From NCBI RefSeq assembly GCF_003918875.1, contig NW_025765015.1:1178001-1242000 (forward strand): 64,000 nucleotides of DNA, in the 5' to 3' direction. Both the position numbers and the translations under genes were made by a program. The first letter of the stretch is position 1, and the number at the start of each line of letters is the position of its first letter. Positions 1 to 64,000 of the stretch are shown piece after piece. The notes beneath the pieces are model-generated. The model ran no database searches, was not told where the DNA came from, and saw only the letters and a list, made by a program, of their open reading frames with translations. The stretch is from Haliotis rubra (taxonomy: Eukaryota).

Positions 1-459
1 TAACTGTGATGCCTTGATATGAGTATGCAGCAATACAACAGTCATGGTTTATCCTGTACATATAACTGTGATGCCATGATATGAGTATGCAGCAATACAA
101 CAGTCATGGTTTATCCTGTACATATAACTGTGATGCCATGATATGAGTATGCAGCAATACAACAGTCATGGTTTATCCTGTACATATAACTGTGATGCCA
201 TGATATGAGTATGCAGCAATACAACAGTCATGGTTTATCCTGTACATATAACTGTGATGCAATGATATGAGTATGCAGCAATACAACAGTCATGGTTTAT
301 CCTGTACATATAACTGTGATGGTAGGATGCAGCAATACAACAGTCATGGTTTATCCTGTACATATAACTGTGATGCCATGATATGAGTATGCAGCAATAC
401 AACAGTCATGGTTTATCCTGTACATATAACTGTGATGCCATGATAGGAATATGCAGCAA
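1..459. repeat. Minisatellite, 62-bp unit, ~7.5 copies (runs off window start)
   Basis: Unit TAACTGTGATGCCATGATATGAGTATGCAGCAATACAACAGTCATGGTTTATCCTGTACATA recurs at 1, 63, 125, 187, 249, 311 (shortened), 365, 427. Confidence 0.97.
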
Positions 460-656
460 CTTCTTTAAGTGGTATTTAAGGTTATTGCAACCCAACAGCT
501 TACCATCATCTAATCAAGGATAATGAAGAATGACCCTTCCTACCCTTTGGCTTAGTCCATCTAGCTTCATAGCCATTACCTGTAATCACAACAACTATCA
601 GTGATGTCATCATACTGTACATCAGCCTCTTCAGTTGTATATACTCTAGTAAACTT

Positions 657-693
657 TGTGTGTGTGTGTGTGTGTGTGTGCGTGAGTGCGTGT
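657..693. repeat. (TG)n microsatellite
   Basis: Direct inspection. Confidence 0.95.
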
Positions 694-1126
694 ACAATTA
701 TAGACTGGTGATGAGGTCAATACCTATTTTCATGGACCCGCGAAAAGCAATATTGACCTCAGACGAAGAACTCAGAGATCAATATTTCTTTTCGCAGGTC
801 CATAAAAACTGGTATTGACCTCATCACCAGTCCATAATTGTTTTATTATGTTATTACGGAAAAAAAGCTTCTAAAAACCAAAACATGTCGATTTAGTCAA
901 GAAAAGTAATTTTATTTTCGCTACAAACCAATAAAGTTATGTTAAAAATACTGTGACATGTAAACAATAGCATGACATCATAGCTTGACGTCAAAATTTA
1001 TTTTTAGTAACTCAAGTCAATAAAACTTTTGGTCGGACCTGGGTTGGAGTCAATATGCTTTTCTGTCAACGGTCACGTGACCGCTTCTAGACCAATCAGG
1101 TAGCCGTAAAAATATGCTTACATAAT
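694..1126. mobile_element. Hairpin-headed non-autonomous element (Crypton-like architecture), copy A
   Basis: ~148-bp imperfect palindrome 694-841 (ACAATTATAGACTGGTGATGAGGTCAATACC...GGTATTGACCTCATCACCAGTCCATAATTGT). ATTATGTTA just after it pairs with TTACATAAT at ~1118-1126. GTCAATA motif reiterated internally. Superfamily is inferred. Confidence 0.6.
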
Positions 1127-1331
1127 TATGTTGTGTATCACTTGCTTGATAACAATGTTAAGTTCTTCACCGAAACATCAATTGGAATAAATATTGTTTC
1201 TCTTCATGAGGATGTACATGTTTGGAGTTAGCACAAGATATGTTGAACAGTATATTACACACTTTTGTAATGCAAACTATTACTATCAGTGTGACTGTGA
1301 TTTGTACTGTTATTACAGTATTACGTGTAGG

Positions 1332-1963
1332 ATAAAGCACGACTCCGAGGTTATGGTTGGGAAAGTAAGACCCGAGATCGGAGGGTGGGGAGAAGTAAGA
1401 CAGAGAGCGCGTACGCTCGAGGTCTTACTTCTCTCCACCCGATGGTCGAGGGCTTACTTTCCCAACCATAACCGAGGAGGAGTGCTTTATTATATATATA
1501 AACTGTCAATGATGGATAATTAGATGATCATGTAATGAAGCTACATAACAGTAACTGAAGCGCTAGTAAAATCAATAAAAAGGCCTAACTATAAATAGCT
1601 AATTCAACCATCGTTGTTTGTCGGCCCGGTGGCTGTGAGGTAGAGTGTCCACTTATGAATCTGAAAATAACGGTTCCATTCCTGCTAGGGAAAACATTTG
1701 CACATTTATGTTGATCTTTGACGATATTTTTCAATTGATTTCAAACACTAACATATCATCTGAATTTGAATGTTGATGTTAATATAGAGTTAGGAAAAAG
1801 TAAAACCTGGGAAGAGGTGTTACTTACAAAAAGTAAAACAGGGAAATGGGTCTTAATTACGAAAAGTAAAACCTGGGAGCAAACAAAAAACTCAAATGCG
1901 GTAAATCCGGGAAAAGAAGCCATGTCTAATATATAGTGAGAAGCAGCCTTCAGGTTTATATAA
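1332..1963. mobile_element. Hairpin-headed non-autonomous element (Crypton-like architecture), copy B
   Basis: ~159-bp palindrome 1332-1490 with GAGCG-CGTA-CGCTC apex. TATATAAACTG (1495-1505) is inverted against CAGGTTTATATA (1951-1962). Three AAAGTAAAAC repeats at ~1797-1880. Confidence 0.6.
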
Positions 1964-2827
1964 CATAATCAAGTACAGTCTGGGTACTTACATATCTGTG
2001 TGCATTACCTTGTTCTTAGTATGTAATAACTCATCATGTGGATGAATGGCAGTGTGACTGGTTATACTTCCTACCTTGGATTTGATATGAACTAAATGGG
2101 TCTACACTTTTACTTGAGGTCCAAGTAAAATGAGATATTTTGCCACATAGCTTTGATGATCCTGTGGATGAACGCTACAAGTGGCACAATCAGCCTTCAT
2201 CTGGCATTACAGTCAAGTACTCACAGGAAATACTTTCTGATTTCATAGAAAAGAATTGGATGTCATTGTCATTTGTGAGCAAGATGATTGTTCACGAGAA
2301 CTGAATGTAATACCCAAAGGTCTTTTGTCACTTTCATCCTGGTAGTCGGTGAAGTGGAATTCTAAATGTTAAAGCACTATCGTGTGAAGGATAGCTTCCT
2401 GCTTTCTCTTTCCTTGTACCATGTATTACAGGATGTGAAACTGTTCTATTTTTTATGTTACCAGTGTCGTGTGTTCACAACTGTCAGCATATCTAATTAC
2501 ATATTTATGGGACAGAATACACAGTATAGTGGACTAGGACTGAGAAATAAAATAGCCAATATACTTGATGCATATCTTGATAAACAGTGGTTAGCTTAAT
2601 GTTACTTACACTATACACATTTGAACAGACTGTTCTAGAGTCAAAAGGTTCACACTGAATTGCAAAGTTCAACACAATTATACCATCTTCCTGCCATGAG
2701 CAAATGTGAGAGAGGGTGCTGTGATGTGAGCTGTCCGGATGATACATCTTCATATAACCCATACAAGGCACTGAACGAGAAGCACTATGTGATTGCCTTT
2801 TCATACCAATAGAAACAACAAGTGCTT

Positions 2828-3342
2828 GATTCTCCAATGACTGCGTGAAATACTCGAATTTGATTTGACAATCAATAAAATTAGACACTATCAATTTGGA
2901 TTGAAAATGAGTCTGTTTTTATGACCCCTTCACCGCACTAGTATACAACACAGCTGGACTACTTCAGCTTGACCACCAACATGGCTGATATCAACACAAC
3001 GGATGGAAATGATGGAAACGTTCATAATACAACATTTATTAAAACTAAAAAAATTCAATTATATGATTTTTTTCCTGTACAATTAATAGGAAAGCTCACT
3101 ATCGTGTTACCTTCTGTTATAAGAGTGAGTGAGTGAGTGAGTTTAGTTTTACGCCGCACTCAGCAATATTCTGTTATAAGAATATTCAAACTCAATTACA
3201 ATGCCCCAACCATAAACAAACAATATCAAACATATCAGTAAACCTTGTAAAAATACATCCCTATTTATGCAAAATCTACAACAAAACATTAGTAAGATTT
3301 ACCTACAAGGTAAACGGTATATTTGTTTCCGTTTAGAGACTT
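2828..3342. mobile_element. Dispersed non-autonomous DNA element, copy 1 (inverted relative to 6670-7250); boundaries approximate
   Basis: 2831-~3230 aligns by eye to the reverse complement of ~6900-7248 (e.g. CTTCAGCTTGACCACCAACATGGCTGATATCAACACAAC). Shared end motif TTTAGAGACT / AGTCTCTAAA. Confidence 0.75.
3125..3168 (-). mobile_element. 5'-truncated SINE 3' tail with 13-bp TSD
   Basis: Reverse complement TATTGCTGAGTGCGGCGTAAAACTAAACTCACTCACTCAC resembles the tail of the full SINE at 8141. Flanked by TTCTGTTATAAGA at 3112-3124 and 3169-3181. Confidence 0.85.
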
Positions 3343-3899
3343 ACATCTAAACATCTATGCAGTTCTTCCTTTTTAAGTTCGACACAGACATTTTCAGCCA
3401 CCCTCCATTCCCAACATTATTTTATGTCACAGATATTGATAGACATATGTTTAGCATGGTTAGATTCAAATTAGATACAGCTTTTTCATGAATAAATTTG
3501 GACATATTCTTATACGACCATACAGTGGAATATGAACATGGTGAATATGGATTTATATTCTCCTAGATCTACATGACAACTATTGCAGCCAGTCAAATAC
3601 TGCCTATGGGAAAGCTAGCTAATCAGTTTAGTCTCCTGATAATACTCTTGACATATGCCAGATCCCAGGTCACAGGTACCCCTCCACTTTCTTATCTCAA
3701 TATCCGGGCTACAACCAAGCAGTCATTTGTCCTGGTCAGTTATTAGTACTGTTAATCTCCATGCATGGGTGTGTTGGTAAGGCATGTATTCTTGTCATGG
3801 CCCTATTCCCACTCGGATTTTCTGGATGAAGGAGACAGTAAAATAAATTTAAACGTAGACTTGCAAGGCATGACACGCTTTCATCATGTTCATGAGGTC

Positions 3900-4667
3900 A
3901 GACTGCACCATGCAGGTTTTTGGTAGGCTTGTATGACTGAGCTCTACACCATGCAACTCCTTGGAACAGGCCAGGCTTCACAGTGCAGCTCCTTGGAACA
4001 GGCCAGGCTTCACAGTGCAACTCCTTGGAACAGGCCAGGCTTCACAGTGCAGCTCTTCAGAACATCCAAGAACAGACTAAGCTACACCATGCAGCTCCTT
4101 GGTACAGGCCAGGCTGCACAGTGCAGCTCTTTGGTACAGACTGTTCTACACCATGCAGCTCCTTGAACAGATGAGGCTCCTTGGTGCAGCTCCTTGGTGC
4201 AGACCAGGCTCCACAGTACAGTTCCTTAGAGCAGGCCAGTCTGCACAGTGCAGCTTCTTGGTACAGGCCAGACTCCACAGTGCAGCTCCTTGGAACAGGC
4301 CAGGCTCCACAGTGCAGCTCTTTGGAACAGACCATCCTCCACAGTGCAGCTCCTTGGAACAGGCAGGCTGTACAGTGCAGCTCCTTGGTACAGGCCAGGC
4401 TCCATAGTGAAGCTCCTTAGAGCAGGCTAGTCTTTGCAGTGCAGCACCTTGGTACAGACCAGGCTCCACACTGCAGCTCCTTGAAACAGGCCAGGCTTCA
4501 CAGTGCAGCTCCTTGGAACAGGACAGGCTCCACCATGTAGATCTTTCGTTTCGTACAGGCCAGGCTCCACCATGTAGGTCTTTCATACAGACCAGGCTTC
4601 ACAGTGCAGCTCCTTGGAACAGGCCAGGCTCCACCATGTAGGTCTTTCGTACAGGCTATGCTCCACA
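3900..4667. repeat. Minisatellite, 32-bp unit, ~23 diverged copies
   Basis: Unit TTGGAACAGGCCAGGCTTCACAGTGCAGCTCC (3961, 3993...). Explains overlapping ORFs 3933-4586. Confidence 0.95.
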
Positions 4668-5564
4668 ATTAACCAAACAAAAATGTGTGCACTAAGAAGG
4701 CATGTGCGAATTGTGAATCATGACCTCAAAGTCTATTCAGTGTCAGTTTGTGCTGAAAGATGTTTTATTTCTTTAATTTCACATAAGAAATTTACCCACA
4801 GTTTTTCTGTTTGTAGACATTGTGTTGATATTGTTGGGAGATTCTACTGGTATTGTGAATCTTTCAGGGGGGTACACTTGCACCGTCTTGCTGTGCTCCC
4901 TCTGTTGAATTGTATGAATATTAAACAGTTGTATCTTCAATGGCTAAGTAATATAACAGTATTTGATGGTATTGGGTGGTCCTGTATGATCAATAGAAGT
5001 CAATATTCTGTCTTCCTTTATCATAAATGTACATAAGTGAAACAGTGAAGATTTTTCCAATCAAGGACCCATTCACTCACACACTTTATGTTGTGGAACA
5101 GAATGAACGCTGAAAATGTGAAGCACTCAACCATTTCTGCCCTTAAAAGAGCATTTTGCCAGAACAGTTGGTACACAAGTATTGAATCTCCTGCTGTGCC
5201 TTTGTGCTGTTTAATGTTCCCTGTGACAAATCCTACATGGCCACTTGCCACCAATATGCTCAATTACAGTCATTATCTTCTGTAATTGTCAAATGATGAC
5301 AAGTGTTAGGTTGTCTGGCTGGCTGTGATCCAGTCTTGTGGGCGGTGACACTGTGACTGATCATGTTACTGCTTATTCATCCATTGCTCATGTTACAAAT
5401 AATCAGAGCCGGTCTTAAGCATTCCAATTTTGCATTTTGAAAATTTAATTTAAATTTTGAAGTAAATGTTGAAAAGACAGATAACCACTTATTGACCAGT
5501 CAGGACTTGGGTGGGAATGATCAATACTGTCAAGGCATGACACCTGTCCATCAGCGAGTCCTGA

Positions 5565-6092
5565 TGTTCACACTGTCAACCGCCAGTGTCCTGTGACCAG
5601 GTGCTCACATTGTCAACCCCTGGTGTGTCAGTGTGTCCTGGTGCTAACACTGTTAACCCCTGGTGTGTCAGTTTGTCCTGGTGCTCACATTGTCAACCCC
5701 TGGTGTGTCAGTGTGCCATGATGCTCACATTGTCAACCCCTGGTGTGTCAGTGTGCCATGATGCTCACACTGTCAACCACCAGTGTCCTGTGCCCAGGTG
5801 CTCACACTGTCAACCCCTGGTGCATCAGTGTGCCCTGATGCTCACACTGTCAACCACCAGTGTCCTGTGCCCAGGTGTTCACACTGTCAACCACCAGTGT
5901 CCTGTGCCCAGGTGCTCACACTGTCAACCACCAGTGTCCTGTGCCCAGGTGCTCACACTGTCAACCACCAGTGTCCTGTGCCCTGGTGCTCACACTGTCA
6001 ACCCCTGGTGTGTCAGTGTGCCCAGATGCTCACACTGTCAACCCCTGGTGCATCAGTGTGTCCTGGTGCTAACACTGTCAACCACCAGTGTG
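5565..6092. repeat. Minisatellite with 40-bp and 37-bp unit variants
   Basis: GTGCTCACACTGTCAACC core at 5601, 5641, 5681, 5721, 5761, 5798... Confidence 0.95.
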
Positions 6093-6669
6093 TTCTGTTC
6101 CCAAATTGTTTCCCATGGCATGTAACATTTCCCAGGCTGCTGGCATATTACAGGAATATATATTGCAATTTTAAACTTACTCTACAGTAACTTCCAGATA
6201 GGGGTGTTCAGTCAATTTCATTTATATTCATAGGATCAATTTACATCTTTCACACACATTACAGTTCAAATACTGAAGAGATCTCAAGTTACCTAACCTT
6301 TCTGCTAACCAGTTAGTGCATTAACACCAGTTATTATTCATGTAATCAAGCAATGAAAATTCATTGACTGAGGAGTCAATGGATGGGTTTCTAATTAGTT
6401 AATATTATAATAATTTCCCTTCGCTCCCTCGTCCTCAGTCATGTATGAAATGTGATCGGATGTGGGTTGTGAAACTCTTCCTGAAGAATAAACATAGTTT
6501 ATGTTGGACAAATAAAGTAGCAAGGTCAGAAAACAATAAGAGTTACTAGCAACAAAAGCATATCCTAAGTGGCAACTAAGTAGATTGGGTGGCTAGGGTC
6601 ACTTATTTGGTTGGCTTAAGAGATAAACATCCTGTGTGTGCATATTAGATGAATGTTACACAGAACTGA

Positions 6670-7250
6670 TAGTCTCTAAATTCATTTGAAACCAAACGCG
6701 TAGGAATATTTCGCGATGCCAAATACCACTCCCAACCAGTTAAATGGGGCACCAACTATATGCGGTTTCAGTTTTGGGATGTGGACTCGTCCATCATTTA
6801 TGGTACCAGATACGTTTCTGTATTTTGACTTTGTTTAGGGTATGTTTTTGTATACACATCTGAAGTAACCGTGCCGACAATGACCCCTTCAGCATAAGTT
6901 GGATATTGTTTTTTTATGGTTGGGACTGTACATTGTACCGTGTAACTGAGGTTGAGTATTCTTATAACAGAAGGTAATATGATAGGTTCCCTAATTAATG
7001 TGAAGGAAAAAATCATATAATTGAATATTTTTGGTTTTAATAAATGTTTTATTATGAACGTTTCCATCATTTCCATCTGTTGTGTTGATATCAGCCATGT
7101 TGGTGGTCAAGCTGAAGTAGTGCAGCTGTGTTGTATACGTGCGTAGCGAAGCAGTCGTGAAATCAGACGCATTTTCAATCCAAATTGATAGTGACTAACT
7201 TTATTGATATTTCCAATCAAATGTGGGTATTTCACATAGTAATGGTAGAA
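6670..7250. mobile_element. Dispersed non-autonomous DNA element, copy 2 (no SINE insertion); boundaries approximate
   Basis: Inverted homologue of 2828-3342. Carries the single empty site TCTTATAACAGAA at ~6960-6972. Confidence 0.75.
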
Positions 7251-7423
7251 TGTTGATTGGATGGAGTAGCTGAATGATTTCAATAACTGGAATGTTTGGT
7301 CAGACTATTATTTACAAACAGGCTGGAATATAGCTGAGTACAGTTGACAAACAGATGATTCCCGTGCACCATCATGCCAATAAATGAATAAGGATTTGAT
7401 AGCACAACTGGCCATCGTCAGAT

Positions 7424-7608
7424 GTAGTGGTGTAATGATTCATCAATAATATCGATGTTTACATCGTCAACTACGTGATATGAGTGCATCGATACAAAAC
7501 ACATTTAGGCAATATATCAGGATACTTCATCATATTTGTATCGCGAGGGTCCATGATACATCGATGTATCTCCACAAGAGATGACATATCCCGATACAAC
7601 TTAACTAC
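7424..7608. mobile_element. Possible decayed MITE
   Basis: GTAGT...ACTAC ends and reiterated ATCGAT/GATAC motifs like those in 8362-8469. Confidence 0.3.
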
Positions 7609-8140
7609 TTCTTAAAGTTGTAAGGAGTATTGCATTAGGAATAGGAAAGGAGACTCTTTGAAATTCTTCTGAATTTTATAAACAAATTGAACCTTAAAGG
7701 AATTGGTTTGTGTCTGTTATCTTTGTTACATGAACAAAGGAGTTGGTGTATAAGTCACAGAGCGTGAACATTTTGCAAACTCTGTGAACTTTAGAATACT
7801 TGTCTTCAGGTAATTGAAATATGCAGATATGTTTTAGTTGTTTGACAAATAACACCATTTATTAACAATTTAGCTGTGGTGAGAAAGAGAACAAAGAGAA
7901 GATAAAGAGTTTTTTTCAGTGATTCTGAATTCTGATATAAATTACAGTGAGTTGTTTGTGAAAGCATGGGTGTGGAAACACAATTTCCAAAGGGAAATTT
8001 CAGCTTCAAATTTATATATATTAGATCAGGGTATACTGAATATGTGTGACTGTACTTTCTTAAGTATTAAATGCTAAATCTTTATTAGATGTACAGGTTT
8101 TTAAGTGTGTGTGAATGTAACACAAGTTCTGATGTATAAC

Positions 8141-8306
8141 GGGGCGGTGAGGTAGTCTAGTGATTAAAGCGTTGGCTTGTCACGCCGAAGACCCGGGTTC
8201 GAATCCCCACATGGGTACTATGAGTGAAGCCCATTTCTGGTGTCCCCCGCCCTGATATTGCTGGAATATTGCTAAAAGCGTCGTAAAACCAAACTCTGTC
8301 AGTCAG
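8141..8306 (+). mobile_element. Full-length tRNA-derived SINE with 13-bp TSD
   Basis: GGGGCGG start, Pol III A-box-like TAGTCTAGTGA, B box GGTTCGAATCC, tail GCTGGAATATTGCTAAAAGCGTCGTAAAACC followed by short tandem AGTC. TSD TCTGATGTATAAC at 8128-8140 and 8307-8319. Confidence 0.93.
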
Positions 8307-8361
8307 TCTGATGTATAACAAATAAAGTTTCAGTCGTTTTATCTGCCATATCTGTTCTGTT

Positions 8362-8469
8362 ACTAGAAACTGTAAAGTATCGGGATACGTATCGTATCTC
8401 CACCATTGTATCCAAAATGGTATCGAGATATATCGTCTCGCCACTTAGGCCACGATACACAGCTCTAGT
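8362..8469. mobile_element. Short MITE
   Basis: Imperfect TIR ACTAGAAACTGT...ACAGCTCTAGT with internal GTATCG/CGATAC reiteration. Confidence 0.5.
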
Positions 8470-9194
8470 CAGATGTAAACACCTCATTATAATAGACAGC
8501 AGGCTGGCCATCACGTGAGTTATCAGTGGTGTGTCTGGTCCAAGTGTAACTCCTCATGGCTTGTCAAAGTAATTGTTACCCAGATCAGATTGTCGAAAAA
8601 AACACCTAAATGGGAACTGAACAAGGGATGATTTTCTTGAAAACTTTCTGTAACAGTAACACCTGGATGGTGCATGGTTATGCTTGACTGCTTGCAACCT
8701 GCTTCTATTTTCTTGTCAGTTGACAGGACCATCTACTGGCGCCACTGATGCTGGCAACAGCTGTATGAGATACAGACACACCATCTGCACTATACAGTAT
8801 ATGTAGACGTCTGTAGGTCCAGTGAGAACAAATACATGGAATGAATGTAAAGATAGATGTTGCTTACAAAGGGACACAAACAATATTTAATGTGTGAAAT
8901 TCTTGACAATAATTATAAAGTATGTGTCATAAACATTATTACATCTTACAGTAATGTACTGGGTGCTATTTAACTTTACAGCACTGTCAGATTTCCCCAG
9001 TTTCCTGTAAGGACCCTTGATTTGAGTATTCGTGGGGTCCTGTGGAGACCGAGTCTTGTAGGGCAAGATAAACCCCTGTGGCTCTACCAGATTCTATCTG
9101 GAGGTGGACAATATAGGGACAGTACAGCTACACACAGGTGTCAGATCATGTCTGTCAGTGCAGCCCAGCAACATATAGGTATAAGGTCCTTGTA

Positions 9195-9562
9195 TCTGTG
9201 GCAACACACCACATGTGTGTATCAAGCCCCTGTATCTGGCAATATAGCAACATGTGTGTATGAAGCCCCTGTATCTGGCAATATAGCAACATGTGTGTAT
9301 GAAGCCCCTGTATCTGGCAATATAGCAACATGAGTGTATCAAGCCCCTGTATCTGGCAATATAGTAACATGTGTATATCAAGCCCCTGTATCTGGCAATA
9401 TAGCAACATGTGTTTATCAGGCCGCTGTATCTAGCAACACAGCAACATGTGTGTATCAGGCCTATGTGTCTGTGACAACACAGCAACATGTGTGTATCAG
9501 GCCTATGTATCTAGCAATACAGCAACATGAATGTATCAGGCCTATATGTCTTTGGCAACACA
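9195..9562. repeat. Minisatellite, 39-bp unit, ~9 copies
   Basis: AATATAGCAACATGTGTGTATGAAGCCCCTGTATCTGGC at 9241, 9280... Confidence 0.95.
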
Positions 9563-10012
9563 CGAGGGTCAGGCCCTTCTGTTTGTAATGCATCAACACA
9601 GATTGCATATGTGCCCGCCAGTCACTGTCAGTAATGTCAATTGTCAGTGTGGTATTTGATTTTAGTTTATAAGTGCTTTGTAATATTTCTTTTTGTCTGA
9701 CTTTGGCTAAATCAGGATAGAATCTACTGGCGACCACACTGAATGGTAGAGACAGGCAGGATGTCATGATTATCAGCAGAACACCAAATGTTTTGCCAAG
9801 TCAATCAGCATTCCAAAATACGTATTTGAATGTGAGCAATCAACTTGGATAAACAGTCCCATGGTTGTACAAGAATAGTTATGACACTTGATACATCCTT
9901 TACATCACTTTCTTTTTGTCCAACATTTAGAAGGTGGTTTGTCTCCGTTAAATAGTTAGTTGGCAAGCTTTAGTGGCACAACTATTAACTGGTAAATATG
10001 ACAGTCAGGATG

Positions 10013-12210
10013 GAGACATATGATAGTACAGCTGTTGCCATGGGTAAGACAGGAAGACATATGATAGTACAGCTGTTGCCATGGGTAAGACAGGAAGACA
10101 TATGATAGTACAGCTGTTGCCATGGGTAAGACAGGAAGACATGATAGTACAGCTGTAGCCATGGGTAAGACAGGAAGACATATGATAGTACAGCTATAGC
10201 CATAGGTAAGACTGGAAGACATATGATAGTACAGCTGTAGCCATGGGTAAGACAGGAAGACATATGATAGTACAGCTGTAGCCATGGGTAAGACATATGA
10301 TAGTACAGCTGTTGCCATGGGTAAGACAGGAAGACATATGATAGTACAGCTGTAGCCATGGGTAAGACAGGAAGACATATGATAGTACAGCTGTAGCCAT
10401 GGGTAAGACATATGATAGTACAGCTATAGCCATAGGTAAGACATGATAGTACAGCTGTAGCCATGGGTAAGACAGGAAGACATATGATAGTACAGCTGTA
10501 GCCATGGGTAAGACAGGAAGACATATGATAGTACAGCTGTTGCCATAGGTAAGACAGGAAGACATATGATAGTACAGCTGTAGCCATGGGTAAGACAGGA
10601 AGACATATGATAGTACAGCTGTAGCCATAGGTAAGACAGGAAGACATATGATAGTACAGCTGTTGCCGTGGGTAAGACAGTAAGACATGATAGTACAGCT
10701 GTAGCCATAGGTAAGACAGGAAGACATATGATAGTACAGCTATAGCCATAGGTAAGATATGATAGTACAGCTGTAGCCATGGGTAAGACAGGAAGACATA
10801 TGATAGTACAGTTGTAGCCATGGGTAAGACAGGAAGACATATGATAGTACAGCTGTTGCCATGGGCAAGACAGGAAGACATATGATAGTACAGCTGTAGC
10901 CATGGGTAAGACAGGAAGACATATGATAGTACATGCCATGAGTAAGACAGGAAGACATATGATAGTACAGCTGCAGCCATGGGTAAGACAGGAAGACATA
11001 TGATAGTACAGCTGTAGCCATGGTAAGTAAGAAGACATATATGATAGTACAGCTGTAGCCATGGGTAAGTACAGCTGTAGCCATGGGTAAGACAGGAAGA
11101 CATATGATAGTACAGCTGTTGCCATGGGTAAGACAGGAAGACATATGATAGTACAGCTGTAGCCATGGGTAAGACAGGAAGACATATGATAGTACAGCTG
11201 TAGCCATGGGTAAGACATATGATAGTACAGCTGTAGCCATGGGTAAGACAGGAAGACATATGATAGTACAGCTGTAGCCATGGGTAAGACATATGATAGT
11301 ACAAGACATTTGATAGTAAAGCTGTAGGCATAGGTAAGACAGGAAGCCATATGATAGTACAGCTGTAGCCATGGGTAAGACAGGAAGACATGATAGTACA
11401 GCTGTAGCCATGGGTAAGACATATGATAGTACAGCTGTTGCCATGGGTAAGACAGTAAGACATGATAGTACAGCTGTAGCCATGGGTAAGACAGGAAGAC
11501 ATATGATAGTACATCTGTAGCCATAGGTAAGACAGGAAGACATATGATAGTACAGCTGTAGCCATGGGTAAGACAGTAAGACATGATAGTACAGCTTTAG
11601 CCATGGGTAAGACATATGATAGTACAAGACATATGATAGTACAGCTGTAGCCATTGGTAAGACAGTAAGACATGATAGTACAGCTGTTGCCATGGGTAAG
11701 ACAGTAAGACATGATAGTACAGCTGTAGCCATAGGTAAGACAGGAAGACATATGATAGTACAGCTGTTGCCATGGGTAAGACAGTAAGACATGATAGTAC
11801 AGCTGTAGCCATGGGTAAGACATATGATAGTACAGCTGTTGCCATGGGTAAGACAGTAAGACATGATAGTACAGCTGTAGCCATGGGTAAGACATATGAT
11901 AGTACAGCTGTTGCCATGGGTAAGACAGTAAGACATGATAGTACATCTGTAGCCATGGGTAAGACAGGAAGACATATGATAGTACAGCTGTAGCCATAGG
12001 TAAGACAGGAAGACATATGATAGTACAGCTGTTGCCGTGGGTAAGACAGTAAGACATGATAGTACAGCTGTAGCCATAGGTAAGACAGGAAGACATATGA
12101 TAGTACAGCTGTAGCCATGGGTAAGACAGGAAGACATATGATAGTACAACTGTAGCCATGGGTAAGACAGGAAGACATATGATAGTACAGCTGTAGCCAT
12201 GGGTAAGACA
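10013..12210. repeat. Large minisatellite, 41-bp unit with 39/33-bp deletion variants, >50 copies
   Basis: CATATGATAGTACAGCTGTAGCCATGGGTAAGACAGGAAGA. Source of the spurious 724-, 506- and 386-aa minus-strand ORFs. Confidence 0.98.
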
Positions 12211-13079
12211 GCTGGGGCCATGGAGTATACATGGAGATGTGATGGTGAAGCTGTTGTCACTTCAGTTTGATTATGGACAAACTGTTGTTGTCGTAAGATA
12301 ATTGCCCACCGACATAATTTATACTTTATGAATGGCTGTTGTCAACTCATATGGACATCATGTGTCTATGGCATCTAACCCTGCACACTGGTGTAGAAAG
12401 TTGTACACATACTTTACACATATGGGCATCTCCTTCAAGTCCCCAGACTGTTATGGCAATGCATATGTAACTGATATGAAACTTATGAAAATGCCATTCC
12501 GTAGCCCCGTCCCATATTTGGGGTTCCCAGGCAGCTGCATTGTGTGGACCATTACCCCATCATGTGACCGAGTGGCTGGAGGAGGTACAGGGTCTATGCA
12601 GCCACATGTTTGCCTGTGTTGTGGTGTGATAAGTCATAAATTAATCAATCCTACCTTGCCACTTTCTAGTACCAGCAATTTACGATGCTAGCCTACTTTA
12701 GTTTTATTTTGAACATTTATTTGCCAATTGAAAATGATCAGCATGATATGTGATGTTTATCCCCAACAATTATGTGTATAAGAGGTATGAAAGTAAATAA
12801 AGGTAAACTTCAAGGAGATGATCATAAACTAAGCCCTTTTCACAAGTTTAGAGAGAGGCAAACTGGACAATCTCACCTTGCTCTGGATTTGAAAATATCT
12901 CAGTTGTCGGAAGAGTTTTTGAAGGTACAACTCCACTTGACAGAGGAATACTGGAGAAGCTGGATTGGGTAGCTTGTGTTCTGTAAACTGCTGATTCATT
13001 GGGACATCCCGTGAAGCTGGTATAATCTGGGAATAGATAGACTTGCCTGGCATCCTCCCTGTAGACCTGTTGCTGTAGT

Positions 13080-13436
13080 GAGGGCCAGGATCTGAACCCG
13101 GGCAGCGCCTGCCACTACACGACTGGTGTGTACCAGCAGGTGGTTGTGGAGTTTAATCTCTCTACCTGAAGAAGGAAATTCACCTCGTGGCTAGATTAGC
13201 CAGGTCAGTCCTATCTTTGTACACACTGTATAGCTGTGATCTCCCACACTGCCTGCCTGGACACAGTCTCGCTGCGCACATCCAGTGAGTGAGTGTCCCA
13301 GTCATCTGTCTCCCTCTACCAGCCAGCTGTGTGACGGTCCGCCAGCCAGCCAGTCTGCCAGTGTTGCCTCTCTCAGGTGTAGCAGACAGACGTTGTGTGC
13401 CGCAGGGACTGTTGTTACTGGAGAGGAGGATACAAG
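13080..13436 (+). promoter_or_regulatory. Putative promoter/5'UTR of the upstream IRBIT first exon
   Basis: Non-repetitive, locally GC/CpG-richer stretch directly upstream of a well-placed ATG. TSS cannot be located from sequence. Confidence 0.3.
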
Positions 13437-13508
13437 ATGGCCAACTTACAGCCTATGCTAAGCCGATCTCGTAGACCGTCACATGCAATAGAGGAAAGAG
13501 TCGTACAG
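13437..13508 (+). CDS. AHCYL1: Candidate first coding exon of the IRBIT/AHCYL gene (MANLQPMLSRSRRPSHAIEERVVQ)
   Basis: Strong start context ACAAG-ATG-G, 24 open codons, phase-0 donor CAG|GTAGTA that matches the phase-0 acceptor at 38437. No homology recognised in the peptide itself. Confidence 0.5.
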
Positions 13509-14125
13509 GTAGTAGAATCTCACAAACACTTCTCAGTTTGAAGCATGACAACTCGATACATGTTACCAAATCTATCTTATTTCAGTCATGGGACAACTAC
13601 ATTGATTGTATTTTGACTACATAAAGCTATCATTTTGTACACAATATTTATGTGTCTCACTGATCAAGTGGTACGTACACATATTGATTCCTCTGTTGTA
13701 TATAGGAAGCAGATGTGGTGAACTTTGTTTTGATGACTCTATTGTTTGTACACATGCTGGTGTTGTGGGAGACTTTGTGGTCCCTGGAGTCCATCACTGG
13801 AATAGCAGCATATGACTGCCCTTACGTACATTCCCTGTCGTGAAGCCATGCACTATTGAGACAGTATGTTTTTCACATTGCAACATGGCAGTGAGTGAGC
13901 CACACCAGCAGTGAGTGATCTGCAGTCAGAGCACTGTATACTGTGTCACCCTGACACACAAAAGGATACAAATGTTCCACTCACAGATTTGACGTTTGTC
14001 ATGAGGTAATTGTATAGAAATGAGCAGTACATTCACATACAACATTCTCCTGCCAGAGTAATAGCTACTGCATGTAACTCTACATAAGACATACACCTTC
14101 TCCACAATGTGTTATATGCATTACT

Positions 14126-14206
14126 GCGCACACGCACGCACACGCACGCACGCACGCACGACGCGACGCGCGACGCACGCGCGCACGCACGCACGCACGC
14201 ACGCAC

Positions 14207-14257
<51 letters not shown>
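14126..14257. repeat. Compound (GCAC)n/(CA)n microsatellite
   Basis: Direct inspection; largely alternating purine-pyrimidine. Confidence 0.97.
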
Positions 14258-14259
<2 letters not shown>

Positions 14260-16204
14260 TTGTAACTTAACATTAACAGAGGATTCCATACAAATGATGT
14301 GTTTATTAAGGATAAAGTTACCTTAATAGTTAACTATGTTTGTCAAAATATGAACATGGATTGTAAAAGTCTACAAAATGGTGTCACTTGAATATAAAAT
14401 TTGGAATTGAAATTAAGGTGGCTTATGCTATTGACATGCTAATTGGCAGAAAATGTCCATATCTCAATGGTCTGTTTTGATGGTAGCCTGCCGCCAGGTC
14501 AGTGATGTATGGTCGGTAGATATTCATCATGTTCATGTGTTGTCATCCATTGCTCAACTTGACAAGACAGGACCTAAAACAAACAAATCTGGTGTTAGCC
14601 ATATACATGATAAAGGCAGGTTGGCATCACAAAGATTGTGTGTTCCTTTGAAAAATTACAATGTGGTTAAAATGAACATACTGTCTAATGGACTGACAGG
14701 AACTGGCAGTAAACTGGACTGAGCTGTGGTAGAACTGGCAAGGGTATTATGTTTCTTGATTTTCACATATTTTCTGTAATGTTCATGACAGTATTTCAAG
14801 GTTATGGCCTTAACTTCCAACAATATAGCTACCAAGATCTTCAGTTCCATATCCCAACATTCTTTCAGTTAACTATGTAATATGTAACAAATGCTGGTTT
14901 ACTTTGGAAAATGTTAAAATATATTTTTCCTACCACACAATCCTTCAATTCAGTGCTATATTTCAGAAGATTATATTCCGCTCAATCAACCTTTACATCT
15001 TAAGTAGGATTTTAAAAGTTACATTTCTGCCAAGTTATAATTAAGTTAAAATTGATAGTTTCGACAGGCTGCAGAAGTCATGTGGTGTTAATTCTCCAGC
15101 ATCAGCACTTGAGGAGTTTGATGGAGGTGCTGTGTGGGTACTTTGTGTGTGTTTGTCAGTCAGCAGCAGCACTGCAAGTGATGTAGGCTTCGTGTAGGAG
15201 TCCGATGGACTCAAATGAGGTTTTGATATGTGCTGGAGAGACACCTCAGCTTGGAAGATAAAAGGAGAGATTGAGAAGCAACAGGAGCTCGAACATCTTC
15301 ATCACTAATTTGATTGAATGTGTTTCTGTGACAGTCCCCTTACATTAGGGATTGAAGATGATAAAGATGGATTATGGTTAATTGTGTTACTGACAAAGCT
15401 AATAGTCTGACATATCTCAAAGATCGATATGTACTTTTTTCTCCCGAATCTGTCATTTATGAAAGTGATGTGCCAGTGGCTGTGTTTTAGTGGTGTCTGA
15501 TCCAGTACAGGGGAAGCAGACAGCAGGACAATAGCCATCTGAGGGTCCTTGTAATCAGGTAGCCAACAAGTCCACCATTGTTTCTCTAGGGCAGTGTCCT
15601 CTGTGCATACCCCATTATACACAGGATGCCAGCAGTCACAATTAGCTCATACTGGTGGAGATTGGCTGAACTGTATTATTAAAAACACATTCAAAACACT
15701 AATTTCTTCAATTGTTTGGAGTGGTAGAGACTATGGAGCAGATCACTTGTGGCGATGGGGTAATGAATTTTCAAAAATAAGTGCATAAAAAATAGACACT
15801 TTCTAAACGTATGTATTTTTGCAATTTTTGTGTGTAATATTTACAAAAAATGTTATTCATGAAAAACTATGGATTGTACTTAGCTAGTTCCAAATAGCAT
15901 TCCTACCTTCCTTCTCCAGAACATAATTTTAGTAAAGTTGGAAATAAAACATTTAATTCATAGTGGGCTCCTTCATAATTTCCCTAAATCTCACCGCAGT
16001 AGTGTTAATTACAATACTGTGTGTCGTGCGTATCATGAACTCAATAATATTTGACGTTTGGAAGCACATGTTTTGTTACTAACTTGTATAAAACAGTTAT
16101 GCTGTGACTTTCATCCTGGTGAAACTTTATTGTTTTGTCATGTATTGACTAAACACTAAATTTGTAACTAAAATTTAACAAGCAACTAGTCTATGAATGC
16201 TGTT

Positions 16205-16674
16205 CAGAGGCCCAGATAAGCTGCGTATCTGGGTAAAATACGCATAGAATTACACATTGAAAAATAATTGTTGTGTACCAATTACGCATTTAAAATGTTA
16301 GATACACAGAGAGTTTAAAACAAATGCGTACAGAATATATTTATAAAAATGAAAAAGACATCGATTGCTATCAAGTTGTACTGTTAGTATAGGACAAGTG
16401 TTGTACTGTCAGTATAGGATGAGTGATTTTTTATGAAATCATTTCCATTATATTTAAGTTGCATTTGATTAGGTATGACATAAGGCAGAACATACCTGCT
16501 TAGTAAACTTACTCAGTCACATAATGCCTAGGTGAGTAAAATGACTGAAATACGCACATATTTGAAAGCAGTGGGTGATGGAAAATGAAATACCCACTCA
16601 ACATTTATAATACCCACTCCAAAAAATACAGTGGGTACAGTACCCACATGAGCTAAATCTTATCTGGAGCTCTG
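16205..16674. mobile_element. hAT-like MITE, 470 bp, 6-bp TSD
   Basis: TIR CAGAGGCCCAGATAAG / CTTATCTGGAGCTCTG, flanked by GCTGTT on both sides (16199-16204, 16675-16680). Confidence 0.85.
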
Positions 16675-18168
16675 GCTGTTGATTACATCCTGGACTGTGA
16701 TATCAGGTAAACAGCTTCATTTACCTTGCCGACCACTACCGGTGTTCTTGATGAACAAGATAACATACAAGAGCCACTGATTCCTGTCCATTCCTGCTGC
16801 TTCTGAAATATGGTCAAGCATGTGACATGTGACACTGAGACTGGAAATGAGGTGGCGTTCAGCTGCTCTCAGCTGTACAAGGACAGTGTTGTCGAGATTG
16901 TACTGTCCATGAACTGCTCATTGTCAACTCCACACATAACAACATGTCCAAAGGCCCTCAGTATAGGTTCACGACATCATGGAGACACTGTGGGATAGCT
17001 GATAAAGTGGCTTGACCATGTTGACTTACTCAAGGGTTTGCATCCCATGAAGCTGTTAATGGCTGGAATATTAATAAGCCAATCACTCACTCACCCAGAT
17101 GTGCTGGCAGGTTTATTTATTGTAGATTTAGTTGATAAAATAAAGGATACTAAATTAAAATATATTTAAACAAATCTGGATAGGTAATATTTTGACAGGA
17201 TTAGCAATATATTAGACCTGATACTCAGTACCATAGTGTCTGAAATTTAAACACTGTTACATGTATTTCAGATAGGAAATCCATCACTGTGTTACTTCAT
17301 AACAGATGATATAACTTGTGGTAATAGTGAAGCAGCGTCTAAAACACTCCTACAGCTACAACGACCACAGGTGCACTATATCATAGACTTGGACCACTGC
17401 TAGCTAGGTTGTCTGTGGACAGCTACATGAGAGTGTACTCCACCCTCCACCACCAGATGACCCCAAGAGCTGTTGACTGACTACCTTCTGTGCAGATATA
17501 TTAAGGATACATTTATAAATGAAAATTAATGTTGTGTATCATGCAGGTTGCTTGAGTCACATATTCCAATCACACACACCACACGTTCCTATATTGTTAA
17601 TGAGTATTTGCTTACTTTTATCAGGATTTGAGACTGAGACTCTTTAATCTTTGAGTTGGTAGTTAGGTCAATGTACATATATTTATAGTCTGGGCAGTCT
17701 CCCAGGGAATTACTGGTGTCACAAATCTTCACCTCCTTCTGGTGACATTGGGATGTAAATCCACTGTAAAAGCCATTATGATTGGCCAGGAATATATTTA
17801 TGATTCACAGAGTACAGCCACTGGGTTATGCTGCTGTAAACAGAATTTCATAGTCACGTCTCTTTCGATCAAGTGAGCTTTGCTAATAAATGTCTGTATA
17901 TTAACACCAAAATATACTAGATACAATATCATGTGACAGGTTCCTGCAAGTAGATCAGAATGTTTGGCACAGACAGGACCTTCATTTCCACTTTGGTTAA
18001 AGCTTTTAGTAATTTGGTTCTGTTATATTGTTATAAGACAATTACTAGTTGATCATGGCAGCATGGACATTCGGCCCAGCCAGGTGTCCTTGGAGCAGAG
18101 ATTTACATTATTTATTCCAATACTGTGTTATTTAATGGCATCCATTGTGACCACCAGCTGCATCCTTG

Positions 18169-19032
18169 ACAAGGTCACGGCATTGGGCCTGCATATCAGG
18201 TATAAGGTGAGATATAGAGCAAATAGTCCAGCCATACCTCACAAGGTCACGGCATTGGGCCTGCATATAGGGTATAAGGTGAGATATAGAGCAAATAGTC
18301 CAGCCATACCTCACAAGGTCACGGCATTGGGCCTGCATATAGGGTATAAGGTGAGATATAGAGCAAATAGTCCAGCCATACCTCACAAGGTCACGGCATT
18401 GGGCCTGCATATAGGGTATAAGTTGAGATATAGAGCAAATAGTCCAGCCATACCTCACAAGATCACGGCATTGGGCCTGCATATAAGGTATATGGTGAGA
18501 TATAGAGCGAATAGTCCAGCCATACCTCACAAGGTCACGGCATTGGGCCTGCATATAGGGTATAAGGTGAGATATAGAGCGAATAGTCCAGCCATACCTC
18601 ACAAGATCACGGCATTGGGCCTGCATACAGGGTATAAGTTGAGATATAGAGCGAATAGTCCAGCCATACCTCACAAGGTCACGGCATTGGGCCTGCCTAT
18701 AGGGTATAAGGTGAGATATAGAGCGAATAGTCCAGCCATACCTCACAAGGTCACGGCATTGGGCCTGCATATAGTGTATAAGGTGAGATATAGAGCGAAT
18801 AGTCCAGCCATACCTCACAAGGTCACGGCATTGGGCCTGCATATAGTGTATAAGGTGAGATATAGAGCGAATAGTCCAGCCATACCACACAAGGTCACGG
18901 CATTGGGCCTGCCTATAGGGTATAAGTTGAGATATAGAGCAAATAGTCCAGCCATACCTCACAAGGTCACGGCATTGGGCCTGCATATAGGGTATAAGTT
19001 GAGATATAGAGCAAATAGTCCAGCCATACCTC
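18169..19032. repeat. Minisatellite, 72-bp unit, ~12 copies
   Basis: ACAAGGTCACGGCATTGGGCCTGCATATAGGGTATAAGGTGAGATATAGAGCAAATAGTCCAGCCATACCTC. Gives the 24-aa periodic ORFs. Confidence 0.98.
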
Positions 19033-19529
19033 GCAATGGGAATTGTGTTTTACTGTTTCTCTGCTGATGGATTTATCTGTTGAAGCATCTTGGCAACACT
19101 GGCTGCTGTACAACCATTTTAGGTTATAATGCCATTATAGGGCTCTGGCTTCCGACATCATCTGCAACATTTGGATCACAAATTACCGGTAACACAGGTT
19201 TCGCCCAGATTATTAAGATAGACATACACATACACAAAAGGTTGAACATCACGAGGTCAACTGGTCAGAAATGTTAGAAATCTAAAATTTAAAGTGTAAT
19301 TGTCTGGACATTTATATGCAGCTTATACATTGCAGTTCATGTCCATTTGTGTTAAACTTGAGGTTGTACTAGAAGTACAAGTTGAACTACCGACCAAGTC
19401 AGTAATATGCTGACAATAAGCATGCACATAGAACACTTTAGTATCAATAAAAGAAATTTGTCAATTACTCCAAGGTTCTGACAGGCTTGAAACGCCCTTA
19501 ACTTTGAATCTTATTTAAAATGGTGTCAT

Positions 19530-20330
19530 TAAATTGAGAATACAGATTCTAAATTTCAACAGTTCCAGGCATACATCCATTCCTCATTTAGACTTCCTTC
19601 CCAAGAAGCCTAGTTCTGTGATCACCCAAATTATATGTGTGAATTTTCAATGTATGTTGCATTCATCCAGCCAACTAGAGCATGATAACACTACAACTAT
19701 GTTCCATGATTCATCTGTTGTTTCCAGCATCTTGATGAGCTTGGCCATAGTATGACACTGAACTCCATTTGTTTAAATGATCCCAATTGATGGAACTTGT
19801 GAGGAATCCTGCTGCTGCATGCTTGATGAGCTGATCACACTGGTCCGATGACTGGTGTGATGAAGTATAGGGACTTGACTTTCTAATCATGCTAATGACC
19901 ATCTCAACCTTTTCATTTGATTGGAAGGTGAGCAAATTGTTTGTCATGCGATGGAGCCCATGAGATTCACACTCTTCACTCTGTAGGTTACAAAGGACAG
20001 TTGTATACTGCTCTGTAAAGGAACTGAAGATATACATCAAATTCATGGTGCCTGACATACAAGGAAGAACACCTTTGTAAATCCTTCCCAAATTTACCCA
20101 GATATGACACTCGAATGATATGTACTTTTTGGTTTAGCAAACATTGTGGACATTGCTGGGGGAGTAATAAAAATGTGATTCTGCTGAATTATATTTAAAG
20201 ATCTGGAGTCCTACCCAAACATCTTTGATGTCACATATGCCAATACAAGTCAGTGGAAGTTTTTGAAATCTGAGGCATTCTGTACACAAGACACACCTTT
20301 TCCATAAATTGCATGGACTTTCATCAGACA
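19530..20330 (-). mobile_element. Decayed Ty3/Gypsy-type integrase relic
   Basis: Colinear remnants on - strand: CxxC-like CVLCTEC..QKLP...VW (ORF 20134-20331), then GVLP and QSEEC..HGLH.MT....FQSNEKVEMVISMIRK (ORF 19711-20091, compare integrase PQSNGxxERxVxTIK), then MPGTVE near 19570. Confidence 0.45.
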
Positions 20331-20492
20331 ACTACAACATTGTGTAGTCTCTCTTTACATGACTGATACACCTAGGTGTCAGTGTCACTGTTTTTTTGCA
20401 AACAAGAAGACTTACTTTTGTCAGACTGGTATAGATGTACCAGGATTAGGTAGGATGTTTTGATTCCAGTTTGGTTGATGTACAAACGCTAG

Positions 20493-21793
20493 GACAACTG
20501 TGGACAAGTCATGTGAATGTGATATTGTAAGGCATGAAGTAATGGTGCTATATGATGAATATGTTTACTGGGCAACTGTGGACAAGTCATATGAATGTGA
20601 TATTGTAAGGCATGAAGTAATGGTGCTATATGATGAATATGTTTACTGGGCAACTGTGGACAAGTCATATGAATGTGATATTGTAAGGCATGAAGTAATG
20701 GTGCTATATGATGAATATGTTTACTGGGCAAGGCTGAAGTAATGGACAAGTCATGGTGAATGTGATATTGTAAGGCATGAAGTAATGGTGCTATATGATG
20801 AATATGTTTACTGGGCAACTGTGGACAAGTCATGTGAATGTGATATTGTAAGGCATGAAGTAATGGTGCTATATGATGAATATGTTTACTGGACAACTGT
20901 GGACAAGTCATATGAATGTGATATTGTAAGGCATGAAGTAATGGTGCTATATGATGAATATGTTTACTGGGCAACTGTGGACAAGTCATGTGAATGTGAT
21001 ATTGTAAGGCATGAAGTAATGGTGCTATATGATGAATATGTTTTTACTGGACAACTGTGGACAAGTCATGAATATGTTTACTGGACAACTGTGGATGTGA
21101 TATTGTAAGGCATGAAGTAATGGTGCTATATGATGAATATGTTTACTGGGCAACTGTGGACAAGTCATGTGAATGTGATATTGTAAGGCATGAAGTAATG
21201 GTGCTATATGATGAATATGTTTACTGGGCAACTGTGGACAAGTCATGTGAATGTGATATTGTAAGGCATGAAGTAATGGTGCTATATGATGAATATGTTT
21301 ACTGGGCAACTGTGGACAAGTCATATGAATGTGATATGCATGAAATGTGATATTGAATATGTTTACTGGGCAACTGTGAAGTAATGTAAGGCATGTGCTA
21401 TATGATGAATATGTTTACTGGGCATCTGTGGACAAGTCATGTGAATGTGATATTGTAAGGCATGAAGTAATGGTGCTATATGATGAATATGTTTACTGGG
21501 CAACTGTGGACAAGTCATGTGAATGTGATATTGTAAGGCATGAAGTAATGGTGCTATATGATGAATATGTTTACTGGACAACTGTGGACAAGTCATGTGA
21601 ATGTGATATTGTAAGGCATGAAGTAATGGTGCTATATGATGAATATGTTTACTGGGCAACTGTGGACAAGTCATATGAATGTGATATTGTAAGGCATGAA
21701 GTAATGGTGCTATATGATGAATATGTTTACTGGGCAACTGTGGACAAGTCATGTGAATGTGATATTGTAAGGCATGAAGTAATGGTGCTATAT
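20493..21793. repeat. Minisatellite, 78-bp unit, ~16 copies with internal rearrangements
   Basis: CAACTGTGGACAAGTCATGTGAATGTGATATTGTAAGGCATGAAG... at 20495, 20573... Confidence 0.98.
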
Positions 21794-23588
21794 GTCTCCC
21801 CATGTAAGTGAGATTGCTGATGGGTTTGGGTCCATGTCATAGCATATGTATTGATTGTCACATAAGAGGATTAAGGCGTTAAGCTTAGTTGGAGGAGAGG
21901 GCTCAGATCTTCTCCCTACTTCCCTAGTGTCCAGGCCCACTGAAGATGCAACCACATCCCCAACAATCTCAGCCTGGGATTTACAGGATAAAGGGACTTC
22001 AGATTAATAAACAACTATCGGCAGTCTTTACTGCCGTGTTGGAATACACTTCAGGGCATGGAAAGGTTAGACCCAGATACTGGAGCACTAACAAGTAAAG
22101 AACAAGGATGACAGTAGCATCATAAGCAAAGGTTGGATGAGCATACTGGAAGCATCACTGTGACCATGGTGACAAAACAATATTAGGACAAAGGACATTG
22201 AGATGCAATGTCAAGTATACTGGAACTCCACACATGTAGGAGTATGTGGGTGACCCTACATGGCATCTCCCAAGCCTAACCTTGTCTGCACTTGGCACCT
22301 GGCTCCGGCATATGAATCAGGTGGATGATATTCCAACAAATATGTTTTCCTAATTGGAAATACACCAACTTAATACATTGTTGAAAAGTATGTGCAATCG
22401 ATAGAAAGATCTTATTTCCTTACATCGATACTTTGACATTTTCCTAAGCATTAAATGTGTTATGCATATGCCTTTGAGGTGCAGAATTGTCACAGAACTC
22501 CAAACTAAGCTGCTCACAAGCCTGAAGAAGAAATATATTTGGAAGCTGTTTCCTTGCAACAAAATTTCGAATGGCTATTTTAAGGGAATCAGTCAAAGTA
22601 TATGGTTCAACTTAGGTTAGGGATAATCAGATATCTCATCTTAATTTTATATACATTTGACATGTGAAAATCATTTTTGTTTGTATCTTGGAAAGATAAA
22701 AGTATTCCAAAATATGTGGAACAGTATAGTTATAAAGAATCATCATGCTTTTACCAAAATGGTTGAGGGGCAAAATATTCTCAAGCAGATGCCTCTTCAC
22801 TCCCAGGAATGACATTTACATATGCATATTCATGATATTTTAGGCCTGACCCAGTTATCAATGACATTAATTCCAGAACATCATTTAAAAAAACAAATGC
22901 TTTAACTTCAAGTACTTGTAAATAGGGACCATCTATTCAGCTACTCACGTTTGGACATACAGGTGGATGTGAATGTTAGATAATAGTACTGATATGCACT
23001 CTATTGAAGCTATCAAGATGTAATATGTTAAATGCAGACAATTAACACTACTTTAGTAACTATGGAGCAGCCTGTTCCGGAGGAAGTTTAATTGCCTCCT
23101 TCCACATTGATGTTGCTGTGGGACAATGGCTGTAATTGATGTAGACTAGAAAATGGGTTTATCACATCATCTGGTTTGGTCTGCCAAAAAGTCCTAGTTT
23201 TCTTGTAATAGTTAGTTGTGTACAAGTGGTCATTGACAACCTAGACAGTGACCAGTACATTTGTAGGGTGAGTTGCATCATCTGCATCAGTACTGGTTTC
23301 TTGCAAATGTGAATCTGAGTTTGTTTTTCTATTATTGTATTCAGTGACAGCTGAGCAATGGAGTTTGTCTGAGGACTGAGGCAGCACAAGGTTTCTAGGC
23401 TCAGTTGTTGTTGCTTGTACTGGTTGTACAGATTTGTATATGTGGGGACCAACACACCTTGATGGTGAAGCAAGTGTATTTGGGTGTGTAGGACAAAGGG
23501 AAGGACTGATGACTGTGGTGCTATGAGTAGTTCTGATCAGAATGCATTTTGCAATCTCTTTTGAAGGCATGGGTTCTGTCTGCCGTAT

Positions 23589-24146
23589 CATGTGACTCAG
23601 TGTGCCCTGTCTGCAGCAACATGTGACTCAGTGTGCCCTGTCTGCAGCAACATGTGACTCAATATGCCCTGTCTGCAGCAACATGTGACTCAGTGTGCCC
23701 TGTCTGCAGCAACATGTGACTCAGTGTGCCCTGTCTGCAGCAACATGTGACTCAGTGTGCCCTGTCTGCAGCAACATGTGACTCAGTGTGCCCTGTGTGC
23801 AGCAACATGTGACTCAGTGTGCCCTGTCTACAGCAACATGTGACTCAGTGTGCCCTGTCTGCAGCAACATGTGACTCAGTGTGCCCTGTGTGCAGCAACA
23901 TGTGACTCAATATGCCCTGTCTGCAGCAACATGTGACTCAGTATGCCCTGTCTGCAGCAACATGTGACTCAGTGTGCCCTGTCTGCAGCAACATGTGACT
24001 CAATATGCCCTGTCTGCAGCAACATGTGACTCAGTGTGCCCTGTCTGCAGCAACATGTGACTCAGTGTGCCCTGTCTGCAGCAACATGTGACTCAGTGTG
24101 CCCTGTCTGCAGCAACATGTGACTCAGTGTGCCCTGTGTGCAGCAG
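23589..24146. repeat. Minisatellite, 31-bp unit, ~18 copies
   Basis: CATGTGACTCAGTGTGCCCTGTCTGCAGCAA. Confidence 0.98.
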
Positions 24147-24549
24147 TATTTGGCTCAGTATGACAGTACAGGCATGAGGCTCAATTCTCTGTGTCTGCAG
24201 AATGTGGCTTGGCACAGTGGCACAATATCTGTGTAAAGGAAAATGTTTTCTGGCTTCCTAGGTAATAATAGAGACATTGAAGTGCTCCAGTACACAAGAT
24301 GGTTTGTGACAAGACATCCTATATGAACTTCTATGGCCAAGAACTGACCACAAACTGACCACAGTGAGAACAAGTACCTTAATATGTTTCAACTCACCAA
24401 ACAGGGTTCTTATTGTTACAAAGCAAGGGACAATTCTTGGGGAATCCAGGTTCTTGCAAAGTTATATTACTGTGCCTTTATATGATAAACATGCTTGTTG
24501 GGTGATCTTGTACCAGCAGGTCTGAAGAAAGATCATCCACACCGTCCAG

Positions 24550-26102
24550 TGGATGGGATATAGAGATTACTAAACGAGTGTCTGTCAGATACCATTTATC
24601 TTACGAGTTGTAAGACAAATGGTATCTGAAAGACACGAGTACAGTAATCTGTTTCTTACACACCATAAAATCGCACCATTTTATGGTCGAATAGATTGAA
24701 TCTCAAATTTCATATTTTCTCATCGCAGCTGCGCAATAATACACAACACAACTTTTATGAATGAGTGACGTCACTTGGCTTCCTAATCACTACTCATCGC
24801 CATGGTGACCCTCCACAAAAAAGTTTCTGCCACCTCTTCGCATCATTAAGGCAATAGTGATAATGAAAACTAGATAAGATCACAGAAAATTAATTAAACC
24901 CTCTAAAACGATGATGTTACCATGCAAATGTGGATGGTTTTAATTCTTGCAAGCGTAAACTATTTGAGCTTGTGACGTCATCGTTATCGCTGGGTGGTTG
25001 TCGTCATCGGAAGATTGTTTTGGATATCTCTGTACTTGTGTACCAGTTTACGTTCAATGTTCTCCCATCGACCGGAGCCAAAACTTTTGAGTGTGTGTAA
25101 TTAGGTACACCCAGTGTGCTTGAATGTTACATTGCTGAGGTTATGTTCACTATCAGTGGGAGACTACTCTTCTTCGCCACATCCTGAAACTGCCACTTGG
25201 AATGTAATACGGAGTTGTCAGTATGAAATGTGAGTTGATTACATCCTGTATTATCAAGACATAAACTTTGCATTATCATGCGGAATATCTTAGGCAATGA
25301 CTTATGTGTAGATCAACCGTTCCTGTACATGTTCGATTGAATAGAAAGGATGTGTGCCGCAATTTGCACTCATGAAGCCTTGCAAAACGTTCCATGTTGT
25401 ACATTGTTTTAACGTGTGTGTTTTGGTTCTGATTGTCATGAGTGAATTTGATAACATTGGAATCACATAGTATCTCGGAGCTGGAAGTGGGTCTTCATCA
25501 TGTTTATCAGTGAAAAATGTCATCTTCACCAATGCATCAAAGAAACAACAAGGCAAATCGATCTCCCAATGGACAAGCACTGACGTTTTCGTGTCAGGTA
25601 TTTTTGCAAGACGACACATGACACTTGTCCCATCTCTCCAGTAAAAGTACCAATGTTGTACATTTTGAATATTCGAAGGGAATCCCGGGCTTTATCTCTA
25701 ACGGTGATTTTCACATAATTGTTTACACAGGTATCACTGATTGTTCGAGCCATTTTGAATTCATGACTAGAAATCAAAAGTTTTAATATAAGGAATTAGA
25801 AAATTAATAGATTCGTGTTATATTTATTCTACTTGTGACTCATTGTATAAATCCCTGTTTATGTTGCAATCGCGAAAATAACAGGTAGGTGTAAAGGGGT
25901 ATTTTTTGCACAAGTAACCGGTTTTGTTTGATTGAAGCACGAGTAACTTGTCAATGAATTTTAATCAGGAAAGTAGTCCGTCATAACCTGACCCTAGGTC
26001 ATCACCATGGAGTAGCCAATCACGGGATTAGAAATCGATCTCACACATATGTGTGATACCAGTTTTCTCACATGGGTTTCTCACCCACGGGTGTGTAAGA
26101 AA
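24550..26102. mobile_element. Hairpin-headed element (Crypton-like architecture), copy C, ~1.55 kb
   Basis: Palindrome 24564-24650. Perfect 13-bp inverted repeat TTTCTTACACACC (24652-24664) / GGTGTGTAAGAAA (26090-26102). CpG-richer interior, TCTCAC motifs reiterated near the far end. Confidence 0.7.
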
Positions 26103-28234
26103 GGCCACTGTCAGATGCAGAGGGAGCAGATTGCTGCTGCTGTTCTATAGCAGTGGCACATCAGTCAGTAGTGAAGTGTCTACACATGTTGTTCATATCC
26201 TCAGGAAATGAATCACTCTGGTTTTACTGTCCAGTACCTTTTCTTGGACCAGTACCTCTTACTGATAGTAACATGGCAACTAGTATACAACCAGACACTT
26301 ACTGCAGCACATCATAATCAAAAGAAATACCAATATTTAGCTGTCCTCTCTTCATTATTGGACAAAAGGTTTTCCACAAAATGCTTGTAAATTCAAATTT
26401 AAGGATACTGACATTAGCAATGCTTTATTTAAAGCAACATTGAAAAATTCCAAACTTAAAGTTGACTGCATATGCTAAATACTAATGGACAATTTAAGCA
26501 AATATGCCCATCACTGATCTCACTCTACCTCTACCTGGCTTATCCTCCATCCCACTGCAACCCTCACACACCTTCCCCACCCCAAACACCCCCTCCCACT
26601 ACTACTAACATTCACATGTGTTCATCCTATGTGGTATTGTATCATGAGTGAGGTATTAGTGAGGACTGTTGTAATTCCCTTTAAGAGACCACTACATCAT
26701 GTTTATTATGAGCATTTTAATGTCTTGGCACTTTTATGGTTTGACTGAAATGGCAAGAAGAAATGTGTTAGGACATGACTTTGTACCAGCATATCATTAT
26801 CATGCATGGTAGAGTGACTTGTCTCTTATATGTAAACTGTCAATACCATTGTTTTTACTCTATCTCACATCAAAATTATGTTAGTTTCAAAAGAAATGAT
26901 AATGTACATTAATATGTTTTCAATATTGTTCCTTTAAAGTGGTGAATTGAAGTTATGTTCAGGTGTAAAGTGACCTTTCACAATCACACGATACAAGTAG
27001 TTATATTTTGGGAAACGTATTGCCAGTGATAAACCATGTGAAGAGCATTAAGTGGGGCTCTGATGTAACACAGCTGTGATGAGGGTGTTGTGTTGTTCTG
27101 TTAAAGGAGAATACGAATGAAAACAAAACTTTTAATATATTGTAAAGGATATTCTAAAAGTCTCATTCCGTGATTAAAATTGAACAAAAAGTTTGTAAAA
27201 TAGCAACAAAAACACTAAAACGTACTCGTATTTCCGCCTGTTACGGAAACACCCGACAGTTAATGAGCAGAGGGGGTATCACGTGACATGACGTCATAAG
27301 TGCCTGTTGCTGATGGCTTCCTCTTTGATTTTACCTCACAACTGAACAGAGTCCGTGGATTCTGAAGCAGTAAAAGATGTTCCTGATGTCATTTCTGAAA
27401 TGGATGTTAGACCGTATCAATACGATCCGATTTTACATCTTGCAAGACAATCTTCCACTGAAGATGAAGAAGAAGAATCAAGCGAAACGGAGGCACCACT
27501 TTAGGTCAAAATAAGTTTAAAAATAGATCATATCATTTAACAAGATTACTATTTGTCAGCAAAATGTCATACAGTTCCAGCCAGCAAACTCACCCCTATA
27601 AATATATGAATTATATATATGAATTATTTTTTGTGAAAAATGCGATTACAGTTCATTTTGTGTCAAATGGGTGACTGTAGGGTGTCTGGGATTTAAAAAC
27701 AAAATAATTATGCTTCAGACGAGGGAAAATAAAAATTATCAGAAATTACACTGGAATTATTTTGTTGAAATCAATTAGGATCCTAGTTCTCATTAATAAC
27801 GTATCAAGTATCGATACAAGATCCCAGCCTGGCCGAGCAAAGATAATATTCGCGAAGCAGATAAGTTATTCCCCGAAAACTGGTGAATTATAAAATACTA
27901 GTCAGGACAACGTATGTTTTCCCATTGTTTGGTTATGGAAATAGTTATAGTACTCGGTCAAAGCCTTAGAATGACATCCTGTCAGCCAATGAGAATACAG
28001 AACAACTTTCACGGCACACACTACTGACAAATAGCGAGTCTGATGCTGACGTGCGTAATTGGACAAAATGGAAAACAATGAAAGCAACAAGTACTTCATG
28101 ATTTGCCGTTGTATTCGGCAATGTTTCGAGTTGACTGCATCATTTAGGGCTCCAAACCGATAAGAATGTTATAGCGAAACATTTTCAAGCTCATGTGAAA
28201 TCTCTTACTGATTTTGATAATATATATCGCATGT

Positions 28235-28601
28235 GTACCAGTGGAACTGCCCCAGCTACAAAATGCCCCAGCAAATTTGGTCATTCATTCTAATTTGTTC
28301 AAATTTATTTATAACGATTGAATATATGCCGTAAATGCATAGTTTTTGTCAACTTATTATGGTATTATGTTCTTCATATAAAAGTTATTAGGAAGTAATA
28401 TTTCTGATAAATGTTTCATCAGTAAACTCATAACTATGTATATACTTATATATGAAGAACGTAATATCAAAGTTGACAAAACTATGCATTTATGGCCTAT
28501 ATTCATTCATTTTAAATAAATTGGGGCATTTTGACTACCCCACTGGGGCAATTTGACCAAATTTGCTGGGTCATTTTGTAGCGGGGCAATTCGACTGGCA
28601 A
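28235..28601. mobile_element. Foldback MITE nested in the Kolobok element
   Basis: Long TIRs CCAGTGGAACTGCCCCAGCTACAAAATGCCCCAGCAAATTTGGTCA / TGACCAAATTTGCTGGGTCATTTTGTAGCGGGGCAATTCGACTGG plus an inner inverted pair (TAAATGCATAGTTTTTGTCAACTT / AAGTTGACAAAACTATGCATTTA). TSD not found. Confidence 0.8.
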
Positions 28602-28672
28602 TCGGACTTATAATTTATGTTAAAATACCACTGACAGTAAGTTGTTACAGGGAATGATGGAGTATAATTAAT

Positions 28673-28880
28673 GAATCTCGTGGGTACTTTTTTCTTCTTC
28701 AGCCTAGCTTGGGGATTTCCATACCCCATGCGTGCATGTCTCTTTCATATGCGTCCGACTCAGAACGATCGGCGCATTTCTCCTGCCGAAATCTGTCATT
28801 CCACTTGGAAAACGGAAGAAATGGTGGTTCTTTCCCATGTTCGATGATGCCGTGCATCCCCAGGCAACGCTATACACCAT
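28673..28880 (-). pseudogene. Degenerate THAP zinc-finger ORF of the Kolobok element
   Basis: - strand reads MVYSVAWGCTASSNMGKNHHFFRFPS... and, after deletion/frameshift, RLKKKKVPTRF. Matches THAP CxxxGC...FFRFP...AVPTIF with the first Cys changed to Ser. Confidence 0.75.
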
Positions 28881-29169
28881 CGTACCATTTAAAAAAGGAC
28901 AGAAACAACACGATTTGTACTACTGTAGCGCTTGGTCTTTGGCAATATGGCGGACTCCAGGCACATTTGACACCATTTCACGAGCGGAAAGGTCACGTGG
29001 GTTCCAGCGAAATATGCATAATGGCCGAAGCTGAGATTTACAGAAACTGTTTTCGCGATTAAAACATAATTATACATAATTTTTAATTGAAAATTTGGGA
29101 ATATGTTTCTGATGACTTTATCTTTCACCCATCAAATTATTGCAATTCACTTGTATTCTCCTTTAAGTA

Positions 29170-29860
29170 GCTCCACCAGCACCTACCTGCCTCACAGTCT
29201 CACCCCCTCCACATGTCTCCATCAGCATCTACCTGTCTCCACCAGCACCTACCTGCCTCAGTCACAGTCTCACCCCCTCCACATTTCTCCATTAGCACCT
29301 ACCTGCCTCACAGTCTTACCCCCTCCACATGCCTCCATCAGCATCTACCTCCCTCACAGTCTCACCCCCTCCACATGTCTCCATCAGCATCTACCTGCCT
29401 CACCCCCTCCACATGTCTCCATCAGCATCTACCTCCCTCACCCCTCCACATGTCTCCATCAGCATCTACCTGCCTCACCCCTCCACATGTCTCCATCAGC
29501 ATCTACCTGCCTCACAGTCTCACCCCCTCCACATGTCTCCATCAGCATCTACCTGCCTCACAGTCTCACCCCCTCCACATGTCTCCATCAGCATCTACCT
29601 GCCTCAGTCACATTCTCACCCCCTCCACATGTCTCAATGAGCATCTACCTGCCTCACAGTCTCAGCCCCTCCACATGTCTCCATCAGCATCTACCTGCCT
29701 CAGTCTCAGCCCCTCCACATGTCTCCATCAGCATCTACCTGCCTCACTCCCTCGACATGTTTCCATCAGTATCTACCTGCCTCACCCCCTCGATATGTCT
29801 CCATCAGCACCTACCTGCCTCACAGCTCACGCCCTCCACACATATCTCCATCAGCCTCTC
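29170..29860. repeat. C-rich minisatellite, ~46-bp unit with shorter variants
   Basis: CTCACCCCCTCCACATGTCTCCATCAGCATCTACCTGCCTCACAGT. Confidence 0.96.
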
Positions 29861-30571
29861 AATCCCACCCCCACTATGTCTCTCCGCAACGCACGCACAC
29901 ATGCACACGTGCACTCACACACACTGCACTTGTCTGTTAAATGCAAGTAGGTGCATGTTCCTTATGATGCCAGAGGAACAAACTATTAGACTACCTGGCC
30001 GTGACTGAGTGTCTACCACATATATAAATGACATAAGTAGATATGGTGTAGTTTGTAACGTATGGCTACACAGCTTTCATGTGCAATGCCAGTTGAAACA
30101 GTAGATCTTCACATATGGACCATCAGAGTATCTTAGCCTGTTATCAGGTGTAATGGTCATATTTCCACATTGTGGGTCATTTTCTTTGGATAATGTTTCA
30201 CCATGCTCTGAGCATCATATAATCCGAGTGACACACACTGGAATACTGGGAACTTACATCATAATACATGCTTAATGTCAGTTACTTTGCATTGCAAGTA
30301 AGATAGTAGAGGAGCTAATTAGGAGAAATTATCGCAACAGTGATCATGAATACTTCACAGACTTGTTTCTGGGGATGTTGTGGTTACAGGCCTTATGAAG
30401 TTTTCATATTGTTCATATGTTTTCTTCATACATAACTGAAAAAAATGGTAGGTAGTGAAGGTATTTCATCTGTCTTTTTGTCCTGTGTGGGGAGGGGAGC
30501 TATAAGGGGGTGAGGAGGAGCACCACCCAGCTGCCTTGTAAGGTGACTGGGGCACCACTCAGTTGTACTGG

Positions 30572-31991
30572 CCACCCAGCTGATGTGTCTGTCTGACCTG
30601 TAAGGGGAAGGGGAGCTCCACCCAGCTGATGTGTCTGTCAGACCTGTAAGGGGAGGGGGAGCTCCACCCAGCTGATGTGTCTGTCAGACCTGTAAGGGGA
30701 AGGGGAGCTCCACCCAGCTGATGTGTCTGTCTGACCTGTAAGGGGAAGGGGAGCTCCACCCAGCTGATGTGTCTGTCAGACCTGTAAGGGGGAGGGGAGC
30801 TCCACCCAGCTGATGTGTCTGTCAGACCTGTAAGGGGAGGGGGAGCTCCACCCAGCTGATGTGTCTGTCAGACCTGTAAGGGGAGGGGGAGCTCCACCCA
30901 GCTGATGTGTCTGTCAGACCTGTAAGGGGAGGGGGAGCTCCACCCAGCTGATGTGTCTGTCAGACCTGTAAAGGGAGGGAGCTCCACCCAGCTGATGTGT
31001 CTGTCAGACCTGTAAGGGGAGGGGGAGCTCCACCCAGCTGATGTGTCTGTCAGACCTGTAAGGGGAAGGGAGCTCCACCCAGCTGATGTGTCTGTCAGAC
31101 CTGTAAGGGGAAGGGGAGCTCCACCCAGCTGATGTGTCTGTCAGACCTGTAAGGGGAAGGGGAGCTCCACCCAGCTGATGTGTCTGTCAGACCCTGTAGG
31201 GGAGGGGGAGCTCCACCCAGCTGATGTGTCTGTCAGACCTGTAAGGGGAAGGGGAGCTCCACCCAGCTGATGTGTCTGTCAGACCTGTAAGGGGAAGGGG
31301 AGCTCCACCCAGCTGATGTGTCTGTCAGACCTGTAAGGGAAGGGAGCTCCACCCAGCTGATGTGTCTGTCAGACATGTAAGGGGAAGGGGAGCTCCACCC
31401 AGCTGATGTGTCTGTCAGACCTGTAAGGGGAGGGGAAGCTCCACCCAGCTGATGTGTCTGTCAGACATGTAAGGGGAAGGGGAGCTCCACCCAGCTGATG
31501 TGTCTGTCAGACCTGTAAGGGGAGGGGGAGCTCCACCCAGCTGATGTGTCTGTCAGACCTGTAAGGGGAGGGGAGCTCCACCCAGCTGATGTGTCTGTCA
31601 GACCTGCAGACCTGTAAGGGGAAGGGAGCTCCACCCAGCTGATGTGTCTGTCAGACCTGTAAGGGAGGGGAGCTCCACCCGGCTGATGTGTCTGTCAGAC
31701 CTGTTAGGGAAGGGGAGCTCCACCCAGCTGATGTGTCTGTCAGACATGTAAGGGGAAGGGGAGCTCCACCCAGCTGATGTGTCTGTCAGACCTGTAAGGG
31801 GAAGGGGAGCTCCACCCAGCTGATGTGTCTGTCAGACATGTAAGGGGAAGGGGAGCTCCACCCAGCTGATGTGTCTGTCAGACCTGCAAGGGGAGGGGGA
31901 GCTCCACCAAGCTGATGTGTCTGTCAGACCTGTAAGGGGAGGGGGAGCTCCACCCAGCTGATGTGTCTGTCAGACCTGTAAGGGGATGGGG
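30572..31991. repeat. G-rich minisatellite, 46-bp unit, ~31 copies
   Basis: CCACCCAGCTGATGTGTCTGTCAGACCTGTAAGGGGAGGGGGAGCT at 30618, 30664... Confidence 0.98.
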
Positions 31992-32124
31992 TCTGCCTGT
32001 AATGAGAGCGGAGCTCTATCTGACTCCTTTCTGTATGTCCTGTACAGGGATAGGGATCTTGTACTTGCTGTGTTGTCTCCCCAGTAAGGGGAGGGGAATT
32101 CGACTCGGCTGTACCATCCTGTAC

Positions 32125-33450
32125 GGGGATGGGGAGCTCCTACCAGCTGTGTTGTCTCCCCAGTAAGGAGATGGGGAGCTCCTACTGGCTGTGTTGTGTC
32201 CCCAGTAAGGAGATGGGGAGCTTCTACTGGCTGTGTTGTGTCCCCAGTAAGGAGATGGGGAGCTCCTACTGGCTGTGTTGTGTCCCCAGTAAGGAGATGG
32301 GGAGCTCCTACTGGCTGTGTTGTCTCCCCAGTAAGGAGATGGGGAGCTCCTACTGGCTGTGTTGTCTCCCCAGTAAGGGGATGGGGAGCTCCTACCAGCT
32401 GTGTTGTCTCCCCAGTAAGGAGATGGGGAGCTCCTACTGGCTGTGTTGTGTCCCCAGTAAGGGGATGGGGAGCTCCTACCGGCTGTGTTGTCTCCCCGGT
32501 AAGGGGATGGGGAGCTCCTACCGGCTGTGTTGTCTCCCCAGTAAGGAGATGGGGAGCTCCTACCGGCTGTGTTGTCTCCCCAGTAAGGGGATGGGGAGCT
32601 CCTACCGGCTGTGTTGTCTCCCCAGTAAGGAGATGGGGAGCTCCTACCGGCTGTGTTGTCTCCCAGTAAGGGGATGGGGAGCTCCTACTGGCTGTGTTGT
32701 GTTGTCCTCCTGGCTGTGTTGTCTCCCAAGGAGATGGGGAGCTCCTACTGGCTGTGTTGTCTCCCCAGTAAGGGGATGGGGAGCTCCTACTGGCTGTGTT
32801 GTCTCCCCAGTAAGGAGATGGGGAGCTCCTACTGGCTGTGTTGTCTCCCCAGTAAGGGGATGGGGAGCTCCTACTGGCTGTGTTGTCTCCCCAGTAAGGG
32901 GATGGGGAGCTCCTACTGGCTGTGTTGTGTCCCAGTAAGGAGATGGGGAGCTCCTACTGGCTGTGTTGTCTCCCAGTAAGGAGATGGGGAGCTCCTACTG
33001 GCTGTGTTGTCTCCCCAGTAAGGGGATGGGGAGCTCCTACTGGCTGTGTTGTCTCCCCAGTAAGGGGATGGGGAGCTCCTACTGGCTGTGTTGTCTCCCC
33101 AGTAAGGGGATGGGGAGCTCCTACTGGCTGTGTTGTCTCCCAGTAGGGGATGGGGAGCTCCTACTGGCTGTGTTGTCTCCCCAGTAAGGAGATGGGGAGC
33201 TCCTACTGGCTGTGTTGTCTCCCCAGTAAGGGGATGGGGAGCTCCTACTGGCTGTGTTGTGTCCCCAGGAAGGGGATGGGGAGCTCCTACTGGCTGTGTT
33301 GTGTCCCCAGGAAGGGGATGGGGAGCTCCTACTGGCTGTGTTGTCTCCCCAGTAAGGGGATGGGGAGCTCCTACTGGCTGTGTTGTCTCCCCAGTAAGGG
33401 GATGGGGAGCTCCTACTGGCTGTGTTGTGTCCCCAGGAAGGGGAGGGGAA
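32125..33450. repeat. G-rich minisatellite, 42-bp unit, ~31 copies
   Basis: GGGGAGCTCCTACTGGCTGTGTTGTCTCCCCAGTAAGGAGAT. Source of the MGSSYWLCCLPSKE ORFs. Confidence 0.98.
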
Positions 33451-34403
33451 CTCGACTTGGCTGTAATGTGTGGCTGTACTCAGTGGTGATAGTTCTGCAT
33501 GGCTGCCACTACTGGAAGCTGCAGACTCAGTCAAGCATCTTCCTTGTCACTGCCAGTTGTCACTGCTGCCTCTGCAGGGGTGAAGGCATGTCGGTAGTTT
33601 TCAGCACTACTTGGAGACACACTTTTATCAAAACAACATGGGCGCTGGAGGAAATATGATGCTTTTTGTCACTACACAGTCCCTATTCACATCATTTATT
33701 CACTGAAAGGTAAGACAGACATTATCGAAAAGCCTGGCAGTTGTGTTCAGAACTGCGTTTTAGGGAGGATAGTCAGTCTGTCATCTGCTCAAGTTATTGA
33801 AGAATTATATTCACAACTGAGTATTTCACAATGAAAACCATCCCTGATGCCAATGGAACAAATGTGAATGGTGCTAATGGCAATGTCAATGGAGAGGCTA
33901 AGACAAATGGGAAGGTAAGGGGATGACATGGCATTGTACACCTGTTGGAAACTACTGTGTCTGTAACAGTGGAGACCAGTGTTCACTCAACGTTCCTACA
34001 TCACACGTATGTGCTCAGCCACTAATCCGTAATGTTTCATGTCGATCAGTGCTGTTCTGTGTGTGTCACTGGAAAGTACTGTTGCTGAAATAGGTAATGA
34101 TGATTTCAGACTTTGTCCCTGACATGATTTAGCGAAGACTCCCCTTGTTCCCCTTGCAGTACCCTTGGAATAGCTTGATGGCCTTGATTCTTCTGAATAA
34201 TGAAGTTTGTAGACTGGCTTGTAATTTGTTGGCTAGATCGTTGTGTGACAGGTTGACATTAAGCTGGGTTTCTTGAAAGGCTTGTACATGATCATGCCAA
34301 ATTGTTCCAATTTTTCTGGTCACACAGAAAAAACAAAAATACTAGTCGAGTACAGTCAAACCTAGGGACTGTGCCTCTGTCCAGAATCATTCAGTGATGA
34401 TGG

Positions 34404-36891
34404 GTGTAACGGGTCATTTTCAAAATTGGTAGGATTTTCTGTCCGTTACAAATTTTAAAAAAATCTGTGAGTTTAAAAGAATTTTATGTTCTACAAAACA
34501 TATTTAGATGTTTACTTGTCAGTAAATGAGGTATATCATTAGTCTTGTCTTTTTTAAATTTATACTTAACCACATTTTTGGGTCAAACTTGGCAGATTTG
34601 CTCCGTCCGGAGGTGACGGTCCTAATATCAATGTTCACAAATAATGTAAATATAAATGCAAATAAACAAATTAATTCATATTATGCCAATTAGGATTGAT
34701 CAAGCATACTCAGAATGCATTTATTTATTTTTTAACTTAAAAAGGTTTCCTTCTACAAACTGTAACATGCTTGTCCTGTGATTCTGTGTCCTGACCGTTA
34801 CCAGTGTATGAAATTCCTGCAATAATATCTCCCTGGAGCTGGATTGTAATACTACTTCCTGTGTCTGTTTGAGCTAGCCCCTGTGGATGTGACAGCAGAT
34901 GAAATAAAGAGATTCAATACATTTTGAAGAAAATTGACACCGTCAAATAAGTATAAATGTTATGTGTCAACCTTAATTGTCCAGACCGTTACCAATGTAT
35001 TTTGTGTCAAATATGTATCTCCTTTTTTTAAAATTTCAATGGATATGGTGCCCAGAAATGGAAGAGGTGGAAGGCATGTCCTTTGACATTTTTTAGGAAT
35101 CATTCATTTTTTTATTTAAGATTTACTTACAAATTGTCTTGACTGTTACTGTCCAAACCGTTACCATTCTGCAAAGTAACGGTTTGGACAGTCCTTGTAA
35201 TGGTCAGGACAAAATGATTTGCATTTCAAAAAGTTATTCATTAATATTTGAAGTAGAACAACTATATAATTTCTTTAAGAGTTAAGATAGTTTAAGCGTG
35301 GACTTGTACTGTTCAAAGGAGTTTTGATGTAGTAGCATAAAAAACACAGTCTCTAGTAACGGTTTGGACAAATAATAGTAACGGTCGGGACATTTCTTTA
35401 ATAAATTTCAATTTTGAAGAATATGTTCTATGGTGTGATAATAAATTTCTATTTACTTATCTATCTGCTTTTAATAATAAAAACCAAAACGAATTTATCA
35501 CGTTAAGTTTCTATTTTCTATAAGATGTATAGTCTTTATGAATTAAAGGTAACGGTTAGGACAAAATGTAGTAACGGTAAACAACTATATTGTATTCCAA
35601 CCTTTAAAGATGTTTTTGGTGTAGTCTGTTTTGACTTTTTGAGATATGTAAGACTACCTTTTACTTAGAATATTGATAGGTGCTAATATGTTGGCCTTTG
35701 TATTTGATAAATATGTGTTACCATCTCACCATCAACAAAAGTTAAAGGTATCCAAGTGAATGAAAGAAGTATTTTTCGTTGAGACTAATATTGCACAATA
35801 ATATCAACAGCAAAATGACATCTATGCTGTGGCCTTTGTAGCATGACCATGTGTACAGTATCATTGTTGTTGCAGTACCTTTCAGAATTTAATCTTTTAC
35901 AACTTTTTAGAGGGATAACATTTGTTTGTTACACTGATGTCCTGACCGTTACCAATAATGTAACAACTGTTACTATTCATTCAATTTTCGTTCCCAATTG
36001 CACTCTTCTTTAGATTATAAGTGATTTTCAATCTAGACAGGTGTGTTTTTCTATTCTTTAGAAGCTACAGTTTGTTTTTATTCAAAAGCCAAAATTCATT
36101 CACAAGTTTTATATTGATATAACAAATGTCCAAACCGTTACCACAGCATGGAAGAAAACATGTCATATTAGTTACGAGTTACAATTCTATTACACATTTC
36201 ACTGTCTGTCCAAAATAGGGCTAGCAGTTCAAGTAAATGATATCATTTCTTTCCTTTCATGTTACCTGTGTCTATGTTGAATTAAATTGTTTAAGGCTTA
36301 TGTCCAGCCCGTTACCATTCCTGTCCAAACGTTACCACTATTGTCCTAACCGTTACTGGTGTTAATTGACCGCTGTAATTAATTCATGATAATACATGAC
36401 ACACTCCTCTTTATGTTGGTGTCATCAAAAGATGTCCTGGGCTTAGTAGCTGATGTTTACTTTAGACAATTTTACCTGTTGAAAACTATATACATAATAA
36501 TGTTTCAGAAAAATGCTATCATTTTGTGGTAAATAAATGAAAGATACAAAATAACACTTTCAAGATTCATGATGATAGTTTTTATCTTCAACTTTGCTTA
36601 AGTCTGTGTAAAAGCTGTGTCTGCCATCTTTAAAAGATTTTTATGAATTATATTTCAAAATCCATATTCTGACTAAAAAGTGGTAACGGTCAGGACAGTC
36701 CCCCACCCTTTTAATTACTTATGTATCAATTAAAAGGTCAATTAGAGCATTTCAGTCTGCATGTTTGTATTTTTTAATAATTAAGTGTTTGAGGTTTTAT
36801 TTGAATAAAAATTAAATCAATTTTGAGGAGTTTGATTTTACTGTAATAAAGAATTGAAAATCCTACCAATTTTGAAAATGACCCGTTACAC
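34404..36891. mobile_element. Non-autonomous TIR DNA transposon, ~2.49 kb, superfamily unassigned
   Basis: Perfect 36-bp TIR GTGTAACGGGTCATTTTCAAAATTGGTAGGATTTTC (34404-34439 / 36856-36891). AT-rich, ORF-free interior with ~15 copies of TGTCCnnACCGTTAC in both orientations. No TSD found. Confidence 0.9.
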
Positions 36892-37140
36892 AACACTATT
36901 ATACCAGCTTGTGTTTTGTGTTGACTTATTTTCTTTGCAATACTGTTAAGGTGACATTAAGCTTCCAGTAGTGTATGGCAACATTTTCATGTAGTGTTTT
37001 TGTGGTCTTACCTCAGAAGCTGTTACACTACGGAAGGTCTCTCTAGCTGTTAGGGGACTGTAGCAGTTTCACATTAACTCAGGGCAGCCTGTTGAACCTG
37101 CGTGAACCATTAGCAAAGCTTGATAAACATATATAATATT

Positions 37141-37557
37141 TGATGAACATAAAGAATTTTCTGGATTTCATCTTCTTTTTATTCTCAGTAGTGCAGTAGA
37201 ATAAAAGATGAAATCAAGAAAATTCTTTATGTTCATCATATAGCATCTTCCAAAATGCCAATCAAGCATCTATATAATCGTTACTGTATTTAGACTTTCT
37301 CACTTGAATGCCTGCCAAGAAATATACAGTATCTCAGAAAAGCTTAGGCAGAAAATACCTTGACTGGAGAAAATGATAGTCCCATAAGAGTTCTCTCCCT
37401 TAGACCATGAATTGAATGAAAGCAAGCACAACTGACGTCTGCTGCCCTTAGCAGTAACAGTGAGGGTTCTCTAGCGGCGTTGATAAGTTTTGTATAATAT
37501 GTTGGTAGTTTTGATTTGTGATGAATTTGAAACTCACACTTTGATGCTGCAGAATAA
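37141..37557. mobile_element. Hairpin-headed element (Crypton-like architecture), copy D; right boundary uncertain
   Basis: Palindrome 37141-37238 (TGATGAACATAAAGAATTTTCT...AGAAAATTCTTTATGTTCATCA). Confidence 0.45.
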
Positions 37558-38436
37558 ATCTCTCTAACAATCAGCTGTGGTCAGCTCTGTCAAGCCGCAT
37601 CATCTGTTCCACTGTAACCACTAGCTGTAGTTGCGCATTGTTTTCTGTAATGGAGATATGTGGATGTTGACTTGTGTCCCAGAGACACTCATCAGCACTA
37701 GTTACAGTCTACTAAAAGTCACCCTAACGATAAACGTTATATCCACTTGCACAAACATATCTTAGCATGAGTGTAGGATGACGGGATGTCGGATCACAGT
37801 CTTAGCAAAAGTGGTAGAGATACAGTCATCTGAAACTTGATATGTCTATAAAAGCTCAGGACTGGCTGTGTATGCAAACAGTGGAATAAATTGTGATACC
37901 TGCCCAGTCACACTTAAAAATTTGAAAAATTGGTCCAAATAAATTGAAAAACATTTCTTTCCTTTTTCCCATAAGTTACCATAAACAAGCCCATTTAATT
38001 TGAAAAGGAGCCCCAAGGAGACCAGAGAACCGGAAGCTGAGGAAATCTAGACTAGCTTTATAAGGAAAATAATGTGGTTGAGGGACTGTGAGACAGACTA
38101 CATATCTGCCTTCACACACTTATCAGTAGTTATGCTGGTCAATATCAGGACTATACTTCTGCTGTTAAATCCAGAGTCTTTCTTTTGTATGTTGTGTGTG
38201 GTATAACAGTGAAATGTCGATATTTGAAAGTAAAGCTGTTTCACACCATTTGCCATGTTTATGGACTACTGTGATCTTAACTAAGTAAGACTACTGCAAG
38301 TTCCTTTGTAGCATACACTGAAATTACCATGCAATTATTGCTTTACGATAAATTAAGTGATAAGTTTATTGGTCAAGCATAGGTTAAAATATTTTTCTTT
38401 GATGCATTTTACTAAAGATTTATATTTCAATTTCAG

Positions 38437-38521
38437 GAAATTAAATACAACTTAACGCCGAACAGGCCACGCATCCACAGCCGCTCTGTGTCCCAGTCAT
38501 CAACAGATAGCTACAGCTCAG
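38437..38521 (+). CDS. AHCYL1: Internal coding exon of IRBIT / adenosylhomocysteinase-like (AHCYL1/2 orthologue): Ser-rich IRBIT domain
   Basis: Branch-like TACTAA, acceptor TTTCAATTTCAG|, 85 nt = EIKYNLTPNRPRIHSRSVSQSSTDSYSS + G, donor CAG|GTGAGC (phase 0 in, phase 1 out). SRSVSQSSTDSYSS differs at one position from the recalled vertebrate IRBIT SRSISQSSTDSYSS. Confidence 0.9.
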
Positions 38522-39033
38522 GTGAGCCGCTGGTCTAATACATGAACCATGCCCAGGTGAACAGCTGGTCTAATACATGAACCATGCCCAGGTGAACAGC
38601 TGGTCTAATACATGAACCATGCCCAGGTGAACAGCTGGTCTAATACATGTACCATGCCCAGGTTAGCCGCTTGTCTAATACATGTACCATGCCCAGGTGA
38701 GCTGCTGGTCTAATACATGTACCATGCTGAAGTAGCAGCTGGACTAATACATGTACCATGGTCAGGTGAGCAGCTGGTCTAATACATGTACCATGCTGAA
38801 GTAGCAGCTGGTCTAATACATGTACCATGCTCAGGTAAGCAGCTGGTCTAATACATGTACCATGCTGAAGTAGCAGCTGGTCTAATACATGAACCATGCT
38901 GAAGTAGCAGCTGGTCTAATACATGTACCATGCTCAGGTAAGCAGCTGGTCTAATACATGTACCATGCTGAAGTAGCAGCTGGTCTAATACATCTACCGT
39001 GCTGAAGTAGCAGCTGGTTTAATACATGTACCA
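38519..39033. repeat. Minisatellite, 35/34-bp unit, ~15 copies, starting at the exon donor
   Basis: CAGGTGAACAGCTGGTCTAATACATGAACCATGCC at 38519, 38554... Confidence 0.96.
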
Positions 39034-39167
39034 AGCAACTATCTGCTAACCATGAGAAGTGGCTTGCAGCTGGTCAAGATGTTATGACCAAGCGATGTTT
39101 GGGTGTAGTTGAGGATGAATCTAACAAGGTGATGTTTGGTTATTTGGATCTCACCAGGCGAAATGTG

Positions 39168-40705
39168 CATATAGTTGGGGGCAGGATGTCATCAGGTGAT
39201 GTGTGGGTATAGTTGGGGGCAGGATGTCATCAGGTGATGTGTGGGTATAGTTGGGGACAGGATGTCATCAGGTGATGTGTGGGTATAGTTGGGGACAGGA
39301 TGTCATCAGGTGATGTGTGGGTATAGTTGGGGGCAGGATGTCATCAGGTGATGTGTGGGTATAGTTGGGGACAGGATGTCATCAGGTGATGTGTGGGTAT
39401 AGTTGGGGACAGGATGTCATCAGGTGATGTGTGGGTATAGTTGGGGGCAGGATGTCATCAGGTGATGTGTGGGTATAGTTGGGGACAGGATGTCATCAGG
39501 TGATGTGTGGGTATAGTTGGGGGCAGGATGTCATCAGGTGATGTGTGGGTATAGTTGGGGGCAGGATGTCATCAGGTGATGTGTGGGTATAGTTGGGGGC
39601 AGGATGTCATCAGGTGATGTGTGGGTATAGTTGGGGACAGGATGTCATCAGGTGATGTGTGGGTATAGTTGGGGACAGGATGTCATCAGGTGATGTGTGG
39701 GTATAGATGGGGGCAGGATGTCATCAGGTGATGTGTGGGTATAGTTGGGGACAGGATGCCATCAGGTGATGTGTGGGTATAGATGGGGGCAGGATGTCAT
39801 CAGGTGATGTGTGGGTATAGTTGGGGACAGGATGTCATCAGGTGATGTGTGGGTATAGTTGGGGGCAGGATGTCATCAGGTGATGTGTGGGTATAGTTGG
39901 GGGCAGGATGTCATCAGGTGATGTGTTGGTATAGATGGGGGCAGGATGTCATCAGGTGATGTGTGGGTATAGTTGGGGGCAGGATGTCATCAGGTGATGT
40001 ATGGGTATAGTTGGGGACAGGATGTCATCAGGTGATGTGTGGGTATAGTTGGGGGCAGGATGTCATCAGGTGATGTGTGGGTATAGTTGGGGGCAGGATG
40101 TCATCAGGTGATGTGTGGATATAGTTGGGGGGAGGATGTCATCAGGTGATGTGTGGGTATGGTTGGGGGCAGGATGTCATCAGGTGATGTGTGGGTATAG
40201 ATGGGGGCAGGATGTCATCAGGTGATGTGTGGGTATAGTTGGGGGCAGGATGCCATCAGGTGATGTGTGGATGTAGATGGGGGCAGGATGTCATCAGGTG
40301 ATGTGTGGGTATAGTTGGGGGCAGGATGTCATCAGGTGATGTGTGGGTGTAGATGGGGGCAGGATGTCATCAGGTGATGTGTGGGTATAGTTGGGGGCAG
40401 GATGTCATCAGGTGATGTGTGGGTATAGTTGGGGGCAGGATGTCATCAGGTGATGTGTGGGTATAGTTGGGGACAGGATGTCATCAGGTGATGTATGGGT
40501 ATAGTTGGGGGCAGGATGTCATCAGGTGATGTGTGGGTATAGTTGGGGACAGGATGTCATCAGGTGATGTATGGGTATAGTTGGGGGCAGGATGTCATCA
40601 GGTGATGTGTGGGTATAGTTGGGGGCAGGATGTCATCAGGTGATGTGTGGGTATAGTTGGGGGCAGGATGTCATCAGGTGATGTGTGGGTGTAGTGGGGG
40701 TGCAG
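39168..40705. repeat. G-rich minisatellite, 38-bp unit, ~40 copies
   Basis: GTATAGTTGGGGGCAGGATGTCATCAGGTGATGTGTGG. Confidence 0.98.
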
Positions 40706-41849
40706 GCTCTACAGCTTGTAGATGAAGAAGATAGCATTTTAAAAAAGCATTCATCTTCAAACCGGGAGATCAGTTATTCTTATGCATTAATCTAACTTGA
40801 ACCTGTTGGGACATTTTATGGATGCTTGTACAAGGGAGGTAACTTCAGCAGTTGGAAGATCGCATAATAACAGATTTGAATGATTACCATTTTGTGATAT
40901 TCATTAATACTTCTGACAACATCTGTTACTGTTATGTAGGGCCTAGATACAAATATTCACCAGAAGCTAACTGGTGAAATGTAGACATTGCTGATAAAAG
41001 GAATATGTATGAACCAAGGAATTTGTTGATCAAAGGGATGTAACTCTTGAAGACTTATTGCTTTCCCTGTCAGACTTGCTGGCACATAAGGAAATATCTA
41101 TTTGATTTTGATTTATTACCCAAGAGATATATGCACATAGATTTTAGAAGTGAAAGCCTGTGCTCAGTGTCTTGTGCCATGGACATGCAGTGTACGTAAA
41201 TATGTGAGTATACCCATGCATATTTATATTTTTGGACTTATCTCATTTTGTGTATAAATCATAGACATTTGACCCATTTTATGTTTTCAGTTACTTTGTA
41301 GTTACTGTCATTGTTTCTTTTCTTTATAAGGCATCATTATGAACTTGATTACATTATGACTGCTTGTCAAGAACGCATGACGTATGGCTGGAGATGTCAG
41401 TGGGGTGTTGTATGTGGCGTTGATGTGGGTGAGCCAGTAGTAGTCTTGTTGTTCCAGGAGGGCGGGGCGGCAGAGGGCGAGGAGGGCGTGGGGGGCAACT
41501 CGAGCCCATCACTGACTCTGATTCAGGTTGTATATGTCTGCTCCCTGCTCCGCCTGTATCTGCCTATCACTACCTTACTGTGGTACTTGTAGTTCTGGCT
41601 GTTCTGCTCATGTAGTATCTGTTTTCTTGAGATGAGCCAATTCCCCTATTGTTTGTGTGGTCGAAGCTTACTGTTTGCATGGTATTCACATTGTGCTGAA
41701 CCATGGAACTTCTCAACAGTTAACCCCCATAAAACTAGAGCTGAGTGTCGTGACCCCAGTCTCATAAGACGCTTGTCCAAGACACTAGTCACACAGCTGA
41801 TCACGACCCAAGTCTAATGATAATGCTGAAGTAAGGGACTGGGCCATGG

Positions 41850-43102
41850 CAGGTGGGAGACAATAACCCTGACACGTGAGAGACAGTACCCTGACATGTG
41901 GGAGACAGTATCCTGACATGTGGGAGACAGTACCCTGACATGTGGAAGACAGTACCCTGACATGTGGAAGACAGTACCCTGACAGGTGAGCAACAATACC
42001 CTGACACGTGGGAGACAGTACCCTGACAGGTGGGAGACAATACCCTGACACGTGGGAGACAATACCCTGACATGTGAGCAACAATACCCTGACACGTGGG
42101 AGACAATACCCTGACACGTGAGCAACAATACCCTGACACGTGGGAGACAATACACTGACACGTGGGAGACAGTACCCTGACAGGTGGGAGACAATACCCT
42201 GACACATGAGCAACAATACCCTGACACGTGAGCAACAATACCCTGACACATGAGCAACAATACCCTGACATGTGGGAGACAATACCCTGACACGTGGGAG
42301 ACAGTACCCTGACATGTGGGAGACAATACCCTGACACATGAGCAACAATACCCTGACATATGGTAGACAATACCATGACACGTGAGCAACAACACCCTGA
42401 CACGTGGGAGACAATACCCTGACACACGAGCAACAATACCCTGAAATGTGGGAGACAGTACCCTGACATATGGTAGACAATACCCTGACATGTGGGAGAC
42501 AGTACCCTGACATATGGTAGACAATACCCTCACAGGTGGGAGACAATACCCTGACAGGTGGGAGACAATACCCTGACATGTGAGCAACAGTACCCTGACA
42601 TATGGTAGACAATACCCTGACACGTGAGCAACAATACCCTGACACGTGGGAGACAATACCCTGACACATGAGCAACAATACCCTGACAGGTGGGAGACAG
42701 TACCCTGACACGTGGTAGACAATACCCTGACAGGTGGGAGACAATACCCTGACACATGAGCAACAATACCCTGACAGGTGGGAGACAGTACCCTGACATA
42801 TGGTAGACAATACCCTGACACATGAGCAACAATACCCTGACATGTGGGAGACAGTACCCTGACATATGGTAGACAATACCCTGACATGTGGGAGACAATA
42901 CCCTAACACATGGGAGACAATACCCTGACATGTGGTAGACAATACCCTGACACATGGGAGACAATACCCTGACACATGAGCAACAATACCCTGACATGTG
43001 GTAGACAATACCCTGACACATGAACAACAATACCCTGACACATGAACAACAATACCCTGACATGTGGGAGACAGTACCCTGACACTTGGGAGACGGTACC
43101 CT
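41850..43102. repeat. Minisatellite, 22-bp unit, ~57 copies with interspersed variants
   Basis: GTGGGAGACAATACCCTGACAC with TGAGCAAC / TGGTAGAC variants. Source of the 418- and 357-aa minus-strand ORFs. Confidence 0.98.
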
Positions 43103-46100
43103 TATACCTAATCAGTTGGGGTTTTTTCTGTCTGTGCTCATGTGTTGTTTCTCAAGTTCTTTTTTTTTAATGGACACAAACACTACTTTTTGTACTACTT
43201 TGCACTAAAATCACACAAATGTCTTTTTTTTGCCTTTATAAACAGTGTTAAACTGAAGTTCCTATTAATATCCCACAAATCTATACTACTATAGTCCACT
43301 ATAGTTCATCCATTGCAGCTTTTGTTGATAGTCACTAGCTTTTTTATCATTTATAAGATTGGACTGATACTGCAGACACCAGAAGCTTCGCACCTAACTA
43401 GTAACACTTATATTTACACACCATGTGTTCATTCATTATGTTGTAGTATCCACAAGCCCAAAGTTATCAAATAACTGGAACCTATTATATTTGGATTGGT
43501 CAACCAAAAATGGATATAGGCAGATCACTGATAAACACTAAGTATATGCAATAAAGTCATGAAGAAAAATGCCCTCTATTATGACAAATCTTCCGTGACC
43601 TGTTCAAACCCTGGGTGGTAAAGCTGAACTGATGGGGTCAGGAACAGGCCAGCTCAGGATGACCTGATGTAATGACTTACCAGCTTGGTGTTGGTAGCAC
43701 AGACTTGTTTGTGCATGTTGCATGGGGCTGATTATTACATTTTAGGCGATGTTTGACAAGCTTTTTTGACTTCATTGAATTTTTTGCTTGTTTGGTTTTT
43801 ATTAATTTTTCGTTGTCTCATATTTATAGTAAAAGTTCAAACTTTTTTTCAGTTTTCATTTAGAAAAATAAGATATGGCAAATGCAGTTATTCTTGTCAT
43901 CATTCATATTCTATTGTCAGGTTTAACACAGCCAACAGGGTTCTTGTATACAGATATTGCCTGAATCACTCCGAAACATGGCACAGTAAAGAACGTAACA
44001 GTGTGGTAGATAGGATGAGTAGTAGGTGTACACAGTTTGTTCAAACAGGAGCATGTTTACTTCCAATGTAATAAAACAGGTGTCTAGTGAGCTGGTATCT
44101 ACGTGTTAGACACTGCACTGCTTTATGTTCTGCTGAATGTCATTGAGCTTAAGATATCAGTGTATGTATTGAATAATAAATGATCCGATTAGACTGTATT
44201 AAGAATAGACATGGTTACTAACAGAGTAGGAAAAAGACAGTATAACATTTCAAGACTGATCAGTTCTGTAACACGACTGTGCATACTTTGTTTAAATGTG
44301 CCACTATGTCATATTTTTATGAAAGAATTATTTCAGTGCAGGTTTTCTTTTCTGACCCTGATTTATGTCCGTCCAGTATGTCCAGAGTGAGTGACCATCT
44401 AGTTGTATGTAAATGAGAAAGGACCTTGGATCACCCTGGCCTCCTCCACCCTATCCTGTCTTCCGGACCATTAGTTGGTACATTGATAGGTAATCCTTCG
44501 ACCATAGCTTCAGCAGTTCCATCACAAGAACATAGTGTCCAGCAAGCCCATCTCAGTGGTAATTAGCAGATTACTGGTGAAGTCTGTAGAGGCTAGAGCA
44601 CATTGTGCATGTTTATGTAGGATGCTGAATATATACAGTAACAGTGTAGGAAGTGATGAAGGTCAATAATGCAGTATATATCTGTAATGGCTGTAGATGC
44701 AGTTTGTTTATCTATTTTGCATGGTGAATAACAAATACATTTTTAAGTGCAGCTTGTTATGGATTTTCATAACTATCATCTGAAGTAGCCTGACAGATTT
44801 CAAGTTCCAAAAAGAAGTCACTATTTTGTCGGATGTTTGTAAAATATTTTGAGTATATGTTTCAAATATTGGGTTTTGTGGTCTGTTTTGTTAGTAGACT
44901 TTTACTTTGTGTTAGTTAACAGGAGTATAGACCTTCCTAGACCGAGGGCTGGGCTGCATGAATGTCAAATCTTTTTGATATCACTAGTAACCTCAAAGGT
45001 TGCTCTACACAGAATCGTTTAGTTTGGGTGACTCCAAGTTTAGGCTGAGAGCCTTACAACTACCAGCAATAGTATGGACTGTTGGTAATGTTCATCAGAA
45101 ACAGAGTTGACATGAGCGTATTTTTCTTCAAATTGCCCTATGGCGTCGTCTTTTGTAGTTTACTTACACTCATAATATCATCATTACAGGAGAAAGGTCT
45201 TGAACTACTTCATTAAGTCAGTTCCATTTACATCAAGCACAAGATGTCAAAATGTCTGACAGGATAGGTTTGATGAGAGAGATTTCCAAATTTGTTAATG
45301 AAAGGGTGGTGATTACAAGTGTTGGTCATCATTGATCAGTGGGTCGATCACTGAAAGGTGATTATCAAGATGCATCAAATAGATAATGAAGTATATTCAG
45401 AGATTGCTGTAGAATGTCACTTGTAGTCTAGGCATGGGTTGAGTCAATAGTCTAGATGTGCTGTTAGTTCTTTTGTTCACTAGGTGGGTGATAACGGAAT
45501 ATTTGTGAATGTCGTCATGCACTCTTACCCCCAATGTATTCTAAAACGCTAAGTTCAAGGTCATATGTCTAAATTCTGTCCAAGGAATGTGGAAGTACCC
45601 TGTCATTTATGACATTAATGTGAAAATATTATTTAAGGCAAAATGTGTTGTTCAGTAATTCATGACCATCAGGTTCACAGTCATGTCACTTACCGCTCTG
45701 CCAGTAGAAACAACATACATGAATATATCACACACATATTATATATCATATATAATGTAAACGTAACATTAAAAAAACATTATTATCATACAACAATTTT
45801 TCAACTGAAAGCAATTACTCTGAATTGACATTATAATTTTGTCCAGTCCAATGTCAAATCACTAAATCCTGTGATTGTTTGAAGATGAAGACATTATTTG
45901 ATTGGCTCATCTCATTGTGACATCATCATATTGTGTGTTGCTACATTCTAACACATGGTTCTTTCTCTAACTCTGACCACCTCCCCACCCACTAAGCAAC
46001 TGCCTAACCAGACCCTCCTGGAGACACCCTAATATGGAGATGCCCTAATGTCTGCAAGCAGTAGAGGCTGTTTCACATATTTACACTGAAATATATTCAG

Positions 46101-46168
46101 TTCATTTCAGATAATGTTTGCTGTGATTATGTTTCTGTTGTGATTTGATATAAGCACTGAGTATCTGC

Positions 46169-46217
46169 CAGCCATGTAGCTGGAATACTGCCATATAGCG
46201 TTAAAACAGCAAACAAT
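46169..46217 (+). mobile_element. 5'-truncated SINE/LINE 3' tail with 13-bp TSD
   Basis: GCTGGAATACTGCC...GCGTTAAAAC resembles the SINE tail at ~8260-8290. TSD ACTGAGTATCTGC at 46156-46168 and 46218-46230. Confidence 0.8.
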
Positions 46218-49142
46218 ACTGAGTATCTGCAGTTATATTTGATGTTGTAACCCATTAAAATGAGTGTTTATATAATTCTGCTTTGTTTGTTTTCTGCATA
46301 GATGTTTTGCACATTGATCACAGATCAAGGTGTTTCTTTATGAACACACGGGAAATGTGTTTTAAGTGCATCCAGTGACTCAGAGAAAGTCAACACCAAG
46401 CCAGACCTGGGGAGAGTCATGTGTATTCATACTTTATTCAACATTTGAGATGACGTTTTTTTTCTTATGCTAACATATTTCCAAATATTGATCACTAACA
46501 AAGTACACATGGCAAGTACATGTTTTTGTTACATAGTTTGCCTAAACACTGACAGATGTGGCAACAACTAGGCTAGAGCAAGAGCTGGATGTGAATGAAG
46601 GGTGGAAACTAGTGGCCATGAGAGCTTATATGTTTTATATGTCACAAGCCTATTGTTTTCATCCAGCCTGAGGGATGAGTTCTGTGTTCACAGACTGTGA
46701 CTATTGTGGACCAGGTTTCCTATCAGTATTTAGTCCACAGTCATTGATTGTTCACATTTGCAGTAGGTTGGCTGACTTGTTAACAGTGAATACATGGAGA
46801 TTTAATGGTTGGTCTGGACACATTCATGTGACAACAAGCTGCCAACAGGAACTCAGCTTATTTGTCAACTGTTGTTTGTCGGATCAGTGGGAATTAGTTT
46901 TTATAATAGCTACATTTTATCACCTCAAAATTGTCCCGAAGATACATGACTTACAAAGTGCCGCTCATATACATACAGTCATATTATGTGTTTACTTAGG
47001 ACACAGTGATTGTCAAGGTGAAGTCAGTTTGTTGTGTTTACAGTAACTCTCTCTAACTCAGGCCAATAACAGGGCATGAATTATTGATTAGTTAATCAAA
47101 GTTTTCCTGTAGTTTTTCCTCTAATAGAGAGCAGTCTATGGCTCCTGTGTCGTCAGTGTGAGAAAGATGTCTTTCCGTGACAGCCCTTCAGCTGGGCACA
47201 TCTCCAGCAATCAATGACAGGTCTGGCTGACAACTGTCGTCTGTAGTTATGACAGCCGTCCCACTCTTCCCCAGGGCCAGCACATACAATCGCCCAGCTT
47301 CTCCTCACATGGCAGAAACTGTTTGGGAATTACTAGGGGTTCGCAGCGATCATGCTGTCAGTCTTTCTAAGGCCTGCTGTGGTTGTGAGGTATTCGTTCA
47401 AATACATGCTGTCAACTCATATGTCAGTCTGTAGTCATTTGTATTTTTTGTTGGGTTGTTCTTTTTCCATTTTAAAAATGTTGATTTGGTTACATCACGT
47501 AAAGTTTACCTGCTGAGTTAAAGGTGACCCTGGAAAATGTAAACATGCAGTATGTATTAGTGAGAATGAACGACTCACCTTGATGGCCAGCGCCCCAGGT
47601 AGCAGGGAGGAGACAAGGAGAGGGGGTGACACTGGAACCCCCAGTATCAGCTGATCACTGCCCTGGGCCTCCACTCTTCCTTCTTCCTCCCTCCTTCCCC
47701 TGCCTCCCACACAGCACACTGGTGTAGTGAAGATCCTGGTTGGATGGGCAATCTCAACACTACCTATACTCTGTTTCCCATTTCCAGCTGGAGGAATCCC
47801 TCCCACACTGATTCCTCAGTGCCAAGTAATACCTGCATGCACCATGTCTCCCATCTGTCTACTCACCAACCTGTTCAACCATCTTACCTTTATTGATCAA
47901 ACCTTAAGTGTAGTTCACTCAAGTATAGGGCTTTAATCTTGATTGATTTGGAGAGATGATCCTATTTTCTGCTCTTGGTATGGTGACTGAAGTGTTTATA
48001 CCTTGTTGTTCCCTCAGGGCTAGCAACAAGATCTAGGACCTTGTATGTCAACTGAGGGTGTATCTGTTTGGATATGGTTCTTGGCAAATCCTGTCTTGTA
48101 AGATCAGGTCAATCAGTTTCTGTTTTCTGTGGTAAATCATGGAGACCTAGTTGATTTAATTCTAGTCATCCACATTCCTACAGCCCTTTCTGTCCATACA
48201 ACTTGCAGAAGTATTGTTATGTCCTATTCACAAACCACCAGACACATGTTAAGTAGAATTTTTAGATCACATTCAAGGCCTTTTTGATCTTCTCCTTTTG
48301 TTTTGAATTTAAAGTGAATATTTTGCAAACAGCCTTTCCGTGATAAATGTGGAATATTTGTTTTAGGATGACTCTTGAATGATCTTTATGATCCAGTGCT
48401 AGAAAATATTTTATATTTTCAACTGTCCACAAAAGTCATCACTTACAGAATTGCCTTTTACCTACTGATAAAAGTAGTAGTCCAGAAAGATATGGATGTT
48501 TCCACACTCTAGTGTTCCTCTCTAGGTAATATGGATAATGCATTGTGGTGTGCAAGGTCACGCTGTCCCAGAATGGTGGCATTACAAACAATACCAAGGG
48601 CACATGGGACATATAATGATGTTTCATAGACTTCAACATAATTAGTTTCATGTACCAGTTTTACATATTTTCAAATAGTTTATCATTGTCAAAATATATA
48701 GCTTGTAAATTAGCAAAATGTTCTGTTTCGATAAAGAACTGCTCATTACAACCGGAGAATATAATAACGTACCATTTTTTTCATTTTACAGCTTTAGAGT
48801 AATAATTGATATAAAAGCTGTGTTGTATTATAGACACTTAGCACTATTAGGGATAAAAGATGAGGTTTATGTTAAAACATTTTGTTGTCATGTGGGGTAG
48901 GTGTTGGACATTTTCATACTGCTGTTTGAAATTACATTCTCTGGATAATCTTGCAGTAATGCATTTTCTTTAAATTTTGTTACATGACTTTTTGTCATAC
49001 TGTCACCAGAAACAAGAGTACATACTCTCCTGGCCAGACTATAGAAATGATTTCTCTTAAGTAACCGTGACGACATCAGTGAAAGTCTGGGATTCTGTCT
49101 TGCTGATAAAGCTCAGTCACTAAAATTCCATCCATTCTAATG

Positions 49143-49783
49143 CAGACCTACCATACAAACAGTGAACAAATCCTCAAAACTGAACAAACTCACATGCACC
49201 AAAACAGAACAAAAAATCACCAGAACAGGAAAATATACTTTTTCCAAACTGCAACAATTTCCTCTGAAAATGAAACAACGCATCTGAAATGGAAAACTAA
49301 TCGCTTGAAATGGAAACAAAACTCGCAGTCATGGGACCAGATTGTGCAGAATTGCAAACCTGACACTGAGCAGTATGAACATAGGTTTGAAGCTTACTGC
49401 AATGGGGGTTGGGGGGGTGGGTTGCGCTACATTCCGATATCAAACTTTCAAGATTAGACTCATAGTGACGATAAACATTACTTACCAAAGCCTGTTCGTC
49501 TTCCCACGCCAGCATGTTTGACGATTTTTATGCCATTTCGGAATGCTATTACTGCCATTTTGTACCCTTGGCAACCCTTCTCGGCCGCTCTTGTAGCTGA
49601 TACATGAGTTTTGTTTCTATTTCAAACAATTAGTTTTTTTCATTACATGTGTGTTTGTTTCATTTTCAGAGGAAATTGTTGCAGTTTTGGATGTTTATTT
49701 TCCTATTTTTGTGATTTTTGTTCTGTTTTGGTGTATTTGAGTTCAGTTTTGAGGATTTGTTCACCGTTCGTATGGTAGGCCTG
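49143..49783. mobile_element. hAT-like MITE, 641 bp, ~180-bp imperfect TIRs, 5-bp TSD
   Basis: CAGACCTACCATACAAACAGTGAACAAATCCTCAAAACTGAAC... / ...GTTCAGTTTTGAGGATTTGTTCACCGTTCGTATGGTAGGCCTG, with TAATG on both flanks (49138-49142, 49784-49788). Confidence 0.88.
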
Positions 49784-49901
49784 TAATGATGACTGTTTTA
49801 TTTTAAGGAAACTGAGGTTTGTTGAACTTTTTTCCATAGAAACATTCATGTATGGATGTAAAGAGTCATGGACATGGTGTATTGCTCATGTACATGTTGT
49901 G

Positions 49902-50055
49902 NNNNNNNNNNNNNNNNNNNNNNNNNNNNNNNNNNNNNNNNNNNNNNNNNNNNNNNNNNNNNNNNNNNNNNNNNNNNNNNNNNNNNNNNNNNNNNNNNNN
50001 NNNNNNNNNNNNNNNNNNNNNNNNNNNNNNNNNNNNNNNNNNNNNNNNNNNNNNN
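49902..50055. other. Assembly gap (154 N)
   Basis: Run of N. Confidence 1.
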
Positions 50056-51859
50056 TAGTTGTCAGCTCATTTTCCCAAGGTGTCAGTATCATTACCAAGA
50101 TTTACTACAACCTTTTGGGCTGTAGTTTATTGTGCAGAAGATAAATGGTACAGATAAGAGGAGTCTCTAATCCTGCAATACTTGCTATCTTCACTGAAGG
50201 AAACGTTTTATCACTCATGGACATAGCAAACTTTAGCTTTACCAAGTCTGATTTACATAAAGAGATACTGGTCCTCTACAGAGGTGATTATCAACATTAG
50301 ACTTCGGTAAAAAGATTGGACCCAAAAGCCATCATCCCATGAGTAACTACATGTATAAGGTTAAAATTAAGTTTGCCTTTGTTAAAGGTACAGCCACTTC
50401 AAAAGGAATCTTTGTTCACTCAACTCAGTGTGTTCAGCTTTGTGCTAAGGTTGTTGGCTTCGTGATATCATCAGCTGGATATATCACGGAATAGTTGATG
50501 GCATGGGATTCCGCTGCCGATTATTATGAGAAGAGTCGCATTATCAGATAAAATTCAAGTGAATTTTTGTCATGATCTGTTGTCTGTTGCCCACCAGTCA
50601 TAATCTTTAACACTGTCAACATCACTGAAACAATAATGCTTCTGTATTGATGGTTTTGGCAATTATGTCTCTGAACATTGCTTTCTGAAGAACTCTTATC
50701 TGATTTTAGACTTGGTTAAATTGTTGGCCATGTTGAAGCCTTTTCCCAGTTACTCAGCCATTTCTGTTTGTCGTGTTGTAAGGTTTGACATGCATTGAGT
50801 ATGTGGTATGTTTCAAAACCTGTTGCACTTTGTTTGGTCACAAGTTGACATAACCTTTATCTTTGACCTTTCATCATTGTGGCTGCTATGTGAAACATTG
50901 GCATTGTGCATATTCCTCCACCCAGCAGTCATTGAATTATCAAGGGGAAATTTTATGTAATTAGGATGCCTGTTAAGTATAAAGGTCAGGGTTTTTTTCA
51001 ACATTTCTGTTTACCCAGTCCATGTAATATGACCTTTCGGATGTAATGTTGCAAATATTCCCCAACGATTTAGGTGATCAATCTGTATAACCTGATGTCA
51101 TGGGAGTGTTTTGTTGTTGACAGTGATGCTTGGTTCCAGCAACACTCAGTGGCCTTCACCTGCAGAATGAAGGCTTCCATGTAATTAATGCTAAACAGAA
51201 ACATGTACAGACAGACAGAGATTATCTTTCATTACTGTGGATCCCATTTGGCTCACCTTTTGAGCAAGTAGGAAAAAATGTAATTTTCATATTTTGGTCT
51301 TCAATTATTGTTACTGGCAGTCAGAATGTGTTTGATTCATGCAGTGGAGCCCATGATGGTGTTTGGGTGTAAGAAGTTGTATGTGCACACTGTGGTAGTC
51401 ATGTAATCTGGTGGCCACACTCCAACTAGGTACAGCTGTACTGCTATGCCCTGTGAGTACCAGACTCATGAATGGCTTGTGTTGTGATTGAACATGATTA
51501 CCTTGAAATTTGAAACAAAATCAGCAATTGATCAACAAATATCAACAGGCAGCAACTTGCCATAAGCCATATGCCATTGTTTTCCCAACCTGTCAGTCTG
51601 CGATTGTTATGGGTCCATGCTTCACTGATCTCATTGTGCGGACATCATACACTATAACACTCTGCCCCATGTTGTGTAGCTGTCAAAAAACCCATGCTAC
51701 ACACCACCATGGCTTAGATTCAAGAATTGTTAAAGTGGATGATATTACTATAAACAGATTTATTGTTCACTATCTTCAAATAGGGTACTAACAAGTGGTA
51801 TCCATGCTGTATTCTGGTACCTGAGGAACCCTCTTGACAGTGGGTAGCCAAACCTGCAG

Positions 51860-52168
51860 CAACCTGCCCCACCCTGCCATGCCCTGTCCCACCCTTCCAG
51901 GCCCTGCCACTCCCTGTCCCACCTTGCCATCACCTGCCACTCCCTGTCCCACCTTGCCATCACCTGCCACACCCTGTTCCACCACACCCTGTCCAACCCT
52001 GTCCTACCCTGCCATGACCTGCCACACCTGTCCCACCCTGCCACACTCTGCAACACCCTGCAACACCCTGCAACACCCTGCCACACAGTCCCAACCAGCC
52101 ACACCCTGTCCTACCCTGCAACACCCTGTCCTACCTTGCCATGCCCTACCCCACCCTGTCCCACCTGC
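51860..52168. repeat. Degenerate C-rich short-period tandem repeat (10-bp-based, with 31-bp higher order)
   Basis: CCACCCTGCC/CACCCTGTCC reiteration. Confidence 0.85.
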
Positions 52169-52585
52169 AAACGGTTACCTTGTTTGGGCTGTGCAGAGTT
52201 ACAGTTGCAACATCAGATGTACAAATAAAGCAGCTGCAAAAACAAGTGATGTGGACAGAACAAACACTGTCCTCCACTCCCATCTATCATTCACCTGACT
52301 TCACAAGGGTTGGTATGAAAGTCTTGTGCAAGCAGCATGCATTGGAATGTGTTTCTGCTCCATTTGTTGTTTGGTTTGTTGTTGTCCACTTTCATCCTCA
52401 AAGCAGGCAATTAGAGAGCGACTGGCCCATGACCTTCAGTGACAGTCGGTCAGACAGACCACATGCATTTTTCAGTGCTTCTAGTGATGCACTTGCCACC
52501 TGATGACACACAGCTTATCAAAACATGAAATATTTGTATAGTGTGTGTGTATGGCATGTGAAACATGTTGTGCATATAACACAAT

Positions 52586-53761
52586 CAGACAAGACCTTGG
52601 TGGTATATCCTGACTCATTAGGTAGTTCACTTTACATATATATACGACACAAGGTTGTCTTACTTCATAAATATAACAGTCAGACAAGACCTTGGTGGTA
52701 TATCCTGACTCATTTAATGGGTAGTTCACTTTACATATATATACAACACAAGGTTGTCTTACTTCATAAATATACGAGATAGACAAGACCTTGGTGGTAC
52801 AGTGAGACCTCGGATACCCGGACCCCAGATATCCGGAAACCTCGCCTTCCGGTCAATTTTTAGTAGAAAAAAACAATCTCTTACGTTATAAAAGTGACTG
52901 TCTATAACGGATATTCGGTTTCCGTTTCCGGACGGTACATTTTACAAACAAACCGGCTAAATCAACATAAAATTGACTCACCTATCCGCACGAAGCTTTG
53001 ATCTACCGCTAACCGTGTGAAGGGAAGTGCGAGAGTCCCACGTGTTTTGACATGAGACATGGTCGGCTAATCCGGATTAATGATCGTCAAGGTATTGGTG
53101 GTGATTAGAAGGCCTAGCTGACACTGAGTTAACCATTGAGTTCTAACTGTTAAGTTGTTTATTCAGTTAAAGCAATAAAAGTGCAGTGTGTCGATATTCA
53201 AGTCAGTTGGTCTTTCAATTGATCACAAATGGCTAGTCAACCTACTAAACGCAAGCTACGCAGTGACAGCCAAGGAAAAGAAAGAGATATGTCTTTACAA
53301 AGAACAAAATCCCAAAGTAAGCTTTGATAACATAAGCAAACATTTTGGACCACGTTGTTTCGGAAGTGATTTCAACCCCGAAGTGTATGCTCGCTACAGA
53401 TTCAACACTAAAGCCTGGAGCGGCACCCAGTGTAAGCAGTCCTCAATGAAAGACTTTTTCAAAACTGAATAATTGTAAAAGTACGATTGTTATGTTGTGA
53501 TGCTGTTTTTTGAATGTCTATACATGTACAATAAACGCTTGATGATCATAAACATTTTGGATTTTCCTTGAGGTGTATGAAAACCAAAAATCCAGATATC
53601 CGGATATTCAATTATCCGGACGATTTACGTAAAAACGAATGTGTCCGGATATCCGAGGTCTTACTGTATATCCTGACTCATTAGGTAGTTCACTTTACAT
53701 ATATATACGACACAAGGTTGTCTTACTTCATAAATATACGAGATAGACAAGACCTTGGTGG
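52586..53761. repeat. ~95-bp tandem repeat (~3.2 copies) interrupted by a pogo-type element
   Basis: AGACAAGACCTTGGTGGTATATCCTGACTCATT at ~52587, ~52682, ~52781 (split) and a partial copy at ~53744. Confidence 0.92.
52800..53666 (+). mobile_element. pogo/Tigger (Tc1-mariner superfamily) internal-deletion derivative
   Basis: TIR CAGTGAGACCTCGGATACCCGGAC / GTCCGGATATCCGAGGTCTTACTG. TA TSD confirmed by empty sites in neighbouring tandem units. Remnant ORF has CENP-B/pogo-like N-terminus (TAKEKKEICLYKEQNPKVSFDNISKHF) and C-terminal KQSSMKDFF. Confidence 0.92.
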
Positions 53762-53769
53762 CATAATCT

Positions 53770-53961
53770 ACACACGTACCTCACTACATATATTGGACAC
53801 ACGTACCTCACTACATATATTGGACACACATGTACCTCACTACATATATTGGACACACACATACCTCACTACATATATTGGACACACACGTACCTCACTA
53901 CATATATTGGACACACACGTACCTCACTACATCTATTGGACACACATGTACCTCACTACAT
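53770..53961. repeat. Minisatellite, 27-29-bp unit, ~7 copies
   Basis: CACGTACCTCACTACATATATTGGACA. Confidence 0.95.
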
Positions 53962-54249
53962 GTATGAAAGAATCCTGAAATATTTATGATCAACTGCAGT
54001 GATGGAGTAGGTTGCTAATTAATTTTCAACATGATCCTGCCCTAGATCCACAATTTTCTGCCAATAGTACTGAAGTGCATGGATCCCACTGATGAAAAAG
54101 GCTTCCTCTGGATGGTGTAAAAAGTCCATCAAAGCAGAAGAGATAGTGTCACTATTTGCATCAAAGTGATTTCCATTCCCCGAGAGATGAACCTGGAAGG
54201 TTTCTGATCATGAGTTACAATCCTTGGAGCCCTGTGTGCTGTCCTGCTC

Positions 54250-55430
54250 AGTTGATTCCTTAAACTGTTCTCCCTCATGAGAGATAGCTGTATCGGGTAT
54301 GTGATGTAGTGATCAGTCCTCCAGCATATGTAGCATATCAGGCATTCTGTCAACATTTTATTTAGTGGTGGCAGTTGAAGGTTTTCTTGATCTTCAATCA
54401 TCTTCAAGGCTCTCTTCCCCTTAGAGCTCCACTATCCAACCTATAACAGTTGCAGCGGAAGGAGCATCACCCTGTAAAGTTGGCATGTCCTCATGGCTGG
54501 CTGTTGGAGTTGGCACTTTCTATTGGAGATACTTGATGTCCACTGGCAGTAACAGAGATTACACAAACACTTAGGATCACATATGCTGTCACTTTAGTTG
54601 TCTTCCTTTTCTGATGAAGTAAACAATAGATCTTGTGCTTTTTACGAAAAACAATGTATCAACAGTTAAGTACTCATATGAATGGCTAAATGGCTATATC
54701 ATTTTGATTATGTCGTTATGATTGTCTTCAGCATGTTGTATCCCCAACAGAGCAAGTACAACCATATCTCTCTCAGGATCCCAGTGTGTCATGTACAGAT
54801 AGCCAGCATGCTAGCATGATTTAGTACAGTCACAGACAGTATAGTAATGGTGCTTCTACAATACAAAATTGGCATTGGAATAGTATTGAATAGATAAATG
54901 GACTTTGCCTATTTGGATGATGTGACAATCTGAAACCTTGACCAGCATATCAATGGTGAGCTCCAGTACCTTTGCTAAGTATTGTGAAATAGTTTGAATG
55001 CTTCATGTTCTGAATGTATTTCCTGACCCTTGAGAAACTATTTCAGATATTCATAGAATGTATTTCCTCAAAAGAGTATGCTGTAAATGAGTACAGTATG
55101 CATATACCATGGCTAATGAGTAATGTACATATTGGAGCTGTAGCAGTGCATGTCCCACCGAAACTTGGAGTGAAGACAATGTTCCTTCATCTGCCAGTCT
55201 GCTAGGAAAAAGGAGCAGTAGAAATCCAGTGATCATAGTCCTCATTGACAAGTTACCTTTCAGGATTGTAATTCTGATCCAGTTCTCAATGCATTGTTTT
55301 GCTACAATTTGCAATCTGAAATCAATATGGGTGTGGTCAATGGGAATTCCCATATATTGTTTGAAGAATTGTGCTAAAGTTGAAGACAAAGTAGAGTCTG
55401 GAAATTCCTGTTCATGCCAGTTTTAAATGT
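54250..55430 (-). mobile_element. Highly decayed non-LTR (LINE) reverse-transcriptase relic
   Basis: Colinear weak motifs on - strand: IDHTH..RL....IENWI (ORF 55051-55389), AKVLELTID.......HI (~54920-54975), KRALKMI (~54400-54420), LQLPPL (ORF 54129-54407). Confidence 0.35.
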
Positions 55431-55453
55431 TGTCCGACTTGATATGAAACATG

Positions 55454-56130
55454 AGAGATGTTGTATCTTTGACCTGTATCTACCACATAAAGAGATGTAT
55501 CTTTGACCTGTATCTACCACATAAAGAGATGTATCTTTGACCTATATCTACCACATAAAGAGATGTTGTATCTTTGACCTGTATCTACCACATAAAGAGA
55601 TGTTGTATCTTTGACCTGTATCTACCACATAAAGAGATGTATCTTTGACCTGTATCTACCACATACATAAAGAGATGTATTTTTGACCTGTATCTGCCAC
55701 ATACATAAAGAGATGTTGTATCTTTGACCTGTATCTACCACATAAAGAGATGTTGTATCTTTGACCTGTATCTACCACATAAAGAGATGTTGTATCTTTG
55801 ACCTATATCTACCACATAAAGAGATGTTGTATCTTTGACCTGTATCTACCACATAAAAAAGAGATGTTGTATCTTTGACCTGTATCTACCACATAAAGAG
55901 ATGTTGTATCTTTGACCTGTATCTACCACATAAAGAGATGTTGTATCTTTGACCTGTATCTGCCACATAAAGAGATGTTGTATCTTTGACCTATATCTAC
56001 CACATAAAGAGATGTTGTATCTTTGACCTGTATCTACCACATAAAGAGATGTATCTTTGACCTGTATCTGCCACATAAAGAGATGTTGTATCTTTGACCT
56101 GTATCTGCCACATAAAGAGATGTTGTATCT
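55454..56130. repeat. Minisatellite, 37-bp unit (34-bp variant), ~18 copies
   Basis: GAGATGTTGTATCTTTGACCTGTATCTACCACATAAA. Confidence 0.98.
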
Positions 56131-56744
56131 CTCAAATCGTTTGTCACGCACAATTGTCAGAGTTTTGTTTAAAACTGAAAGATGCTAGCATGCATGAGCA
56201 TGCAAAACACCAAAAGTAGCATGTCAACAAATCTGTACTGAACTATGCAAGTAAATCTTGTCGTTACACTTTCTGTAAAATAGTGTACATTGTATGTCAT
56301 AACTTTAATAATTTTATTCAGAATGAACTGATCTTCATATATCTCCAACTCACTTTTATTTACATTTTACCATGATGAGATTTCAGTTAATTACCTGCTG
56401 AAATGAGCATTAGTATTCAGAGCATGGATACATATATCACAAATAACATATTTTCATTTTTTGTTTGACATCTATTTGTGTTACATTGTTATCTAGATTG
56501 AAAAAGGAAGTCGAAAGGAAGCTCCAAAAGGAAGCCTTGTCAAACTTTCCATATGTAAACAATGGACAGCAGATGTGCCGAACAGCTACACTTTTGGCTA
56601 TTAGTATTATAAATATTTTATTGTGAAAGCTACAACTGCAATAACCCTATTAGAATATATAATTGCTAGTAAAAATTATTGTTGCTTATACAGTATATTC
56701 AATCCCAGCTTCATAATTCTTTTCATATATATCACTCAGAAATC

Positions 56745-57307
56745 TTAATCCTACACTTACAGAATAGCGGATACCTAATTATATACATTCTATTGTGCGT
56801 GTGAGGCTCCTTTATATAGAAGAAACAGAGAGCGTGAGCCTGCGAGCGATCCAATAAAAATACGAATTTAAGGTAAAAAATAAGGTTAAAATCGAATTCC
56901 TCACCTTACTTCCGGTTTAGGAAACCTAAAGTTGGGATTTTAACAGCATTCACTGACGTAAACTGAGTAAAAAGTAATCGTGTGTTCAAATTTTATTCAA
57001 ATGCATGCTGGGAAAGGAACTCTACAGTGTGGGAACACTCTGATGGTAAGTGTTTTTTGATTGGTAAGGTAAGGTAGGTAAGGCTTTTAAATAAAGGGGG
57101 GTACCCCCTTTACCCCCATTATATTACCTTTTTTAGCTTTAATATTGTTTAATATTTAATATTTAATATTGAACGGTGCTTCAACACAGCCTTCATTCAT
57201 GGCGTGCCGTTGCTAAGGAAACAAAACGGAAGTTCGCAAAAATAAATGCGTAATCAAAATAGAAATGGCGGATAGGTATCCGGTATTCTGTAATCTTGCC
57301 ATCTTAA
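56745..57307. mobile_element. Non-autonomous element with 21-bp subterminal inverted repeats
   Basis: TTACAGAATAGCGGATACCTA (56757-56777) versus TAGGTATCCGGTATTCTGTAA (57273-57293), one mismatch. TTAA lies ~10 bp outside each. CpG-richer interior with an AAGGGGGGTACCCCCTT hairpin. Confidence 0.65.
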
Positions 57308-57699
57308 TCTCTGTATATAAAACAATGCCAGGCAGAACAGGAAGTACAGTTAAATTGTAAATCAACATGTCCAGTGATGTTTTTTCACAAAATTCATTCC
57401 ATTGAACAATTTTGTCAACTTCTGTTTTGTAATGTTCCTGATTGTACACAGTACACAAAATGACCCTCAAAAGCAAAACCCCGAAAACTGTGTCCATGAA
57501 AGTTCTGCATATTGGGCTCGTTTTCAAATATCTGAATACTCTGGTGAACAGAGATATTAATGGCTCTCATTTTTGTTATGGCTTCATTCATCTCTGACAC
57601 AAGTAGTGTTTGAAGATCTTTGCTTTGGGATCAGTAGGATTTGCAAGTGACTGTGGTTTGTGTGAAAATCAAACCCTGGTCGCTGCAATAGTTGTGTGT

Positions 57700-58545
57700 A
57701 CAGGGGTACAAGAAGACAGTGTGTGTCTGGGCTCTTCATGACACAGGGGAACAGCACGACGGTGTGTGTCTGGGCTCTCCATGACACAGGGGTACTGGAA
57801 GACGGTGTGTGTCTGGGCTCTCCATGACACAGGGGTACTGGAAGACGGTGTGTGTCTGGGCTCTCCATGACACAGGGGTACAGGAAGACGGTGTGTGTCT
57901 GGGCTCTCCATGACACAGGGGTACAGCAAGACGGTGTGTGTCCCGGCTCTCCATGACACAGGGGTACAGGAAGACAGTGTGTGTCTGGGCTCTTCATGAC
58001 AGGGGTACAGGAAGATGGTGTGTGTCTGGGCTCTCCATGACACAGGGGTACAGGAAGTTGGTGTGTGTCTGGGCTCTCCATGACACAGGGGTACAGGAAG
58101 TTGGTGTGTGTCTGGGCTCTTCATGACAGGGGTACAGGAAGTCGGTGTGTGTCTGGGCTCTCCATGACACAGGGGTACTGGAAGACGGTGTGTGTCTGGG
58201 CTCTTCATGACACAGGGGTACAGGAAGTCGGTGTGTGTCTGGGCTCTCCATGACACAGGGGTACAGGAAGTTGGTGTGTGTCTGGGCTCTCCATGACACA
58301 GGGGTACAGGAAGTTGGTGTGTGTCTGGGCTCTTCATGACAGGGGTACAGGAAGTCGGTGTGTGTCTGGGCTCTCCATGACACAGGGGTACAGGAAGTCG
58401 GTGTGTGTCTGGGCTCTCCATGACACAGGGGTACAGGAAGTTGGTGTGTGTCTGGGCTCTCCATGGCACAGGTACAGGAAGTCAGCATGTGTCTGGGCTC
58501 TCCATGACACAGGTACAGGAAGTCAGCATGTGTCTGGGCAGGGGT
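57700..58545. repeat. Minisatellite, ~43-bp unit (41-44), ~20 copies
   Basis: CATGACACAGGGGTACAGGAAGACGGTGTGTGTCTGGGCTCTC. Confidence 0.98.
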
Positions 58546-58860
58546 ATAAGAAGACTGCAACAATGGAGGCAGGTAATCTCACTCACGCCTGCTGCAAGTG
58601 AGCTTTCTCATCACAGCATCTCAGTTACATTAGTTGCAGAGATTGAAATAGGCTATAGCTGGTGGTGATGACAGTGTAGATTCTTCAGTGCCTATCAAAC
58701 AAGGTTTGTGGGTAGTGCACTTTTCAACATGCTCCTTAGGCTTTGATCAGGTGCGGAATCATAATTATTACATCGGAAATGTTTGCACACTGAAATATTG
58801 ATTTTACCTTATTTCTGACTTTTTGAGAAGTTTATTTTTCTGCCTGTCTATTTTTGTTAG

Positions 58861-58902
58861 GGGATGGTTTATTAATGGAAACGGCTTTGACTTCAACCCC
58901 GA
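58861..58902 (+). CDS. Candidate 42-nt frame-preserving cassette exon of the IRBIT gene ((G)DGLLMETALTSTP)
   Basis: Long pyrimidine tract TTTATTTTTCTGCCTGTCTATTTTTGTTAG|, donor CGA|GTAAGC, length divisible by 3, open in phase 1. Confidence 0.4.
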
Positions 58903-59717
58903 GTAAGCCTCAAGTTATTGATTAAATGCAAATACTGATGAAATTGGTGTAGACTGATAAACTAATAAATTCCCAGTTTGGTGTACTGGGCAATCACCGG
59001 TGTTGCTGATTGGCTGTCAGATAGGTACCCACAGCTCAGTGTTTGCTTGCCTTAATCACGTGTATTATATGATGAAAGGCTGGCAAATCCTTACAGGTTA
59101 AAAAAGGCGAGACTAATCTCACAATTCTATTGTGATCAAACATAACCGTCTCTGCTAATTTGAGAGCTTGGTTATTTTCCCCCTGTGTGTGAATGGACTG
59201 TTCCATGGCTGTGTGAGATCCACCATAGACGGATGGGAGAGATCCTGCTTTGTGGAGTGCAGGTTGTTATCTAGTGCTATAGGAAGTCAGTCAGGGAGTT
59301 GAAGCAAGCTTACAACCACAACACAGGTCCTGGCCAACCCTACGTCAGCTGGCATCTGAAAGGCAGTGTGTGTTCAGTGAGTGGGAGAAGACTGGCTGTG
59401 CTAGCCAAGGTGCCCTCTGATTCCTCCATGCAGTAGCCTCCCTCTCTCTGCTGCTGCGGCTGCTGAAGGGATCAACTCAATTGATTGGAGATTTGTTATT
59501 GTCTGACACTGTGTGAGGTGTGAGAGGAAGGGGACGAGTGTCATGGTAAGACAAGTGTCGTAGTCCTAGTCACCCCTCCGCCCATATAGAGGACGTACCC
59601 ACAAGCTTGTGTTTACCTGTCTGGGTGCCACTGTCACAGGAGTACCAAGGCAGACGCCTGCACCAGCTGTATATTGCATCTCAGCTGTACAGTTCAACCT
59701 TGTAAATACACACAGTT

Positions 59718-59961
59718 ATGTCGGAGATTCTAGCAAAGAAGTTCCTAAGCTTCAAGACTAACTCCAGTGAGAACTTTGACAAGTTTCATGAAGGTGAGAA
59801 GATGCAGAACATGGTGGATGAAGAGGGTGAGGACGCATACCGTGCTCGTGCTGGACGTAAACGTCACAGTGTCCAGCTGGACAAGCGTCTCACCCAGCAG
59901 CTGATGGCCATTCAGGACAGGAGGTCCAGCACCACCAGCACCGGCACACTCGATTCTCTCT
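59718..59961 (+). CDS. AHCYL1: Candidate alternative first coding exon of the IRBIT/AHCYL gene (81 codons + 1 nt)
   Basis: Non-repetitive ATG-initiated ORF with protein-like composition (MSEILAKKFLSFK...RRSSTTSTGTLDSL). Ends at a consensus donor T|GTAAGT in phase 1, the same phase as the 38521 donor. Preceded by a GC-richer UTR-like tract. Assignment to this gene is inferred. Confidence 0.65.
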
Positions 59962-60217
59962 GTAAGTCACCTAGCTAGGGCCACGGTCACAGTATATGCT
60001 GTCATGCTTCACCTCATATGTTTCTATAGGCTGATCATTTAGCATCACAGATGCATGTACTTGTTTAATGTATTATTGATATTTCATTAAATGATCATCA
60101 AGTATGAATGATTCCCAGTAGATGACTACAAACACTGAGGATTTAATTTGCTTTTGCGTTTGTTTATGATTGATCTTCCAGATGTTGTAAATGTGGTAAA
60201 TGATCATTTGTGTACTC

Positions 60218-62342
60218 TACCACAGTACTCCTCACCCCACCTACCACAGTACTCCTCACCCCACCTACCACAGTACTCCTCACCCCACCTACCACCAGTG
60301 TTCCCCACCCCATCTACCGCAGTACTCCTCACCCCACCTACCACAGTACTCCTCACCCCACCTACCACCAGTGTTCCCCACCCCATCTACCACCAGTGTT
60401 CCCCACCCCATCTACCACAGTACTCCTCACCCCACCTACCACCAGTGTTCCCCACCCCATCTCTACCACCAGTGTACCCCTCACCAACCTGCCACAGTAC
60501 TCCTCACCCCACCTACCACCAGTGTTCCCCACCCCATCTACCACCAGTGTACCCCACCCAACCTGCCACAGTACTCCTCACCCCACCTATCACAAGTGTT
60601 CCCCACCCCACCTACCACCAGTGTTCCCCACCCCATCTACCACCAGTGTTCCCCACCCATCCTGCCACAGTACTCCTCACCCCACCTACCACAAGTGTTC
60701 CCCACCCCACCTACCACCAGTGTTCCCCACCCCATCTACCACCAGTGTTCCCCACTCCACCTGCCACAGTACTCCTCACCCCACCTACCACAAGTGTTCC
60801 CCACCCCACCTACCACCAGTGTGCACCCCACCCCACCTACCACCAGTGTTCCCCACCCCATCTACCACCAGTGTTCCCCACCCCATCTACCACCAGTGTT
60901 CCCCATCCCACCTACCACTAGTGTTCCCCTGGCCCCTCCTACCACAAGTGTTCCCCACCCCACCTGTCACAGTACTCCCTCACCCCACCTACCACCAGTG
61001 TTCCCCACCCCATCTACCACCAGCATTCCCCAACTCACGTGCCACAGTACTCCTCACCCCACCTACCACAAGTGTTCCCCACCCCACCTGTCACAGTACT
61101 CTCCTCACCCCACCTACCACAAGTGTTCCCCATCCTACCTATCACCAGTGTTCCCCACCCCATCTACCACCAGTGTTCCCCACCCCACCTGCCACAGTAC
61201 TCCTCACCCCACCTACCACAAGTGTTCCCCACCCCACCTGCCACAGTACTCCCTCACCCCATCTACCACCAGTGTTCCCCACCCCACCTGCCACAGTATT
61301 CCCCACCTCACCTACCACAAGTGTTCCCCACCCCACCTACCACCAGTGTTCCCCACCCCATCTACCACCAGTGTTCCCCACCCCACCTGCCACATTTCTC
61401 CTCACCCCATCTACTGCCGTGTTCCCCACCCCATCTACCACCAGTGTTCCCCACCCCCACCTACCACCAGTGTTCCCACACCCCACCTACCACCAGTGTT
61501 CCCCACCCCATCTACCACCAGTGTTCCCCACCCCACCTGCCACATTTCTCCTCACCCCATCTACTGCCAGTGTTCCCCACCCCATCTACCACCAGTGTTC
61601 CCCACCCCACCTACCACCAGTGTTCTCCACCCCACCTACCGCCAGTGTTCCCCACCCCACCTACCGCCAGTGTTCTCCACCCCACCCACAGCCAGTGTTC
61701 CCCACCCCACCTACCGCCAGTGTTCCCCACCCCACCTACCACCAGTGTTCCCCACCCCATCTACCACCAGTGTTCCCCACCCCACCTACCACCAGTGTTC
61801 CTAATCCCACTCCACACCCACCTACCACCAGTGTTACCCACCCCACCTACCACCAGTGTTCCCAAACCCACCTACCACCAGTGTTCCCCACCCCACCTAC
61901 CACCAGTGTTTCCACACCCCACCTACCACCAGTGTTCTCCACCCCACCTACCACCAGTGTTCCCCACCCCACCTACCACCAGTGTTCTCCACCCCACCCA
62001 CCGCCAGTGTTCCCAACCCCACCTACCACCAGTGTTCCCCCACCCCACCTACCACCAGTGTTCCCCACCCCATCTACCACCAGTGTTCCCCACCCCACCT
62101 ACCACCAGTGTTCCTAATCCCACTCCACACCCACCTACCACCAGTGTTACCCACCCCACCTACCACCAGTGTTCCCAAACCCACCTACCACCAGTGTTTC
62201 CCACCCCACCTGCCACAGTACTCCTCACCCCACCTGCCACAAGTGTTCCCCACCCCACCTACCACCAGTGTTCCCCACCCCACCTGCCACAGTGTTCCTC
62301 ACCCCACCTACCACAAGTGTTCCCCACCCTACCTGCCACTGT
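60218..62342. repeat. C-rich minisatellite, 24/25-bp units, ~85 copies
   Basis: CCCCACCTACCACCAGTGTTCCCCA / CCCCACCTACCACAGTACTCCTCA. Source of the 635-, 534- and 448-aa Pro/Thr-rich ORFs. Confidence 0.98.
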
Positions 62343-64000
62343 GATCAAATTACTAATTTGTTTTTACCGTTATAAAATCAAGTGAACAAAGCTCTGGTAT
62401 CTCCCTTGAGTGTTTGTTGTGCATGTCCTGTAGGTTGTGGTAGGGTAAACATCCATGAGGTCTTGATTGGTATTGGTGTGATAGCTACCTTTGACATTAA
62501 TTTCTTGTTCCCTTTCAAAATCAGTCAGTGGATTTCCACCGGTTGCCATCAGAAACCGCTATCAAGTCTCCAGGACTTTCACGTGGTGCTTGATGCTATC
62601 ACAGAGCCATGACAGCACTGATTGCAATCTGCACTCACCTGCAGGTCGTGTGTGGCCCAGGAAACACTGCACAATAGTACTGTTCCCATGATTCTTGATA
62701 CAGGTGTTGCTAGCTGAAACTGCCTTTTGTGGCACTAGCCATACACAGAAATACTTGTTGTTTCCTGATGTAAATGATATAGATCTGAGCTTGATCCCAT
62801 GGGAAACCTGCACTGCAACCCATTCTTCTTTCTAATGAAGGTAACAATAGCCTTGTTTGTGGGCATTGATTGAGTGGTGTATGTGTGGTGTGTCCCTCGG
62901 ATATGGCAGTGCTGTTTCCTGGGCCGTATACGTGGGACAGGCACTATAGTGCTCACATTCCATTCACAGTGAGGAACCAACAGCAGGAAACACTAAGGGT
63001 GACCACCTTACATCTTGACCTCAGCTAGTGATGGGGTGTCATTATGTAGCGTTTAGTTGTTCCACTAACTTGATCGCTAATCAGAAGATTTAGTTTGATT
63101 GATCAGTACAGTAAGGACACTGGTTCAGTGTGGGATTACCATAACACCGTGGCAGGTAGAGGTGATGGGGTGGCCATCTTGTCTTGATGCTGGCTTCTGA
63201 GTGGCTGTTCAAGGCAATAGGTTTTTAGTATCAGAATCTATGGCTGCCAGGGATGCAGTGTATCATGTTATAATAAATATTTTTTTTATGTAAACTGTGT
63301 AATGACTTTCTGGATGAAGTTATCATGGTAGGACGTGTACAGTCTCTGGCTGAACACACACAGAGGTATAAGACAAAATATTATGGATATCAACTTCCTA
63401 TTTCATTGTATATACGATAAAGAAGAAGTCGACATCCATAATATTTGTCTCATGTTGGAATACCAACTTCGATATGCCTCTCAAGAACCTCAAGTCCAAA
63501 GAGTATATTACTATTGTGTTGCCTTGTAACAGTGATGCTAAGCGTCTCAGTAGTGTGCTCGATTAGTAAACCTGCCATGACATGTGCTATTGTGCTGTTA
63601 TGACATGCCACCACTTACGTGTCCATAAGGACCTTATTACTGGTTGTTGATGAACCAGGTCTACTGGGGAAATACAGAATGTAGAGGTAATGGTTGCCTT
63701 GAGAACATACTGACTGGAAAACATAGCCATGGTGCACACCGCTGACCATACAGTAGCTACAGTCTGGCACTATGTATTATGTTCCACCCTTTCTATGGTT
63801 ACCATGGAAACTGGATGCTCATTACCCTTTTAACTGAAAAACATGTAATAATTGATATGATGCTGACAATGTACAGGTTTTTACCTCAATCGAAGATACT
63901 TCACTTTGTCTATAGGTGTTGTCATAGTGCAGCTTATGTTAGCCCCGATACAGATGAAGAAAGTCATTAGTGCATCTGCCAGAACTATGTGGGACACCAA

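Follow-up and report, generated by a model that had tools for sequence, protein, structure and literature searches.

Two alternative N-termini in a mollusc AHCYL (IRBIT) gene: a conserved second start exon spliced to the shared acceptor exon

IRBIT-family N-termini and the layout of the Haliotis locus

IP3 receptors, as well as transporters of bicarbonate, chloride and protons, are regulated by the hub protein IRBIT, whose activity is governed by a code of multiple phosphorylation sites. The vertebrate isoforms described so far all hold this code constant and differ only in an appendage upstream of it. Hierarchical CK1 ladders of the form pS/pT-x-x-S/T are known from other proteins, e.g., beta-catenin (S45 > T41 > S37 > S33). 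In vertebrate IRBIT (AHCYL1), priming at S68 is followed by CK1 phosphorylation of S71/S74/S77, CK2 sites are found at S80/T82/S84/S85, and S62/S64/S66 are also PKA targets; in 2026, S80/S84/S85 (CK2) was proposed as the likely direct IP3-pocket site, and CK2 phosphorylation by itself is enough for IP3R binding in vitro (PMC13319452). Multimers of IRBIT family proteins form via the AHCY domain, and some targets, such as AE2, are independent of the phosphosites (PMC7966362). Two papers (PMC7966362, PMC10111226) cite Kawaai et al. 2017 for the Long-IRBIT (AHCYL2) splice variants V1-V4, in which the phosphorylation sites are conserved and the appendage upstream of them is the sole difference; N-terminal variation of mammalian Long-IRBIT alters stability and target spectrum.

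The window, i.e., the whole stretch of DNA analysed, comprises 64,000 nt of the plus strand of Haliotis rubra (NW_025765015.1:1,178,001-1,242,000; GCF_003918875.1). It contains two exons on this strand, exon A and exon B, which lie 21 kb apart and both end in phase 1 (Table 1). Exon A is preceded by ...atttcag, is followed by the donor gtgagc and leaves a lone last base, g; read from phase 0, its translation is EIKYNLTPNRPRIHSRSVSQSSTDSYSS, of which RSVSQSSTDSYSS is the canonical ladder part. As the first-pass annotation had stated, the equivalents of all four human ladder serines (S68, S71, S74, S77) are in this translation, and the ladder is the same as in vertebrate IRBIT almost letter for letter. 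The peptide matches the Dreissena gene model P0019 and insect AHCYL fragments (tblastn), and the pattern R-S-x-S-x-x-S-x-D-S-x-S-S is invariant in an alignment of canonical N-termini from a bivalve, this window and insects (alignment A2). The canonical first coding exon was sought by comparing the Dreissena N-terminus with the window and 40 kb upstream (tblastn), which gave weak matches only, the best plus-strand, ATG-led candidate being 13437-13508 (E 1.4). A word search for a gastropod canonical N-terminus with residues 30-83 of P0019 gave Dreissena sequences only.

Table 1. Coordinates of the features in the window
Feature	Position	Strand	Remarks
Exon A, internal coding exon of the AHCYL/IRBIT gene	38437..38521	+	starts in phase 0, ends in phase 1
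Assembly gap (N run)	49902..50055	.	inside the 50.4-kb canonical intron, 5' of transcribed exon B
Exon B leader (5' UTR, minimum extent)	59070..59717	+	contigs of four runs colinear with the genome
Exon B coding part, alternative AHCYL N-terminus	59718..59961	+	ATG-led, 81 codons + 1 base, phase 1
K7-K8-F9-L10-S11-F12	59736..59753	+	alignment A1; gastropod-type sequences only
R47-K48-R49-H50-S51-V52, predicted basophilic (PKA/PKG-type) site	59856..59873	+	alignment A1
R68-R69-S70-S71-T72-T73-S74-T75-G76-T77-L78-D79-S80-L81	59919..59960	+	RRxS, then S/T at +3, +6, +9
Exon B donor GTAAGT	59962..59967	+	all four contigs leave the genome exactly after 59961

On homology and phase, exon A would join the same acceptor exon as exon B, and in this canonical transcript exon B lies inside an intron of 50.4 kb. 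The N run in the window is intronic and lies 9 kb 5' of 59070, the first transcribed base seen for exon B; therefore, no exon or reading frame crosses it, and it has no effect on the finding of two N-termini. It may hide a small exon.

Splicing of exon B to the AHCY-like body

Contigs that include exon B were obtained from four runs of four studies and three organisms: X1 and X17 (organism A), X5 (organism B) and X9 (organism C). The runs are presumed to be RNA, this label being a guess, and the contigs give no transcription start, abundance or tissue. They begin at 59070 (X5), 59247 (X17), 59309 (X1) and 59393 (X9), and all are colinear with the genome up to 59961, with no joint upstream of the exon B ATG. 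Past 59961, the contig ends in all four runs match the start of the exon at L013:4937 over 29-30 nt, apart from 1-2 synonymous differences. This 30-mer occurs once in the 1.38-Gb genome, at C125:1266937, and exon B donates across an intron of 28,975 nt to this acceptor (tttttcag/CATCC). The exon (C125:1266937-1266995, L013:4937-4995) thus lies outside the window, at the window-equivalent position 88937, 29 kb past exon B. It was predicted in the first-pass annotation, and splicing from 59961 to it was seen in every run. Across the splice, t/ca encodes Ser, followed by SYTGSSSDEEDISPREKPQ, and the protein junction is ...TLDSL-S-SYTG; exon A is bypassed entirely, so that the exon B transcript does skip the canonical ladder, as had been suggested. 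Exon B is carried by transcripts whose 5' end lies at 59070 or further upstream; their translation begins at 59718, and 59961 is joined to the shared exon. The alternative N-terminus of AHCYL is confirmed.

The shared exon reads (A/S)SYTGSSSDEEDISPREKPQ and includes an acidic serine cluster, SYTGSSSDEED, followed by PREK; both the S-Y-T-x-S-S-(S)-D-E cluster and PREK are shared with vertebrate IRBIT (numbering of PMC13319452). Exons with Pfam AdoHcyase (PF05221) matches follow downstream on the same strand (C125:1272642-1300209), and tblastn recovered some 15 AHCY-like body exons ending in ...KAGPFKPNYYR. The catalytic-like exons expected beyond the window are thus present and the body is complete. 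In the exon B protein, an N-terminus of 81 aa replaces the canonical S68/S71/S74/S77-type N-terminus, whereas the acidic serine cluster and the whole AHCY-like body are kept.

Lying inside a 50-kb intron at a distance of 21 kb from exon A, and with a start codon of its own, exon B might be taken for a separate gene nested in AHCYL, or for a processed copy. However, four contigs and three independent mollusc gene models join it directly to the AHCYL exon, the acceptor exon (judged by its 30-mer) is unique, exon B is single copy, and the two exons joined as DNA are absent from the genome, so that the join does not come from a DNA copy. We rejected this explanation as extremely improbable. AHCYL itself appears to be a single gene; only two AdoHcyase loci were found in the genome. 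Spliced contigs, phases and homologous gene models together support the earlier proposal that two alternative N-termini of one gene lead into the same phase-1 acceptor.

Conservation of exon B and of its serine/threonine run

Judging by comparisons between species, exon B is under purifying selection. Within its 244-nt ORF, six of the six coding substitutions in the sister species (organism B) are synonymous and in third codon positions; the 648-nt leader differs by 25 substitutions and 3 indels. Peptide identity among gastropods and bivalves is 55-75%, and the exon is conserved in both classes. The same N-terminus is joined to the shared AHCYL exon in gene models of Batillaria (P0005), Babylonia (P0012) and Ruditapes (P0015), and none of the spliced models loses the reading frame at the splice. 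It should be noted that the exon B transcript could be regulatory, or noise, without productive translation, and a leader of at least 650 nt with six upstream ATGs that open short ORFs would fit this; an in-frame TAA (59703-59705) stands 15 nt before the exon B ATG. The silent changes in the ORF against a leader that gathers substitutions and indels, the conserved peptide and the preserved frame make this very unlikely.

In Batillaria, the intron from exon B to the shared exon is also ~29 kb. An exon A homologue was absent from the 10 kb upstream of exon B at the Batillaria locus (L026), a result that is uninformative because the distance between the two exons is 21 kb in the window.

The claim is limited in that the isoform already occurs, without comment, among automatically generated gene models: "putative adenosylhomocysteinase 3" of Babylonia areolata (P0012) and of Ruditapes philippinarum (P0015), BaRGS_00012580 of Batillaria attramentaria (P0005) and "adenosylhomocysteinase" of Plakobranchus ocellatus (P0006) have N-termini like that of exon B. 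The exon B N-terminus is 59-74% identical to deposited mollusc models, which are unreviewed, partial and automatic. A literature search found no description of an exon B-type N-terminus or of its sites. A profile search of a whole library (HMMER) gave 15 clusters only, all short, mollusc-like fragments to which no taxon could be assigned, and no vertebrate- or arthropod-like matches; absence from this library is only moderately informative, because full-length isoforms are collapsed there at 50% identity. A Pfam scan of the exon A and exon B peptides matched no domain, and an ESM Atlas feature search with the 81-aa exon B peptide returned no usable match.

The peptide ends in ...DRRSSTTSTGTLDSL, followed by the lone base t, and the RKRHS and RRSS sites named in the first-pass annotation are both in the translation. 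The best conserved block is AYRARAGRKRHSVQLDK (alignment A1), not the ladder: R47, R49, S51 and V52 are invariant in 14/14 sequences and present in all further cluster representatives. R68, R69, S71 and S74 are likewise invariant (14/14), and R-R-x-S-x-x-S recurs in all further cluster members and in the divergent P0022/P0141 type, which comes from an ENA assembly. Nearly all gastropod-type sequences keep D/E-S, an acidic residue before Ser, at the end of the exon. In an AlphaFold2 model of the 81 residues, which is of low confidence (mean pLDDT 60) and was used solely to call the ladder segment disordered-looking, residues 72-81 have pLDDT < 50 and are predicted to be disordered, and the RKRHSV block sits between two low-confidence helices.

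It had also been claimed that exon B carries the same ladder as exon A, with S/T at every third residue, and this holds in part. The invariant RRxS-x-x-S stands, as does the register of consecutive i+3 steps in all gastropod-type sequences (five steps; at +12 stands the first Ser encoded by the shared exon) and in the divergent P0022 type (four). In bivalve-type sequences there are 2-3 steps and the run is broken in all cases by insertions of 1-2 residues. When the 12 residues that follow the RRxS serine are shuffled with their S/T content fixed, S/T at +3, +6, +9 and +12 is expected in 14% of cases for this sequence and in 7% for the gastropod consensus; if any register is allowed, an i+3 run is expected in 21-42% of shuffles. 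The spacing by itself is not significant (p 0.07-0.14). Residues of the segment that cannot be phosphorylated (V/G/D/L) are conserved to the same degree as the ladder serines, and the ladder register is therefore not set apart by conservation. The transcription, splicing and conservation of exon B are above chance.

No homology to the canonical N-terminus is detectable in exon B, in which one step is T and R stands at both -3 and -2; exon B also lacks the conserved D73-type context, except for D before the last Ser, and has a second invariant site, RKRHSV, 20 residues upstream. The likeness is in format, that is, R-x-x-S followed by S/T at every third residue, as CK1 uses after a priming phosphate (PMC13319452). 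We make no claim that exon B arose from exon A by duplication; the profile-profile probability for A1 versus A2 is 2.3%, over 15 columns of the serine run.

Predicted phosphorylation codes and choice of N-terminus

On balance, we lean towards a single mollusc AHCYL gene with two starts of transcription and translation, in which the exon B N-terminus is itself a putative phospho-regulatory module; as far as can be read from the residues, a second phospho-switch in its S/T segment is plausible. PKA/PKG/CaMK-type kinases would phosphorylate the two invariant basophilic sites (RKRHS-V and RRxS), and once the RRxS serine carries its phosphate, a CK1-type kinase would be primed to modify the S/T at +3. 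In gastropods, this would go on to +6, +9 and +12, reaching in register the serine with which the shared CK2 cluster begins, and promoter choice would set how the constant target-binding cluster is licensed. As in CK1 phospho-ladders, a priming site is followed by S/T at three-residue spacing in a segment predicted to be disordered; for exon B the likeness is one of sequence format, and ladder length differs between mollusc classes.

Alternatively, exon B may be real but its S/T run a serine-rich linker, the isoform being in effect a ladder-less IRBIT, either S68A-type or constitutively driven by CK2. Its function would then reside in the RKRHSV block and its helix-prone flanks (through localisation, stability or a different partner), or the isoform would act by forming mixed multimers with the canonical one via the AHCY-like domain. 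We regard this as possible, though not probable. The prominence of AYRARAGRKRHSVQLDK, the chance-compatible spacing with a register broken in bivalves and the lack of homology to the canonical ladder all suit it, as do the sufficiency of CK2 for IP3R binding in vitro, given S80/S84/S85 in the shared exon (PMC13319452), and AHCY-domain multimerisation with an AE2 interaction that needs no phosphosites (PMC7966362). Conversely, a mere linker would not be expected to keep RRxS-x-x-S in every sequence found, five steps in register with the shared serine in all gastropod-type sequences, and D/E-S at the exon end in nearly all.

Two qualifications apply to the phospho-regulatory reading that we prefer. 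Because the S80/S84/S85 site is in the shared exon (PMC13319452), exchange of the N-terminus would affect the priming/peripheral part and not the whole switch; and because both priming sites have R at -3 and PKA also hits S62/S64/S66 (PMC13319452), the swap of kinase input is less clean than was earlier claimed. A bolder version, which we offer only tentatively and consider rather doubtful, is that the gene has two unrelated, mutually exclusive phospho-code cassettes, chosen by promoter and both in register into the shared CK2/IP3-mimicking cluster. One mollusc AHCYL would then do the job of two vertebrate paralogues. Depending on the cell, IRBIT would be licensed to bind the IP3 receptor and transporters either by a PKA/PKG-type signal (RKRHSV, RRxS) or by a CaMK/PKD-type one (canonical S68). 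If true, the two-cassette gene would be a natural domain swap in support of the two-site model (peripheral ladder plus core S80/S84/S85).

A distinction from Long-IRBIT is that, although alternative 5' ends of an IRBIT-family gene lead to different N-termini in both cases, exon B replaces the S68-S77 segment itself, within an apparently single AHCYL gene. In a conserved, expressed isoform, the code is exchanged from S68 to S77 but retained from S80 to S85, and the boundary of the swap is the cut proposed in 2026 between the priming/peripheral ladder and the core IP3-pocket site. If the exon B segment is phosphorylated, molluscs provide a natural experiment on the interchangeability of the code and on the kinase inputs able to license IRBIT; if it is not, they express a natural ladder-less IRBIT, which is also informative. 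Near the start of the exon B peptide, K7-F12 resembles an RVxF-type PP1 docking motif ([KR]-x-[VIL]-x-F) and is a putative site of this kind; bivalve-type sequences read KKLLAK in its place (alignment A1).

One AHCYL gene with two N-termini and one shared acceptor

A single AHCYL gene carries two N-termini that use one shared phase-1 acceptor. Exon A, the canonical IRBIT ladder exon, and exon B, an alternative ATG-initiated first exon, lie in the window, which covers G000:C125:1178001-1242000 on the + strand (see the table), and the claim of the first-pass annotation that both end in phase 1 was borne out by their translation and donors. The exon-B ATG is preceded by an in-frame TAA 15 nt upstream. 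The acceptor exon that had been predicted beyond the window was found when 70 kb past its downstream end were fetched and searched; it starts as tttttcag/CA TCC TAC ACA GGC. Joined to it, exon A reads ...DSYSS-A-SYTGSSSDEEDISPREKPQ and exon B reads ...TLDSL-S-SYTGSSSDEEDISPREKPQ, across introns of 50,415 nt and 28,975 nt, respectively. Pfam AdoHcyase exon matches are located at C125:1272642-1300209, on the same contig and the same strand as the window, and about 15 further exons were mapped by tblastn (full AHCYL open reading frame), the last of them ending ...KAGPFKPNYYR at C125:1300209; therefore, a complete AHCY-like body lies downstream of both N-termini. The exon-B isoform thus read lacks the whole canonical S68-S77 ladder and keeps the acidic serine cluster and the AHCY-like body. 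The junction of exon A (38521) with the shared exon is predicted from homology (Dreissena, insects, vertebrates) and from phase; canonical N-termini of the bivalve Dreissena (protein P0019) and of insects are found on the same shared exon.

Features of the AHCYL locus (positions without a prefix are window coordinates; C125 is the contig and L013 the fetched downstream stretch)
Feature	Position	Strand	Description
Candidate canonical first coding exon	13437-13508		MANLQPMLSRSRRPSHAIEERVVQ, then GTAGTA; ends in phase 0; preceded by a GC-rich leader-like stretch
Exon A	38437-38521	+	pyrimidine-rich acceptor ...atttcag; encodes EIKYNLTPNRPRIHSRSVSQSSTDSYSS plus one base; donor gtgagc
35-bp minisatellite	38516-39033		15 copies
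38-bp array	39170-40500+		at least 35 copies
Assembly gap (N run)	49902-50055		between exons A and B, within the intron of the canonical transcript
43-bp array	57700-58539		G-rich, 19.8 copies, GC skew about +0.3
Exon B, coding part	59718-59961	+	81 codons ending ...GRKRHSVQLDKRLTQQLMAIQDRRSSTTSTGTLDSL plus one base; donor gtaagt
25-bp array	60217-62339		C-rich, 84 copies, GC skew about -0.7
Shared exon	L013:4937-4995 = C125:1266937-1266995 = window-equivalent 88937-88995	+	59 nt, ends in phase 0

Vertebrate L-IRBIT variants differ in the appendage, while the phosphorylation sites are common to them (PMC7966362; PMC10111226). In contrast, the ladder segment itself is exchanged in this gene, and a single AHCYL locus was found in the genome (1.38 Gb in 2,855 contigs searched). 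The sole other AdoHcyase locus found, at G000:C2159:908387-917728, is compact, at about 9 kb, and probably encodes the true AHCY enzyme.

It should be mentioned that the first base seen in exon-B transcripts lies 9 kb downstream of the N run. The N run is crossed by no reading frame, so that its continuity is irrelevant to the finding, and it may hide a small additional exon. The analysis did not find the first coding exon of the canonical transcript; the weak candidate in the table shows a weak resemblance (E 1.4) to the Dreissena N-terminus (MSEADALLSQNQRPS...). The 35-bp minisatellite starts in the final 6 nt of exon A, and the donor of this exon, CAG/GTGAGC, is accordingly the first of about 15 donor-like CAG/GT copies, and the 38-bp array follows. 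These arrays are a possible source of cryptic donors, or of length polymorphism, next to a conserved exon.

Transcription and splicing of exon B

The exon-B stretch is contained in 18 public runs, and the Logan contigs of four of them (three organisms, four studies; the run records label these four as RNA as a guess only) were placed on positions 58600-60190 of the window. In each of the four runs, one contig is colinear with the genome from 59070, 59247, 59309 or 59393 to exactly 59961, beyond which its letters depart from the intron sequence. The consensus of these loose ends, CATC(C/G)TACACAGGCAGCTCATC(T/G)GATGA(G/A)G, matches the opening 29-30 nt of the shared exon but for 1-2 differences, all synonymous; the 30-mer of the shared exon occurs once in the genome, at C125:1266937. 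A whole-genome search showed that the joined exon B-shared exon sequence is absent from the genome, and exon B is single copy; therefore, the contigs represent spliced RNA. No joint upstream of the exon-B ATG was seen in the contigs of the four runs, thus exon B has the behaviour of a first exon; its leader measures 648 nt or more, the Logan contigs fixing neither the true start nor the expression level. The leader contains six short upstream ORFs.

Comparison of organism B, the sister species, with the window revealed six substitutions in 59718-59961, all of them synonymous changes in third positions; the 648-nt leader has accumulated 25 substitutions and three indels. Position 59888 is T in the assembly and C in the contigs of each of the four runs, the two with the same organism label among them (CGT > CGC, synonymous); the T represents an allele or else an error of the assembly. 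Two arrays flank exon B: the G-rich 43-bp array lies some 0.5 kb before the first base seen in transcripts, and the C-rich 25-bp array starts 256 nt past the donor.

Conservation of the exon-B N-terminus

The exon-B isoform is real and conserved, and its nearest named relatives are gastropods. A word search with the 81-aa peptide yielded 11 short proteins (E 1e-43 to 5e-10; Batillaria, Plakobranchus, Nucella and other contigs), most of which are genomic read-throughs into the same phase-1 intron that end in ...SLCK or ...SLCE. Using the shared part as query, we recovered three gene models that join an exon-B N-terminus to AHCYL (Batillaria P0005, Babylonia P0012 and the bivalve Ruditapes P0015), and also P0022, a cDNA-like contig of a divergent type. 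In Batillaria attramentaria (JACVVK020000069.1, locus L026), the exon-B homologue is at 10001-10240 and the shared exon at about 39568-39642, so that the intron has a similar length in two distant gastropods (29.3 kb in Batillaria versus 29.0 kb here). A profile search of 1.84 billion representatives produced 15 clusters only, all short and all like the mollusc sequences already found. The exon-B N-terminus is already present in unreviewed automatic gene models, and full-text literature searches found no description of it.

In a cDNA-like contig (ENA ERZ3792507 NODE_445, 2391 nt), a pair of AHCYL 5' ends stands in tandem. The exon-B-like N-terminus reads MPWRED...HRRASTVSTESW-S-SYTG; the second N-terminus reads ...APSLSSGSHTS-SYTG and is followed by the whole AHCY-like body. 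This contig looks like an assembly join of two isoforms, so alternative N-termini on the shared acceptor may be more widespread.

The serine/threonine run and a possible phospho-switch

In the alignment of 14 exon-B-type N-termini, the invariant residues are E27, K28, E35, E38, R44, R47, R49, S51, V52, L54, R68, R69, S71 and S74. Together they form the block AYRARAGRKRHSVQLDK, which harbours the basophilic site R-K-R-x-S-V, and a further R-R-x-S site with S at +3. In gastropod-type sequences (this window, P0001-P0008, P0012 and P0134), S or T is found at +3, +6, +9 and +12 from S71; the +12 residue is the shared exon's first serine and corresponds to human S80. Four +3 steps are present in the P0022 type. 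All bivalve-type sequences have one or two extra residues, and the +3 run ends after two or three steps. Composition alone would place S/T at each of the four positions in 14% of shuffles of this sequence and in 7% for the gastropod consensus. Both the broken register in bivalves and these chance statistics keep alive the main alternative, that the run serves only as a linker and the isoform would be an IRBIT naturally devoid of the ladder, its special function residing in the RKRHSV block or in mixed multimerisation with the canonical isoform. In the segment of the run, non-phosphorylatable residues are conserved as well. A profile-profile comparison of exon-B-type with canonical N-termini detected no homology beyond a 15-column alignment of the serine run (probability 2.3%).

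In canonical IRBIT, S68 primes CK1 phosphorylation of S71, S74 and S77, S62/S64/S66 are PKA sites, and S80/T82/S84/S85 are CK2 sites; pS80/pS84/pS85 are proposed to occupy the IP3 pocket, with pS71/pS74/pS77 as peripheral contacts, and the cascade in cells still requires S68 phosphorylation (PMC13319452). Here, the CK2 cluster is encoded by the shared exon, and the swappable exons hold the priming and peripheral part. With RRxS, the exon-B N-terminus would bring a priming site of its own, and in gastropods at least it would add a CK1-format run that leads in register into the shared cluster; a second basophilic site is located 20 residues upstream of RRxS. A phospho-switch function of the exon-B isoform is plausible. 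The swap of kinase input suggested in the first-pass annotation is possible but would not be clean, because R occupies -3 in both priming sites and PKA phosphorylates canonical IRBIT as well.

Gastropod exon-B N-termini start with M-L-A-K-[KR]-L-L-[STA]-F, the window having KKFLSF at 59736-59753 (residues 7-12). The gastropod start fits [KR]-x-[VIL]-x-F, the RVxF-type PP1 docking pattern, as a putative docking site; in canonical IRBIT, a PP1 site precedes the ladder. The RVxF-like F is missing from the bivalve types. The AlphaFold2 model of the exon-B peptide (mean pLDDT 60, low confidence) shows residues 19-45 and 56-68 as helix-prone and the tail, residues 72-81, as disordered.
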